From the NCBI GenBank assembly GCA_965217895.1, contig CBDCJV010000002.1, forward strand, positions 320,001 to 384,000: 64,000 nucleotides of DNA. Direction: 5' to 3'. This DNA comes from Waterburya sp. Its GTDB lineage: Bacteria > Cyanobacteriota > Cyanobacteriia > Cyanobacteriales > Xenococcaceae. The notes beneath the pieces are model-generated. The model was given only the letters and a program-made list of their open reading frames with translations, was not told where the DNA came from and did no database searches. Shown here piece by piece: positions 1-64,000 of this stretch. The translations under genes were made by a program, and so were the position numbers. The first letter of the stretch is position 1. Each line of letters begins with the position of its first letter.

Positions 1-131
1 AGACGCTAAGGGATTATTTGTTTGGTGTTGGTAGTTGGAGGAGAAGGAAAAAAAGGATTGTTCTGTGTTTGATATGGTTTTACTAGAAAAGGGAATTCTT
101 TTTGTATAGATAATTCTCTTTGGATTTTTTT

Positions 132-818
132 ATGGCTGTTAAAGACAAAAATTACAAACTTGAAATTTTGGAGTACGCTATTAATCAATCTATTGATCGC
201 CTTCTACCTCAAAATAATGAAGATGCTTTGAATGTCATTGTACATAAAAGTAATGAAGTTGTCTGGAGAGTTGCGACAGACATATATTCTAAAAGTGGGC
301 ATCAAATAGATTTTTTGTTTATTAGAGACGTTTTAAATTTACGAATTGAACCATTACGAAATAAGATTGCGGAAAAAGAAAGAATTAGGAAAGAGAAAGA
401 AGCTGAAGAAGCAAGAATTAGAGCTAGGTTAGAAGCTCAAAGGTTAGCTAAAGAAGCTGAAAATAAAATAATTAGGAAACAACAACAGGAAGCAAGACAA
501 AGAAAACTTCAAGAATTGTGTGAAACGTATTCAAATGTCTCTATCGAAATCTTTTCAAAAATTGAATCAATAATTGTTGACCAGCTAGAGATAGACGCTG
601 GAAGAGTAACACTTGATGCCAATTTAACTTTAGATTTAGGTGCAGACGATCTGGATATTACAGAACTCATGATGGCATTAGAAGAAGAATTTGATATAGA
701 AATACCAGATGATTTTACAGGGGTTTATTTATCTTTTGCTGGTTCTTGCGTTCCTCCAAAATTGAAGCCTATTAGTGTTGGGAAAATTGTAGATTTAGTA
801 TTTGAAAAAATACAGTAA
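132..818 (+). CDS. Coiled-coil protein with C-terminal acyl carrier protein-like domain lacking the phosphopantetheine Ser
   Basis: C-terminus IIVDQLEID...[28 protein letters not shown] matches AcpP; E/K/R-rich helical middle; first ATG at 132. Confidence 0.75.
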
Positions 819-920
819 AAATCATTTTTAGTAAATTTCACGCAAAGACGCAGAGACGCAAAAGATTTATTTGTTTTGTGTTGGGAATTATAGGAGGAGC
901 AAGCAAAGGGGTTATCTGCT

Positions 921-983
921 ATGAGAGAGAATGAGATTAGTAGGGAGATTGTAGATGCTGCGTTTAAGATCCATTCTTTCTGA
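921..983 (+). pseudogene. N-terminal remnant of a GxxExxY protein
   Basis: MRENEISREIVDAAFKIHSF* resembles the start of GxxExxY proteins; preceded by CACGCAAAGACGCAGAGACGCAAA repeat (839-862); ends where IS630 sequence begins. Confidence 0.6.
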
Positions 984-1556
984 TTCGTAATTGCCAAGGT
1001 TTTTTTAAACGCTTCTCTTTGATATAGTTTCTGCTTGCTATTCTCAGGACGAGCTACTTTTAACTTGGCTTTAAGCCGATAGCGAGTCATTTGATACACC
1101 GCATGATATTCTGCTTCAATTCCTAACGTTTCAGACAACCACTGTTGCACTGCACCATAACTGGCGAAACCATGATTATGTTCTTGTAATCGCTTTTGCA
1201 AAGCCTTTTCTGCCCATTGAGGAATTATTCGTACTCCTCCAGGAGATGATTTTATTTCTAGCATCGAATCTATTCCTTCTTCTCTATATATTGATAACCA
1301 GCTTTGTACCGTACCTCGATGTTTTCCCAAAGAATTGGCGATCGCTTTAATCTTCGGTGCCGGTTCATGCTTGAGCCAATAAAGTACCTGCAATCTTTCT
1401 TTTTCCCTCAGAGTTTTGGCTTGACGTAATCTTTTTTCCAGTTCTTCCCAACTTTCTTTTATTTGTACCGAAGTTACACCTACCATCGCTTAAAAAGAGC
1501 TAAACTGCTTTCTTTAGTCTAGTTTATCTGTCATGTATTTAATTTAAATTGGTATA
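984..1556 (-). mobile_element. Truncated IS630-family element (left end plus orfA only)
   Basis: End TATACCAATTTAAATT on the minus strand at about 1541-1556; HTH orfA; no DDE half or right end seen. Confidence 0.7.
997..1486 (-). pseudogene. IS630-family transposase N-terminal HTH/winged-helix part
   Basis: RLQVLYWLK, HRGTVQSWLSIYREEG, LKAKLKVARP, AFKKT ending on the slippery TTTAAAAAAAC; the rest of the listed ORF is read-through into unrelated DNA. Confidence 0.8.
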
Positions 1557-2490
1557 ATTAGAGTTCAAAGTTTTAACTTATTCCTACAATATTTCTTGAA
1601 AGTTTTGTCAGTCAATCAGTGCTAAGGCATAGCCGAAAGAATAACTATTACTTGGAAGTGAATCAGTACATTGTTTAATAGGAGGTTTAATAGAGGAAGA
1701 AGGACTAGCATGGAACGTCACACAGCAGATTGCTGCAAAAAACAAGTTAACTATATTCATCAAATTAAGATTATTAATTCCAACTGAGTTGAGGCTAACA
1801 ATACTAGAAGCATAGAAATAGTTAGTAACTTTGGAATTTTCCTTTGTTGTCAGAAGAAATTAAGGTGATTTAAATCGCTGGCAAAAAAGCAATTTAAACT
1901 ATCAATCTGTATCTTTTATAACATTTAAGAATAGTAAAATGTCAATAGTTATATTTAGCTAGCCTTTATTATCTAACCATGTAATCTATATTACTTATTT
2001 CTAATATTTTAGGTATTTTCAATTAATTAATAATTTCATGTTTAAGTAATTACTAGCAGGCGAAATATTTATCAGTTAAAATTACTGTGAGATAAATTAC
2101 ATTAATCTAATTCAAATTAATTCATGGTAGTTTTTCTTTCTAGAATTAGAACTTAAAAAAAGATGATTAGATTTTTATAGCGATCGCAACTAGAGAAAAT
2201 TAATCAATAAATTATAATTTTAAAAAGCGATCTCAATTGCAGAAAATTTGTTTTATTTGGTGGACAAATTAAAGTCATTATAAATCATGCTAATTATTGA
2301 TTTTTTGCCTACCTACAGGGCGATCGTATCTATCGACCATCTTCATACCAAGGCAATTTCAATTGGAAAATATAAAAGATGATTAGCGACTCTAGCCAAG
2401 CGATAAGTCAATAAGATAGTTAACAAACAAAAGCGATCGCTCTTTTATTGGTCAGGCGATCGCTATCTTTGCGATTCATAAACCCTAAAA

Positions 2491-3183
2491 TCATTGATTT
2501 TTGGTTAAAGGCGGAAAATTAGATAGCCAGTATCGATATACATCTTTCCAAACTTTTTCGAGGTTTTGGTAAGCAGCCTGTGTATTTGGTGTGTCAACTG
2601 GTGTAGAGAATAATATCCAAAGACAACGGCGATCGCGTATGCTAGCCTTGCCTCTTAACCAATCCCATCCTACTTTCCACCGTAAATCATTCTGATAACG
2701 ATATTGAGAAAACTGCTTTTGAGTTACATTACTAAAGCTGCGGGGACTAATACAGCTACTCAAATAAGCTTTATTTTGACCAGAAAATAAAGCATGATAA
2801 CCCACTCTATCTAGTTGTTTAACTTTCTTAGCTTTAACAACCTCTGGGGCAATGTCAGTATAGTTACTTAAGTATGCCTCTACATCTCCTCTAGTACCAA
2901 CCAAATAGCTGATGTCCAGGTGCATTTTTGTCTCACTGCCGATATACTGATATCCTTGCTGAGATTTAATTACTTTTTGGTCTTTTGATTTTATTACGTC
3001 CTGACCTAAAGCTGATTGCTCCAATGCTATGCCATGATTAAGTCTCAAACGTTCAGGAAACTCATAATCAGCCACAGTGCGATTACCTACTTTAGGGATA
3101 ATCACTGCATATATAACAGCAGCATTAATTCCAACACTGGCAACAGCCAAAAAATAACTACGCCATTGAGCTTGATTAATCAT
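2491..3183 (-). CDS. Cyanoexosortase A system-associated protein
   Basis: N-terminal TM, AYLSSCISPR and DRRCLW motifs, directly downstream of the exosortase. Confidence 0.85.
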   Translation of the reverse strand: MINQAQWRSYFLAVASVGINAAVIYAVIIPKVGNRTVADYEFPERLRLNHGIALEQSALGQDVIKSKDQKVIKSQQGYQYIGSETKMHLDISYLVGTRGDVEAYLSNYTDIAPEVVKAKKVKQLDRVGYHALFSGQNKAYLSSCISPRSFSNVTQKQFSQYRYQNDLRWKVGWDWLRGKASIRDRRCLWILFSTPVDTPNTQAAYQNLEKVWKDVYRYWLSNFPPLTKNQ

Positions 3184-3206
3184 ATCTTCAAGTTAGCCAT
3201 AAATAT

Positions 3207-3234
3207 TTATTACTTATTACTTATTACTTATTAC
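3207..3234. repeat. Heptamer tandem repeat (TTATTAC)x4, STRR-like
   Basis: Four perfect copies overlapping the crtA stop codon. Confidence 0.9.
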
Positions 3235-4086
3235 CTGCCTTTGTCCTTGCTTCGTTTCTAAAAACAAATAACAAAAACCTGCAAAAATCGCAATTGCCAA
3301 GGTAGAAAATATTTGCGAACCCTGCGCCCCATGCCAATAATTGAAATGTGTTGGGTTTGGTATTGATAATGTCAAAATACAAACTCTAATTACTCCCAGA
3401 AAAAAACCTAAGCCAACTGAAAACATGGGAATAAGTATTTTTTGCTTGATTGATAAAGTTATCAAACTTACTAGCAACAGTGACAACTTCAGCATCAGCA
3501 AAATCATTGGTATTCCCGCACAAGAATAATTGACGATCGCCTCAACATTTCCTGATTCAGGTAACGATAATAATACTTGATTGCCTTGACTAGCTGCATT
3601 AAACCCAATGTAGTATAAAAAATAGCTAGCTAACTGAGCATTGAGAACGGTAATATGAACTATACCATCAATAAAAAAGCCGATTACTGCTGAGGGGAAA
3701 AACAAAAACCAGACAAAAAACAACTCTTGCAGATATTGACCCAAACCTTTTAATCCAGAAGCGATTAGACCTAATGCGATCGCAGCACTTAGAGGTAATA
3801 TGGGTAATAGTATTGATTCAAACCAAAAAAGCGAAAAAGCTTTAGATAAAATTAAACCTAGCAACAGTAAGCCAATAAAACTAGATAAAGGATCGCTACG
3901 ATAATCTAAATCATCCTTTTTGCGCCATAGCAGCCAAAAAATTGCTCCCCAAAACAAACTTTCTGTAGTCAATTGGTCAAGATCACCTGTGGTTTTCCAA
4001 GTCAGGTTGAGATAGAGAATAGCTATGCCAACTAAACTAGAAAACAACCAAAATTTATGATGATTGCTGATATTTTTGGTGTACAT
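3217..4086 (-). CDS. crtA: Cyanoexosortase A
   Basis: Multi-TM protein with exosortase catalytic residues: Cys in YSCAG, Arg in VIRV, His in YWHG. Confidence 0.88.
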   Translation of the reverse strand: MYTKNISNHHKFWLFSSLVGIAILYLNLTWKTTGDLDQLTTESLFWGAIFWLLWRKKDDLDYRSDPLSSFIGLLLLGLILSKAFSLFWFESILLPILPLSAAIALGLIASGLKGLGQYLQELFFVWFLFFPSAVIGFFIDGIVHITVLNAQLASYFLYYIGFNAASQGNQVLLSLPESGNVEAIVNYSCAGIPMILLMLKLSLLLVSLITLSIKQKILIPMFSVGLGFFLGVIRVCILTLSIPNPTHFNYWHGAQGSQIFSTLAIAIFAGFCYLFLETKQGQRQVISNK

Positions 4087-4160
4087 TAATATTTTTATTT
4101 ATTGCCAAAAAACCTATTACATCTCTTGCATAGATAAACGACTAACCGTTTTAACTTCTG

Positions 4161-4186
4161 TACGGGCGAACGGCCGTTCGCCCGTA
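4161..4186. repeat. Perfect 26-bp palindrome, REP-like
   Basis: TACGGGCGAACGG|CCGTTCGCCCGTA just after the stop of the 4189..5406 gene. Confidence 0.85.
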
Positions 4187-4188
4187 AC

Positions 4189-5406
4189 CTATAAAAGTGA
4201 CTCTAAAACATAAAATGTCACTCCTCCATTTCCTTCAATTTGGAACTGAGGCTGAGTTTGACTCAAAACGTTAAATTCATTAGTGTCAGTAGTAAACAAA
4301 TGCGATCCTGTCTGCGTATTCAACATTCTATACAAAGGAATTGTCTCTATATTTTCTGGTTGAGCATCAAAAGCATAGTAAGCGACATCTTCAAAGCTGT
4401 AATAACCTAAATTCTGGCGAATATAATTTTTCTCATTTTTGTCCATAGTATAAAGATGCGCTCCAGTAACTTGATTAAAGAAGCGATAAACTGGAGCTGA
4501 ATTCTGAATTTTTTCTCCAGTCAAGGTGTCTGTATCCTGAGCTAAAACGTCATAGGCAACACCTTCATAGGTATAAGGTAATTTTCTTGCTTCACTCAAC
4601 TCTGTGACTACCTTTTGTTCATTTGGATCGGCAGTATAAAAATGAAATCCCTTATCGTATCGAAAGAATCGATATACCTCAGTCCTGGGGAGGATATCGT
4701 AGCCAATATCAGATAAGATTGCTAAATCTAAATTCGTTGGCAGATTTCTTTCGCCAAAGGTAAAAGATTTGTCTAATAAAGCATCCCTTCGAGGATCTAA
4801 AGAAAAGCCATCCTGAATATGGATTCGATCCTTGTCTAAAGGTATTGGTTGAACATTATTTAAGAGAACGCTATGTGGACCAACAAATTTTCCCTCTTGA
4901 ATCTGGTTGGCAAAAGCATCAGAAGTACCAATTCCCAAAACATGACCAATTTCATGCAGACATAAACTCAGAAAATCTTGTTTATCTGGGGGAATATCAT
5001 TATCAGTTTTGGGAGTTTTATCGAAGTATAAATTATCTACCGCATTGGTATTAAACTCAATCGTACCTAGCCAAGGTTCAAAATCGCTTCCTTTAATTCT
5101 TGACTCGCGATCGCTTCCATTAATAAAAGTAGCATGAAAAGATCCTTCTCCAAAAGTCAATGAATCAGAATTTAAGTTAACTGAAGAGACAAAAATAATT
5201 ATGTCGTCAATTGATTTATTTAAAATGACCTCTCGTTCTGAGTTATTGATTGGAAATCTTAAAACTTCCTCTGCGGGAATTGGAGTAAAGTCATCTTGAA
5301 TATAAGAACTCCAAATATTACCTGCTTGTTCTAATATTGCTTTTCTTTTTGCTGTAAAAAAATTAGCATCATCAAAACGATAGTCAAACTTGATATTAAA
5401 ACTCAT
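4189..5406 (-). CDS. Zinc metallopeptidase (HExxH) with C-terminal DUF5648-like repeats
   Basis: LHEIGHVLGIG motif; three VYRFF/LYRM...H(F/L)(Y/F)T repeats at the C-terminus. Confidence 0.8.
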   Translation of the reverse strand: MSFNIKFDYRFDDANFFTAKRKAILEQAGNIWSSYIQDDFTPIPAEEVLRFPINNSEREVILNKSIDDIIIFVSSVNLNSDSLTFGEGSFHATFINGSDRESRIKGSDFEPWLGTIEFNTNAVDNLYFDKTPKTDNDIPPDKQDFLSLCLHEIGHVLGIGTSDAFANQIQEGKFVGPHSVLLNNVQPIPLDKDRIHIQDGFSLDPRRDALLDKSFTFGERNLPTNLDLAILSDIGYDILPRTEVYRFFRYDKGFHFYTADPNEQKVVTELSEARKLPYTYEGVAYDVLAQDTDTLTGEKIQNSAPVYRFFNQVTGAHLYTMDKNEKNYIRQNLGYYSFEDVAYYAFDAQPENIETIPLYRMLNTQTGSHLFTTDTNEFNVLSQTQPQFQIEGNGGVTFYVLESLL

Positions 5407-5956
5407 AAAAATTTTCTAAGTATATTTTCATATTTTTTTGGTGACTTCGGAAAATTTAGCTACAAATACTTAGTTTTTTAGTCATCTATTTTAAAAGATA
5501 TAAACCTCAAAATAGTAAACGACAAAAGTACGCTTTTATGAAATACCTTAATAACCTATTTAAAATCTAATTTAACCTCAAATAATAGTATTGTCTTGTG
5601 TGTAAATAATTAAAATCGATCAAGGCTTTTAGCGAAGCTAGTTGATTTCATATCAGTATTTACAAGCATTTTTGGCTGTCATAGCATTTTTAAACACCGT
5701 AAAAAGACTTAGTTTGTCAGTGATAATATCTATTTTCCTTATATTTTTGATTTATACATTGAGGATTTACAAAATATGAAGTATAACAGCAAAAGTACGA
5801 CTTAATCTTGCTAATTATCAACTAAATAAAAATAGAAGCCTGTAATACAATAACCTAATTAATTAACGTTATTGCTTTATTTGATTAACAAAAAATAGGC
5901 TTTCTGCCAGTTGATATTTTTATTGTAAGTACGATTATATCTGTTCCTATGAATTT

Positions 5957-6880
5957 ATGCGTATATTAATTTTTGCTAGCTCTATAGCTGTATTTTTGCC
6001 TCTTTTAAGTTTAAATGCTTGGGCAAATCCAGCTAATCAATCTCAACCACCAACTTCAAATTTTTCGCCTACTAAAAACCAACAAATATCTCAAGAAAAA
6101 TCAACGGTAACTGCTGATAATTCTTGGAGTAATTCTAATCAAAAAGAATTAGAAAACGTCAAATTTCGACTGCAAGATATTAGTCAGCGTAATTTCACCC
6201 CTAGTCGCGGTGTCCCAAGTTTAACTATTGCCAATCCTTATGGATTTGGTGCAGATAGAGGATTTTTTAGCGGTTTAAGCTATCAGACAGATACTCGTGG
6301 CGGACTCGATGGAGTCAACAATCAGGATGGAACTTGGGGATTTGGGGTAGGTCTGGGAAATGCCCAAAAGTCTGTTGGTGCCGAACTTAGCTACAACGTA
6401 GCCAGTTTTGGTCAGAATGGTCGTGACTTTGGTTCTGGCGGTTTTAACCTAAAGCTGCATCGCAAGATTGCTGATGGCTGGGGAGTTGCTGCTGGATGGA
6501 ATAGTTTTCTTTCAATTGGTGATGGCAATGACCTTAATGACTCTTTGTATCTGGCTACCACCAAAATTTTTAGAACCAGAGAAAATGTCAATTCTGCCTT
6601 TAGCCGAGTTGGAGCAACTATTGGCGTTGGCAACGGACAATTTCGCACCGAAGACTCAATCGTTAATGGTGACAATAATTTTAACGTTTTTGGTAGTCTA
6701 GCTTTTCGTGTAGCACGACCAGTTAGCTTTATTACGGAATGGACGGGGCAAGACTTGGGGATGGGTTTATCTGTTTCTCCTTTTCGTACTGTCCCACTGA
6801 CTATTAATCTTGGTGCCAGAGATATTGTTGGTGCTGGAGATGGAGCGCGTTTTGTTTTCGGAATTGGCGCAGGAATTTAA
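5957..6880 (+). CDS. Secreted, probable outer-membrane beta-barrel protein
   Basis: Signal peptide ending AWA; alternating Gly/aromatic beta strands; C-terminal FVFGIGAGI. Confidence 0.65.
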   Translation: MRILIFASSIAVFLPLLSLNAWANPANQSQPPTSNFSPTKNQQISQEKSTVTADNSWSNSNQKELENVKFRLQDISQRNFTPSRGVPSLTIANPYGFGADRGFFSGLSYQTDTRGGLDGVNNQDGTWGFGVGLGNAQKSVGAELSYNVASFGQNGRDFGSGGFNLKLHRKIADGWGVAAGWNSFLSIGDGNDLNDSLYLATTKIFRTRENVNSAFSRVGATIGVGNGQFRTEDSIVNGDNNFNVFGSLAFRVARPVSFITEWTGQDLGMGLSVSPFRTVPLTINLGARDIVGAGDGARFVFGIGAGI

Positions 6881-6918
6881 GTTTATTTGTAGATCAATTT
6901 TATCAGGACAATTATGTT

Positions 6919-7719
6919 ATGCGCTATAAGCAATTATTACGGCTAAGTTCTTTAGTTGCCTTGGAAATACTTACCGCAACTACGTCTGTTACAGCAAAGC
7001 CAGTCCCCAATCTTTCTGATACTTCTGCATATCAGACCTATAGCTCTCCTGCAGTCAGTATAGATAGTAATAACGGTAATGGCATACCGTCAACTACTCA
7101 ATATAATCCAGCCACAGGAGAATTTGTAGGCGGTGGAATAAAAAATCCGATCACATTTGGTTCAGCCAGAGGTTCTGGAAGTTCCATCGGTAGCGCTCGC
7201 AGAAATGTTTCTGGGGATGGTTCTGGGAATGGTTCTGGGAATAGTTCTGGGGATGGTTCTGGGGATGGTTCTGGGGATGGTTCTGGGAATGGTTCTGGGA
7301 ATGGTTCTGGAAATGGTTCTGGAAATGGTTTTAGAGAAATAACCCTTAATGATGCTGCCACTTTATTAGAGGGTAGTCTCAATAACTCCTTAGATAATTT
7401 GGCAGCAGCAGAACAAGCAAGCCAGGCAGGACAGACAGCAAGTGCAACTCCTAATAATCCTAGACGAATTACCAGAAGAAATTCTGATAGCGATAATCGA
7501 GCCTGTGGCTGCGCCGATCCAGCATCTTCTAAGCCCAGACATATTGTTAGAAGTAGTTCTACAGCTTGTGGTTGTGCTAATCCTGGTTCAACTGCTGAAG
7601 CTCGTCAAATCGAAGACCGTGAAATTCAAGCTCGTCAAATTGTTGAAAAACAATTAGCTGAATCAAAAAAATTCATTCGACAAGTTAACCAGATCGATCC
7701 TGATAAAAATATTTGGTAA
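6919..7719 (+). CDS. Secreted hypothetical protein with SG(D/N)G repeats and two CGC motifs
   Basis: Signal-peptide-like N-terminus; co-directional with flanking genes. Confidence 0.7.
   Translation: MRYKQLLRLSSLVALEILTATTSVTAKPVPNLSDTSAYQTYSSPAVSIDSNNGNGIPSTTQYNPATGEFVGGGIKNPITFGSARGSGSSIGSARRNVSGDGSGNGSGNSSGDGSGDGSGDGSGNGSGNGSGNGSGNGFREITLNDAATLLEGSLNNSLDNLAAAEQASQAGQTASATPNNPRRITRRNSDSDNRACGCADPASSKPRHIVRSSSTACGCANPGSTAEARQIEDREIQARQIVEKQLAESKKFIRQVNQIDPDKNIW
7210..7329 (+). repeat. 12-bp coding tandem repeat x10
   Basis: TCTGGR(G/A)ATGGT units encoding SGDG/SGNG (one SGNS). Confidence 0.95.
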
Positions 7720-7842
7720 CAAAAGCAAATTTATCAGGCGATCGCTCTGCACTTTTGCACTCGAATAGATAAGGATTAGCCCCAGGTATCCCGCCAACGA
7801 ATCCCGCAATTACAACTAAAATTATTCTCCAAATTAAACACT

Positions 7843-8562
7843 ATGATTAAACTTAATTGGACTTATATTGGTATATCTTTTGGTACATTAGGATTACTAA
7901 ATGCTATGAGCCTTGGAGCAGTAGCAGAAGATGTTATAAGCAATAAGGGTATTACGTTTCAAGAAGACACAATTATTGAAATGGAATTTATTGAATCCCA
8001 TGGCGCATATCAATCTACTTTTGGCGTTGTGGATTTAGATACTTGTCAAACAAGTGCTTCACAAACAATTAATTATGATACTTGCTCTAAAACTCCTTTA
8101 CTTTCTGAGGTAAAAGCGTCTGATAGCTTTGATAATGTTTATCGTCGCTCTACTTACGAAACTAATTTAAAAGAAAGCCGTAACAATGATTTTTTAGGTA
8201 CTCCTGGCAATACTGTTCCTAATTTCAAAACGGAGTTTTTATTTAAAGCCAATAAAAGATATGCTTTTTATTTAGAGTCTGAGTTTAATGGCAAACCCGC
8301 TGGAACAGTTTACACTACAGACTTGTTGAATTCTCAGGGTAATCGTCAGGCTTTATTTAATGAAGCAGGTTTAGATACTGAAGCTGTAGCTAAACGGCGC
8401 AATAATCCTCAATTTGATGCTAATAAGTTTGACGCTCTAATCAAAGGCGGCTTATTGCTTAATATGGATGATACTGGCTCAAATTTGGTCAAAAATGCCG
8501 ACGAAGATGCCGATTTTGATGATTTTATTGTTGGTATTGGCGGAGAATATGGCTGTAATTAA
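7843..8562 (+). CDS. Secreted protein, DUF4114-like
   Basis: Signal peptide; SHGAYQSTFGV and acidic C-terminal DADFDDFIV motif. Confidence 0.6.
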   Translation: MIKLNWTYIGISFGTLGLLNAMSLGAVAEDVISNKGITFQEDTIIEMEFIESHGAYQSTFGVVDLDTCQTSASQTINYDTCSKTPLLSEVKASDSFDNVYRRSTYETNLKESRNNDFLGTPGNTVPNFKTEFLFKANKRYAFYLESEFNGKPAGTVYTTDLLNSQGNRQALFNEAGLDTEAVAKRRNNPQFDANKFDALIKGGLLLNMDDTGSNLVKNADEDADFDDFIVGIGGEYGCN

Positions 8563-8636
8563 GTTGATAAATCTGAGCGGATATTAATAGCAATCTTAGT
8601 TTGCGATCTAAATACACCTATAAATAATTTATACAA

Positions 8637-8679
8637 GGGATGGTAGCTGCTTTTTAGCTGATAGCCACCCTTTTTTTTT
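8637..8679 (+). terminator. Possible intrinsic terminator
   Basis: Imperfect stem GGGATGGT...AGCCACCC followed by T9. Confidence 0.4.
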
Positions 8680-8817
8680 AAAAGTTTTGAATTCTCAGTA
8701 ATTTCTCGGAATATTATTTCTTAAATGCTATGTTATCGTGATGCAGTCAGATAGTTATCCGTTAAATTACGGCAGAATTATCGCTGATACCTGAACGAGA
8801 AGTTATGGAAAGGCTTC

Positions 8818-9363
8818 ATGAATGTTATTCAAACGACAATTCCCGATGTTTTAATCATTGAATCAAAAGTATTTGGTGATGACCGTGGTTTTTTTCTGGA
8901 AAGCTTTAACGCCAAGACTTTTGCTGAAAAGACTGGAGTTACGAGTCAGTTTGTTCAAGATAATCACTCGCGCTCGGCTCAAAATGTTTTGCGGGGTTTA
9001 CATTATCAAATCAAACAAGCCCAGGGAAAATTAGTTAGAGTGGTCTTAGGCGAAGTATTGGATGTAGCGGTAGACATCCGCAAAAGTTCGCCAACTTTTG
9101 GACAGTGGACTAGCTGTATTCTCAGCGAAACTAACAAAAGACAATTTTGGGTTCCTGCTGGCTTTGCTCACGGTTTTGTAGTGCTATCTCAAACAGCAGA
9201 TTTTTTATATAAAACAACAGATTATTATGCGCCAGAGTACGAACGTTCAATTTTGTGGAACGACCCTGCTCTTGATATAGACTGGAAAATAACGGGCGAA
9301 CCGATCTTATCGAACAAAGATAAAGAAGCTGTACCTTTAGAGCAAGCGGAGGTGTTTGCGTGA
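8818..9363 (+). CDS. rfbC: dTDP-4-dehydrorhamnose 3,5-epimerase
   Basis: DDRGFF, FVQDNHSRS, LRGLHYQ, GFAHGF motifs. Confidence 0.97.
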   Translation: MNVIQTTIPDVLIIESKVFGDDRGFFLESFNAKTFAEKTGVTSQFVQDNHSRSAQNVLRGLHYQIKQAQGKLVRVVLGEVLDVAVDIRKSSPTFGQWTSCILSETNKRQFWVPAGFAHGFVVLSQTADFLYKTTDYYAPEYERSILWNDPALDIDWKITGEPILSNKDKEAVPLEQAEVFA

Positions 9364-10244
9364 CCAAGATCTTGCTAACGGGAATTACAGGACAAGTCGG
9401 ACAAGAACTGGAGCAAACTCTGACTTCTGTGGGAGAAGTTATCGGCGTTGGTCGTCAAGAATTTGATTTGAGCCAGCCAGCCCAAATAAAGCAAAAGATT
9501 GCCGAGATAAAACCGAATGTGATTGTCAATGCTGCTGCTTATACGGCTGTAGACAAGTCAGAAAGTGAAGTTGAACTAGCTATGGCAATCAACGGCAACG
9601 CACCAAAAGCGATCGCTAAAGCGGCACAAGATATCGGCGCAACCCTTTTGCATATATCTACTGACTATGTGTTTAATGGTCAAAATCACACTCCCTACTT
9701 GGAAACAGATAAAACCGATCCCCTGGGAGTATATGGTAAATCTAAACTCCTAGGAGAAATAGGAGTTAGGGATTGCGATCAACCTATTATTTTGCGGACT
9801 GCTTGGGTATATGGCTCAAAAGGACATGGTAACTTTGTCAAAACTATGCTCCGACTTGGTAAAGATCGAGAAGAGTTAAAGGTAGTTGCCGATCAGGTGG
9901 GTAGTCCATCATGGTCTTATGATATTGCCCTGACAATTACTCAGCTAGTAGATAAATCTCTAAATGATTCAAATATCAGGGGAACTTATCACTACACCAA
10001 TAGTGGTGTTTGCAGTTGGTATGATTTTGCAGTGGCTATTTTCGCAGAAGCCAAACAGCTCGGATTTCCGCTAGCAATTGAAAGAGTTTTGCCTATTACC
10101 ACAGCAGACTATCCCACCCCAACCCAACGTCCAGCGTATTCAGTCTTGTCTAAAGTCAAAATTACAGAAACACTAGGAGTTTATCCTCCTCACTGGCGTG
10201 AATCTTTGAAAAAAATGCTGACTGAATTAAGGGATGAAGGATGA
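9360..10244 (+). CDS. rfbD: dTDP-4-dehydrorhamnose reductase
   Basis: GITGQVG, NAAAYTAVD, STDYVF, YGKSK; GTGA overlap with rfbC. Confidence 0.97.
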   Translation: MTKILLTGITGQVGQELEQTLTSVGEVIGVGRQEFDLSQPAQIKQKIAEIKPNVIVNAAAYTAVDKSESEVELAMAINGNAPKAIAKAAQDIGATLLHISTDYVFNGQNHTPYLETDKTDPLGVYGKSKLLGEIGVRDCDQPIILRTAWVYGSKGHGNFVKTMLRLGKDREELKVVADQVGSPSWSYDIALTITQLVDKSLNDSNIRGTYHYTNSGVCSWYDFAVAIFAEAKQLGFPLAIERVLPITTADYPTPTQRPAYSVLSKVKITETLGVYPPHWRESLKKMLTELRDEG

Positions 10245-10254
10245 GGAATAACTT

Positions 10255-10297
10255 AAAAGCTGATAGCTAAAAGCTAAAAGCCAAAAGCTGATAGCTA
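10255..10297. repeat. Degenerate heptamer repeat (AAAAGCT/GATAGCT)
   Basis: About six STRR-like units in the rfbD-rfbA spacer. Confidence 0.7.
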
Positions 10298-10334
10298 CCA
10301 AAATAGTCTAATTATCAACGAAGCTAATAAAACA

Positions 10335-11408
10335 ATGAAAGCAATTATTCTCTCTGGTGGTAAAGGTACAAGATTGCGTCCCCTGACTTATACAGGAGCG
10401 AAACAACTTGTTCCCGTAGCTAACAAACCGATTCTTTGGTACGGTATTGAGTCCATTGTGGCAGCAGGAATTACAGAAATTGGGATTATTATTAGTCCCG
10501 AAACAGGAGGCGAAGTAGAGTTCAAAACAGGTAATGGCGATCGCTTTGGAGCAAATATCACTTATCTTAGACAAGATCAGCCTTTAGGACTGGCACACGC
10601 GGTAAAAGTAGCTCAACCGTTTTTAGGAGATTCTCCCTTTGTAATGTACCTGGGAGATAACCTAGTTCAAAGTGAATTGGATCAGTTCATCGACAAATTC
10701 AAGTCTCAACACCTTGATGCTTTAACTTTACTCTGCGAAGTCGAAAACCCCTCTGCTTTTGGGGTAGCGAAAGTAGATGATCGGGGTAACGTTTTGCAGC
10801 TAATCGAAAAACCCAAAAATCCGCCTTCAAACTTGGCACTAGTAGGAGTGTATTTATTCTCTTCTGAAATTCATCAGGCGATCGCCAATATTCAACCATC
10901 TCCTAGAGGTGAATTGGAAATTACCGATGCCATCCAATATCTAATCGATCAAAAGCAAAAGGTAGCATCTTTTCAATTATCAGGCTGGTGGCTGGATACA
11001 GGGAAAAAAGATGATTTGCTCGCAGCCAACCAAATTATCTTAGATACTTGCTTAGAATCAACTCACGAAGGAACGATAGACAAAGAAAGTAAGGTTAGTG
11101 GTCGAGTTCACGTAGGGAAAGGCTCTCAGGTCAATAACTCCATGATTCGTGGCCCTGTAACCATCGGTGAGAACTGTAAAATTGAAAACTGTTTTATTGG
11201 TCCTTATAGTAGTATCGCTGACGACACGACCCTAATTGATATCGACATTGAGCATAGCGTAGTGCTTAAAGGTGCAACAATTGAAGGCATCAATAGCCGT
11301 ATTGTCGATAGTTTGATTGGCGAAAGAGCGCATTTAAAAGCTGCTCCCAAACGTCCCAAAGCATTACGCTTTATGATTGGTGATGATTCTCAAATTGAAT
11401 TATCGTAG
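10335..11408 (+). CDS. rfbA: Glucose-1-phosphate thymidylyltransferase (long form)
   Basis: LSGGKGTRLRPLT, KQLVPV, RGELEITD, WLDTG; C-terminal beta-helix. Confidence 0.95.
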   Translation: MKAIILSGGKGTRLRPLTYTGAKQLVPVANKPILWYGIESIVAAGITEIGIIISPETGGEVEFKTGNGDRFGANITYLRQDQPLGLAHAVKVAQPFLGDSPFVMYLGDNLVQSELDQFIDKFKSQHLDALTLLCEVENPSAFGVAKVDDRGNVLQLIEKPKNPPSNLALVGVYLFSSEIHQAIANIQPSPRGELEITDAIQYLIDQKQKVASFQLSGWWLDTGKKDDLLAANQIILDTCLESTHEGTIDKESKVSGRVHVGKGSQVNNSMIRGPVTIGENCKIENCFIGPYSSIADDTTLIDIDIEHSVVLKGATIEGINSRIVDSLIGERAHLKAAPKRPKALRFMIGDDSQIELS

Positions 11409-11508
11409 AAGTAAAAGAAATAGGTGGGCATAAAAAACAATTATGTATTGAGATACAGAGTTTAATTTATACCCACCGAAAAGCTAAGACAATATAATCT
11501 ACAAAGCT

Positions 11509-12963
11509 TTAGTCCGTAGTCCCAGTTTGCAAAGATTCCTTGGCAACTCTTGTCCACTCTGTATGAGAAAATTCACCTCTTGGTGTATCTACTCTTTCAT
11601 AAGTATGTGCGCCAAAGTAATCCCTTTGAGCCTGAGTTAGATTCTGAGGTAGACTAGCACGGCGATAACTATCAAAATAGTCCAAAGAAGAACTAAAAGC
11701 AGGAACAGCAATACCTAACTTGTTGGCAGTTGCCAAAACTTCACGCCATGCAGCCTGGCGATCAACAATTGACTGTTTAAATTCTGGCGCAAGGAGTAGA
11801 TTAGGCAGATCGGGATTTTCGTTAAACGCATTTTTGATTTTGTCTAAAAAAGCTGCCTTAATAATACAGCCTCCTTTCCAGATTCGGGCTATTTCTGCCA
11901 AGTCGAGGTTAAAGTTAAACTCAGCCGATGCCTTGCTCAACAATGCCATACCTTGAGCATAGGAACACATTTTGGAGCAGTATAAAGCATCTCGGACTCG
12001 ATCGATAAAGTCTTGCTTATCTCCCTCGTATTTAGCGGTTGGACCGCTAATCTCTTTAGAAGCAGCTACTCGTTCTTCTTTATATGCAGACATGACGCGA
12101 GCGTTAACCGCAGCATAAATAGTGGGAATTGGCACGCCCAACTCCAGAGAACTTACTACTGTCCATCGTCCTGTACCTTTTTGTCCCGCAGCATCTAAGA
12201 TTGAATCTACTAAAGGTTGGTGCGTTTTGGGATCGATGTTGCTAAAAATGTCGGCAGTAATTTCAATCAAAAAAGAATCTAGTTCATCAGTATGATTCCA
12301 CTGGCTAAAGACTTCTTCTAACTCTTTGCCATTTAAGTCTAAAGTGGTTTTCATTAGGTCATAGGCTTCGGCGATTAGCTGCATATCCCCATACTCAATG
12401 CCGTTGTGTACCATTTTGACATAGTGACCAGCACCACCAGGACCAATAAAAGTGACACAAGGGCCATCATCAACCTGAGCGGCAATTTTAGTTAAAATTG
12501 GCTCTAGGTCACGATAACCAGCCTCTGTGCCTCCAGGCATCAAACTAGGTCCTTTAAGTGCGCCTTCTTCGCCACCGCTGACTCCCATACCCACAAAACC
12601 TAGTCCTGTTGACTCTAGATCTTTAGTCCGTCTTTCAGTATCGTTATATAAAGAGTTTCCGCCATCGATAATAGTGTCTCCTTTGTCTAGTAGTGGTTTT
12701 AACTGATCGATAACCGCATCTACTGGTTTACCTGCTTTGACCATTACCAAAATATTACGGGGACGTTCTAAAGTCTGCACAAATTCTTCTAAGGAATAAG
12801 CAGCTTTAATGTCCTTGCCTTTAGCCCTGACTGCCATAAATGTCTCGGTTTTAGCAGCAGTACGGTTATATACAGCGATCGGAAAACCGCGACTTTCTAC
12901 GTTGAGGGCGAGATTTTCCCCCATAACGGCTAAACCAATTACACCAAAAGTTCTCTTTGCCAT
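11509..12963 (-). CDS. gndA: NADP-dependent 6-phosphogluconate dehydrogenase
   Basis: GLAVMG, VSGGEEGA, KMVHNGIEY, QAQRDYFGAH. Confidence 0.98.
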   Translation of the reverse strand: MAKRTFGVIGLAVMGENLALNVESRGFPIAVYNRTAAKTETFMAVRAKGKDIKAAYSLEEFVQTLERPRNILVMVKAGKPVDAVIDQLKPLLDKGDTIIDGGNSLYNDTERRTKDLESTGLGFVGMGVSGGEEGALKGPSLMPGGTEAGYRDLEPILTKIAAQVDDGPCVTFIGPGGAGHYVKMVHNGIEYGDMQLIAEAYDLMKTTLDLNGKELEEVFSQWNHTDELDSFLIEITADIFSNIDPKTHQPLVDSILDAAGQKGTGRWTVVSSLELGVPIPTIYAAVNARVMSAYKEERVAASKEISGPTAKYEGDKQDFIDRVRDALYCSKMCSYAQGMALLSKASAEFNFNLDLAEIARIWKGGCIIKAAFLDKIKNAFNENPDLPNLLLAPEFKQSIVDRQAAWREVLATANKLGIAVPAFSSSLDYFDSYRRASLPQNLTQAQRDYFGAHTYERVDTPRGEFSHTEWTRVAKESLQTGTTD

Positions 12964-13297
12964 AGTATTAAAATTGTCTAAAATTGCCTAAAAATTTCTT
13001 TGTTTGTCTGGAAAATAACAACCTAGGAAAAGGCTAACGCAGTTTCATGGATGAGAATCGTTTTTTAATTAACTCTTTTATTTTCTAGAGGCACAAAAAT
13101 AATTTGCCTGCTTGCTTGAGCAAAAATCGGTGTTGAATTACACAGTTATCTCTTGGGTCTAATAAATTTGCTATACATTTTGTAACCTGATATCTCGACA
13201 ATTTACAAATTAATTAATAATTGGTGAAGGATTATGCGTTATCGCTAATTGCCCCAATATTTGAAAAGCTGTTTTTGCCAAACTTTTACTAGCTTTT

Positions 13298-13511
13298 GCC
13301 CCCCAGCCCCCAAGCTTGGCGAGCGACCCCGCGTCGCCGTTAGGCGCAAACGCCAGTTCCTTCGCCCTCAGCAGTCGCTCTTTGTTGGAAACCAACAAGA
13401 TCGCGCTGCTTCGTAAGTCGGGAAACCCGCCCAACGGACTGGCTTGGGAATGCGCGAGTTGGGATTTAGAGGGCTTTTGTGTAGCAAATTTGACTTCTCA
13501 GACGACCTCTA
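13298..13511. repeat. Composite GC-rich repeat with nested hairpin elements
   Basis: C-rich/G-rich outer arms; 41-nt hairpin core 13352-13443 carrying a 51-nt insert (13364-13414) that contains a second 41-nt core. Confidence 0.75.
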
Positions 13512-13665
13512 AGTAGACTTAATGGATTCTTTCGAGGTAACTGAGAAAAACTAATAAGTTACGTTTTCAAGACCTAGATACGAGGCGATTTTGTGAAACT
13601 ATGAAACCATAACCTAAACTCATTCCACGGTTAAAAACATATTTAAAATTGAGGCAAAATTTACG

Positions 13666-14022
13666 ATGACATGGACTAAAACTTTGGCTGCTGATGCCCT
13701 CGCACCTGGCACAAGACAAGTAGTAAAATTACAACAGCGATCGCTTTTATTGCTCAATGAAGCAAATAATATCTACGCGATTGATAGCATTTGCCCCCAT
13801 ATGAAGTTACCCTTGAAAAAAGGCAAAGTCACCGCAGATGGCTCGATTGTCTGTCCTTGGCATCGGAGTGAATTTGACCTTAAGACTGGCAATGTCAAAA
13901 ATTGGTGTACTTTTCCTCCTGTTGTGGGTAATATTTTAGGCAAAATTTCGGCAGAGCAATCCTTGGGAGTTTTTCCAGCAAAAGTAGAAGATGGACAAAT
14001 TCTGGTGGATTTACCCGTTTAA
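13666..14022 (+). CDS. Rieske [2Fe-2S] ferredoxin-like protein
   Basis: CPH and CPWH ligand motifs. Confidence 0.92.
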   Translation: MTWTKTLAADALAPGTRQVVKLQQRSLLLLNEANNIYAIDSICPHMKLPLKKGKVTADGSIVCPWHRSEFDLKTGNVKNWCTFPPVVGNILGKISAEQSLGVFPAKVEDGQILVDLPV

Positions 14023-14049
14023 AAATTAGAACGTTAAAGATAATTAGTT

Positions 14050-14127
14050 AAAAAACCCCCAAACTCTCGCGTATAGGCGACTTGAGCCTTTGTTTTGGCA
14101 GGTCGCTCGCCAGATTTTTTGGGGGAT
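14050..14127. repeat. Hairpin-forming intergenic element between convergent genes
   Basis: CCCCCAAA...TTTGGGGG outer arms, inner GCGACTTG...CAGGTCGC stem. Confidence 0.45.
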
Positions 14128-14327
14128 AAGCACGATTGTCTGGAATCTTAAGTCCATTTTTGACAATCAGGCGATCGCTGATATGATGATCATCTTTGAG
14201 ACTATAATCATTCTAATTTAGTTGGCGTATGGTAGTTTTGTATTGATAACCAGATTAAATGCTAATCATTACTCATTACTTTTTCCCAAAACCAACTGGT
14301 TGCTATTTAAAATGACTACAATTTACA

Positions 14328-15485
14328 TCAGGCGTGATGTAATAATTCAGTTAATTTATTCAACAACTCTTTTTCGTCATATGGTTTAGAAAAATAAGCT
14401 GAAGCTCCTAAATTCATGGCTAGTTTTTTGTGTTTTTCATTACTGCGAGAAGTCAGCATTGCTATTGGAAGATCGGCAAATTCAGGTCGCTCTTTTATTT
14501 CTTCGAGAACTCCATAGCCATTTAGTCTTGGCATTTCTAGATCGCAGATAATAGCCTGTACAGCCAGCCCGCTAATGAGCTTATCTACAGCTTCTTGACC
14601 ATCTTTGGCTTGTTCAACTTGATAACCTGCTCTTTCTAAAGTTAGACTCAGGTAACGACGTACATTAATCGAGTCATCGACTACCAAAATAGTTGGTGCG
14701 GTCTTTATGTTACTAATTTCTGGCAAATCTAAGCTAGATCGATCCTCAGCCAAGAAATTAATTGCACTTTTATCAGCTAACGCCATCGGGTCGATCAGAG
14801 GAATAACTTTACCATCACCAAAAACCACAGAACTAATTATACCAGGAGGTAAAGGAATCGGACTTTCTATGGTTCTGATAGTGGATTCTTGCTCATTCCA
14901 AAAACGTGCAATTTTTAAGGCAGCATAAGATTGTTTATCCCCAACCACTAAAGTCATCGGGCGATTAATTGTAGGTTCTCCTGTCAAATAGAGAGCATTA
15001 TGTGAACGACCATAGACAAGTATTTTTTCTACTTCTATCAGGGGAATTTCTGACTGATTCCAATCTACTGTTTTGGTGTTTTCTGAAGTTAAGATTGGCT
15101 CTAACTCCAGAGGTATTAACTCTCGAATACTATTAGCGGGAATAGCAAAAATCATGTCTCCCTGTTCAATAATTGCTACCCGTAAAATAGATAATGAAAA
15201 AGGAATTCTGAGGGTGAAAGTTGTTCCTTTTCCTGGTTCAGTAGACACCTGAACATTACCGCGAACTTCTTGCAGATTGGTTTTTACAACGTCCATACCC
15301 ACACCTCTACCTGAAAGTTCTGTAACCTGTTGTGCCGTACTAAATCCAGGCTCAAAAATGAAGTTTAGTAGTTCTGCTTCTGGTATTTGGGCTATTTCAG
15401 ATTGGGAAACGCCCATCTGACGGACGCGATCGCGAATTTTATCAAGACTAATTCCCCCGCCGTCGTCGCTTAGGGTAATGACGCT
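14328..15485 (-). pseudogene. cheA: 3' fragment of a CheA-like hybrid kinase (part of HATPase, CheW, REC)
   Basis: Frame stays open upstream of the listed ORF through ITLSDDGGGI (G1 box) to the IS4 end; FEPGFSTA, SGRGVGMDVV, CheW domain, receiver VVDD...ICDLEMP. Confidence 0.9.
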
Positions 15486-16401
15486 CTAAGTACAGGACAA
15501 AAGTTTTAAAGAATCAAAAAATTCAGACTGTTTTAAATCCAGATCTAAAAAAATAGATCGTAAGTAGTCCAAACCATAGCGAAAAATGCTTTTGGCTAAT
15601 CTTCCATGCTTCTTAATTTTAATGGGATTAGATTGATGTAACCATTCACCCATTTTGATTGCCCAGCATAGAGCCAGAGACATGAGAGCGACAAGCTTAC
15701 TTAACCGTTCTGGGTCAATAAAATGAGTAGACTCAAGACAAAATCCCCTAGTTTTGAACATTCCGAACAATGTTTCAATTGCCCATCGTTTTCCATAGTC
15801 GGAAATAGCTGTTTGAGAAGGGTCAGGGGCAACAACAATCAGCAATTCTCCGTTATCTAAACGCAGAGCAGAAACGTAAACAGAACGTCCCCAAACCCAG
15901 CGACGACCTGATAAAACCTGAGTCTGACCTGGTTTTAAGTTAGCGAAGATAATCGAAGCTCTTAAATCTTGTTTACCATTATTGATGCGATCGCTATGAC
16001 GTATTCTCAATCGAAAGGGAATAGTCGGCTCAATCAGAAGGTAAGTTAACCATTGTTTACCGACGAACTCTCGATCGCCTGTCAGAAAAGCTATTTCAGC
16101 CTCAGGAAACCTCTCATAGAAACTATCGAGTAAATCCATTCTTTCATCACTATTGGAATTACCCTTCTTCTTCAGCATTTTCCAGACGACAGGGTAGGCT
16201 ACACCTACACCATCATGAACTATTCCCAGCATCAAAATATTAAAGCGAGTTTGCCCAAATGACCATTCAGTTCTATCTGTACTTAGAACCCATGGTTGTG
16301 GAATCTCCATTATCTTCACTATTGCTTTAGCAATGACGGAGTAATCTAAGTCAAAATTACGAAAAAATCGCTGTAGACGCTTGTAACTAGAATCAGTTTT
16401 A
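15486..16401 (-). mobile_element. 5'-truncated IS4-family element, DDE transposase remnant
   Basis: DRTEW, GDREF, YGKRWAIETLFGMFK (YREK); frame open upstream (KTDSSYKRLQRFF) until cut by IS982; stop lies in the terminal CTAAGTACAGGACAAAA. Confidence 0.85.
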
Positions 16402-17932
16402 ACCTGAGTTCGGGATAAGGAAAGGGACAGGTAGTAAGCTGAAAATAACTACTTTATTCAACCAACCTGTCCTATGTTTAGTCTAGACGCTTTGTTTTGT
16501 GATGTAGATGATGTCTTGATTCAGTCGCTTCAAGTCGAGAAAGGGGTACTCCCCGCATCTGACCCGCCCAACGCGCTGAATCGCTTTTTGTCATCATTTT
16601 GAGCCTCAATGGAAAGCAAGATTGTTACATCATGGAGGAATTAAAAGAGTTAGGGCAAAAAGTCTCTGTCTGAGCGAGATTATGACAATTTTAATTGCCT
16701 TTCATCAGAATCATTATCGTACCCTCGTCAGTCGCTACAACGTGTCACAGACCCGCAACGCGCTGACTCGCAATTTCAAGCATTTCTATCTCGACTATGT
16801 AAAACAGCATTGGAATACGGCTTTTCCAGGACTTCCTAGCTATCAAAGGTTTGTCGAATGGACTCCTTCAACTCTCGTTCCCTTATGTGTCTATCTCAAA
16901 CATTGTTTTGGAAGCCCGACAGGTATTGGCTTTGTTGATGCGACTAGCCTCAAAGTTTGTCAACACGGTGGTTGTATAAGCTGGGGAAACCCCAGCATAC
17001 CCCACCGTCACAATCGCCGAATCAAACGGCATAAAGTCTTTGACGGTTTAGCTGCTCGTGGCAAAACATCAGTCGATTGGTTTTTTGGTTTCAAACTTCA
17101 TCTAATTGTTAATGAAGTTGGTCAATTATTAAATGCTCAATTAACTCCTGGCAATGTAGATGATCGTCGCCCTATTCCAGAAAGGACTTGTCCGCATCTA
17201 TTACTCAAAGGTCTTTTTGGTAAATTTTTCGCAGCTCGTGGCTATGTCTCCCAAAAGCTCGCTAATCAATTACTAGAAGAATTTGGGATTCAGTTTTTTG
17301 CTAAACCTCGGCTTCACAAGTAGCAGATAACAAGTAGCGCAGCCTGGAGGCTGCCGACGTTGCTCCGCAACGGCCAGACGCGAAGCGCGTCTGCAAGTTC
17401 AACCTCTGCCACAGCAAGCAAAGCTTGCAAAGTCGTCGAAGACGACGACATGGAGCGATAGCTCCTGTGTCAGACAAAGGGCTTGCCCGCATGTATTCAA
17501 GAGTTGAATTATTTTTTCACCTTTTCCTCATCAATGAAGAGGCTGCATATCCAACTTCGGAGTTTTTCTTAATTGCTATCTGCGCGAACGGTCGTTCGCC
17601 GCCTTTGCGAAGGAAAGTCGAGCCGCTCCACGCGGCTGCTACTTGCTACTTAACTCCGAAGGAGTTTGGTAACATGAAGAACAAGCTGATGCGTCTTCAT
17701 GACAAACTTCTTTCCCGTCAACGCTCTATTATTGAAACTATTAATGACCAACTGAAAAATATTTCTCAGATCGAACATTCTCGTCATCGATTGCGAAGCT
17801 AGCCGAAGGCATCGCCAGTCAATTTTTGCGTCAATGTTCTCTGTGGATTAATCGCTTATTGTCATCAACCAAAAAAACCTAGTCTGCGTCTTGATTGGCT
17901 TTTACCTCAATCTGCCTAACCCGAACTCAGGT
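16402..17932 (+). mobile_element. IS982-family element with both inverted repeats
   Basis: Left ACCTGAGTTCGGG at 16402, right CCCGAACTCAGGT ending 17932; no target duplication. Confidence 0.92.
16474..17919 (+). pseudogene. IS982 transposase interrupted by six hairpin insertions
   Basis: [49 protein letters not shown]; about 292 aa after removing inserts; ADRGY Asp reads Ala. Confidence 0.9.
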
Positions 17933-18072
17933 TAACTAGCTTATAGTTCCCAAAGTAAGCTAATAATCGATCGATTTACTGATAATTTTTTTTCAAGATT
18001 TGTGCAAAGGAATTTTGTCAAAGATTCTAAGGATTTATGTTGTTTAAAACACAGTCTATATTTCAATGAAAA

Positions 18073-20382
18073 TTATTTCAGTTCTTTGAATTTGTCCAAT
18101 CCTCCCAGGAATTGCTCTGTCATAAGACTCCATACGGTACGATTTTCATTGATGCGAATATTAGCCTGAACTTCCATCCCAGGCTGAAGATATTTTTTTT
18201 GTCCTTTGATCTTGAGATAGTCTTTGTCTAGCTCAATATTGGCTACATAACGGAAAAAATCATAGGGAGCTTCGGGTTTTAAGGCACTAGCACTAATAAA
18301 CTTGACTTTGCCCTTAATATCCCCATACTCACTATAGTCAAAAGCACTAATTCGCACGTCTGTAGACATTCCTTTTTCAACAAATCCAATATCTTTGGGA
18401 GTAATAAAGATTTCGGCGATTAAATTTTCTGTCGGCACAATTTGCAATACAGGACTAGCTGCCTGACCAGAAGGAGGAACGTATCCAGGATATGCCTTCA
18501 GGTCAAAAACATCTCCTGTTACAGGAGCTTTTATCGTCTGATATTTGAGGTTTTGTTCGGCACTGCTGACTTGACTATTAATTTCGGCTATTTGTTTATC
18601 GTTTTCAACGATTGTTTTATTGAGTTGACTGTCAATGTCTGCTAGTCGTTTGCTATTTTCGGCTCGTCGATCGTATAAATCTTTGGTCGAGAGAGTACCC
18701 GTATTATCTAGCTGCTCTTTAGCTTGAGAAATATCTAGGCTCAATCGCTGTTCTTCTTGCAAGAGGCGATTAATTTCTGATTGTAAGGTTGTTACCTGCT
18801 GTTGCTGGCGATCGCGTTCTAGATTACCTTGCTTGAGATCATCAACCATTGTTTGCTGGCGATCGTTAATTCTTTGTCTTTGCTGATCTACCTGAAGTTT
18901 AGCAATTCCTCCTTGTTTATAGACAGGAACAATAGCTTTTAAAGTTCCCTCTTCAATTTTCAAGCTGTCTTCAGCCTGTTGTCTTGCTTCAGTGTTACGC
19001 TCTATAATTTCTTTTAAGTTTTGTTTACCTGTAGCTAACTGCGCTCGATTGTCCCCTAGCTGAATTTTAGTTTGTTCTAGCTGTTTTTCTAGTTGTTCAA
19101 CCTCTAGTCTGGCCGAGGCGGTTCTTTGTTGCAAATCTGCTCTTGATGCTTCTAATCTAGCCTGTTGTTCTGGAGCTAGTTTTTGATTGGAATTGCCTAA
19201 AAGAGAATTAAACATTTCGTTTTCCTCTTTTAATGCTGCTCTATTGCGAGTGAGTTCTGATACTTCTCTAGGGATTTTTAAAGAGGCAATCACTTCATCA
19301 ATACTTTCGGTATCAATTTTTTCTGACATCAAGGCGCGATAAAATTTGTTTTCTTGTTGCAAAGACTGTCGCACTTTACCCAGGGAATTAACCTGAGCTT
19401 TAGAGGTTGTAGAATCTAAGACTAGTAAAACATCACCTTTTTTTACTCGTTGCCCTTCTTCTACCTTTACTTCTGCGACTACACCATTGGTAGGCACCTG
19501 TATTTCCTGTAGCTTATTAGTAGGCTGAATTATACCTTGGGCAGGAATTACTCGTTCAATCTTGGCAACCAAAGACCAAACAATGGTAAAGATAGTGACG
19601 CCCATAATTCCTGCCATAGTGGCTCTAGACCATCTAGGAGAAGGACGCAAAATTACTGTTTGCTCAAACTTGCGAGATTTAATTGAGGCAGGATCTCGTT
19701 TAATTAAAGAACCATTATCCCCAGAGGCTGTAGTAACAAGCTGTCCAGGGGGATAAGAGCGTTCTTTGAGAGTTTGAGTTTCTGTCTGACTTTTGATTAC
19801 CAACGGAGATATTGCAGGGAGCTTGTTAGCTTCTTGCGTTTGAGGCAAGGCTAGGTTGCGATAAATTCCTGGCCCAATTTGAGCATAACCACGATGTACC
19901 GATCTAATCGCATCGGTAAGTTCTTTGGCGGGAGTGCCTTTGAGTAAATAACCCATTGCTCCAGAGCTAAGAGAGCGAGCAACATATTCCTCAGTATCAA
20001 AGGTACTAAGCACCAATACTTTAACGTCAGAAAATTTCTGGCAAATGATTTTAGTTGCTTCCATGCCGTTCATTCCCGGCATCTCCATATCCATCAAAAC
20101 AACATCAGGCTCAAGTGACTGTACCTGTTTTACAGCGTGTTCGCCATTTTCAGCAACGCCAACTATTTCAATATCTGTTTCTGTTTTGATTAGGGCTTTT
20201 AATCCTTCCCTAATCATTTTTTGATCGTCAACGATTAAAATACGAATTGAACTATTAGAAGAATCGACAGCACGATCATTTCCATAATTAGATTGCCCTT
20301 GATTAAGCAATTTATCCCGTTTAGGTTGAGGCAAACTATTGCCTGAAAGGTAGTCGGTGCTACCATTGCTAGATGAGTTCAT
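18073..20382 (-). CDS. Response-regulator receiver fused to a HlyD-family secretion adaptor
   Basis: NarL-type REC (IVDD, LMDMEMP, LLKG), TM helix, lipoyl-like half motifs, long coiled coil, IKAPVTG, YGDIKG, LQPGM. Confidence 0.9.
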   Translation of the reverse strand: MNSSSNGSTDYLSGNSLPQPKRDKLLNQGQSNYGNDRAVDSSNSSIRILIVDDQKMIREGLKALIKTETDIEIVGVAENGEHAVKQVQSLEPDVVLMDMEMPGMNGMEATKIICQKFSDVKVLVLSTFDTEEYVARSLSSGAMGYLLKGTPAKELTDAIRSVHRGYAQIGPGIYRNLALPQTQEANKLPAISPLVIKSQTETQTLKERSYPPGQLVTTASGDNGSLIKRDPASIKSRKFEQTVILRPSPRWSRATMAGIMGVTIFTIVWSLVAKIERVIPAQGIIQPTNKLQEIQVPTNGVVAEVKVEEGQRVKKGDVLLVLDSTTSKAQVNSLGKVRQSLQQENKFYRALMSEKIDTESIDEVIASLKIPREVSELTRNRAALKEENEMFNSLLGNSNQKLAPEQQARLEASRADLQQRTASARLEVEQLEKQLEQTKIQLGDNRAQLATGKQNLKEIIERNTEARQQAEDSLKIEEGTLKAIVPVYKQGGIAKLQVDQQRQRINDRQQTMVDDLKQGNLERDRQQQQVTTLQSEINRLLQEEQRLSLDISQAKEQLDNTGTLSTKDLYDRRAENSKRLADIDSQLNKTIVENDKQIAEINSQVSSAEQNLKYQTIKAPVTGDVFDLKAYPGYVPPSGQAASPVLQIVPTENLIAEIFITPKDIGFVEKGMSTDVRISAFDYSEYGDIKGKVKFISASALKPEAPYDFFRYVANIELDKDYLKIKGQKKYLQPGMEVQANIRINENRTVWSLMTEQFLGGLDKFKELK

Positions 20383-20804
20383 AGTTTAAATAATTAGTAA
20401 CTTCGTGTCAGTTTTTAGTTTCGAGCCAGTTGCTAAAAAAAACAACAATTGTAGTTAGCTAGGTCACACAGAATATCTTTAAGCACTTTTGCTTGAGTCT
20501 CGATCTTATAAATTGATACTATTTTGAAAGAAATATACTAATACACATCACCCGTTACCAAATTTTGGTATAAATTACAAATTAAATACATCAGAATAAC
20601 TTTTAATATTTAACATAACTAGTCCTTTATAACTAATATTTTAGATATTCGACATAAAAAAATTCCAATTGGCAGAGGGTTAATTGTTTTCTAATGTCTT
20701 GATAGTGTTCTATAGCCACAACATAAAGTAAAAAGCTGAAATAATTTTCTTTAATCATTACAAACCGACAGCGATCGCTTTTTCTAATTGATGACACACC
20801 CTAG

Positions 20805-23393
20805 TTACGAGTTCAGAATCAATTGCCGACGATGTACATTAAGTAACTGAAATTCAAGATTAGCAATCTTTTCCAGCATATAAACCAGATTATCTGGCGA
20901 TAGGTTTGTACCATCATTGCGACAGCTACCAGTAAAGTGAATTATTGCTTTGTTACCCTCTTCAGATTCTAAAGAGAGAGAAAACAGGCGATCGCATAAA
21001 TTAACGACTTTTTTATTCCCTGACTTGGTAAATTTTTCCCATAATATTTCTTGACTGTTGTTAATAGCATCTATCCACTTTTCCCAGGTTGCATCTATAT
21101 TTTCTTCTGTCTGTACCGTAATCAAATACTCTGCTTTATCCATCAAACGACTAGCATTCAAAGACTTGGGATCGACATCTTCGACTTGATAAATCGGAAT
21201 ATTCTCTGGTAGCTGGGCAGCTAATTTAGTGCGAAATTCTTCTACATCCATGTCTTCTGTCAATTCAAAATCAACAATTTCACCATTACTAGTAATTCCC
21301 AAAGACAAGGCATTGGCAATAGAAATCTTAGGTCCTGGATGATATCCGCCAGTAAAAGAAATAGGCAAGGCTGAACGACGAATTGCGCGATCAAATAGAC
21401 GAACTAAATCTAGGTGGCTGATTAAGCTCATTTCAGCTATTTTTCCGAACCACATTCTGATTTTTTGTTCTTTGTGCTGATTAGGTTTAAAATGTCCTGC
21501 AAAGTTAGGAATTTCAGGCGGTTTAACAACAATATTGTGTCCGAAATCTGTACCGCAAACACCACAATGAGAACAACCTTCATAGGCGCAGTCAGGCACA
21601 GTAGCAGCGTCTAAAGCTCTCTGCAAGTCTTCTTTTAGCCATTGTTTATCTATCCCTGTATTGATATGATCCCAGGGTAAAGGCGCATCAGTGGCATCGG
21701 CAATAGAGGTCGCTGTATCGGCATCTAAAAATATATTCCATTCACCATCTTCTACCTGACGATATTTCCAGGTTAAATCCGCTTCAGCGATCGCCTGTGA
21801 CCAAGCACCATAGGCTTTATCTAAATTTTCCCACCAGGAATCCATGCCTGCGCCTAATTCCCAAGCCCGTTTGACTACAGAGGCTAAACGGCGATCGCCT
21901 CTACCGACAAAATCTTCCATGGCTGAGATACGCACATCTGTGTAGTTGATTTTTACACCTTTGATACGGCGAAATTCTTCTTTGAGTAATTCTTGTTTGC
22001 GTCGAAACTCACTGGTAGATACGGAGTGCCACTGAAAAGGCGTATGGGGCTTAGGAGTAAAGTTAGAAATAGTAATATTAAAGTTAAGGCGTTTACTACT
22101 AAGCTGACTACACTCACGGCGTAACCAGCGCACCGTTTCAGCAATACCAGCTACATCTACATCAGTTTCTCCAGGTAAACCGATCATGAAATACAGTTTG
22201 ACCTTATTCCAGCCACGGGCAACGGCAGTTTGGATACCTCTGAGTAGTTCTTCGTTAGTTAATCCTTTATTCACTACATCTCGCATTCGCTGTGTACCAG
22301 CTTCGGGGGCAAAGGTTAGCCCAGACTTTCTCAAGCCACCAATGATATCGGCAATGTTGTCATCAAAGCGATCGACTCGCTGGCTAGGCAGAGACAGAGA
22401 TATATTCTCTTCTTGCAAGCGATTTTTGATCTCCATACCCACAGCAGGTAGTGCTAGATAATCAGAGCAACTCAAAGAAAGTAAAGAGAATTCATTATAG
22501 CCAGTGGCACGCATTCCTTTTTCAATTGCATCTACCACTTTGTCTGGTTCAACATCCGTCGCTGGGCGAGTTAACATTCCTGGCTGACAAAAACGACAAC
22601 CACGGGTGCAGCCTCTTCTTATTTCTACCGTAAGGCGATCGTGTACGGTTTCAATAAAGGGAACTAAGCCAATAGAATAGGCAGGAATAGGCGTAGCAAC
22701 CCGACGCAATATACGTTTAGGTACTTTAGGAGTAGTAGGATGAACTGAGCCATCTTGCGCCATTTCATAGAATCTGGGGACGTATACTCCAGGAACTTGC
22801 GCTAGATCTAGCAATAAATCTGCTTTACTTAGTCCTGCTGCCTTAGCCTCTTTGATAACCAAACCAATTTCGGGTAAAAGTTCTTCTCCATCACCCAAAG
22901 CAATAAAGTCAAAGAAATCTGCATAGGGTTCGGGGTTAGAGGTAGCAGTTTGTCCTCCTGCAAAGATCAACGGATAATCCCCTGTCTCTCTTTCCTTCCA
23001 GGTAAGGGGAATATTCGCCAAACTCAGCATTTCTAAAATATTGGTCGCTCCTAACTCATAGCTAAGGCTAAAGCCTAGAATATCAAAGTCTAAAAGCGAT
23101 CGCTTTGATTCTAAAGCAAACAAAGGAGTATTAGTCTCTCTTAACTTAGCTGATAAATCGGGTGCAGGAAGATAAGTGCGATCGCATAACTGCTGAGGTT
23201 GAGCATTAATTATATTGTAGAGAATAATATGACCCAGATTTGATGCCCCTACCTCATAGACTTCAGGATAAGTCAGCACCCAACGCACCTCAGCTTCTGT
23301 CCAAGGCTTATGGACTGCGCCAAGTTCGTTGCCCAAGTATCTGGCTGGCTTAGCTATATTGGCATCAACAAGGTTGTCAAAGGTAAGGGTCAA
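20805..23393 (-). CDS. TIGR03960-type radical SAM protein fused to a TIGR03936-type C-terminal domain
   Basis: KPARYLGNE, RGCTRGCRFC, FAPEAG, CSHCGVC, SHLDL...FTGGYHP; TTG start. Confidence 0.92.
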   Translation of the reverse strand: MTLTFDNLVDANIAKPARYLGNELGAVHKPWTEAEVRWVLTYPEVYEVGASNLGHIILYNIINAQPQQLCDRTYLPAPDLSAKLRETNTPLFALESKRSLLDFDILGFSLSYELGATNILEMLSLANIPLTWKERETGDYPLIFAGGQTATSNPEPYADFFDFIALGDGEELLPEIGLVIKEAKAAGLSKADLLLDLAQVPGVYVPRFYEMAQDGSVHPTTPKVPKRILRRVATPIPAYSIGLVPFIETVHDRLTVEIRRGCTRGCRFCQPGMLTRPATDVEPDKVVDAIEKGMRATGYNEFSLLSLSCSDYLALPAVGMEIKNRLQEENISLSLPSQRVDRFDDNIADIIGGLRKSGLTFAPEAGTQRMRDVVNKGLTNEELLRGIQTAVARGWNKVKLYFMIGLPGETDVDVAGIAETVRWLRRECSQLSSKRLNFNITISNFTPKPHTPFQWHSVSTSEFRRKQELLKEEFRRIKGVKINYTDVRISAMEDFVGRGDRRLASVVKRAWELGAGMDSWWENLDKAYGAWSQAIAEADLTWKYRQVEDGEWNIFLDADTATSIADATDAPLPWDHINTGIDKQWLKEDLQRALDAATVPDCAYEGCSHCGVCGTDFGHNIVVKPPEIPNFAGHFKPNQHKEQKIRMWFGKIAEMSLISHLDLVRLFDRAIRRSALPISFTGGYHPGPKISIANALSLGITSNGEIVDFELTEDMDVEEFRTKLAAQLPENIPIYQVEDVDPKSLNASRLMDKAEYLITVQTEENIDATWEKWIDAINNSQEILWEKFTKSGNKKVVNLCDRLFSLSLESEEGNKAIIHFTGSCRNDGTNLSPDNLVYMLEKIANLEFQLLNVHRRQLILNS

Positions 23394-23480
23394 AACTTAA
23401 ATCTCCTAATGGATCGAGTAATCATCTTAAATATCTACTATATCGAATATCTAGATGCTCTTATCCAAGCAGAAACATAA

Positions 23481-23894
23481 TTAATTACTCATAAAACCAA
23501 AAAATTTGGCTGCACCGCCAAGAATTACTAAAATTAGTCCCACTAGTACGCCACGATTTGTAAACTCTTGGTTACTGACTCTTTTGTCTAACCCGCTTAC
23601 CGTAGCTTCTAAAGCATCAATTTTTCCAGAAAGTCTGTCATCAACTGATTTAATCTGACCAGATAACTTTTCATCGACTGACTTAATTTGACCAGACAAT
23701 TTTTCATCAACTGACTTAATCTGACCAGATAACTTTTCATCAACAGCGTTGATTTTTCCTTCTAGCCTGGCTTGACCAACTTTCAATTCTGTAACGTCGT
23801 CCGTTAGTTTATCTAGCTTGCCATCTAGCTTATCTAGTTTTTGGTCAAACTTAGCAAAGATTTCTTTTAAGTCTGACTCTATTTGAATGCTCAT
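23481..23894 (-). CDS. Coiled-coil protein with C-terminal TM anchor and 11-aa repeats
   Basis: VDEKLSGQIKS repeats; EFTNRGVLVGLILVILGG tail. Confidence 0.8.
   Translation of the reverse strand: MSIQIESDLKEIFAKFDQKLDKLDGKLDKLTDDVTELKVGQARLEGKINAVDEKLSGQIKSVDEKLSGQIKSVDEKLSGQIKSVDDRLSGKIDALEATVSGLDKRVSNQEFTNRGVLVGLILVILGGAAKFFGFMSN
23613..23744 (-). repeat. 33-bp coding tandem repeat x4
   Basis: VDEKLSGQIKS x3 plus VDDRLSGKIDA. Confidence 0.9.
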
Positions 23895-24019
23895 TTATGT
23901 AATTTTGATAATGATAAAAATGAAGAAAACAAAAATCTCTTCGCTGTTTAGTTAAGAATGAATTGCGCTACCTAAACTCCAGTACCATCAACAGCAGAAA
24001 ACTCAAGATGAACTTGTTT

Positions 24020-24370
24020 TTAATTAATATAATATCCTGACACCCTCCATTTGCCGTCTAAGTCTTTCATAGGTGTAACAGTTTCCACAGCAGATGACTT
24101 ATGCTGAAAAGAGGTATTAAATTGAATTACTACATATTCTCCATCAGGTACTCCTGGCAGAGAGGTTTGATATTGCTTTGATTGAACATTTCGAGAAAGC
24201 TTTTGACCGAGGGGATTTTTGACTGAGTTTAAAGATGAACACCATTGTTCTTTAGATACTGCATCTTGAAAATATTTAGCTGCTCGATCCCAACTTTCAG
24301 CATATTTTTCGCGATCTACAAGTTCCAGCCATAATTTCGCTGCTTCTACGGCCGTATTTTCTGCTAACAT
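24020..24370 (-). CDS. DUF4019-family protein
   Basis: WLELVD...YAESW, LPGVPDGEYVVIQF, ETVT...WRVSGY. Confidence 0.85.
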   Translation of the reverse strand: MLAENTAVEAAKLWLELVDREKYAESWDRAAKYFQDAVSKEQWCSSLNSVKNPLGQKLSRNVQSKQYQTSLPGVPDGEYVVIQFNTSFQHKSSAVETVTPMKDLDGKWRVSGYYIN

Positions 24371-24470
24371 CGATCTTTTTTACCTCGCTATGTTTTAAAT
24401 ATATTGATTATAATTTATTGCCAATTTAAATTAAGAGACAGGACCTCGATTATCAATTATCGATTAACTA

Positions 24471-24986
24471 ATGAAGACACTTTACCTATTATGCGGAATG
24501 CCATTTTCGGGAAAAACAACTTTAGGCAAGTCTGTTTCAGAATATTTAAACTCTCTGTATATTAGCCTGGATGAAATCAACGAAGCACGAGGTATTTGCG
24601 GTGGAGAAGGTATTCCAGTCGAGGAATGGGAAAAAACACATTCCCTTGCAATGCAACAATTATAAAGCTTAATGCCGTCGCAGCAAGATATAGTATTAGA
24701 TGATACTAGTTGTTTCCGTTGGTTACGAGACCAATGGCGCAATTTTGTCGAGCAGTATGGCTATCAAACAACAATAGTTTTCTTAGATATTCCACTTGCT
24801 GAAATTAGAAAAAGAATGGAGAAAAATGAGAAGACTCAAGCCAGACACAGCGTAAGACAAGATATTGTTGAAGAGATGGCAAAAACATTTGAACCACCAC
24901 AAGAAGATGAAAGCATTATTAGATATTATGCTAAACAGTCAATTGATGAGTGGATCGCTGAACATTTTGTCAGCAATTTAGATTAA
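24471..24986 (+). pseudogene. AAA_33-like P-loop kinase with one in-frame stop
   Basis: GMPFSGKTT Walker A, ISLD, IVLDD, FEPP; the two listed ORFs share a frame and are split by TAA at 24663-24665. Confidence 0.85.
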
Positions 24987-25067
24987 CTGCAATACTCATC
25001 GAATAACTTTGTTCTCAACCTGGTTTATCATTTAGACTATAATTAGCTAAGTTTACTAAACTAAGTT

Positions 25068-25307
25068 ATGAAGCAAATTAATATTCACGAAGCAAAAACG
25101 AACTTATCTAAGTTGTTAGAAAAAGTAGAGTCTGGAGAGCAAATTATCATTGCCAACCGAGGAGTACCTAAAGCCATACTTAGCAAATATATTGCTGAAG
25201 ACAATTTAGTTCATCATAGTCCTCTAGGTAGATATGCTGGTCAAATTAAAATTAGTGATGATTTTAATGAAGAAGATGAAGACATCAACAATCTCTTTGG
25301 TGTTTAG
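25068..25307 (+). CDS. Phd/YefM-family antitoxin
   Basis: NIHEAKTNLSKLL...GEQIII. Confidence 0.9.
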   Translation: MKQINIHEAKTNLSKLLEKVESGEQIIIANRGVPKAILSKYIAEDNLVHHSPLGRYAGQIKISDDFNEEDEDINNLFGV

Positions 25308-25313
25308 TCAGGA

Positions 25314-25700
25314 ATGAAATGCTTACTAGATACTTGTGCTTGGATTTTTTTACTGACTAATGGCGAGGAATTAAGCGACAGACAAAAAGAGGTGATTTTA
25401 GATTCAAACAACACAATTTACCTGTCTGTTGTTTCCGCTTGGGAAATGGCGATCAAGATCTCAAAAGGAAAACTTAAATTACCCAAATCACTAGATGATT
25501 TAATTTTTGAGTCTTGCATTAAAGATGGATATATAATTCTCGATCTAGATATTTTCAGTGTTTTAAATACCAAAAATTTACCCAATCATCATCGAGATCC
25601 ATTTGATAGAATGCTTATTTCCCAAGCAATCAATCATAATTTAACTATCATTACTACCGACTCAGTATTTCCTCAATATGATGTCAAGTTAATTAAATAA
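25314..25700 (+). CDS. vapC: PIN-domain toxin
   Basis: LLDT, SAWE, HRDPFDRMLI, TTD. Confidence 0.92.
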   Translation: MKCLLDTCAWIFLLTNGEELSDRQKEVILDSNNTIYLSVVSAWEMAIKISKGKLKLPKSLDDLIFESCIKDGYIILDLDIFSVLNTKNLPNHHRDPFDRMLISQAINHNLTIITTDSVFPQYDVKLIK

Positions 25701-25799
25701 CAATACTGCTATTAAGAAAGTCCCAAGATTTGGCTACGTTGCCAAGAATTACTAAAATTAAGCTTACCGATCACCTGCAATTTTAAAAAAGGCAATTTT

Positions 25800-27305
25800 T
25801 TGGTAGAGGAAAATAACAAAACGCGAATCCTAATATTCATGAGTCAATGGCAAGAGGCTTTTCAAAATGCAGTTAAAAATTCCGTAGAGAGTATATTTCA
25901 AATTTTAGAGCTGCCAATAACATTTAATATCTTTATTATCGGTGTTCCTATTGCTACTCAAAATGTTGAGCAAATTTTCTTACAGCCAGAAGATTGTGGA
26001 TTTACTCCCGATAAATTTAAGCAAGTTTTCGACCTGGCAAAAGATACATTTAACAACGATCCCGAACAATTATTTTTTATAGACACTGCACATTTAAATC
26101 AAGTCCATAAAGATTCTCTTTATCCCAAAGCACTACGCAAAGCTGTTCAATCTATTTTAGAAAAACGCGATCGTCATTCGGAACAAATTTCTTTTTGTAG
26201 TTTTCCCCTTCAGAAAAACGAACATTGGATTATGACAGTTATTCAACTTGAGAGACAAGACTTCGATCATCAATATAGATTAACCAAAAAAGAGCATGAG
26301 CTATATTCTATGCGCAAGTACAGAATAGATCGTTGTTTTCTAGAATCAGTAATTTATCGGATTTTAGCAGAAAGTGAATTAGAGCTTCAAAAACCATCGG
26401 CGGAAGAAACTTTTTTATTAGCTAATCCTAAACGAGTTATCGAAGATGCTGCATCCAGTTTACTCAAATCGGTAGAGGTTCACGTCAACCAGTGGAATAG
26501 TGTAGACTTATTATCTTTTGCCAATGCTGTAGCTGCTGAACGTTATGAAGGCGCATTTAGTAAAGGCAGATTAATAATTTGTCCAACTAATCATCCAGAT
26601 ATTTTTACCAAGATTAAATTAAAAGTGCCAATTATGATTGATGACTATAGAGGCATCAGAAAACTGCTCGAAGTCTCTAGCGCTGAGATGGCTTTATTGT
26701 GTGATGTTGAGACTGTCTGGGGGTTTGGAGTTCCACTAGATACGTATCAACCCAGCTTAGAAAATTTATTTGAAATCAGATTTACCGAACACTACACTTG
26801 GGAGTTAGCTCATGCTGAAAATATTATGCTGCGGGTTAAGTATCGAGAACCAAGATTGCCGAGAGAACGTTTTAACAAAGAGCAATTTTATGATTACGTA
26901 TATCGGCTTTTTGAAGTTAACCAAGCAACAGTAGCTAGATTAGTAATAGCTGTTGAGGCAGCGGTAAAACAACGCCATGGCACAATATTAGTTATAACCC
27001 CAGAAGCCGAGCAAGAAACAAAAAGATTAGCTGCTCAAAGCACTGCAATTGACGCAGTAACCGTTACTGAAGAAATGATTTCCCACATATCTAGCATTGA
27101 TGGCGCAATTTTGATGTCTCCTGGTGGTGTTGTACATTCGTTTGGAGTAATACTTGACGGGAAAGCTACTAAAAATGGCAATTCTGCCAGAGGAGCAAGA
27201 TACAATTCTGCTATTCGCTATATTGATGGAGAAAAGGCTCGCAACGTTGATTGTTTGGCTCTTATTGTCTCTGAAGATGGCTATGCCGATCTTTATTCTA
27301 CTTAA
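25800..27305 (+). CDS. Diadenylate cyclase (DAC/DisA_N) domain protein with long N-terminal region
   Basis: HGTILVI, SIDGAI, GVILDG, RGARYNSA, IVSEDG; start could be ATG 25839. Confidence 0.85.
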   Translation: MVEENNKTRILIFMSQWQEAFQNAVKNSVESIFQILELPITFNIFIIGVPIATQNVEQIFLQPEDCGFTPDKFKQVFDLAKDTFNNDPEQLFFIDTAHLNQVHKDSLYPKALRKAVQSILEKRDRHSEQISFCSFPLQKNEHWIMTVIQLERQDFDHQYRLTKKEHELYSMRKYRIDRCFLESVIYRILAESELELQKPSAEETFLLANPKRVIEDAASSLLKSVEVHVNQWNSVDLLSFANAVAAERYEGAFSKGRLIICPTNHPDIFTKIKLKVPIMIDDYRGIRKLLEVSSAEMALLCDVETVWGFGVPLDTYQPSLENLFEIRFTEHYTWELAHAENIMLRVKYREPRLPRERFNKEQFYDYVYRLFEVNQATVARLVIAVEAAVKQRHGTILVITPEAEQETKRLAAQSTAIDAVTVTEEMISHISSIDGAILMSPGGVVHSFGVILDGKATKNGNSARGARYNSAIRYIDGEKARNVDCLALIVSEDGYADLYST

Positions 27306-27332
27306 CCAATAAATAAATAGTATTGATAATTG

Positions 27333-28667
27333 TTAATTGTTCCAGCTATCAAAAAAAGAGTCTTGACTAATGCCTGTTAGACGGCGATATTGAATTACGG
27401 CTTCTGCTTCGCTCAACCCTGCCACAATATCTACAGCCATGCGGGTTTTTTCTTGAGTAATTTGGGTAGGGTTAGCTATATTTTCTTCAATTTCCAGAAA
27501 TTCGCGCACAAAACGAGGGGGAATGAAGCTTAAATCGCGATCGCCAATTGCTCCTAGATAAATGTCAAACAGGGTTTTGATAATTCTTTTTTGTCCGTAT
27601 CTTTGAGTAGCCATGCGGGGATTAGAAATTACGTAAGCCCAAACAATACGCTGAAGAAACTTTAGTTCTTCTTCTCGTTCACGATTATATTTCAAATAAC
27701 CGCGATCGCCATATTTACGGCTCAACTTAACTGACTGGACATAAGTTTGAATTAATTGAGAACTAATCCGTTTAATCTGAGCTTTTTGTTCAAAAGAACC
27801 AGGACGATATTGTCCCTTAAGATTATAGGTAGCATTAAGAAAGCGTTGAAATCGCCGAGTGTCAGCTTTGACTACTTTTGCCACGCGATTATTAGGAAAC
27901 TCCCTCAACCATTCTAAGATAAAACGATCTAGCTCATCTCCATCTGTTGCCAACAACTCTAAAGGAATTAAACCAGCCAAATAAAAATCTTCCAAATCAT
28001 GAACGCTGTAGGTAATATCATCAGCAAAATCCATAATGCTAGCTTCAATTGATTGAGCATCATTAGGTTGGGAGCGAGCAAAATCAAAGGCTGATTGATC
28101 TAAAGTATATATAGAATACTTGCGATGTTTCTTAGAAGTAGGATCGGGCGATCGCAACCAAGGATATTTAAGAACTGCATTTAAGGTAGCTTTAGTCAGA
28201 TTTAAACCATAATAGTCAATCCGATGGATTGCCAATCTAGTCAAGATCCGAAAAGACTGAGCATTGCCTTCAAAACCATCTGCCAAACCTGCCTCTACAG
28301 CGCAAACATCTAATTGTTCTTCGGCGGTGTGTCCAAAGGGAGGATGCCCTAAATCATGAGCCAAGGCAGCAGATTCAACTACATCAGGGTCAACTCCGCC
28401 AATCTTTTCGGCTATATCTGGCTGTTCTGTTGCTAGTCTTTCTGCTAATCGACGGGCTACCTGGGCTACTTTTAGAGAGTGGGTAAGACGGTTATGAAAT
28501 ACATGACCCTCTTGAGAAGTTACTACCTGGGTGATGTGTGCCAAACGTCGAAATGCTGAAGAATACAAAATGCGATCGCGATCAACCTGAAAAGACTTGC
28601 GACTATCTCCTGGTTTATCGCCTCGATTCCCAAAAGGATTATGTTGTCTTTGATGTCTATCCAACAT
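27333..28667 (-). CDS. dgt: dNTP triphosphohydrolase (dGTPase)
   Basis: DRDRI, FRRL, RLTHS, AHDLGHPPFGH, FEGNAQ, DDITYSVHDLED. Confidence 0.93.
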   Translation of the reverse strand: MLDRHQRQHNPFGNRGDKPGDSRKSFQVDRDRILYSSAFRRLAHITQVVTSQEGHVFHNRLTHSLKVAQVARRLAERLATEQPDIAEKIGGVDPDVVESAALAHDLGHPPFGHTAEEQLDVCAVEAGLADGFEGNAQSFRILTRLAIHRIDYYGLNLTKATLNAVLKYPWLRSPDPTSKKHRKYSIYTLDQSAFDFARSQPNDAQSIEASIMDFADDITYSVHDLEDFYLAGLIPLELLATDGDELDRFILEWLREFPNNRVAKVVKADTRRFQRFLNATYNLKGQYRPGSFEQKAQIKRISSQLIQTYVQSVKLSRKYGDRGYLKYNREREEELKFLQRIVWAYVISNPRMATQRYGQKRIIKTLFDIYLGAIGDRDLSFIPPRFVREFLEIEENIANPTQITQEKTRMAVDIVAGLSEAEAVIQYRRLTGISQDSFFDSWNN

Positions 28668-28750
28668 AAATAATCCCTACCATCAAAAAGCGTACTTTCA
28701 TCTAGATAGTACGCTCTAACAAACTTTTTAGCTGCATTTCTGGTAAAAAA

Positions 28751-28966
28751 CTACAAAATCTCTAAATCCCAAGTAGAATTAAATTTAGCTTTTCCCTCTT
28801 CAACTAATCGCCATGCAGCCTCTTTAAGAGTACGATGAGACAGTTTTGATTGACCGCCTAAGTTAAGCCCCAAATCCTGTAGGCTCATGGGCGTTTGTTG
28901 TTCCTTTAGTTGAGTTAATAGTAAGCTTCTTGCTTGTTCTGCTTGTTCGACAGAAGATAATTTCAT
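28751..28966 (-). CDS. Small hypothetical protein, possible winged helix
   Basis: 71-aa ATG ORF; LKEAAWRLVEEGKAKF helix-wing pattern. Confidence 0.6.
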   Translation of the reverse strand: MKLSSVEQAEQARSLLLTQLKEQQTPMSLQDLGLNLGGQSKLSHRTLKEAAWRLVEEGKAKFNSTWDLEIL

Positions 28967-29232
28967 TGCAGGTACTGATCAGATTGATAATTTAGGAGGA
29001 TGTATACTATATGTAGCGGTTAAAGATAATTCTTTTTACTTCAAACTCTATCTATAGTGCCACACATCATTATGCAATAAGATTAGCAAATTTGTACCTT
29101 ATCAGATAAAAGTTTTAACCGTTTCCTGACATTAAACCTTTTTGATGCTATCGAAAGAAACGCACAATACAGTAACGAAGCCAATAAAGTTTTTCATAGG
29201 GCGATCGCGCCTACAGCTTCTATAAATCTTTC

Positions 29233-29340
29233 TTAAACAACATCAATAAATGCTTGAGCTTGACTAACATCACGGTTAGCATAGTACTGAACAGCGTCAG
29301 AATATTCATTCAGAGCTTCTGGGTGAAAAAGGTATTTCAT
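29233..29340 (-). pseudogene. RelE/ParE-family toxin remnant
   Basis: MKYLFHPEALNEYSDAVQYY...FIDVV* ; ATGA overlap with the upstream antitoxin. Confidence 0.75.
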
Positions 29341-29567
29341 TGTTCAAGTATTTGTCTTACTTGAGCTAAAGCCTTATCACCTGGTGTTGTTTGAACAGTT
29401 CTGTTAACGATCTCGTCTCGTCTCTGCTTTGCTTGAGCTATCCAAGCCGATTAAGTTTGTTCGTCTATGTTAAACTCTAGGCTGGCAATGAGTTTTTCTA
29501 CTAATTCAACTTTTAAATTGCTAGGCAATGCCAAAGCATCTCGAGTAATTTTTTCTATCGGTGACAT
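29337..29567 (-). pseudogene. Addiction-module antitoxin (TIGR02574-like) with internal stop
   Basis: MSPIEKITRDALALP...LIASL...EQT*SAWIAQAKQRRDEI...PGDKAL; TAA at 29451-29453. Confidence 0.8.
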
Positions 29568-29710
29568 GGATTTTGTGTTGGCAATCTTTTATATTGATTT
29601 TGATTATCTCATTTCTAAAAAGTTTTTCATACAGCGATCGCCTGAATCTAAGAATTAGACTTGACGTTCAAGACAATCGCTTTTCCCAGTTATCACAAAA
29701 TAATGAGTAC

Positions 29711-29843
29711 GTAACATCCTCTCGCGCCCTATAAGGGCGGAGTTTCTGGTTTTTAGTTTTTAGTACTAATTGACTACTAATGACCAATGACTACGAGCAA
29801 GTACCCCTTTAGGAGTAGGCTTTAAACCCAGAACGATGGTAAC
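29711..29843. repeat. Non-coding repeat, possible IS200/IS605-type remnant with internal heptamers
   Basis: CGCCCTATAAGGGCG hairpin, (G)ACTAAT/ACCAATG heptamers, TACCCCTTTAGGAGTA hairpin. Confidence 0.4.
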
Positions 29844-29848
29844 ATCAG

Positions 29849-30688
29849 TTAATAATTACCTTTAAATACTTCTGTAGCCGAACCAGTCATATACACCTTG
29901 CCATCAGCTTCAGACCAGTCTATTTGCAAGCAGCCTCCTGGTAATTCTACAGTACAGTGGCGATCGCATTTCCCATTTAATACTCCCGCGACTACAGTTG
30001 CACAAGCACCAGTCCCACAGGCTAAGGTAATACCAGCACCTCTTTCCCAAACTCTCATCTTCAGATAGTCCGATCTCACTATCTCAACGAACTCCACATT
30101 AGTTCGCTGCGGAAAAACGGAGTGATGTTCAAATAAAGGTCCAATTTTGGCTAAATCTATGGCTTCGCTATTTTCAACAAATATAATACAGTGAGGATTG
30201 CCCATACTAACTGCTGTAACTGACCAAGAGCGATCGCCAACTGTTAAAGATTGAGCCACAACTTTGTCGTCAGAAGAATTTAAGGTTGTAGGAATTTTGG
30301 CGGCTGCTAGCTGGGGTTTTCCCATGTCAACCGTAACTTCTCCATTGTTTTCAAGTTTAGGTATAATTTCCCCTGCTAGAGTATTAATTCTGTAAGATTT
30401 ATTAATTCTTGCGTTTCCCTCAAGATCGGCGATAAACTTAGCTAGACAGCGGATACCATTGCCACACATCTCTGGTTCTGAACCGTCGCAATTATAAATT
30501 CTCATGGCGTATTCTGTATCTTCTTTGCCTGGCAAGGCGAAAATAACCCCATCTGCACCAATGCCAAAATGGCGATCGCACATTTTAGCTGCTTGTTCGG
30601 GAGTGACTATGGGTTTGGTGGCATGACGATTATCAATCAAAATAAAATCATTGCCTAATCCCTGATATTTGCTAAACTCGATTACCAT
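29849..30688 (-). CDS. dapF: Diaminopimelate epimerase
   Basis: KYQGLGNDF, EMCGNGIRC, SMGNPH, ERGAGITLACGTG; start reset to MVIEF. Confidence 0.97.
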   Translation of the reverse strand: MVIEFSKYQGLGNDFILIDNRHATKPIVTPEQAAKMCDRHFGIGADGVIFALPGKEDTEYAMRIYNCDGSEPEMCGNGIRCLAKFIADLEGNARINKSYRINTLAGEIIPKLENNGEVTVDMGKPQLAAAKIPTTLNSSDDKVVAQSLTVGDRSWSVTAVSMGNPHCIIFVENSEAIDLAKIGPLFEHHSVFPQRTNVEFVEIVRSDYLKMRVWERGAGITLACGTGACATVVAGVLNGKCDRHCTVELPGGCLQIDWSEADGKVYMTGSATEVFKGNY

Positions 30689-30722
30689 CTTTGACTTTCC
30701 TCTATATTTAACGAAAATTGAT

Positions 30723-30935
30723 ATGTCTGAATTTGATACCGCTTTGCCAGGAGTAATCCAAATCCAAAAATATGTTAAGGACAAACAGGAGGTGGAACTA
30801 AAGTTAGTCACTGATGACCTTGTGGTTGGCAAAATAATTTGGCAAGATGCTGATTGTCTTTGCGTAGTCGATCATTACAATCAGCAGACAATTATTTGGC
30901 GACAGGCTCTTGTCTTTCTCAAGCCAAAAGCGTAA
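30723..30935 (+). CDS. hfq: Cyanobacterial Hfq homologue
   Basis: MSEFDTALPGVIQIQ...ELKLVTDD...GKIIWQD Sm-fold pattern; divergent from dapF. Confidence 0.9.
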   Translation: MSEFDTALPGVIQIQKYVKDKQEVELKLVTDDLVVGKIIWQDADCLCVVDHYNQQTIIWRQALVFLKPKA

Positions 30936-30955
30936 TTTTTAATTATAAAAGAGAC

Positions 30956-31321
30956 TTAGAAGCTTTCCAAGTTGTTTATATTTTTGCTACCAGACAGACT
31001 TGCTGTTAAGACTTGGGCAATCTGTCGGCGATAAATAATTGCTCCTGCGTTAATCAATAAGCAAGTTGTTCCTAGTCCGAACAAAATAAAGGTAACGGGG
31101 GTAATTACGCCGATCGCAAACCAGGTTGAAACGTGCATAAACAACGTCACAGCAAAGATGGAAGCAAATCTCACCGATCTATTGATTGCTGATAAGGAAT
31201 GGCTTTTGACCACTAAGGTTATGGTAGTAATGGTAGCGATTAAGTTAGCTGGAACTAAAAACGAGCAAATTGCTACACAGTTGTGACGAGAAAATTCAAA
31301 TATCGGTTCTAAATTGAGCAT
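30956..31321 (-). CDS. Small membrane protein
   Basis: Three hydrophobic segments; CVAICSFLVPANL. Confidence 0.75.
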   Translation of the reverse strand: MLNLEPIFEFSRHNCVAICSFLVPANLIATITTITLVVKSHSLSAINRSVRFASIFAVTLFMHVSTWFAIGVITPVTFILFGLGTTCLLINAGAIIYRRQIAQVLTASLSGSKNINNLESF

Positions 31322-31384
31322 AGGTCGTACATGAGTTTGTTCATAGTCTAGTAGAAATTTAAAACTTTGAGATCGACAAGTAAT

Positions 31385-32854
31385 TTAACTTTTGGACTCA
31401 GTTTCTAAAATTTCTTTAGCGGTAACTCCATCTCCCTGAAATCCGAAATACCATAGCGAAGCAGCAGCTTCGGCGCGAGTTACAGGTTTTTGAGGTTGAA
31501 AAAGAGTAGTATAGCCAAAAATACGCCGTACGTTAGAGCGATCGCCATTTTGGAAATCGGCATACAAAGCCCTAATTGCCGTAGAGTCAATTTTCCCTGC
31601 ATCTTGAAACCCCCAGCTTTCTTTTATAGCCTCAATTGAGGCTTTTGGTAAAGATTGGCGCATATCTAAAGGAACTTTCCAGGCAAGCAAATCTTCTCTG
31701 GTTAAAGGTGCATCTGGTTTAAATAAGACATTATTACTATCTTCCGTTAGCCGAGAAGGTATCAGCCCAGCTTCGGCTAAACTTTGGATAGCTTCAAAAT
31801 CTGGATTATTTGGCTTCACGTCCTGAAAGGCAGGTTCATTAGTTGTACTAGCAAGATAAATCTTTTTATCCGAGCTATCTTGAAAATAGCGATTATTAGC
31901 TGTAATGAGCCAATGAGCATATTCGCCTCTAGTAATTATTTTGTTAGGAGCAAACTTGCTTAACTCAATATTGCCGTCGCCAGTATAGGGAGTCAAAATG
32001 TCTAAAGCTGCTACTGACTCTAAAGGCTGACGTAATTGTTCAGGGGCTTGATCTAAATCTTGAAAATTAACTCCAGACAAATTAAAAGATTTAGTATCAG
32101 ATGTATCACTAGGCTGGGATTGAGTTTTAGCCTTTGGCTCTTGATTGCTAGAATTTGTCTGCTGCTGTGGCTTGGCTTCAGGTTTAGTCTGGCTTAGCTT
32201 ATCCTCATAATTAATTCCTGGAGAGTTACCACGTCCGATATTTGCCTCAATGGGCTGGTAGATTACAGATATTTCCGTACCGTTGGGATTGGCTTTATTT
32301 TGCGATCGCACTAAAGTAAGATCGACTCGAAGATCATTTTTAACAGCGATCGCTTTGGCTGTTTCCAGTTGAGGATTAAGGTTAAACGGTTTAATAATCT
32401 TCCAGTCATTTGCAGCCAACTTTGCTTCATAATAATCAGCGATCGCTTTTGAGCGATCTGGACTATCCCAAGTTAATCTTCCTGATGTTTCATTCTCTCT
32501 GTTGGCTTCTTTTAGTTGAGCTTGAGGATATAAAGGAAATGATTTAGGGAAGTTTGACGGTAATCCCGATGACTGAGATTTTGTTGATTCTCCCTGAGAC
32601 TCCGAAACCTTAGCTTTGTTGTCGGCTGGTTGGTTTTGAGTATTGTCTGACAATAGAGCATCGTTAGCAGTAGATGGTTTCCCCTGATTAGCTCCTGCTT
32701 GCTGAGATACCTGTTTTCCATTATTGTTAAGCAATTCTGGATCGGCACCAACGAAACTTTCAAGAGCGTTACTATTACCACAGCTAGTCAGTAAAGCTAA
32801 TAGACTAGTAAATATAATATTTTTAATGACTTGTTTATTTTGTTTCAATAACAT
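31385..32854 (-). CDS. Lipoprotein with S-layer homology domains
   Basis: Lipobox LTSC; FAPNKIITRGE, FKPDAPLTRED, FQPQKPVTRAE. Confidence 0.9.
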   Translation of the reverse strand: MLLKQNKQVIKNIIFTSLLALLTSCGNSNALESFVGADPELLNNNGKQVSQQAGANQGKPSTANDALLSDNTQNQPADNKAKVSESQGESTKSQSSGLPSNFPKSFPLYPQAQLKEANRENETSGRLTWDSPDRSKAIADYYEAKLAANDWKIIKPFNLNPQLETAKAIAVKNDLRVDLTLVRSQNKANPNGTEISVIYQPIEANIGRGNSPGINYEDKLSQTKPEAKPQQQTNSSNQEPKAKTQSQPSDTSDTKSFNLSGVNFQDLDQAPEQLRQPLESVAALDILTPYTGDGNIELSKFAPNKIITRGEYAHWLITANNRYFQDSSDKKIYLASTTNEPAFQDVKPNNPDFEAIQSLAEAGLIPSRLTEDSNNVLFKPDAPLTREDLLAWKVPLDMRQSLPKASIEAIKESWGFQDAGKIDSTAIRALYADFQNGDRSNVRRIFGYTTLFQPQKPVTRAEAAASLWYFGFQGDGVTAKEILETESKS

Positions 32855-33051
32855 GGCAAGTTGCCAAAATTTATAATCATAATTCAATTCTAGTACTTAG
32901 AGAACCTCTGTTCGGGTTAAATTGTGTTGCCCTCAATCCCGCATCTCTTTTTTAGAAAATAAAACAGCCCTTAGCCTTTTTAATTCAATTTTAAAATCTG
33001 AAAAACTCATACCTAAATTTACTAACGCCCTAATTCATCTCAAAAGCATTA

Positions 33052-34110
33052 TCATGATTCTGAAGACTCAACTGAAGCAGATTCTGACAAACTCGGCTTA
33101 GCAGTAAATTCAGCAAACAGAGTCGTAATTACTACCGCAGCAGGAATGGCAAAGATCAGGCCAATAATCCCTAGCAGTTCGCTCATGACTAAAACGGCAA
33201 TAATAACGGTAATTGGATGTAAGTTAACCTGTTGCCCAACCACAATAGGTTGAAAAATATGCGTGTCGATCTGGTTGAGAAGTAAAAATAGAACCAGCAC
33301 TAATACAAGCTTTATTGGTGAGATGGTCAAGGCTACCAAGGCGGGTAAAAAACCGCCGACAAAACTGCCAATAATCGGAATAACTTCAAATAAAGCGGCA
33401 ATAAGGGCAAAAGGAAAAGACAATGGAATCCCCAGCAGCCAAAGTCCGATGCCTACTCCCACACCCAGAAACAGCATTGCTAGAAAAGTACCGCTCATCC
33501 AGCCTTGAAGTCGCAATCTCGTAGTTTTGAGAATATGTCTCAGTTGTTGATGATGGCGACGAGGAATCAAGCGTAATAAGCCTTCCGTAAAGAAGCCAGA
33601 GTCATAAGTAATATAAAGAGCCAAAATAACGATCGCAAAGGCTTCTACAGTCACCCCAAAAGCTTTTTCTAATAAAACAGGAAAGGATTTTAAAAGACCA
33701 TAGAGAAAATTATTTAGTTTGGTAATCTCTTGGGAGATATCAGGAATAAAACTATATCTAGCATGGAGATTTTGAGACTCTTTGGTCAAACTGCTTAAGT
33801 ATTCTGGTAGCTTAGAGCTAAATTTTTGAAACTCATTTAAAATATCGGGCAGGATAACAATAGGCAAGAGTATAGTTAAGCCTAGAATAGCAATGACTAA
33901 AACCAAGACTGCTAACCAACGTAGCTTAATTAGTTTTTCTAGCTGATACAACAGGGTTTGCAAAATCAGCGAAAGTAAAATGGCGATCGCAATCAACTCT
34001 AAAACCGATCGCAGTTGATACAAAATCAAAAGAGACAGCACTAGTAAGACTGCCAACGGCGCACCTTGAGTTAGCTTATCTACCAGTGAAGGTGGTCTTT
34101 TTTGATTCAT
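33052..34110 (-). CDS. AI-2E family transporter
   Basis: Multi-TM; IPIIG, QP...VNLHP motifs. Confidence 0.9.
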   Translation of the reverse strand: MNQKRPPSLVDKLTQGAPLAVLLVLSLLILYQLRSVLELIAIAILLSLILQTLLYQLEKLIKLRWLAVLVLVIAILGLTILLPIVILPDILNEFQKFSSKLPEYLSSLTKESQNLHARYSFIPDISQEITKLNNFLYGLLKSFPVLLEKAFGVTVEAFAIVILALYITYDSGFFTEGLLRLIPRRHHQQLRHILKTTRLRLQGWMSGTFLAMLFLGVGVGIGLWLLGIPLSFPFALIAALFEVIPIIGSFVGGFLPALVALTISPIKLVLVLVLFLLLNQIDTHIFQPIVVGQQVNLHPITVIIAVLVMSELLGIIGLIFAIPAAVVITTLFAEFTAKPSLSESASVESSES

Positions 34111-34501
34111 GAACCTATTTTTAGCTGTAGATATCCGTTGATAATAACAAAGATCGGACAATCGCTTGTAAATCGTTTCATTGTTTTGCTATTCCACTGA
34201 CACATCAACGACACATCAACTTTTTATTGTATTTAAATCCGAAACAAAATAATTTGAACGTCGAGATAGACAGCATCAGTAAATTTTTTTAACTAAAACA
34301 AATTTATAAATCGGCATAGTTTTTAAATTTTATAAATTCAATCTTCATTTAAACCAATCAATCATGTGAGTCACAAACTATGTTATTACCTTTCTTTTTC
34401 TTAATCTTTTTACCTTTACCTATTTTGTTGGCTTTATTAATCATCACGTTTTTGTTTCCCGATAGTGACCAAGATTTACGCTAAATTTGCCTATTTTTAT
34501 T

Positions 34502-35149
34502 TTATTTTGGCTTGTTTTGAGAATCTATACTATATAAAAATTGCTTTGTTCTCAATATAGTTCCTAGAGTAACTTGTTTGGTTAACCAATAGAGAATAGT
34601 CAAAATGATAAAGGTAATCGCTATGACTAACAAAGGTTTTTTGGTAGTCAAATCATCTACTGTTGAAGCCAGCAAAATGTTTGGTTTAGTTACTAAATCC
34701 CAGCTATTAAAACGACGAAACCTACCCATAAAAATGCCAACTGCACTTAGAGCATGAGTCATTAATTCGCTGCTGAAAATAAATTTACCAGCACCCTGTT
34801 TCTTAAGATAAAAACCTTGATTAATCAGAGAAACTACATAAGCTTCCCAACCGAGGGCGATCGCCAAAAAGTGTAAAGGAATAAAAATCAAAGTGGTAAT
34901 CCAAATAGAATAGCCTGCTCGGATGGCGGCAATTAAATGGATAATATCAGTTAACAAATAGGAGGCATTGGGTAAGAAAGAAATATAGGCAACAAAACCA
35001 ATCCACCAAGGTAGAGATCGCTTTTTAGTACGCCTAAGAAACAACCAGAAGCTGAGAAATAAAGGAATAAAGGCCAAAAATAAATTCCAGATTATCCAAC
35101 CACTATATTCATTAAATGCTTCCAAAGCATCAGTTAGTATTGATTCCAT
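34502..35149 (-). CDS. DUF1361 membrane protein
   Basis: WNLFLAFIP, FLPNASYLLTDIIH, GRFRRFNSWD. Confidence 0.9.
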   Translation of the reverse strand: MESILTDALEAFNEYSGWIIWNLFLAFIPLFLSFWLFLRRTKKRSLPWWIGFVAYISFLPNASYLLTDIIHLIAAIRAGYSIWITTLIFIPLHFLAIALGWEAYVVSLINQGFYLKKQGAGKFIFSSELMTHALSAVGIFMGRFRRFNSWDLVTKPNILLASTVDDLTTKKPLLVIAITFIILTILYWLTKQVTLGTILRTKQFLYSIDSQNKPK

Positions 35150-35333
35150 TATCTAGAGTATTTGAGCAAACGTTACCGTATTTTTCTATACAAACAAATT
35201 AATACCTAAAATTTAGCATAGTAGTATGGCGCGAATGTGTCGGCGGTGTAATCCCTTGACAAAACAATTATTTTGATACAATAATCCTGCTTGTCATAAG
35301 TATTCGATCATAAAGCAAGAAGAGCGATCGCCA

Positions 35334-36050
35334 ATGACTCATAAAGTATTAATTGTCGAAGATGAGGCAGAAATTGCTCGTTTAATTACTATCAATCTAG
35401 AAAAAGAGGGATTTGATTGCTCCCACTGTCGCGATGGTATAGCAGCTTTAGAAGCATTTAAAGAGCAGCAGCCAGACGTAATTGTTTTGGATTTGATGAT
35501 GCCTGGCTTGAATGGATTGGAAGTATGTACCCGTATTCGTCGCCAAACCGTCGGCAAAGATCCTTTTATCCTTATGTTAACGGCAAAGGGAGAAGAAATA
35601 GATCGAGTAATAGGCTTATCTACAGGGGCGGACGATTATCTAGTTAAACCCTTTAGTGCGCCAGAGTTAATCGCCAGGATTCGTGCCTTACTCAGACGCA
35701 GCCTCCGAAAAATCGATACAGACGATCTACAGCACTGTACCCAACATTTTATAGTCAATGAAACTCAACGCACCGCTTTTAAAATTGATACCGGTCAAGA
35801 GCAACAGCTAAATTTAACCACAATTGAATTTGATTTACTCAATACTTTTGCCAGTCAACCTAACCGCGTTTGGAATCGCACTCAGCTAATCGATCGCTTG
35901 TGGGGAGATGACTTTTATGGAGATGAGCGTGTAGTAGATACTCATGTAGCACGATTGCGGAAGAAAATTGAACCTGATACGGCTCATCCTCAATATATTA
36001 AAACAGTATTGGGCGTAGGGTATAAATTTGAAGATGAGAAAACGCAATAA
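35334..36050 (+). CDS. OmpR-family response regulator
   Basis: VEDE, LDLMMP, KPF, VVDTHVARLRKK. Confidence 0.95.
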   Translation: MTHKVLIVEDEAEIARLITINLEKEGFDCSHCRDGIAALEAFKEQQPDVIVLDLMMPGLNGLEVCTRIRRQTVGKDPFILMLTAKGEEIDRVIGLSTGADDYLVKPFSAPELIARIRALLRRSLRKIDTDDLQHCTQHFIVNETQRTAFKIDTGQEQQLNLTTIEFDLLNTFASQPNRVWNRTQLIDRLWGDDFYGDERVVDTHVARLRKKIEPDTAHPQYIKTVLGVGYKFEDEKTQ

Positions 36051-36055
36051 ACATT

Positions 36056-37189
36056 TTGTCTGAAAATAAAAACGAATTTAAAATAGTTAATTCTCTGAGG
36101 CGCAAGTCCCTGTCTTTGGCAACGCGCTTGTTTTTTTCTCACCTAATGGTAATGATTGTTGCCGTAAGTTTCCTGGTAATTGTGGGCAAAACTGCCTCAC
36201 CAATTTTGTTTGCACAACACATAGAAAAAATTGAGAATGAGGGATTTGATTTTAAAGATTCTCGTGCTGATGTGATTGAAGGCTTTGACAGTGCTTGGCA
36301 CAGTAGCACTCTATGGTCAGTAATCATCGGTACGACAACGGCAGGAGTGTTAAGTATTTGGGTTACTCGTCGAATCACCAGACCGATGCTGAGAATTGAA
36401 CGAGTAACGCAGCAGTTTGCTAGGGGTAAGCTAAGTGAAAGATTGCCTCCTAGCGATATACCAGAGTTAAATCGACTCAGTGCTAGCTTTAACAATATGG
36501 CTAGCAGCATTGAGGGAATAGAACAACGTCGTCGAGAATTAGTCAGCGATCTCACTCACGAATTGCGAACTCCACTAACTATAATTTACGGCTATTTAGA
36601 AGGAATTACCGCTAATACTATAGAAGCCACTCCAGAGGTTTACGAGCGACTAATGAAGGAAACTAAACGGTTGCAGCGATTGGTTAATGATTTACAGGAA
36701 CTATCTAAAGCCGAGGCAGGATATTTATCTATTCATTTAGCACCTGTTAAGCTGTATCCTTTGCTATCTGCCTTAGTGAAAAAGTTTGAGGCTCAGTTAT
36801 TGGCTGAATTGAGAATTGATTTACAATATCCAACTGATTTACCCTTAGTTTTAGCCGATTTAGATCGTTTGCAACAGATTTTAATCAATTTACTAGGTAA
36901 TGCCGTATCCTATACAGAAAAAGGCATAATTACGCTACGGGTGTGGCAAGAGTCAAACAGAGTATGGCTAGCTGTAAGTGATACAGGGCAAGGAATTGCC
37001 CCTGAAGATTTGCCTCATGTATTTGAGCGTTTTTGGCGTTCTGGTCTAGCAAGCGATCGCCATAGCCGAGGTAGCGGTATTGGTTTGGCTATTTCTCGTC
37101 GTTTAGTAGAACTACAGGGTGGTCAAATAGAAGTTGAGAGCCAACTAGGTCAAGGAAGTACTTTTCGATTTTCTCTTGCCGTTGCTTAA
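36056..37189 (+). CDS. HAMP-domain sensor histidine kinase
   Basis: Two TMs, HELRTP, NAVSY, DTGQG, GSGIGL. Confidence 0.95.
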   Translation: MSENKNEFKIVNSLRRKSLSLATRLFFSHLMVMIVAVSFLVIVGKTASPILFAQHIEKIENEGFDFKDSRADVIEGFDSAWHSSTLWSVIIGTTTAGVLSIWVTRRITRPMLRIERVTQQFARGKLSERLPPSDIPELNRLSASFNNMASSIEGIEQRRRELVSDLTHELRTPLTIIYGYLEGITANTIEATPEVYERLMKETKRLQRLVNDLQELSKAEAGYLSIHLAPVKLYPLLSALVKKFEAQLLAELRIDLQYPTDLPLVLADLDRLQQILINLLGNAVSYTEKGIITLRVWQESNRVWLAVSDTGQGIAPEDLPHVFERFWRSGLASDRHSRGSGIGLAISRRLVELQGGQIEVESQLGQGSTFRFSLAVA

Positions 37190-37426
37190 TTAATAATTTG
37201 CGCTGCATCGCGATCGAATGGTAAAGGCTGACTGGGGGACTTAGAGACCAAGAGACGCGGTGATATTATTTGTCTTGGATATTTGCTAAATTGATCTAAC
37301 AGAGCAGATCTAGATAATGCGATCGCTTTAAACTTACTTTTAAATTAGTTTTGGCAGGGAATAGGGTGTAGTGTAAAGATTAGTTTTTTAGGTTTTATAA
37401 ATTGTTCTGCCTATCTACTTATATTC

Positions 37427-39082
37427 ATGTTGTTCTCACTAGCTCGCCTCAAATTTTGGCTGATGACCGCATTGGCTGTGGGATTAATCTGTATTGCTTT
37501 GCCAACAATAGCTCAAACCTCTAGTTCTCCGACTAATACGCCATCAACACCAAACTCAAGAGAAGCCAATTTATTTTCTTCCCTATCTAGCTTATCTAAC
37601 TCTACGGTAACGCCAACTACGGAGTGGATTTGGTTAGATGGTCGTAAAGCATTTCAAGTCACTGCTTTAGATAGCAACCTGCCAGAAAGAGTCCGAATAA
37701 TCAAGCGTAATCTAAAACAAATTAGTAATGCTTATTTTCAAAGTAGAAGTGACAATCTACAGGCAACAGTAACAAATATTGACGGTTTACCAACCATTAA
37801 TATAAATGGTCGATATCTTTTAACTGTAACTGACCTAGATGCCAAGCTGCGGGGCGTAAACACCTTTACCTGGGCAGATCAACTCAGTCAAATTTTACAA
37901 CAGGCTTTGAGACAAGCCAAACAAGAGCGACAACCAAAATATTTGATTCGTCAAGGGAAGATCGCTGCTGGAATTTTTGGACTTGTGGCGATCGCTAATT
38001 GGATATTATTAAAATTACGTCGGCGCATTCAGTTAAGTAGAACCAAGACTCAAACTGCTGTCGGCGTTGGAGATATCGCCTCCAAGCGACTGATTAAAAG
38101 CAACTTACAGGCTATTGAGAATAGATTATTACTAGACGTTCAAATTTTGCTTTGGCTAGGCGGAATATTAGCATCTTTATACTTGTTTCCCTACACTAGA
38201 ACTTTACAGGTATGGCTGCTTAATGGCTTAGGAATTCCTTTTAAAATTGGACTGATTGTATTAGGAATTTACACGGCTATTCGCTTGAGTCATGTTTTTA
38301 TCGATCGCTTTGTCTCTTCAATCAACACTAATCCTTTTATTTCGCCGATCGTAACTGAGCGATCGCAACTGAGGGTTTCTACTATTTTCAGTGCAGTTAA
38401 GTGGATCGCCATTATTTGCTGGTTGGTAGTTGGGGCGATTGTTGGTTTAATTATTTTTGGTATTGATATTGCTCCTCTGATAGCTGGAGCAGGGCTGTTG
38501 GGAGTAGCACTTTCTCTGGCTTCTCAAAATTTGATTAAAGACACTATCAACGGATTTTTAATCGTTCTTGAAGACCAATATGGCATCGGCGACATTATCG
38601 ATACTGGAACTTGGTCGGGTACTGTAGAAGAGCTTAACTTACGAATTACCCAACTACGAAACTCAGAAGGGAAATTAATTACGATTCCTAATAGTCAAAT
38701 GGGAGCAGTGGCTAACCTAACTAAAAGTTGGTCGCGGGTCGATCTTAACGTTCCCGTTGCCTATGACACCGATACTTTGGCAGCGATCAAGATTATTGAA
38801 GCAACTGCTATTGAAATGAGTCGAGATCCTCAATGGCAGTGGCAAATAGTCGAGACACCTCAAGTGATGGGTATTGACGACTTTAGCGATCGCGGATTGA
38901 TGGTGAAAATATGGATTAAAACCCGACCTCTCAAACAGTTTGATATAGCCAGAGAATATCGACTGCGCCTAAAATTAGCTTTTGATAAGGCAGGAATATT
39001 AATTCCCGTACCGCAGCAAAATATTTCACTTCATCCTAACTCAGTCTCCAACTCTAGTTTTTTCCAGGCTGACCATTCTTAA
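37427..39082 (+). CDS. MscS-family mechanosensitive channel with large N-terminal domain
   Basis: QNLIKD, YGIGD, GTVE, IPNS motifs. Confidence 0.92.
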   Translation: MLFSLARLKFWLMTALAVGLICIALPTIAQTSSSPTNTPSTPNSREANLFSSLSSLSNSTVTPTTEWIWLDGRKAFQVTALDSNLPERVRIIKRNLKQISNAYFQSRSDNLQATVTNIDGLPTININGRYLLTVTDLDAKLRGVNTFTWADQLSQILQQALRQAKQERQPKYLIRQGKIAAGIFGLVAIANWILLKLRRRIQLSRTKTQTAVGVGDIASKRLIKSNLQAIENRLLLDVQILLWLGGILASLYLFPYTRTLQVWLLNGLGIPFKIGLIVLGIYTAIRLSHVFIDRFVSSINTNPFISPIVTERSQLRVSTIFSAVKWIAIICWLVVGAIVGLIIFGIDIAPLIAGAGLLGVALSLASQNLIKDTINGFLIVLEDQYGIGDIIDTGTWSGTVEELNLRITQLRNSEGKLITIPNSQMGAVANLTKSWSRVDLNVPVAYDTDTLAAIKIIEATAIEMSRDPQWQWQIVETPQVMGIDDFSDRGLMVKIWIKTRPLKQFDIAREYRLRLKLAFDKAGILIPVPQQNISLHPNSVSNSSFFQADHS

Positions 39083-39125
39083 CTGACGTTACACACTAAT
39101 TAATCTATGAAAAGTAGGTAGTAGA

Positions 39126-41147
39126 ATGAAATCTAAGTATTTTTTGCTATTCGGACTAATTTTAGGCGCGTTGTTGCCTCGCTCTATTCAGGCTCAACCT
39201 TCTAAAACTCCAGAGCAAACCGTAGAATGCGAAATATTAATTGTAGGTGGGGGTTTAGCAGGAACTGCTGCTGCTTACGAGAGTTTACTAGCAGGAAAAA
39301 CCGTTTGTATGACCGACATTACTGACTGGTTTGGGGGGCAAATTTCGGCTCAAGGAACTTCAGCACTAGATGAAAGAGCAACTCAGCGATCGCTTTTATT
39401 TTATCCCCGTGGTTATCTAGAACTACGGCAGCGCATCCAAGATTTTTATGGCAAGCTCAACCCTGGCAATTGTTGGGTCAGTGAATCTTGTTTTATACCC
39501 CGCGATGCTTATACTATACTTCAAGAGCAATTACAGGCTGCTGCCAAAAAAGGCAACGGCACTCTGAAGTGGTTTCCCGCCACGGTTATCAAAAAGTTAG
39601 ATATAGAACCCGTCGGACAATCAAAGAGCAAGCAGATCGAGAATGCGATCGCGATTCAACGCCGTCCCGCTCTCGGCGCACCTCCTCTCAATACCTTACC
39701 CCTATCCAGTGTTATCGAAGATGCTTATCGCTATGACGATTCGCCTCACTTTAACAAACAGATTATTCGCTTCATCCCCAAAAAATCCGCCCGTAAGCAA
39801 CCAGCAGACTGGTATGTGATCGAAGCCACAGAGACGGGAGAAATTGTCGCCTTAGCTGATGTTCCCTATCGCTTGGGAATTGACCCTCGTTCTTATCTCA
39901 ATCCTTCTTCATCGAGCGTTAAGGGCGATCCTTACTGCACCCAAGGTTTTACCGATACTTTTGCTATGGAAAAGACGGAAAAACGCCAATACAATTTTAT
40001 GCCTTTGTTTTATCCGCAATACGAACCCTACTATAGTTATGAACTAGAACGCCTTGCTGATTTTAATTTGATTTTTACCTATCGACGCATCTGGAGTGAG
40101 CAAACAGGAGAAGCAAAAACTTTTGGCGGTATTACCTTTACCGCCCCTACGGATGGAGATATTTCGATGCAAAACTGGACTTGGGGTAATGATTATCGTC
40201 CTGGTACAGCTAAAGACAATTTAATTTACACTCGCCAGCAGCTTAAAGCTAGAAAGGAATTAAGCCCTAACGGTTGGCAGGGAGGACTGCGTACCGAAAC
40301 TTTATACCACGCTGAAGAAAATGCCCTCGGCTTCTTCTATTGGCTGATTAAAGGAGCGACCGATTCTCAATTAGGTTCGGGAGTTAAAAAAGCTCATCCC
40401 AATAACCGCTATCTTGCTGGACTCGATTCGCCCATGGGGACAATTCATGGGTTGTCTAAATATCCCTATATCCGCGAAAGCAGAAGAATTGTTGGGCGAG
40501 CTACTCCTGGTTACTCAAAGGGTTTTAGCATTTGGGAAATCGACATTTCCCGCATTGATTATCAAGACAAATATTATCGTCAAACCTTATCTCCAGATAC
40601 CTATCGTCGTTTACAAGCGGCCTTAGCAGGTGTCAAAGGACTGGCGGTGCTAGAGGGAAAAATCTCTCCCAATGCCGTAAAACCCCGTCAGCGTGCGACT
40701 ATTTATCCTGATTCGGTGGGGATTGGTTTTTATGCGATCGATTTTCATCCCTGCATGAAAGAACACCCCCCAGAAAAACCAGGAAACAGAGAAAGAACAG
40801 GAGAACGTCAGGCAGCAGGATTGGCTTATCCTTTTGAAATTCCCTTACGAGCAATGATTCCCCAAAAAATTGATAATTTGCTAGTGACGGGTAAAAACAT
40901 GGCAATGAGTCACATTGCCTCGGCTGCTTATCGAGTTCAGTCAGTAGAATGGTCGGCAGGAGCAGCAGCAGGAACAACGGCTGCTTTTGCTTTAGATGAA
41001 AAAATTTTGCCCTATAAATTGGTAGAGGGATATTTTTTAAAAGACCAGAAGTTGCATGACTTGAGAGACAAATTAGAGCGCGACGGCAATCCGACTCAGT
41101 TTCCCAATACTTCAATTTTTAATCAATCTTGGGATAGTTGGAAATAA
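39126..41147 (+). CDS. Exported FAD-dependent oxidoreductase
   Basis: Signal peptide; VGGGLAG, PYIRESRR, IPLRAMIP, NLLVTGK. Confidence 0.88.
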   Translation: MKSKYFLLFGLILGALLPRSIQAQPSKTPEQTVECEILIVGGGLAGTAAAYESLLAGKTVCMTDITDWFGGQISAQGTSALDERATQRSLLFYPRGYLELRQRIQDFYGKLNPGNCWVSESCFIPRDAYTILQEQLQAAAKKGNGTLKWFPATVIKKLDIEPVGQSKSKQIENAIAIQRRPALGAPPLNTLPLSSVIEDAYRYDDSPHFNKQIIRFIPKKSARKQPADWYVIEATETGEIVALADVPYRLGIDPRSYLNPSSSSVKGDPYCTQGFTDTFAMEKTEKRQYNFMPLFYPQYEPYYSYELERLADFNLIFTYRRIWSEQTGEAKTFGGITFTAPTDGDISMQNWTWGNDYRPGTAKDNLIYTRQQLKARKELSPNGWQGGLRTETLYHAEENALGFFYWLIKGATDSQLGSGVKKAHPNNRYLAGLDSPMGTIHGLSKYPYIRESRRIVGRATPGYSKGFSIWEIDISRIDYQDKYYRQTLSPDTYRRLQAALAGVKGLAVLEGKISPNAVKPRQRATIYPDSVGIGFYAIDFHPCMKEHPPEKPGNRERTGERQAAGLAYPFEIPLRAMIPQKIDNLLVTGKNMAMSHIASAAYRVQSVEWSAGAAAGTTAAFALDEKILPYKLVEGYFLKDQKLHDLRDKLERDGNPTQFPNTSIFNQSWDSWK

Positions 41148-41236
41148 ACGGAAACTTTTAAAAGTAAGATTAAGCCTTTTGAACTTGGTAATTTATTTCG
41201 GGTAGTTTACGTACCCCAGATTCAATTAAGATAAAC

Positions 41237-42913
41237 TTGCCTAACAACAGCAAGAACGATCCTCCCAATCTCATGATTAGCAAGAAGTTCTTAATAACTT
41301 TATTCGCCCTATTTACAGTTGTTACCGTTTGCATTACGCCTCCAGCCGTAGCGCAATTACCCTATATTCAAGATATAGCAGCTTATTCAAGGTTTTTACG
41401 CCAGGTACAGGAAAAGTCTTTTAATTCCGCCTGTATTCGTTTAGATGGACGCTGCTTATTTAAGGTATCTGCTACAGATTCTGAGCTTCTATCTGACAGA
41501 ATTGATGAGATTCAAAAACGCTTTGCAGAGGCAGCGACAAACTATTTAACTGATAACGGTAAACAGTCAGAAGTCATTGTCAAGCCAAATGGTAATTTAC
41601 AGGATATTTATCTTATTTTGGGCGACAAACAGGAGCGTTTATTTACCGTAACCAATTCTGATGCCACAGCCAATGATGTTAGCGTACCAATTAGAGCGCG
41701 ACAGCTAAGCTCAGAAATTGAGCAGGGTTTGGAGATAGCAAAAAAAGAGCGATCGCCCCAATATCTCCGCAAGAAACTGATCATCGGCTTATTAATCCTT
41801 GCCTTTATCTGGATCGGTAATTTTCCCTTGGCCTCAGAAATTAGAAAAATGCGTAAGTTAGCACGGAAGCTAGCACCAAAAGCCTTTTCTAAAACATTAC
41901 CCTTGGCAACTCAGCTAGCGCAGCGTCAAAAATGGAATATAACCGAAATTCAATTTCGCTTATTGCAGCTAGTTCAAGTGGCACTTTGGGGTGGCGGAAC
42001 TTTATATATTTTAAATTTATTTCCCCAAACGCGAATTGCTGCTTTTTTGCTAATTGCTGCTTTAAGAATTCCTTTGCGCATTGGTCTGATTGTCTTGGCT
42101 ACTTATATTTTGATCCGTCTTAGCTACTTTTTGATTGCCAAGCTAAGTGCAATTGCGATCGCCAGCCAATCTGCTGCCGTAACGGTTAATCAACGAGGCA
42201 AATTACGCATCAATACTACGACAAGAATTTTACGCAGTACTATAACTGTTCTTTGGTCAGTAATTGGCATCTTATTAGCCTTTTGGGTTAATGGAGTTAA
42301 CCTGGCACCAATTTTGGCTGGTGCGGGTATTTTGGGTTTAGGTCTATCTTTAGCCTCACAAAATCTGATTAAGGATGCAATCAACGGCTTTATTATTATT
42401 TGGGACGATCGCTATGCCGTAGGCGATATTGTAGATATTGGCGCAGTCAGCGGTTTAGTCGAAAATATTAATTTGCGAATCACTCAATTAAGGGATGCCG
42501 AAGGCAGGTTAATTACCGTGCCTAATAGTGTCGTTGAAGTTGTGGCAAATCGTTCTAGTCTTTGGTCTAGAGCCGATATTACTATCCCCGTAGCTTATCA
42601 AACCGATATCGATCGCGCCCTAGATGTAATCGAGCAAGTAGCCAAAGTTATGACTCAAAATCCTGATTGGCAGGAGCGCATTTGGGAGTTTCCGAATATT
42701 TTGGGCATAGAGCAATTTAGCGATCGCGGAATTTTAATTCGTGTCTGGATCAAAACTGAACCATTACAACAGTGGGATGTAGCTAGAGAGTTTCGCCGTC
42801 GGATCAAAATTGCCTTTGACCAAGCAGGAATACCCATACCCATTCCTCAACAGCAGATATTGTTTGATAAGAAAAAGATAATTAGTAATCAAGAGCAAAA
42901 TCTTAATAACTAA
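41237..42913 (+). CDS. MscS-family mechanosensitive channel (second paralogue)
   Basis: QNLIKD, YAVGD, GLVE, VPNS; start may be ATG 41273. Confidence 0.92.
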   Translation: MPNNSKNDPPNLMISKKFLITLFALFTVVTVCITPPAVAQLPYIQDIAAYSRFLRQVQEKSFNSACIRLDGRCLFKVSATDSELLSDRIDEIQKRFAEAATNYLTDNGKQSEVIVKPNGNLQDIYLILGDKQERLFTVTNSDATANDVSVPIRARQLSSEIEQGLEIAKKERSPQYLRKKLIIGLLILAFIWIGNFPLASEIRKMRKLARKLAPKAFSKTLPLATQLAQRQKWNITEIQFRLLQLVQVALWGGGTLYILNLFPQTRIAAFLLIAALRIPLRIGLIVLATYILIRLSYFLIAKLSAIAIASQSAAVTVNQRGKLRINTTTRILRSTITVLWSVIGILLAFWVNGVNLAPILAGAGILGLGLSLASQNLIKDAINGFIIIWDDRYAVGDIVDIGAVSGLVENINLRITQLRDAEGRLITVPNSVVEVVANRSSLWSRADITIPVAYQTDIDRALDVIEQVAKVMTQNPDWQERIWEFPNILGIEQFSDRGILIRVWIKTEPLQQWDVAREFRRRIKIAFDQAGIPIPIPQQQILFDKKKIISNQEQNLNN

Positions 42914-43011
42914 CAACCTATTACTTTTGATATACGTCAAACAATTATACTTTTGATAGAAGCAATGATTTTCAATCTTGTCTACAGTCGTATAAGACTA
43001 AAAGTAAGGAG

Positions 43012-43545
43012 ATGATAATGAAAAAACTAATTCAAATTATTAAAAACCTACCAATCAAGCAGATACTAACAGTATTTTTAGCAAGTTCTCTTGTATTTGT
43101 TAGCACTGCCTGTAATAAAGGAAATGTTGCTCAAGCAGAAGGTAAAGAGTATATACAAGCATCACAAACTAGGTCTGATACCTATGATGAATACGACGCT
43201 AACCAATCATTTAAAGGTGGCATGAATGGCTACAATGACGATCGCCGGTATGATGCTGGAACAGCAGCCAAAGCGAAAGAATTGGTTGATACTGCTAAAC
43301 GTCGCAAAGTAGACAATCTGGGCGAGTATGTAGATAATGTGGGAGAACGTTCACTACTTAATGAAGATGTCAATAAAAAAGCCACAAAAGCATTTTCTCG
43401 CAAATTAGAAAACAATAAAGATAAAGCCTTAGAGTACGTTGACGACAAATCTGACAAGCTAAAAAGAAACGTCAGTAACGCCCCTGATGAAGCCAAAAAA
43501 GTCTTTGAGGAAGCTAAAAATAACGCTAAAGATGCTTTAGATTAA
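43012..43545 (+). CDS. Hydrophilic helical lipoprotein
   Basis: Lipobox STAC; KGGMNGYND motif; K/E/D-rich. Confidence 0.75.
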   Translation: MIMKKLIQIIKNLPIKQILTVFLASSLVFVSTACNKGNVAQAEGKEYIQASQTRSDTYDEYDANQSFKGGMNGYNDDRRYDAGTAAKAKELVDTAKRRKVDNLGEYVDNVGERSLLNEDVNKKATKAFSRKLENNKDKALEYVDDKSDKLKRNVSNAPDEAKKVFEEAKNNAKDALD

Positions 43546-43603
43546 GTTTGCTAACTAAGGCGTGAGAATACTTGCGCCTTGTAGAGCGATCGCCCGTTAG
43601 CTT

Positions 43604-44098
43604 ATGACTAAATTTGATTACTCTTTAGATTTTGCTAATCTAAACTTTCGCGATCGCCCCGATCTTTATCAGGTAGGTAAGGGAGAGCAGGGAGTTTTAT
43701 TAGTAGAGCCATACAAATCAGAAATATTACCCAATTGGCGATTTAAAAATCCAGAGATAGCCACCAGCTCTAGCCAAAAAATATATCAAATGTTCTTAGA
43801 ATATTTAGAGCAGGATGATTTTGTTGGTGCAGACATGGCGCGTAAATTTCTGCAAATGGGCTATACCAGATCGAGACGCTATGCCAATCACAAAAGCGGT
43901 AAGAAATATCGTCGCAATCCTCAAAAAGCAGGCTCTCAAGCAGCAGAAAAAAAAGCTCGTAAAGAGATATTGCCCCTAGATATAGATCCTATAAAAGCTA
44001 AGTCAGCAGAAATTTTTAAAGCAAAGTGGCAAGAAGCAAAAGTAAATAGCAAATATCAACAGCTATTAGAGCAACACCAACGCCAAATACGCAAATAA
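43604..44098 (+). CDS. DUF4385-family protein
   Basis: GEQGVLLVEPYKSEILP, DMARKFLQMGYTRSRRYANH. Confidence 0.9.
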   Translation: MTKFDYSLDFANLNFRDRPDLYQVGKGEQGVLLVEPYKSEILPNWRFKNPEIATSSSQKIYQMFLEYLEQDDFVGADMARKFLQMGYTRSRRYANHKSGKKYRRNPQKAGSQAAEKKARKEILPLDIDPIKAKSAEIFKAKWQEAKVNSKYQQLLEQHQRQIRK

Positions 44099-44109
44099 CC
44101 AAGTTAAAA

Positions 44110-44328
44110 ATGGGACAAAAACAAATTAGAACAGGCTCTTCTGTTTCTTGGAATTGGGGTAATGGTACAGCAGAAGGAAAAGTAAAAGAGATTCACCATC
44201 AAGATATAACCAAGAAAATAAAGGGAAGTGAAATTACTCGTAACGGTACTGATGACAATCCTGCTTATTTAATTGAACAAGAAGACGGTACAAAGGTTTT
44301 GAAGCTTAGAAGCGAATTAAACAATTAA
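44110..44328 (+). CDS. DUF2945 / Hva1-TUDOR-like small protein
   Basis: VSWNWG...G, PAYLIEQEDG...LKLRSEL. Confidence 0.85.
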   Translation: MGQKQIRTGSSVSWNWGNGTAEGKVKEIHHQDITKKIKGSEITRNGTDDNPAYLIEQEDGTKVLKLRSELNN

Positions 44329-44458
44329 CAGTTACCTTTTTTTCCTTATCCTTCATCCCTTCTTCCTGATCCCTTAAATTATCTCTCTTTAGCTAGATGC
44401 GATCGCAACTATAAAATAGCAAAATCAGGGCAAGATAAATGATTTTTTATTTTTATAG

Positions 44459-45349
44459 ATGCAAATACGAATCAAACCAGTATTCAAGCTTTTTAAACAG
44501 GCGTTTGTAGAATGGCAAGAAGATAAGGTTACACTTTTGGCTGCTGCTTTGGCTTACTATACAGTTTTTTCTATTACACCTCTTTTGGTAATTGCGATCG
44601 CAATTGCTGGTGCTGTTTTTGGTCAAGATGCCGCTAGAGGGGAAATTATTGGACAAATTAATAGCTTAGTTGGGAAACAAGGCGCACAGGTAATTGAAAC
44701 AGGTTTGGCTAATGCCGATCAGCCTAAGATAAGCGGTATTGCCTCAATTATCAGTGTTATTGTCTTACTCGTTGGCGCATCAGGTGTGTTTGCTCAGCTA
44801 CAGGAAGCCTTGAATACCGTATGGGACGTTAAAGCCAAACCCAAAAAGGCAAAGGCTAGCATCTGGGAATTTATTCGCAAACGTCTGCTGTCTTTTGGAA
44901 TGGTGTTAGCTATTGGTTTTTTACTTCTTGTGTCTCTCGTCACTAGTGCTATGCTATCAGGCATTGGAAAACTACAAATCGATCTATTGCCTGGTTTCAC
45001 TCCCGTCTGGCAATTGCTTAATTTTGGGGTTTCCTTTGGCTTCATCTCTTTACTGTTTGCCCTAATATATAAATATCTGCCTGATGTCAAAATTCGCTGG
45101 AAAGACGTTTGGGTAGGAGCAACAATTACCGCCTTCTTATTTACTATTGGTAAATTTTTAATTGGTCTATATTTAGGTCAAGGCAGTTTAGGCTCGACCT
45201 ATGGTGCTGCGGGTTCTTTAATCGTTTTTCTGGCTTGGGTGTTTTACTCGGCTCAAATTCTTTTGTTTGGAGCAGAATTTACCCAGGTTTATGCTCGTAA
45301 ATATGGTCAAAAAATTCGCCCCGATAGTCACGCGGAATTAATTGATTAA
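44459..45349 (+). CDS. YihY/BrkB-family membrane protein
   Basis: AAALAYY, ALNTVW, STYGAAGS, LLFGAE. Confidence 0.93.
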   Translation: MQIRIKPVFKLFKQAFVEWQEDKVTLLAAALAYYTVFSITPLLVIAIAIAGAVFGQDAARGEIIGQINSLVGKQGAQVIETGLANADQPKISGIASIISVIVLLVGASGVFAQLQEALNTVWDVKAKPKKAKASIWEFIRKRLLSFGMVLAIGFLLLVSLVTSAMLSGIGKLQIDLLPGFTPVWQLLNFGVSFGFISLLFALIYKYLPDVKIRWKDVWVGATITAFLFTIGKFLIGLYLGQGSLGSTYGAAGSLIVFLAWVFYSAQILLFGAEFTQVYARKYGQKIRPDSHAELID

Positions 45350-45385
45350 ACAATGAACAATTATCAATTATCAATATAAGTTCAA

Positions 45386-47479
45386 ATGCTTTCTGGTCAA
45401 TCCACAATTTTAATAGTCGATGACTCTGCTGAAGATCGCTCAGTTTGTCGTCGCTATCTAAATCAAGAAAACTTGTCTACATATAATATTTTTGAGGCTG
45501 AATCTGGCGAAGAAGGCTTATCGTTTTTAGCATCGATGCAGCCAGATTTGATTTTGCTCGGTTATCTCCTGCCAGATTTTGATGGTTTAGAATTTTTAGC
45601 CAGATCGAAACGACAATCAGAAGCAATTCCCCCAATTATTATGATTACTGGAGAGGGGAATGAAATGGTTGCAGTAGAAGCGATGAAAAACGGTGTAAAA
45701 GATTACTTAGTTAAAGACCAATTAACTTCTAAAATTTTAACTACTTCAGTCCAAAAAGTTTTACAGCAGCATCATTTACAATCTTTACTGACCAAAAACA
45801 TAGAGAAACAGCAGTTAATTGCCGAAACTTCTTTACGCATTCGTCAAACTTTAGACATATCATCAATTCTCGATACCGCAGTCAAAGAAGTTCAGATCTT
45901 GCTCAATTGCGATCGCGTTGTAGTCTATCGTTTTGCCCCAGATCTGACTGGTAATATTGTTGCCGAGTCGGTTGTATCGGAACAGAAACCTGCTTTGGGG
46001 GCAAATATAATTGATACTTGTTTCCAAGAAAAAGGATTAGATAAATATGAACGAGGAGAAATATTAGCCACAAATGATGTATATAAAGCGGGCTTTTCTC
46101 AGTGTCATCTTGAATTACTAGAAGAATTTCAGGTCAAGGCAAATGTAATTGTGCCGATTTTACTTGCTCCTTCCCAGGTAAACAGATCTATCTGGGGCTT
46201 GTTGATTGCCCATCAGTGTAGCTATAGTCGTCATTGGCAAAAAGATGAAATTGAACTACTAGACAAATTGTCGGTACAGCTAGCGATCGCTATTCAACAG
46301 GCAGAGTTAATTGATAATCTGCAAAGTGAATTAAAAACCAGAAAGCAGCTAGAAACAGAGCTAGAACGATTAGTTCAGGTATTAGAAGCATCTCAAGACT
46401 ATATAGGGTTGGTCGATACAGCGGGTAAAGTTATCTGGAATAATCCCCAAATGAAGCGAATAAGAGGGATTACCGATGACCAAGATCCTGCTCACCTGTC
46501 TATTGTCAATTATTATCCTGATTGGGCATATAAGATCATTAGCGAAGAAGGAATTCCTGAAGCTATTGCCCAAGGTAGTTGGCTAGGAGAAACTGCAATT
46601 CTAGATCGAGAAGGGCAAGAAATACCCGTATCTCAGCTAATTCTGGCTCATAAATCTGCTGATGGCATTGAATATATTTCTACGGTAATGCGGGACTTAA
46701 CTAAGCAAAAGCAGACGGAAAAATCTTTACAGGAAAGGGTTCTAGAGCTAAATTGGGTCAACCAAGAACTGCTTAAAACTACAGCTTTATTAAAAAAACG
46801 CAACCAAGAATTAGATCATTTTGCCTACGTTACCTCTCACGATCTTAAAGCACCGTTACGCGCGATCGCCAATTTAGCTACTTGGCTAGGGGAAGATTTA
46901 GCAGGAGAAATACCCGAAGAAAATCAACAGCAACTTCAGCTAATGCAGTCTCGTGTCCAGCGTTTAGAAGGATTGATTCAAGGATTATTAGAGTATTCTC
47001 GTGTGGGGCGAAAAAATAACCTGATTGAAGCTATAGATGTGGGCAATTTAGTTAAAGAGGTAATTGATTCTTTGTCACCACCTCCAGAATTTAGCATATT
47101 TATCGCTGCTGATTTACCCACTATAAAAACTGAAGTAGTATTACTGCAACAAGTATTTTCCAATTTAATTGATAATGCCATCAAATATCACCCTGAAAAA
47201 TCTGGCAAGATAACTATCTCCGCCCAGGATAAAGATGACTTTTATGAATTTGCCGTATCTGATAACGGAAAAGGTATAGATCCCCAATATCATGAGCGAA
47301 TCTTTACTATTTTTCAGACATTACAAGCCAGAGATACCTTTGAAAGTACAGGCATAGGCTTATCTATTATCAAAAAGATTGTCGAAAATCGAGGCGGTGT
47401 GGTGAGAGTTGAATCCAAACTGGGAGAGGGAGCTACTTTTTTCTTTACTTGGCGCAAACAAAGTCTTGACGGTGATTAA
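45386..47479 (+). CDS. REC-GAF-PAS histidine kinase with DXCF cyanobacteriochrome GAF
   Basis: DRVVVYRF, IDTCF, QCHL, WGLLIAHQC; HDLKAP H-box; DNGKG, GIGL. Confidence 0.9.
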   Translation: MLSGQSTILIVDDSAEDRSVCRRYLNQENLSTYNIFEAESGEEGLSFLASMQPDLILLGYLLPDFDGLEFLARSKRQSEAIPPIIMITGEGNEMVAVEAMKNGVKDYLVKDQLTSKILTTSVQKVLQQHHLQSLLTKNIEKQQLIAETSLRIRQTLDISSILDTAVKEVQILLNCDRVVVYRFAPDLTGNIVAESVVSEQKPALGANIIDTCFQEKGLDKYERGEILATNDVYKAGFSQCHLELLEEFQVKANVIVPILLAPSQVNRSIWGLLIAHQCSYSRHWQKDEIELLDKLSVQLAIAIQQAELIDNLQSELKTRKQLETELERLVQVLEASQDYIGLVDTAGKVIWNNPQMKRIRGITDDQDPAHLSIVNYYPDWAYKIISEEGIPEAIAQGSWLGETAILDREGQEIPVSQLILAHKSADGIEYISTVMRDLTKQKQTEKSLQERVLELNWVNQELLKTTALLKKRNQELDHFAYVTSHDLKAPLRAIANLATWLGEDLAGEIPEENQQQLQLMQSRVQRLEGLIQGLLEYSRVGRKNNLIEAIDVGNLVKEVIDSLSPPPEFSIFIAADLPTIKTEVVLLQQVFSNLIDNAIKYHPEKSGKITISAQDKDDFYEFAVSDNGKGIDPQYHERIFTIFQTLQARDTFESTGIGLSIIKKIVENRGGVVRVESKLGEGATFFFTWRKQSLDGD

Positions 47480-47542
47480 AATAAAGCGATCGCCTTTGTT
47501 TTGATTAATAGCGATCGCTTTACTTTGTTTGCTTTTACTTAT

Positions 47543-47704
47543 CTGATGTTACGCATTTATCGATCTGTGAAGACTGGGTAGTGGGGTAATTGGGTTAGTG
47601 GGGTGCTTGGGGTAGTTTGGCTTCACTATCTCCACCACTCCACCACTCCACTACTTCTCTATACTCCTTACTCACTACTCCATGACTTCATGCTGCGTAA
47701 TATC
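47543..47704. mobile_element. 162-bp MITE-like element
   Basis: Inverted repeats GATGTTACGCA / TGCGTAATATC; flanking direct repeat TTTTACTTAT at 47533-47542 and 47705-47714. Confidence 0.75.
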
Positions 47705-47726
47705 TTTTACTTATATTAAATTCCTG

Positions 47727-48557
47727 TTATACAGGAGTAGCGATCGCATGACCGACACACCAGTCTATTGTGTCGTACGAGTTTTCAGTTGCAGTGACTT
47801 TATAGCCCAAAGTCTGAAGAAAGGACTCTAATTCTTTATATTTGTGATCGTAAGTAGCGCGATCGCCATCATCAATTTCATAAATAATCGTAGGCTTGTA
47901 GGTTTTCATGGTTTCGGTCATCCCTTTTAATACGTCTAATTCTGCCCCTTCAACATCCACCTTGACAAAATTGGGTGGCTGAATCTGATTTTGAGCAATC
48001 AGATCGTCAATGGACACAATATCTACGGTTGCTTCTCCTGCCAAATCGGGTGGCGCATCGGCGGTAGCCAGGGCGTGTCCTCCTGAATATTGAGCTAATA
48101 GTAGCTGCCCTGACCCTGATGTGTGAGAGACAGCTTTTTCGATAACTTCGACCTGAGTAAAATTATTTAGTTGGGCATTGTGTCGTACGCTCTTAGCATT
48201 TCCTTTCCCAGGCTCAAAAGCATAGACTTTGCCAGTCTTGCCAACCAATTTGGCAGCAATAACCGTAAAAAAACCGACATTTGCGCCAATATCATAAAAA
48301 ACGTCTCCATCCTTTAGATGTTGGGCAAAAATATTTTGAATCGGTACTTCATAAGTTCCTAATGCCAATTCTGGACAAGATTCTCCAGTGTTAAATTTTA
48401 ATTTTTTGGCAATGCCGTTTCTGACGGTTACATCTCGCTGACGCAAACCTGCTGTAGCCAGACGATATCCTAATGAGCCAGGGTTAGATGCTGCTAGCTT
48501 TTCAAGTATGTTTACAGGAAATAAAGGTAAAGTGCGAAATATTGCTTGTTTAATCAT
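47727..48557 (-). CDS. FkbM-family methyltransferase
   Basis: YDIGANVG, AFEP, KVDVEGAE. Confidence 0.95.
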   Translation of the reverse strand: MIKQAIFRTLPLFPVNILEKLAASNPGSLGYRLATAGLRQRDVTVRNGIAKKLKFNTGESCPELALGTYEVPIQNIFAQHLKDGDVFYDIGANVGFFTVIAAKLVGKTGKVYAFEPGKGNAKSVRHNAQLNNFTQVEVIEKAVSHTSGSGQLLLAQYSGGHALATADAPPDLAGEATVDIVSIDDLIAQNQIQPPNFVKVDVEGAELDVLKGMTETMKTYKPTIIYEIDDGDRATYDHKYKELESFLQTLGYKVTATENSYDTIDWCVGHAIATPV

Positions 48558-48569
48558 GATTTTAAGAAG

Positions 48570-49376
48570 TTAAATAATAGTACGACGAAAAATTTCTTGT
48601 GTTTGAAAGAAACATTCTAGCCATTCTCCATTAGAGACATCTTGAAGAAGTCCCCAATTTGGATCATCAACTAAACGTTCCATTTGGGTTTGGTGTTGAG
48701 CTAGAGCAAGCTGTTTTTGAGCTTTAACTGGCTCAATTTCCACGCGGCAATTAAATTCTTTTAGTAGCTGCCAGCCTAAGCTAGCCTTAATACTAGCCTT
48801 AAAATATGCTATTTGAGAAGTGCGATCGCCCGATCTATTTGTCCAGGGAAAATGATGCCAGTACCAAACGGGATATTCATAAACAGTAATTTGGGGATAG
48901 TTTGCCAATGCCGCCAAGACTATGTTCGTGGTAGCCTTATGGTCTGGATGGGTTTCGCGAGCATAAGGTATAAATACCTGTTGAGGTTTGTCTTGTAAAA
49001 GTAATTGCTGAACTCGTTCGACTGCAATTGCTGTTTTCGGCTCTAGTTCTCCGTCACAAAAGCCAAAAAACAGCACATCGTCTGAGGATAATCCTAAGCA
49101 TTCAGCAGCTTTAATTGCTTCTTGTTGACGCAGCGTAATTAACTTATCTTCAGGGATAAAGCGATCGTGGGAACGACTACCATCAGTCATAAAAACCACC
49201 TTGACCTCTGCCCCAGCCTTCCGTTTGCGAATAATTGTGCCTCCACAGCCTAAAGTTTCATCATCCTGATGCGGAGAAAAAACGATTGCCGAGGCTGCCA
49301 ACTCTTTGTCAGGCAGGGGTTTTATTTGGTCAATTTGCTGGAGATAGCGATCGCGCAACTTCTTTCTCAGAGTCAT
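48570..49376 (-). CDS. PIG-L family deacetylase
   Basis: PHQDDE, TDG, HPDH. Confidence 0.93.
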   Translation of the reverse strand: MTLRKKLRDRYLQQIDQIKPLPDKELAASAIVFSPHQDDETLGCGGTIIRKRKAGAEVKVVFMTDGSRSHDRFIPEDKLITLRQQEAIKAAECLGLSSDDVLFFGFCDGELEPKTAIAVERVQQLLLQDKPQQVFIPYARETHPDHKATTNIVLAALANYPQITVYEYPVWYWHHFPWTNRSGDRTSQIAYFKASIKASLGWQLLKEFNCRVEIEPVKAQKQLALAQHQTQMERLVDDPNWGLLQDVSNGEWLECFFQTQEIFRRTII

Positions 49377-50649
49377 TTGCTGTAATACTTACCCCCATTG
49401 TTTCGTAATTAAAGACTAGGCTTTTGGCGATCTGTTCCCAAGTGTAATATTTCAAAACCCTCTTCCTGCCAGCTTCACCCATTTTTTTAGCCGTCTCTGG
49501 TTCGGAAATTATGGTTGTAATGGCATTGGCTAAAGCCTGGATATCTCCAGGGTCGGTCAACAAACCAGTTACGCCATCATTGACAATTTCTGTCATGCCA
49601 CCAATCTTGGTCGCCACTACTGGTGTTTGGGTCGCCATCGCCTCTACTAGGCTCATACCAAAAGCTTCGCTTAAGGATGGATTAATCACTACATCTGCTT
49701 GTTGGTAATAGGATAATACTTGTTCTTGAGCCAGAGAACCCGTAAAAATTATCTGGTCAGACAGATGAGGAGGAATTTTACTCTTGATGTATTCAAGGTA
49801 ATCAACACCATAATAAGGTTCTAGAGCCTGCACCTCTGGTTCAGGCTGTAGATCGAACAGCATTTCTTTAGAAACTATAATATGAGGTCCAATTATAGTT
49901 AGTAAAGCATTAGGATATGTAGCTGTTACTTCGATAAAAGCATCTATCAAATCGTGAATACCCTTTTCAGGCGAGATACGACCAACAAAAAGCATTTGTG
50001 GCGCATCTTGGCTATTTTCTAGACGAGATTTAGCGGCTGGAACAAAATAATTGGCATCAACTCCATTGTTAACCGTACGACAAATTCCCGCATATTCAGG
50101 AAAGCGAGCAGCAATTTTGCTAGTTATGTAGTCGCTACAGCTAATAACTAAGTCTAGCTTTGCCAGCCTTTTGGAGATCGCTTCTTGGTTCAGGCGATTG
50201 ACCCATTCACAATGAAGATGCAAAACTATTTTGGCATCGGGGTTATACTTGCGAACTATCGGCACAAACTGAGAATGATTGTGAATATGAATGATGTCAC
50301 TACCTTGTTGAGCGGCATCCTTGGCAACCTGCTTACCATAACCGTAATGAAACCAAGTAGAGGCAAAATAAGGTAGAGGCGAGTTAGCATTAAGCCTTTT
50401 GGCGATCGCTCTGGGTATTTTCAATAAACTATCGAGCCGACGAGAAATTCCTCTGTATTTTATTTTATTAGCAGCTAGGTTGGAATTTGATTCTTGAGGA
50501 GTATTTGACTTACTTTTATAGCCATAATAAGTCACCTGATAATACTCTATAAGACGACGACTAATTTGATAACTCCATATTCCTGTTGAATCGCTACCTT
50601 TAGGGGGAGCAGCTATTGTCCAAGGTTGGTTTACTAGAGACAATTTCAA
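49330..50649 (-). CDS. GT4-family glycosyltransferase
   Basis: NGVD, VGRISPEKG, EAFGMSLVEAM; TTG start. Confidence 0.93.
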   Translation of the reverse strand: MKLSLVNQPWTIAAPPKGSDSTGIWSYQISRRLIEYYQVTYYGYKSKSNTPQESNSNLAANKIKYRGISRRLDSLLKIPRAIAKRLNANSPLPYFASTWFHYGYGKQVAKDAAQQGSDIIHIHNHSQFVPIVRKYNPDAKIVLHLHCEWVNRLNQEAISKRLAKLDLVISCSDYITSKIAARFPEYAGICRTVNNGVDANYFVPAAKSRLENSQDAPQMLFVGRISPEKGIHDLIDAFIEVTATYPNALLTIIGPHIIVSKEMLFDLQPEPEVQALEPYYGVDYLEYIKSKIPPHLSDQIIFTGSLAQEQVLSYYQQADVVINPSLSEAFGMSLVEAMATQTPVVATKIGGMTEIVNDGVTGLLTDPGDIQALANAITTIISEPETAKKMGEAGRKRVLKYYTWEQIAKSLVFNYETMGVSITANDSEKEVARSLSPAN

Positions 50650-51103
50650 AACAATTATATCTCCTATCTAAGTAATAAGTAAAAGTAAGAATATCACGTT
50701 TTTTTTGGACTTGTAAATAAGTCTTTAGGAGTATCTAAATATATCTTTGGAAGTATCTAAAAAATATTAATAAGCAATTTTATTATTAGCTATTTATCAA
50801 TACAGATAGCTTGTTTATAAGTTTAACCCCAATCTCTTTGACTATCTTTATATTTATACAAGCTTTATATTTAACCCTTTTACTTGATGAAACTTTGATA
50901 GCCTCTTTATACAAGCTTTATATTTAGATATATTTAGAATTTTATATCTATGTAATATATTTATCTATAAAATATATTACTAAGCTAAAGCAATTTACAG
51001 AAAATAAAACTAACTTTAAAATAGATAATTAGTAATAATAGTAAGAAACTATCAAAAATTTCAGTTACTAGTATAATTATCTAACAGTCCCCGCCTTTAT
51101 AGT

Positions 51104-52393
51104 TTGTCTACCTACTTAGTTTTGAAGAACTTAAGCCAAAAGTTAAAGAACATATCGCAAAAACCTTTAGTTAAAAACAGTCTTTGGGAACTATTAGCAA
51201 AAGCTATTAATTTAGGTTGCCAAGCAGCATACTTCACTCTGATTGTCCGCGTCCTGGGTACAGAAAACTATGGTGCTTTTGTGGGAATTACTGCCTTTGC
51301 TGCTTTGATTTTTCCTTTTGCTAATCTAGGTAGCGGAGACGTTTTGATTCAGCAGGTATCAAAAGACAAAAAAGTGTTTCCTATTTATTGGGGGAATGCT
51401 TTACTAATTGTTTTTATTGCCAGTCTATCTTTGACCCTTGTTGCTTACTTTATCTCGCCAAGCGTTTTTCCTCACATAAATAATTTACCCGCGATCCTGG
51501 CAATTTTGTTAGCAGATTTAGGCGGTTTAGCTATCTTTGTTGTCAGCGCCAAGGCATTTATGTCTTATGAGTTGCTAAAAAATTCTTCTCTGCTACAAAT
51601 TATTGGTACAATCACTAAGTTTTTAGCAGCTATAGTGTTAGCAACCTGCTTTAGTCAACCAAGCTTGTTGCAGTGGTCATATTTATACTTATTGAGTTCA
51701 CTGACTACGGCAATAATCGGCATTATCTGGATCAACAAAACTTTAGCCAAGCCCAAATTAGCCCCCAAAATCTTACCAGCTATGGCTCACCAAGGATTGT
51801 ACTTTTCGATTGGTGAATCGGCATACAATATCAATTCCAATATAGACAAGACAATGTTGGCGAGTATGGCAACTTTAGAAGCAACAGGAATTTATGGTGC
51901 AGCGTATCGGCTGATAGAAGTTGGCACTATTCCTATTTATGCCGTGCTGGGGGCTTCTTATCCTAGATTTTTTGTAGAGGGTGCCAAAGGAATTAAAGGC
52001 TGTCTAAATCTGGCAAAAAAACTATTGCCTTTTGTGGCAATATACAGCGTTATTTCCCTAACTGGATTTTTGTTGTTTGCTCCCTGGATAACCTATATTT
52101 TAGGAGATGAATACCACAATGCGATCGCCACAGTTCGTTGGTTGGCACCCATCCCAATTATTGGTTCAATCCAGTTACTATTAGCTGACACCCTTACGGG
52201 GGCTGGGTTTCAAAAAACCCGTAGTGCTATTCAAGTCACAACAGCCTTAACCAACGTGGGTTTAAACGTCTGGTTGATTCCTCTATATTCTTGGAGAGGA
52301 GCAGCCTGGGCAACATTAAGTTCTGATAGTTTTCGAGTTGTTTGTTTGGCGATCGCCGTAGCTTGGTTTTATAATAAACAAAAAGCAAACTAG
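51104..52393 (+). CDS. Wzx-type polysaccharide flippase
   Basis: Multi-TM; LGTENYG, IDKTML, GIYGAAYR, GAAWAT. Confidence 0.9.
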   Translation: MSTYLVLKNLSQKLKNISQKPLVKNSLWELLAKAINLGCQAAYFTLIVRVLGTENYGAFVGITAFAALIFPFANLGSGDVLIQQVSKDKKVFPIYWGNALLIVFIASLSLTLVAYFISPSVFPHINNLPAILAILLADLGGLAIFVVSAKAFMSYELLKNSSLLQIIGTITKFLAAIVLATCFSQPSLLQWSYLYLLSSLTTAIIGIIWINKTLAKPKLAPKILPAMAHQGLYFSIGESAYNINSNIDKTMLASMATLEATGIYGAAYRLIEVGTIPIYAVLGASYPRFFVEGAKGIKGCLNLAKKLLPFVAIYSVISLTGFLLFAPWITYILGDEYHNAIATVRWLAPIPIIGSIQLLLADTLTGAGFQKTRSAIQVTTALTNVGLNVWLIPLYSWRGAAWATLSSDSFRVVCLAIAVAWFYNKQKAN

Positions 52394-52791
52394 AAAAGTT
52401 TTAATTCTGGGGCATTATCAACTGATAATTGTTCATTGTTAATTGTTAAATTAGGACTTTCTAAAACGCTAATAGCTTCATCAATCATCTCAATAATCGT
52501 AGGAATAAAAGAAACTCCATAATAAGGAGTATCTAAAACACTATTAAATGGATCGTAATCTCTGATTGTTAATCCATTTTGAGTCTGAGGAGTAGTTGAC
52601 ACGAGTTTAAGACAGTGAGTTTCTTTGGCTATACTACGAACCTGCTGAGTATTTTGTTTAATTCGAGAACGGAGTTGAGCAACATCTAAGGAATAGTCTT
52701 GTCTGTAAAACCAATCATAAACATCTTGTTTGAAGGATAAAAGTAGTTGAATTTTTTCTAAAGTAATTGCTGAAAGTATTTGTGTAGTCAT
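52390..52791 (-). CDS. Hypothetical protein
   Basis: 133-aa ATG ORF; C-terminal tail runs into heptamer-like repeats. Confidence 0.55.
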   Translation of the reverse strand: MTTQILSAITLEKIQLLLSFKQDVYDWFYRQDYSLDVAQLRSRIKQNTQQVRSIAKETHCLKLVSTTPQTQNGLTIRDYDPFNSVLDTPYYGVSFIPTIIEMIDEAISVLESPNLTINNEQLSVDNAPELKLF

Positions 52792-52923
52792 GGGAAAATA
52801 AGTGTCGTGTAGTTACGCCGATAATAACTATTATTATTGCTCTAAATCTGAAAATTTTTTACACTTTGGCAAAATTTAATTTTGTATCTACCTTAGTTAT
52901 TAACTGTAAATTTACTGGTTACG

Positions 52924-55065
52924 CTAGTCAGATTTTCTGACGATAAAATTACTAAAGCCACTGCCCGTATCATTTCCCCACTCCCAATTAGCGACGATGC
53001 CAAGGCGATTAATCTTTAAAGCAGTAGCCCAGGGATAAACATCGCTCAGAGCGCGATATAAAACGGTTTGATTGTTTACTCGTACCGAATAATTATTACC
53101 ATCAAAAACTACCCTAAGAGTATAAGGTTGCCCAAAAGCGATCGCCCGACCAATATTTGACCACACCGCATCATAAATCTCTTCAAAGCCAGCAATACGG
53201 AAGAAACAGGAAATTGACTCCCCTTCATAAAAGTCATCCAGCCAGGTATTGATAATGATGTAATTATCTCGATCCTGCCAAAAAATTAGACCGCCTCGTC
53301 CTTTTTCTCCTTGACCTCGTTCTTTTCCAGGAGGAACAATAGTAACTGACACATCAGCAATAAAATTGTCTACCGCCACAGTATATGCTGTGCGATCTGG
53401 ATTAGGATTGGCAACGTCGGCTTTTACTTTAGCAATGCCAAATTGTAAAATTTCAAAGACACCTTTGCCAATAGTTTTTTGCCAGACTTGGTTACCTAAT
53501 AAGGTAGTCTTGCCGCTTAAATCTCCCTCCCAGTTTGTAAAATCATCTTCGATGACAATATCATTGCCTTCTCGCCACCAGGGCAAATCAAAATCGAGAG
53601 TGGGAAGAGTTACGGTACGGGGATGAGCTTCAAAATTCTGTAAATACATATCAGAATTTTCTTGAGATATAGCTATACCTACACCTGTTGCCGTTGCTAA
53701 TCGTTCGTCGGTACAATTGCCAATTAGCTGACCATCAAAATAGATTTTTAATTCTTGTCCATCATCTAATATTTGCAGATAACCAACTCCATTGGCAATG
53801 GAAAAGTCTTCAGCATAGACCAATACTTCTTTTTGTCCAGCTTCAATCAACTGAAGACATATTCTAGTGTCGTTAATCTCACAACACCAATAGTTATTTT
53901 GATCTTGAAATCTCCAGACTATGCCTATGGTAGCTGATTTATCTTCTAAGGCGATCGCGCTACCCTTGCCAACGGTGACAGCAGGCTCCGTCCGTTTAGG
54001 GCGGAGTAATCTGTTACTGCTAAGGCAAATCCTAGCGTGCAATAGTCCCGAAGTTGCTTGAGGCTTTAAAATCCCTAGACTGTTATTTTCCGTGGCTATC
54101 AAGCCTTCTTCGGTGCGCTCAAAACTACCAGTAATAATCTGCCAAGCTCCCCCTACCTCAGCAGGAATAGAGGCAAGATTTCCTGTTCCTATTAAGGCAT
54201 CTGCACCATGAGCCGTACCATACCAGGTCGCTAATGCTGGAATAGTTTCGACCTTTACTCCATAGACTCTGGTATCGGCACGAAAGCCAATTTGACCGAG
54301 GACGCTTTGATGAACACCTGCGTAGAGAGTTGGTTCAAGATTAACAGCATCAATGGCTACTGGACGAAGCTGGGGAAAACTCGGTAAGCCATAAACCTGT
54401 GGTATAGAAGCTGCATAGTAAGCTGCCCCTTGCTCTCTTAAAATCACCACGTAACATACAGGAACATTCTGTAGTCCCCGTAAAATCGAGAGTAGTTTTG
54501 TACCTACTTGGGCTAGTAACTCGCCGTTTTCTGCTCCCGTGGCGCGAACAACAAAATTATTGGCGTTTTCAAGTAGGTTACTGGGTACGGCATCAGTAAA
54601 CCAACCCACTGCCAAATTATCATTAATTTTAGGTAGGGGGAAAAACTTAGTTACCTCTGCTGCCATGCGAAACCAACTAAGTAAACGTCTTGGTGTCGCT
54701 GATTTGTGCTGGCTTCCCAACCAGACAGTAACTCGTTTAAATATTGATTCAGTTTCGCTACCCTTTAACCATTGAGGAATCCTTTTATAGAGCCATTCAA
54801 TCGTCTCAGCCTGAGAAGTATTATGACCATTAAGCAGCAATACCGCCATAGTCAATCCATTTGCACGCTGATATTTGCCGTAGGCAATACCCTGTCTACC
54901 CCAACCAGGTTGAATTAAAGGCTTAAAACGTAGAGCATGATTGTCAATGGCGATCGCTTTTTCTCGATCTATTCCTTTTCTTTCAACACCAGCAGTCGTT
55001 TTACTGCCAATAGTTTTACCACTACTGCGATCGTCTGGAAAACTATCAACAAAAGATTCATTCAT
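52924..55065 (-). CDS. Large beta-rich hypothetical protein, lectin/LamG-like repeats suspected
   Basis: Repeated (G)IVWRFQDQNNY / GLIFWQDRDNY modules; in the polysaccharide cluster. Confidence 0.7.
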   Translation of the reverse strand: MNESFVDSFPDDRSSGKTIGSKTTAGVERKGIDREKAIAIDNHALRFKPLIQPGWGRQGIAYGKYQRANGLTMAVLLLNGHNTSQAETIEWLYKRIPQWLKGSETESIFKRVTVWLGSQHKSATPRRLLSWFRMAAEVTKFFPLPKINDNLAVGWFTDAVPSNLLENANNFVVRATGAENGELLAQVGTKLLSILRGLQNVPVCYVVILREQGAAYYAASIPQVYGLPSFPQLRPVAIDAVNLEPTLYAGVHQSVLGQIGFRADTRVYGVKVETIPALATWYGTAHGADALIGTGNLASIPAEVGGAWQIITGSFERTEEGLIATENNSLGILKPQATSGLLHARICLSSNRLLRPKRTEPAVTVGKGSAIALEDKSATIGIVWRFQDQNNYWCCEINDTRICLQLIEAGQKEVLVYAEDFSIANGVGYLQILDDGQELKIYFDGQLIGNCTDERLATATGVGIAISQENSDMYLQNFEAHPRTVTLPTLDFDLPWWREGNDIVIEDDFTNWEGDLSGKTTLLGNQVWQKTIGKGVFEILQFGIAKVKADVANPNPDRTAYTVAVDNFIADVSVTIVPPGKERGQGEKGRGGLIFWQDRDNYIIINTWLDDFYEGESISCFFRIAGFEEIYDAVWSNIGRAIAFGQPYTLRVVFDGNNYSVRVNNQTVLYRALSDVYPWATALKINRLGIVANWEWGNDTGSGFSNFIVRKSD
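53954..54028. mobile_element. 75-bp in-frame hairpin insertion at a HIP1-like site
   Basis: Nested stems TTGCC/GGCAA, GTGACAG/CTGTTAC, CTCCGTCC/GGGCGGAG. Confidence 0.6.
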
Positions 55066-55187
55066 TCCAACCTACTTATTCTTGTACGTGAATTTAAGGC
55101 GCAAAAAGCAAATTTTTCACCTTAACTCGACAGTTATAACCAAATTTCTCAATTAGGACAGTCTCTTACAGTTTACTTGTGGTTTTC

Positions 55188-55218
55188 ACTGCCCTAACTG
55201 CCCTAACTGCCCTAACTG
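55188..55218. repeat. 9-bp tandem repeat (ACTGCCCTA)x3.4
   Basis: Perfect copies just downstream of the ligase-family gene. Confidence 0.9.
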
Positions 55219-55226
55219 TTGTTAGA

Positions 55227-56501
55227 TTAATCGTAAATTTTATAATCGTTGTTCTTAGCGATAACTAGGGAATAAGATATTGCTGCATAAATCGCCCAAA
55301 AAGAACTACTCATACTATTTATTGTTCCCTCAGTCAAATTAGATAATAGAACATAGCTTAAAAACAAAAGAGGCCAAAACCCTTCTGGGTTATTTGTTCT
55401 TCTCAATAAAGCTAAAGATTGAGCTATTGTAACCACAAAGCCGATCAAAAAAACAGCTAAGCCGATAATCCCTATCGACAACCAAATATCTAAAAATCCA
55501 TTGTGAGCATAAATTACGCCTATCCCCATTGCTAATTGTATATAGCCAGAAGGGCCCTCAAAACCATTCCAAAATGCTGAAAATCCATAACCCAACCATG
55601 GGTGCAACTGAATTTGATCCCAAACGTATCTCCAGATTAAGGTTCTGCCCGATAATGTTGTATCTTTACCTACAGAACTAGTGAGTGCATCCTCGCCTAC
55701 GTATCCAGCCAAATAAATCAAACCACCAACACCAACAATAACTACAGCTAAAACTGCCGAAATCATTACCTCATATCGCCAGCGGAAGATACGATAAACC
55801 ATGCACAGCATTAACATAATTGAAAATGTCCCTAAAGCTGTTGTGGACTGAGACAGTACCATTGCAGTACAGCTAAGAATCAGCAAAAACCAATAAATCC
55901 AGCTATTTTTTTGATTACCCAAGGCATTTAAGAAGAAAACTACGCCTGAAGGAGCCATAAATGCACCAAACTGATTTTTATGAGTAAATACGCCACGCCA
56001 TGCCCCTTCATGAACTCCACCCATCAGACCATATTTAGGTATTGCCACTACAAACAAAATACTTAGAATCAATAACAATGCATAAGTCCAAGCCAGCAAA
56101 TTCATCTGTTCGGACAAAGTATAACGGGTTGCAAAATAAAGTCCAAAAGCGGTGCTGCCAAGAGCATAAACAGCAAATCTAAAAGTTTGAGGCGGGTTAA
56201 TAGACCAAAAAACGGAAAAACAAACAATTCCCATTAATATCCAGAGCAACTTATTGCTAAAAAGTACGGGGAGAACTCTTTTCCATCTTATTGCCAAAAG
56301 AATAAACGTCACAAAGTAAACCAGCAAAGACATTTTGGCATTGAGGGACAAATCATATGTACTTATTGCTATACCGTCACCTTCATTTGCTCCTCTGGTC
56401 AAAAGTAGGGGAGTAATAGCTTCGGATAGATGAAATAAAGCGGCTATTGAAAAAACAAATTCAAAATTTTTGAACGTTTTGTTGGTATCTTTTGTCATCA
56501 T
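55227..56501 (-). CDS. O-antigen ligase / Wzy-like polymerase
   Basis: GVFTHKN, TLSGRTLIW, PWLGYG, AHNGFL. Confidence 0.92.
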   Translation of the reverse strand: MMTKDTNKTFKNFEFVFSIAALFHLSEAITPLLLTRGANEGDGIAISTYDLSLNAKMSLLVYFVTFILLAIRWKRVLPVLFSNKLLWILMGIVCFSVFWSINPPQTFRFAVYALGSTAFGLYFATRYTLSEQMNLLAWTYALLLILSILFVVAIPKYGLMGGVHEGAWRGVFTHKNQFGAFMAPSGVVFFLNALGNQKNSWIYWFLLILSCTAMVLSQSTTALGTFSIMLMLCMVYRIFRWRYEVMISAVLAVVIVGVGGLIYLAGYVGEDALTSSVGKDTTLSGRTLIWRYVWDQIQLHPWLGYGFSAFWNGFEGPSGYIQLAMGIGVIYAHNGFLDIWLSIGIIGLAVFLIGFVVTIAQSLALLRRTNNPEGFWPLLFLSYVLLSNLTEGTINSMSSSFWAIYAAISYSLVIAKNNDYKIYD

Positions 56502-56909
56502 AGCTGTTCATTTAGCTTAATTTACTGATAGAAAGTTTTGATATAAAGATAGATATTATAATAAATCCTCAAGTTTAAATTGGCACACTTTGCCAACTTA
56601 AGTGCTTAAGCAATTAATACTAATTGTGTACTCATAAAATAAATGTTGAAGTCATTAAAAGGTTAGATATATCGCCAACAAACCTGCGTTTATTGTAGTG
56701 GTGACTTGACTTTAATCATATCAAACATAATCTAATCCTTTGAGTAAATTAAAGGCGATCGCCTGACTGATGGTAAGCCAAGAGTTACCGCTGATAAAAG
56801 ATTGATAACTCCCTCAATATAAAAAACTATAGTTTTATATTTATTATATTTATTGTCTGGCTTTGGTTAATAATGGAAGTATAAATTGCCAATAAATAAC
56901 AGTTGAGAC

Positions 56910-57737
56910 TTGAAAGACTATCTCAAGGGCGAATTAATTAACCTTCGCCGTAAAGTTGATTTACAGGTTAGCTATCATGCTGGAACTAAGCCAGGATTAG
57001 TTTTTTTGCATGGTGGATTGGGAAATAGATTTAACTGGCGATCGCAATATGAATTTTTTGGCGATCGCCATAGGGAAGTATTGGCTTACGATCTGGCGGG
57101 ACACGGACAGTCTAGTGCTTACGCACGCTATTCTGTGGGCAGACATTGCCGTGATTTAACTCGTTTACTCAAACGCTATCAGATTAAGTCGCCAATTCTT
57201 TGTTGTCATAGTTATGGTGTCCCTTTAGGTTTAGAGTGGGCAAGATACAATTCAGCTACAGCCCTGGTTTTGATCGCCGGCGGCACTCACGATCTTGCAC
57301 CTTGGTGGGAAATTCCCCTAATTAAGTTTTTAGCTTGGGGAGGCAGACACCTTTATCGCTTTCCCCAAGTACAGTCTTGGACAAACCGTTTATCTAGCAA
57401 TCATCAAGGCAAAAAAATAGAACAGTTTTTGGCAGAAAGTCCTGTTCCTCTTGAACCCTATCCCTACGAAGCGTTAGAAATTTTTTGGGGTTACAATTTT
57501 TGGCAACGTCACCAAACGCCGATGAAAAAGAAAATACCTATCTTAGTAATTAGTGCTGGTCAAGACTCCATGTTTACAGAACAGATGGGAGAAGAATTGG
57601 CAAATAGTTTTCAGCTAGGACAACATTTACATTTGCCAGAAGCGGGACATCTATTGATTGCCGAATATCCCCAGGTGGTAAATCAAGCGATCGCCGAGTT
57701 TATCAAGCAAGTAAATAGTGTAAATCGAACCAATTAG
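56910..57737 (+). CDS. Alpha/beta hydrolase
   Basis: FLHGG, DLAGHGQS, HSYG nucleophile elbow, GQD, AGH. Confidence 0.92.
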   Translation: MKDYLKGELINLRRKVDLQVSYHAGTKPGLVFLHGGLGNRFNWRSQYEFFGDRHREVLAYDLAGHGQSSAYARYSVGRHCRDLTRLLKRYQIKSPILCCHSYGVPLGLEWARYNSATALVLIAGGTHDLAPWWEIPLIKFLAWGGRHLYRFPQVQSWTNRLSSNHQGKKIEQFLAESPVPLEPYPYEALEIFWGYNFWQRHQTPMKKKIPILVISAGQDSMFTEQMGEELANSFQLGQHLHLPEAGHLLIAEYPQVVNQAIAEFIKQVNSVNRTN

Positions 57738-57830
57738 AGGCATGGATACATTTTACTCTAGGAGCAAATTCAGGTTATTTTTGGAATAGCCTGAACTAGG
57801 CTTTGTATAATTCAAAGCAAATTCTTGATA

Positions 57831-58436
57831 ATGTACAAACTGTATGATTTTCTACCATCTGGAAATGGCTATAAAGTCCGACTATTACTGACTCTTTTAG
57901 ATATTCCTTTTGAAAGAATTGAGCTTAATATTTTAAAGCGAGAAACTAGAACACCAGAATTCCTTAAGAAAAATACCAATGGTAAAATTCCTTTATTAGA
58001 AATCGATCCAGATAAATTTTTAGCCGAATCAAATGCAATTTTGTATTATCTTAGCCAGGGAACAGAATATTTTCCGCAGAATAATTATGTTCAAGCCCAG
58101 GTAATGCAGTGGCTTTTTTTTGAACAATACAGTCACGAACCTAATATTGCTACTGCTCGTTTTTGGATTAGCGTTCTCCAGCAACCAGAGAAATACGAGG
58201 AACAGCTAAAACAAAAACATAAGTTGGGCAATTCTGCATTGAGTATGATGGAACAGCATTTAAGCAATCATAAGTTTTTTGTCGGCGATATTTATACCAT
58301 CGCTGATATTGGTTTGTATGCCTATACTCATGTAGCAAATGAAGGAGGATTTGACTTAAGTAAATATCCAGCCATCCTAGCTTGGTTCAAACGCATCGAA
58401 GCGCACCCAAAACATATTCTAATCACTAATACTTAA
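57831..58436 (+). CDS. Glutathione S-transferase family protein
   Basis: SGNGYKVRL, GKIP, ESNAIL, TIADI. Confidence 0.95.
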   Translation: MYKLYDFLPSGNGYKVRLLLTLLDIPFERIELNILKRETRTPEFLKKNTNGKIPLLEIDPDKFLAESNAILYYLSQGTEYFPQNNYVQAQVMQWLFFEQYSHEPNIATARFWISVLQQPEKYEEQLKQKHKLGNSALSMMEQHLSNHKFFVGDIYTIADIGLYAYTHVANEGGFDLSKYPAILAWFKRIEAHPKHILITNT

Positions 58437-58596
58437 GCTATTTTCCTCCTTACAAAAATAAAGAATTTTCAAAAGTCACATATCGAGGTAAAGTAATTTC
58501 AGCCTAATATACAGACGAAATATTTATCTTCCAGGCTAGAGGAATTTTGTAGTTCCTAACTTATGCTTATATTTTCCAAATAATTATTAACTTAAG

Positions 58597-59652
58597 ATGA
58601 ATCGAAGAAAACTATTATCAACACTGAGCGTATTTGTTCTCAGTTTAGTTTTAACTATTAGCTGTTCTCAAACTCCTAAGACTTCTCAATCTGCCGATCC
58701 GAGTACTACTACGCCTAGTACACCTAAAGGAGATGCTATTGTTATTGGCTATAGTAACTGGGCTGGCTGGTGGCCTTGGGCGATCGCCGAACAAGAAGGC
58801 TTGTTTGCCAAAAATGGTGCGAATGTCCAAATGAAGTGGTTTGACGGCTACATAGAATCAATGGAGGCTCTTGCTGCTGGTCAATTAGATGGTAATTGTC
58901 AAACTCTTAACGATACAATTTCTTTTGCTGGGGATGCGGTTAATGGGGAAGTAGCAATTTTAGTTAATGATAATTCAGCAGGTAATGACAAAATTATCGT
59001 TACCAAAGATATTAATAAAATTGAAGATTTAAAAGGCAAAAAAGTTGCTATCGAAGAAGGGGTAGTAGACGATTTCTTGTTAACTTTAGCTTTAGAATCC
59101 AAAGGCATGAAGCGCAGTGATGTAGAGATTGTTCCTTTGGAAACTGGGGCTGCTGCTGCTGCTTTTGCTTCAGGACAAACCGATGCAGTGGGTGCTTTTC
59201 CGCCGTTTTGGTTGACTGCTCTAAAACGAGAGGGTTCTAAAGAATTAATTTCCTCAAAAGCTTTTCCTGGAGCAATTCCCGATTTATTAGTAGTTACCCA
59301 AAAGCTGATTGATGAAAAGCCAGATCAGGCACAAGCACTGGTTAATACTTGGTTTGATGTCTTAGATTTTATGGCACAAAACCCAGAAAAAGCCGATGAA
59401 ATTTTGGCGACTAGGGCAGATGTCACAGTGAAAGAACTTCAGATGTTTAAAGAGGGAACTAAAATATTTACCATTGAAGAAAATTTAGAAGCCTTTAGCG
59501 ATGGAGATAGTATGAAACATATGCCTTTTTCTGCCAAAAAAATGTCTAAATTTATGGTTGATGTTGATTTTATTCCTGAAGCACCAGATTTAACTAACAT
59601 CTTAGATAGCCAGTTTGTTCAGTCTTATGCTAAATCTGCATCTGCTAAATAG
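58597..59652 (+). CDS. ABC transporter substrate-binding lipoprotein (SsuA/NMT1-like)
   Basis: Lipobox TISC; WAGWWPW, DNSAGND, DLKGKKVA. Confidence 0.9.
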   Translation: MNRRKLLSTLSVFVLSLVLTISCSQTPKTSQSADPSTTTPSTPKGDAIVIGYSNWAGWWPWAIAEQEGLFAKNGANVQMKWFDGYIESMEALAAGQLDGNCQTLNDTISFAGDAVNGEVAILVNDNSAGNDKIIVTKDINKIEDLKGKKVAIEEGVVDDFLLTLALESKGMKRSDVEIVPLETGAAAAAFASGQTDAVGAFPPFWLTALKREGSKELISSKAFPGAIPDLLVVTQKLIDEKPDQAQALVNTWFDVLDFMAQNPEKADEILATRADVTVKELQMFKEGTKIFTIEENLEAFSDGDSMKHMPFSAKKMSKFMVDVDFIPEAPDLTNILDSQFVQSYAKSASAK

Positions 59653-59866
59653 ATATTTTAGAAATCAATTATTTTCAGTTATCTGAGTACAATTTGGACA
59701 ATAAGTAGCTGAAGCATTTTAATTAATACTTCGGCTACCTATACTATCTTAAATAGCCCAAAAAAACTAAATTTTTTTTGTATCAAATTCTATTAATTGT
59801 TATCTAGTTTACTATTAATATTAATTAAATCGACTAAGATTAAAATACATATATATCGTATATATA

Positions 59867-60706
59867 ATGTCTAATATAGTATCTGAAAGCGATTCAGCAA
59901 AAGCCGTAAAATCTAGTTTAAAACCAACTATTATTTGGCGTATAGCCGAAAATATTCCTCAGTCATTATTTTGGTCTTTAGCTGGTTTATCAGTCGCCAT
60001 TCCTTTATTAGCTTGGTTATTATTATCTAAATATTCAGGGATAGAATCAATCTTTTTACCATCTCCCAAAGATGTAATTGAAGCTGTGAGAGAACTCTGG
60101 TCAAAAGGATATTTAGCTACTGATTTTTTAGCTAGCTTTGCTAGAGTAAGCATCGGATTTCTCCTGTCGGCTATAGTTGCAGTTCCTGTAGGTATATTAA
60201 TGGGAACCTTTGCCAGTATTCGAGCTTTATTTGAACCAATTATTGGCATTGTCCGCTATATGCCCGCGCCAGCTTTTATTCCTCTTTTGATTATTTATCT
60301 TGGTATCGGTGAAACTCCTAAAATTGCTCTAATATTTATTGGTACGGTGTTTTTTAATATCTTAATGATTATGGACAGCGTTAAGTTTGTACCACAAGAT
60401 TTAATTGAAACAACCTATACTCTAGGAGGCAACCGCTGGCAGGTATTGTCTGAAGTAATTACTCCTCATGTTGTTCCGCGTATTATCGATACATTTCGGG
60501 TAAATATGGCTGCTTCTTGGAACTTGGTGGTAGTAGCAGAGCTACTTGCTGCCAACGAAGGTTTAGGTAAAAGAATTTTGTTAGCTCAAAAGTTTTTGAG
60601 AACCGATGAAATCTTCGCCTGTTTAATTATCTTAGGCTTAATTGGTTTTGCGATCGATTTGTTTTTTCGCCTATTGGTTCGATTCACTTGCAAATGGGCG
60701 TTTTAG
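59867..60706 (+). CDS. ABC transporter permease (SsuC/TauC-like)
   Basis: FLPSP, RYMPAPAFIP, ETTYTLGG, VAEL...GLG. Confidence 0.93.
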   Translation: MSNIVSESDSAKAVKSSLKPTIIWRIAENIPQSLFWSLAGLSVAIPLLAWLLLSKYSGIESIFLPSPKDVIEAVRELWSKGYLATDFLASFARVSIGFLLSAIVAVPVGILMGTFASIRALFEPIIGIVRYMPAPAFIPLLIIYLGIGETPKIALIFIGTVFFNILMIMDSVKFVPQDLIETTYTLGGNRWQVLSEVITPHVVPRIIDTFRVNMAASWNLVVVAELLAANEGLGKRILLAQKFLRTDEIFACLIILGLIGFAIDLFFRLLVRFTCKWAF

Positions 60707-60739
60707 GCGTTTTAAATCAACAATTAGTAATTAGTAGTA

Positions 60740-61624
60740 ATGCACTTAGAAATATCTCAATTATATAAGCAGTTTCTGGTTAAGAAAGAACCTCTTGTCG
60801 CGCTTAAAGATATCAATATGCACGTTGAGACAGGAGAATTTGTCTGTGTAGTTGGAGCGTCAGGTTCGGGAAAGTCAACCCTCTTAAGACTAATTGCGGG
60901 CTTAGATACTCCTACTTCTGGGACAATCACGGTTGATAATGAGCCTGTTATCGGACCAGGTGCCGATCGAGGCATGGTATTTCAAAAATATACTCTTTAC
61001 CCTTGGATGTCTGTTCAAAAAAATGTCGAGTTTGGTTTAAAACTGCTTGGAATAACCCCTCGCAAAAGACGAGAATTGGCTTCTTATTACTTAGATATAG
61101 TAGGTTTGGCAAAATTCGCCCAATCATTACCCAAAGAGCTTTCTGGAGGGATGAAACAGCGAGTGGCGATCGCACGAGCTTTAGCGACTAAGCCTAAAAT
61201 ACTTTTAATGGACGAACCCTTCGGCGCGTTAGATATTCAGACTAAAGAAAATATGCAGCAGTTTCTCTTAGAAATTTGGCGCAAAACAGGCTGCACTATT
61301 TTAATGATTACCCATGATGTAAGAGAGGCAGTATTTTTGTCTCAAAGGATTTATGTTCTCTCTGCCAGACCAGGAACAGTCAAACAAGAGTTTAAGATTA
61401 ACTTCCCCAGCGATAAACCTACTTACGAAGTTTACTCAACAGAGAGAACTTCCCTAAAGGGTTCAGCAGTTTCTTCAAGCGGGGAAAACCCGCCAACGAA
61501 CTGCTTCACCGCAACGCAACTTCGCGCTAATGGCATGGCTACGCTACGCAATTATCAAATAAAACGTCAGCCTATTTTTCATAAACAGGTCGAGGATATC
61601 ATGGACTTATTGAGAAACATCTAG
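60740..61624 (+). CDS. ABC transporter ATPase with a 44-aa C-terminal insertion
   Basis: GASGSGKS, LSGGMKQR, LLMDEPF, ITHD. Confidence 0.95.
   Translation: MHLEISQLYKQFLVKKEPLVALKDINMHVETGEFVCVVGASGSGKSTLLRLIAGLDTPTSGTITVDNEPVIGPGADRGMVFQKYTLYPWMSVQKNVEFGLKLLGITPRKRRELASYYLDIVGLAKFAQSLPKELSGGMKQRVAIARALATKPKILLMDEPFGALDIQTKENMQQFLLEIWRKTGCTILMITHDVREAVFLSQRIYVLSARPGTVKQEFKINFPSDKPTYEVYSTERTSLKGSAVSSSGENPPTNCFTATQLRANGMATLRNYQIKRQPIFHKQVEDIMDLLRNI
61415..61546. mobile_element. 132-bp in-frame nested hairpin insertion splitting a HIP1 site
   Basis: Removal restores GCGAT|CGC; contains the 41-nt core at 61465-61505. Confidence 0.8.
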
Positions 61625-62080
61625 GTAACGTCGGTTCGGTTTATGCTGAAGTAATTATAGCAAAGTGATCTAAGACGATTAGAGGTTTCTGAGAACGATG
61701 CGAGACTAAGTTTTCTCCTTTGAGCAATAAATACTAAACCTCGTCTATCTAGAAAACTGTAGTTTTATTTTTGTTCTCGACACCCGACACCCTAAACCCT
61801 ATCGCCTCAAACAGACATCTAAAAACTAAGGGTTTCAAACTAGATACAGTTTATATTACCTAAATAAACAGTTTTTCAGACACTATACATTTTGTTTTTT
61901 TTAAGCATAATAGGAAGAAACTAAGGCATTAAGTCCTGTTTCTAGAGGATGCTAATCAAGTTTACCGAAAATATTTTCTAATATTCAGCAAATCCTTACC
62001 CAAATCTACTTACCTGAGTGCTTATATGGTTATGTGTAAATGAAATAACATATTGCTAATTTTAAGTTTAAATATTTTTT

Positions 62081-62842
62081 ATGAAAGTCCCAAGTATGCG
62101 TCCTTTTTTATTTGTCACCGATTTAGACAATACTTTAGTTGGTGATGATGCTGCATTGCTCGAACTTAATCAGCAATTAACTAGTCATCGCCAGCAATTC
62201 AACAGTAAAATTGTTTATGCTACAGGGCGATCGCTTTATTTATATCGTCTTCTGGCAGAAGCAAAGTCTCTCATCCCTCCAGATGCCTTGATTACCTCTG
62301 TGGGGACAGAAATGTATTTTGATCGAGATTATAAACAACACGATCCCGAATGGGCAAATATCCTCTCTCAAGGCTGGGATAGAAAAGAAATAATGGCGAT
62401 CGCTAGTCAATTTGGCGAGTTACAGTCTCAGCCCAAATCAGAGCAAAATCCCTTTAAAATAAGCTATTATTTGGATCAGGCGGTGGCAAAACAAACTATT
62501 GCAAGCTTAACATCCGCTTTGAATGAGAAAGGTTACGACATCAAATTAATCTACAGTGCTGGTCAAGATTTAGACTTATTACCCAAAAATGGGGATAAAG
62601 GTTTAGCAGTACAGTTTTTACGTCAAAAATGGGATTTTTCCGCCGCTAAAACTATAGTTTGCGGAGATTCTGGTAATGATATTTCTATGTTTAAAGGACA
62701 AGAAAAAGGTTTGATTGTCAGTAACGCTAAAGATGAACTACTTCAGTGGTATGAAGCAAATAAAAATGACAGCCTGTATTTAGCTCAATCTGCTTGTGCT
62801 GGAGGCATTTTAGAAGGCTTAAAGCACTTTGATTTTTTGTAA
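62081..62842 (+). CDS. spp: Sucrose-phosphate phosphatase
   Basis: TDLDNTLVGD, YATGRS, KISYY, CGDSGND HAD motifs; start may be ATG 62096. Confidence 0.93.
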   Translation: MKVPSMRPFLFVTDLDNTLVGDDAALLELNQQLTSHRQQFNSKIVYATGRSLYLYRLLAEAKSLIPPDALITSVGTEMYFDRDYKQHDPEWANILSQGWDRKEIMAIASQFGELQSQPKSEQNPFKISYYLDQAVAKQTIASLTSALNEKGYDIKLIYSAGQDLDLLPKNGDKGLAVQFLRQKWDFSAAKTIVCGDSGNDISMFKGQEKGLIVSNAKDELLQWYEANKNDSLYLAQSACAGGILEGLKHFDFL

Positions 62843-62915
62843 ATCTGGGCTTATAACTGTTGATAAAGATTCTGAGCCAAAAAAACATCATCTAGAAGCA
62901 ATAATTATAGATGTT

Positions 62916-64000
62916 ATGGCTAAAGTTCTCAGAGTTTTGCTTATTTGCTTTTGTTTATGTATATTTTCTTTGTTGTCATTACCTGCCAACGCCCAAACAG
63001 AACAGCGTAGCTATTTAACTTTAGAAATACTTCAAGATAAAATAGATCATCTGATTCAGCAAGAAGGCAGAGATACCATCGATTTAGGCAATTACATTAT
63101 CGATCTGGCAAATCCAGATAGCGATTTTAATCTGCAATTCTATCAAAAAATAAATAATATCATTAGCCGTGCAGGTAATCCTCTTAGTTTAAATTTTAGT
63201 AATTCAATTATTCAAGGTGATTTTCAGCTTAATCAGTTGGGAATTAATAGCTATATAGGCAGTGCCTTATCTTCAGTTTTTACCACATTAGAACAAGCAA
63301 AAATTAATCAATATTATCCTGTCCAAAATAATCTAAACCAGCAGGTGCCAAGGATTAATATATTTCGTGGTAGCCTCAAGTTTAATAATACTATTTTTAC
63401 AGGAGAAGTAAATGCTTCTGATAGTTTATTCCTACAACAGATAATAGCCACTAATGCTAAATTTCAAAACCTAGTTCAATACAATCATTCCTTTTTTGGT
63501 AAAGAAGTAGACTTTAGCCAAGCTGTTTTTAGTCAGAATATTAATTTTAATCTTTGCCATTTTTTTGCGATCGCCAAATTCAAACAAGCAGATTTTCAGG
63601 GTATTACTGATTTCAGCAATAGTCAATTTGAAGAACTAATCGAATTTAACGATTCTCTGTTTAACCAGCTTACAGATTTTACCCGTAGCGTGTTTATTAA
63701 AACAGCTAACTTTAGCAATAATGTTTATCGCGATCGCCTGGTTTTTGCTAAGAGCAAATTTTTAGATTCAGTACTTTTTATTAATACGACCTTTGAAAAA
63801 AATATTACTTTTCGTGATAGTTATGCTAACTTCTTAATTAATCTACAGGATGCTCACTTACTTGATCGTCTAGACTTTAGCAACGCTTTTTTTACACCGA
63901 AAGCAAATATTAATACATCTGGACTAGCCTTTGATAGTGCAGATGCTAAATTGATTGGCGAAACCAACATTATTGGCAAATATATCAACGTAAATCGTTT
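62916..64000 (+). CDS. Exported pentapeptide-repeat protein (partial, runs off the window)
   Basis: MAKVLRVLLIC...ANA signal peptide; repeated F-spaced units such as VDFSQAVF and TDFSNSQF. Confidence 0.8.
   Translation, partial: MAKVLRVLLICFCLCIFSLLSLPANAQTEQRSYLTLEILQDKIDHLIQQEGRDTIDLGNYIIDLANPDSDFNLQFYQKINNIISRAGNPLSLNFSNSIIQGDFQLNQLGINSYIGSALSSVFTTLEQAKINQYYPVQNNLNQQVPRINIFRGSLKFNNTIFTGEVNASDSLFLQQIIATNAKFQNLVQYNHSFFGKEVDFSQAVFSQNINFNLCHFFAIAKFKQADFQGITDFSNSQFEELIEFNDSLFNQLTDFTRSVFIKTANFSNNVYRDRLVFAKSKFLDSVLFINTTFEKNITFRDSYANFLINLQDAHLLDRLDFSNAFFTPKANINTSGLAFDSADAKLIGETNIIGKYINVNR

Follow-up and report, generated by a model that had tools for sequence, protein, structure and literature searches.

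Three clusters of short, nested hairpins in a 64-kb stretch of DNA from Waterburya sp. (the window; 64,000 nucleotides, with all features described here on the forward strand) raise the question of whether such hairpins are mobile units in their own right, in what form they are recognized, and what moves them. The five cores on which the original prediction was built, at 13370–13410, 16727–16767, 61465–61505, 13352–13443, and 16520–16580, are all found with the stems described, and the fourth is a 41-nt core after 13364–13414 has been taken out; a sixth member in the window, a decayed 42-nt core that hosts the copy at 61465, had been missed. Each core is a bulged hairpin with a 5-bp outer stem, a bulged T, a 3–4-bp middle stem, a CAA-rich internal loop, an inner stem of ~6 bp, and a 3-nt loop that is constant in length and variable in sequence. 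The bulged T is invariant as claimed, together with one A–T pair and a 3′ A-N-C, but the CAG that was thought to be equally fixed is also found as CAA, CAC, AAG, or TAG, and the core ranges from 40 to 42 nt instead of having a fixed size of 41 nt. With an inner part of 23 nt, the strict layout is seen three times in the window and never in 300 order-3 Markov simulations, and is therefore not due to chance; genome-wide, the bulge letters T/C give 19 matches, as against 0–3 for each of the 15 other pairs. A search of the whole window with the Rfam 15 models at E values up to 1 returned no match to a known structured RNA.

The stems covary as predicted. In an alignment of 42 of the ~130 copies, pairing holds in 97.6% of the cells and three wobble cells stand against 101 double changes, a level reached by none of 500 shuffles, and one stem pair followed across 122 copies is CG in 37, TA in 84, CA in one, and TG in none. 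The folding energies of the two strands are similar, and mismatches are few. Because this covariation is strong and almost free of G–U pairs, it points to DNA, not RNA, as the form in which the hairpin acts.

The 41-nt core had been taken as the mobile unit; the unit that moves is instead the core together with ends that are specific to its class. These ends read RC..TY in class D (45 nt), RMCCTC..TCGC in class A (51–52 nt), (T)KTCTTGA..TCGC in class B (51–53 nt), and CCCT(n)GGGTTC..TCA in class C (55–58 nt), and they reassort with the inner hairpins in nine class-by-inner-type combinations. The insertion unit of 51 bp is thus one length among several, as units of 45 nt (13350–13445 minus its insert), 53 nt (16512–16584 minus 20), and 57 nt (61452–61508) also occur in the window.

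The first cluster is a 156-nt composite at 13305–13460 (boundaries approximate), in which a REP-like host repeat, also present without the insert elsewhere in the genome, carries a class D and a class A unit; a contig in run X1 joins 13304 to 13461, the intervening letters not being known. The class D unit (13350–13445; AC-core-TT, core 13352–13443) is 45 nt long apart from the 51-nt class A unit nested in it, and its empty alleles, which lack 45 nt, read CGCAA^GGGAA. The class A unit (13364–13414; 51 nt, GCCCTC-core-TCGT with a type II inner hairpin, core 13370–13410) was inserted at C^AAG within the internal loop of its class D host, has a second copy at C2:802543, and is matched in runs X3 and X4 by joints that omit its 51 nt.

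The second cluster lies in an inactivated IS982 element at 16402–17932 (NCBIfam NF033520 and paralogues; terminal repeats read from the sequence), which hosts two family members in addition to other small inserts. A class B unit at 16512–16584 (TGTCTTGA-core-TCGC, core 16520–16580), made up of 53 nt of its own and 20 contributed by a nested element, causes a frameshift in the transposase; exactly these 73 nt are absent from a sister IS982 with identical flanks, and in the relatives L334 and L337 the homologous site of IS982 holds the core in its un-nested 41-nt form. The nested element, 23 nt at 16538–16560, belongs to a separate family of 21–23-nt hairpins whose motif has 69 copies in the genome. 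The second unit of exactly 51 bp is a class A unit (ACCCTC-core-TCGC, subtype GTCAG/CGC, core 16727–16767) inserted in frame in the target TATCGT^AATTT; its predicted length holds, but it spans 16721–16771 and does not begin at 16720, because empty alleles retain the T as CGT^AAT. This site is empty in paralogues and in a near-identical IS982 of run X4.

The third cluster is a 132-nt composite that sits in frame at 61415–61546 in an ABC transporter ATP-binding gene (60740–61624; Pfam PF00005), at the HIP1 site GCGAT^CGC according to orthologue comparison. Ten of 14 orthologues are free of inserts here, and the other four carry different inserts of 33, 57, 84, or 138 nt. The sixth member mentioned above, a class E core (61426–61524; CGAAG/TTAC), is interrupted by a 57-nt class C unit, an architecture that recurs at C2:616627. 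The class C unit (61452–61508; CCCTAAAGGGTTC-core-TCA, core 61465–61505) entered the inner stem of its host at ^CC, and 57-nt empty alleles exist for it. In class C the 5′ end module is followed by TTC 41 times and by TA once, and the idea that a core of 45 nt had entered a free host of 12 nt is rejected for this class.

Genome-wide, the further copies that the prediction called for number at least 94 (97 descriptor matches, of which three were dropped by eye as background), and of 87 classified units taken from relatives, 36 have a clean empty allele in this genome. In orthologous alignments, sister alleles of unique genes and of hosts lack precisely the unit and nothing else, and insertion is precise, with neither duplication nor deletion of the target. 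These copies, the covariation, and the clean empty sites support a structure-defined mobile unit larger than the small dispersed repeats (SDRs) of Nostoc. The sites used include the family's own copies, REPs, heptamer repeats, HIP1, IS genes, and ordinary genes in frame, with some copies in conserved parts of genes that include TnpB and IS982; one host site has been occupied by seven different subtypes. The family is mostly intergenic (17 of 94 copies lie within long ORFs), and this genome shows no clear GC skew. A length divisible by three is found in all 13 units that lie in coding frames, as against 23 of 62 elsewhere (p = 1.8e-5), so that frameshifting copies are purged, and since all 13 keep the frame, the element is not spliced out.

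Related hairpin subtypes prefer related targets. Junctions are mostly C^AA in class A, ^TT in class B, and ^CC in class C, and weakly defined in class D, so that targets have only 1–3 bases in common per class. Element similarity tracks the nearest 13 target bases in class A (rho 0.22, p = 0.007, n = 31) and class C (rho 0.31, p = 0.009, n = 17), whereas the far flanks of these classes show no correlation; in class D the correlation near the target is weak, and the far control equals it. Closer subtypes are found in more similar targets, and one and the same 12-nt site is used in IS982 and IS6 genes that are unrelated to each other: an element identical to the IS982 insert of G020 lies in an unrelated IS6 gene that has only ~12 target bases in common with it. 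Among diverged IS982 lineages, where one subtype recurs at the same base, the five filled copies from four genomes are all of one subtype, and class B elements in diverged IS982 copies differ at 0 of 53 bases, against 23 of 157 in the flanks, with a third-position bias of 4/2/17; the IS982 tree is poorly resolved, strong support being confined to one of its seven inner branches. Flank frequency tables reveal no conserved guide tetranucleotide at the hairpin foot, and neither inspection by eye nor mutual information reveals a simple base-pairing rule between stem and target.

For a non-autonomous, SDR-like element of single-stranded DNA, moved in trans by a putative strand transferase, we judge the probabilities for and against to be about balanced. 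The hairpin would be recognized in a folded, single-stranded DNA form, the bulged T presumably serving as a contact point by analogy with IS608, which excises precisely and has an extrahelical T in its end hairpin and a guide at the foot of that hairpin (PMC5027513). The transferase may then cut at both feet of the hairpin and join the unit into a single-stranded target in the "peel-and-paste" manner of HUH enzymes, and base contacts made with either the element or the junction of its donor could bias the choice of target. Such an enzyme would be other than a canonical IS200 TnpA or RAYT, and is probably clade-restricted or a host protein, unlinked to the elements. The assembled contigs show neither a circle nor a product of excision. 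A more ambitious version, which we consider possible but doubtful, is a distinct class of ~50-nt DNA transposons with heritable targeting via the outer stem or donor junction and an enzyme outside the IS200 TnpA, RAYT, reverse transcriptase, IS110, and IS91 types; a subtype would then re-find one 10–12-base site even in unrelated genes. If true, this would amount to an insertion system that is minimal, can be retargeted, and leaves no scar, and it would reveal which enzyme mobilises SDR-type repeats.

The recurrence of one subtype at the same base of diverged IS982 lineages could also reflect flank-guided homing without a dedicated transposase, in which the hairpin and a few donor-flank bases anneal to a matching site at a fork or gap, repair fixes the piece, and the hairpin only protects or compacts it. 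The unchanged class B elements within diverged flanks, the single subtype in all five filled IS982 copies, the identical element in the IS6 gene, and the reassortment of ends and inner hairpins would all suit such homing, which is nonetheless rather unlikely: it leaves the invariant ends and bulge unexplained, insertions occur at sites with only 1–3 bases in common with any donor, the base adjoining the IS982 junction (C or T) tracks the target lineage, and a favoured 11-mer is still empty at 18 places in this genome. Extrahelical bases and an unpaired central spacer recall integron attC sites, and a unit often begins with the same one or two bases as its target (A^A, T^T, C^C), as would be expected if a site-specific recombinase worked on folded DNA or at a 2-nt core in the manner of IntI or of IS110 with its bridge. 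Such a recombinase is improbable, however, as the junctions lie outside the hairpin and not within its stem, the GTT/AAC core of the attC R box crossover is absent from the hairpin foot, many class D insertions have no shared junction base, no ORF family linked to the hairpins was found, and IS110 was not found in G049 or G179, so that it does not track the element.

An RNA intermediate that a reverse transcriptase of the group II intron or retron type copies and inserts had been left open by the original prediction and is accorded little probability here. The lack of target duplication, as in retrohoming, the common GAAA-type loops, and eight reverse transcriptase matches in this genome would agree with it, but G–U pairs are nearly absent, the 3-nt loops are free in sequence, orientation to transcription is unbiased (29 against 22), and PF00078 has no match in the element-rich draft assemblies G049 and G079 (at least 25 and at least 39 element matches among the best 40 candidates of each), so that reverse transcriptase likewise fails to track the element. 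That the hairpins are terminators or RNA-stability structures carried by larger MITEs and IS elements and homogenized by gene conversion would account for the many copies within larger repeats that move too and for the T run often seen after class B; this is very improbable in view of unit-precise presence and absence in sister alleles, the seven subtypes at one host site, the unbiased orientation, and the 13350 cluster, where no terminator was called. Least probable of all is an intron-like element, removed from RNA or bypassed and hence silent within genes: copies do lie in conserved regions of TnpB, of IS982, and of further genes, and a frameshifting class B unit persists in lineages of IS982 in which purifying selection acted while the flanks diverged, but the strict frame of the coding units contradicts it.

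The preferred single-strand reading places the mobilising enzyme, by inference, elsewhere than in the element, in line with the original prediction, but none of the candidates named there (RAYT, IS200 TnpA, reverse transcriptase, or IS110-type enzymes) tracks the element, and comparison of these four yielded no mobiliser. IS200 TnpA is absent from the richest congeners (this genome, G017, and G020) and present in the three element-free ones, its presence being uncorrelated with copy number (rho −0.11, p = 0.51). RAYT was not found in the element-rich G049 and G169, and none of 30 RAYT loci holds a hairpin copy; the RAYT-like genes of this genome have GTAG REPs of their own. A search for IS91 Y2 enzymes matched none of five genomes, with the control also silent. 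No distant arm pairs around an ORF, as in an autonomous parent, were seen in this genome, and inverted hairpin pairs in G179 and G195 turned out to be ordinary genes or duplicated IS copies. The neighbours at 321 loci hold nothing recurrent except host genes: TnpB (13), IS982 (10), IS4-like genes (7), and a further group (7) that we take from its sequence to be Uma2-like, NCBIfam giving no confirmation. To our knowledge, and in the literature searched, the mobiliser of very small cyanobacterial repeats has been unknown since 2008. The question can now be tested, since the family offers precisely defined ends, filled and empty pairs by the dozen, a covariance model, and a distribution sharp enough to suit a presence/absence screen.

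Among known systems, the family is best read as resembling the SDRs of Nostoc. SDR1–8 of Nostoc punctiforme and relatives (Elhai et al., 2008) are reportedly 21–27 nt long, a length that fits only the nested 21–23-nt family, whereas the present units of 45–58 nt are about twice as long; the comparison with SDR1–8 is one of length, structure, and context. Both are tiny, gene-less, structured with compensatory changes, precisely inserted, and self-nesting, both occur in heptamer repeats, minitransposons, and HIP1, and both are concentrated in Nostocales with no mobiliser known (for SDRs, in part after PMC5861425 and PMC4390886). The two-tier bulged hairpin, the modular ends, and the subtype-linked target preference differ, as does abundance outside Nostocaceae, for which PMC5861425 reports finding no SDR-like repeat. 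The literature searched, outside which Elhai 2008 and Table S4 of PMC3542288 lie, contains no description of the family, and a text search with five core strings gave one match, which was unrelated. REP/REPIN–RAYT systems likewise form short, imperfect, dispersed hairpins in nested clusters with variable ends around a conserved core, but the present hairpins lack the GTAG or CGTC tag at the foot (PMC3733652, in part) and lie as guests within GTAG REPs, not beside RAYT genes. With IS200/IS605 elements, modelled on IS608 (PMC5027513, in part), the family shares the lack of target duplication, the bulged T, and a right end, TCRC, that resembles the left side of the target, while it has one hairpin instead of two ends, no fixed 4–5-nt 5′ target or matching guide, and a copy number unrelated to TnpA. 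Cyanobacterial MITEs (Nezha, MaeMITE, and the Anabaena MITEs) are also non-autonomous and structured with filled and empty sites, but measure 77–541 bp with terminal inverted repeats, and in Nezha flanking direct repeats as well (PMC3184786 and PMC3542288, in part), whereas the present units have at most 58 nt, unpaired ends, and no duplication.

Hairpin matches were obtained for 36 of 39 congeners, for Nostocales, and for one family besides (families f7 and f19 hold the element), and none were found in the remaining three congeners or in large f18 genomes; since only six copies, all of type I, went into model R1 and the best 40 candidates per genome were scored in the large searches, type II is undercounted and all counts are lower bounds. 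Rickettsia palindromic elements are hairpin repeats that are tolerated in frame within protein-coding genes, a likeness that extends to the present family, although its members are much shorter, belong to another phylum, and are mostly intergenic. By adding 15–44 codons to working genes and inactivating IS elements, the hairpin influences how proteins and the mobilome evolve in a major clade of cyanobacteria. The viral contigs and phage records searched hold no copy; the family does occur on a plasmid of a laboratory Anabaena.

Five hairpin cores had been reported from the window and all are found there, and the compensatory covariation claimed for their stems is borne out. The core, 40–42 nt as a whole, consists of an outer stem of 5 bp, a bulged T, a middle stem of 3 or 4 bp, an internal loop that is rich in CAA and includes a conserved C, and an inner stem of ~6 bp with a 3-nt loop of free sequence. 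In an alignment of 42 copies with the type I inner hairpin (36 chosen by a pairing-independent pattern and 6 from the window's own genome), 97.6% of the cells in the 41 distinct rows are paired, against 24–44% in slid controls, and 101 cells are changed on both sides and 3 on one side; as related copies are not independent, this covariation counts as support and not as a probability. The mobile unit is not the 41-nt core of the original prediction, since the core and its ends move as one, in units of 45 nt (class D), 51–52 nt (class A), 51–53 nt (class B), and 55–58 nt (class C), with C2 and E as minor classes. The commonest form in Nostocales is 45 nt. Nine combinations of ends with inner hairpin types occur, and thus the parts reassort.

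The strict layout, un-nested, occurs 3 times in the window and 0 times in 300 simulated windows, and across the whole genome the bulge letter pair T/C yields 19 matches, every other pair yielding at most 3. The expected further copies were recovered genome-wide by a relaxed descriptor, with 94 of 97 matches retained, a lower bound given that the end modules of class C, two in number, by themselves have 41 and 16 copies. The host is a cyanobacterium with 39% GC and HIP1 sites, and the family's end classes are also present in named records of Pleurocapsales and Xenococcaceae, which suggests that the host is allied to these groups. Model R1, built from type I copies, matches 26 of 151 genomes in a phylum sample, including 20/22 in family-level group f7, 0/6 in f18, and 0/57 in f33; in an order sample it matches 33 of 151, the high copy numbers falling mainly in f7 (8/8), f19 (6/7), and f1 (4/7), and among congeners it matches 36 of 39, with 0–95 matches each. 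An exact-pattern scan returned at least 120 loci, and all 80 named rows among the matches listed are cyanobacteria, mostly Nostocales, which suggests that f7 corresponds to Nostocaceae. Twelve plasmid records match, one of them from Trichormus variabilis ATCC 29413 with an unannotated copy; no family match was found in viral sequences.

The family is real and mobile: a strictly Watson–Crick hairpin with fixed ends inserts precisely and without duplication. A survey of three congeners gave 103 cores, of which 87 could be classified and were not duplicates. The empty sites sought from the outset were found for 36 of these as orthologous or paralogous alleles in the window's genome, which differ by the precise unit and show neither duplication nor deletion; for the other 51, no empty allele was found in that genome. 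Empty alleles also exist within the genome itself for several hosts and for both sites of the IS982 at 16402–17932, which carries class B and class A units, and contigs from run X4 contain a nearly identical IS982 without either insert. In an ABC transporter gene, a 132-nt in-frame composite at a HIP1 site (61415–61546) contains two nested family members; of 14 orthologues, 10 are empty and 4 carry different inserts. This HIP1 site is a recurrent hotspot: six or more lineages have in-frame insertions there, of differing small elements (window 61415–61546; loci L002, L003, L004, L006, and L194). Unit length is a multiple of three in 13/13 cases in coding frames versus 23/62 elsewhere. The units show no bias of orientation relative to transcription.

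Every class has a short junction preference, and beyond it subtype matters for target choice, in samples too small to be over-read. Subtype GTCAG/CGC, named by its outer and middle stems, has 13 exact matches in the genus, 9 of them at TATCGY^AATT (7 in IS982 and the other 2 in an IS6 gene with no homology to it), whereas 0 of 30 inspected copies of GACAG/TCC (33 matches) lie at this sequence, 14 sitting within type II family members. With homologous loci collapsed and most nested loci removed, element similarity in small samples of classes A and C tracks near-target and not far-flank similarity; in class D both correlations are weakly positive. However, a single host site accepts 7 subtypes, and 18 copies of the favoured 11-mer remain empty. 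At the class B site of IS982, all 5 filled copies, which come from 4 genomes, carry one and the same subtype, and the IS982 tree does not separate repeated gain from precise loss. Between the window's genome and related genome G020, the class B element differs at 0/53 bases and its flanks at 23/157, mostly third codon positions, so the split of these IS982 lineages probably preceded the arrival of the frameshifting element.

The proposed mechanism is analogous to that of IS608, for which PMC5027513 describes an extrahelical T, precise excision, and a guide. The hairpin would be recognised as folded single-stranded DNA, and a transferase acting in trans would then cut and join at its feet, an account with roughly an even chance of being correct. 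Among the rival accounts, homing guided by the flanks is unlikely, retro-mobility is improbable and a site-specific recombinase equally so, passive carriage of the hairpins has a slight chance of being right, and an intron-like element is very improbable indeed.

The original prediction named HUH/RAYT transposases, reverse transcriptases, and IS110-type recombinases as candidate mobilisers, but RAYT, IS200 TnpA, reverse transcriptase, and IS110 do not track the family. Searches for reverse transcriptase gave no match in 2 of 5 element-rich genomes, and those for IS110 gave none in 2 of 5. Neither an autonomous form of the element nor a gene linked to it was found. The window's genome has no intact IS200 TnpA gene, and TnpA presence does not correlate with family copy number among 39 congeners. 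The window's genome encodes one frameshifted RAYT and one RAYT-like gene, both accompanied by GTAG REPs of their own; a RAYT model matches 92 of 151 genomes, including 6/6 element-free f18 genomes, gives no match in element-rich genomes G049 or G169, and family copies lie at 0 of 30 RAYT loci. As several genomes are draft assemblies and an enzyme may be lost after a burst, each candidate is lowered but retained. The frameshifted RAYT, at L131:1462–1980 (contig C2:2354800–2355250), is flanked by GTAGGGTGG REPs, and at locus L372 a toxin–antitoxin-type ORF lies between a second gene of RAYT-like type and a duplicate in truncated form, with GTAGGGGCG REPs.

The family works like the SDRs, but its units fall outside the SDR length range of 21–27 nt. 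Membership tests place it outside the REPs, MITEs, IS200/IS605 derivatives, and integron attC sites, and Rfam gave no match. No description was found in the searched literature, and the comparison drew on passages of PMC4390886, PMC3733652, PMC5861425, PMC3116915, PMC3184786, PMC3542288, PMC2884548, PMC6513891, PMC2703918, and PMC5027513. Given its abundance in Nostoc, the family has a real, if lesser, chance of having been noted already in the 2008 work of Elhai.

Other small elements accompany the family. A separate hairpin family of 21–23 nt, A[CG]AAAGG..CCGCAT[GC]T, has 69 copies (window 16538–16560, 17179–17199, and 17474–17494) and apparently replaces ~3 target bases rather than inserting cleanly, as an almost identical IS copy in run X4 is shorter by a net 18 nt at 17182. 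The same IS982 also contains a 48-nt palindromic insert (16959–17006) and a ~360-bp multi-copy MITE-like element (17313–17672). In four diverged G020 copies of IS982 (L042, L046, L053, and L057), a ~50-nt insert with a GAACCCGAATGCATTCGGGTTC hairpin occupies the same position just after the start codon; L049, a near-identical sister of L057, is without it. Family members also lie inside tnpB genes (L159, L162, L192, L202, L209, L228, L255, L256, L267, L292, and L293), in many cases close to conserved motifs of the RuvC region or to the 3′ end, and sometimes as tandem pairs; tnpB is probably tolerant multi-copy DNA for them. An IS4-like DDE transposase ORF (15486–16319, minus strand) stands head to head with IS982. 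Over 12800–17400, runs X1 and X2 contain contigs that come from a second related strain and have similar depth, and an X1 contig joins across the 156-nt composite at 13305–13460.
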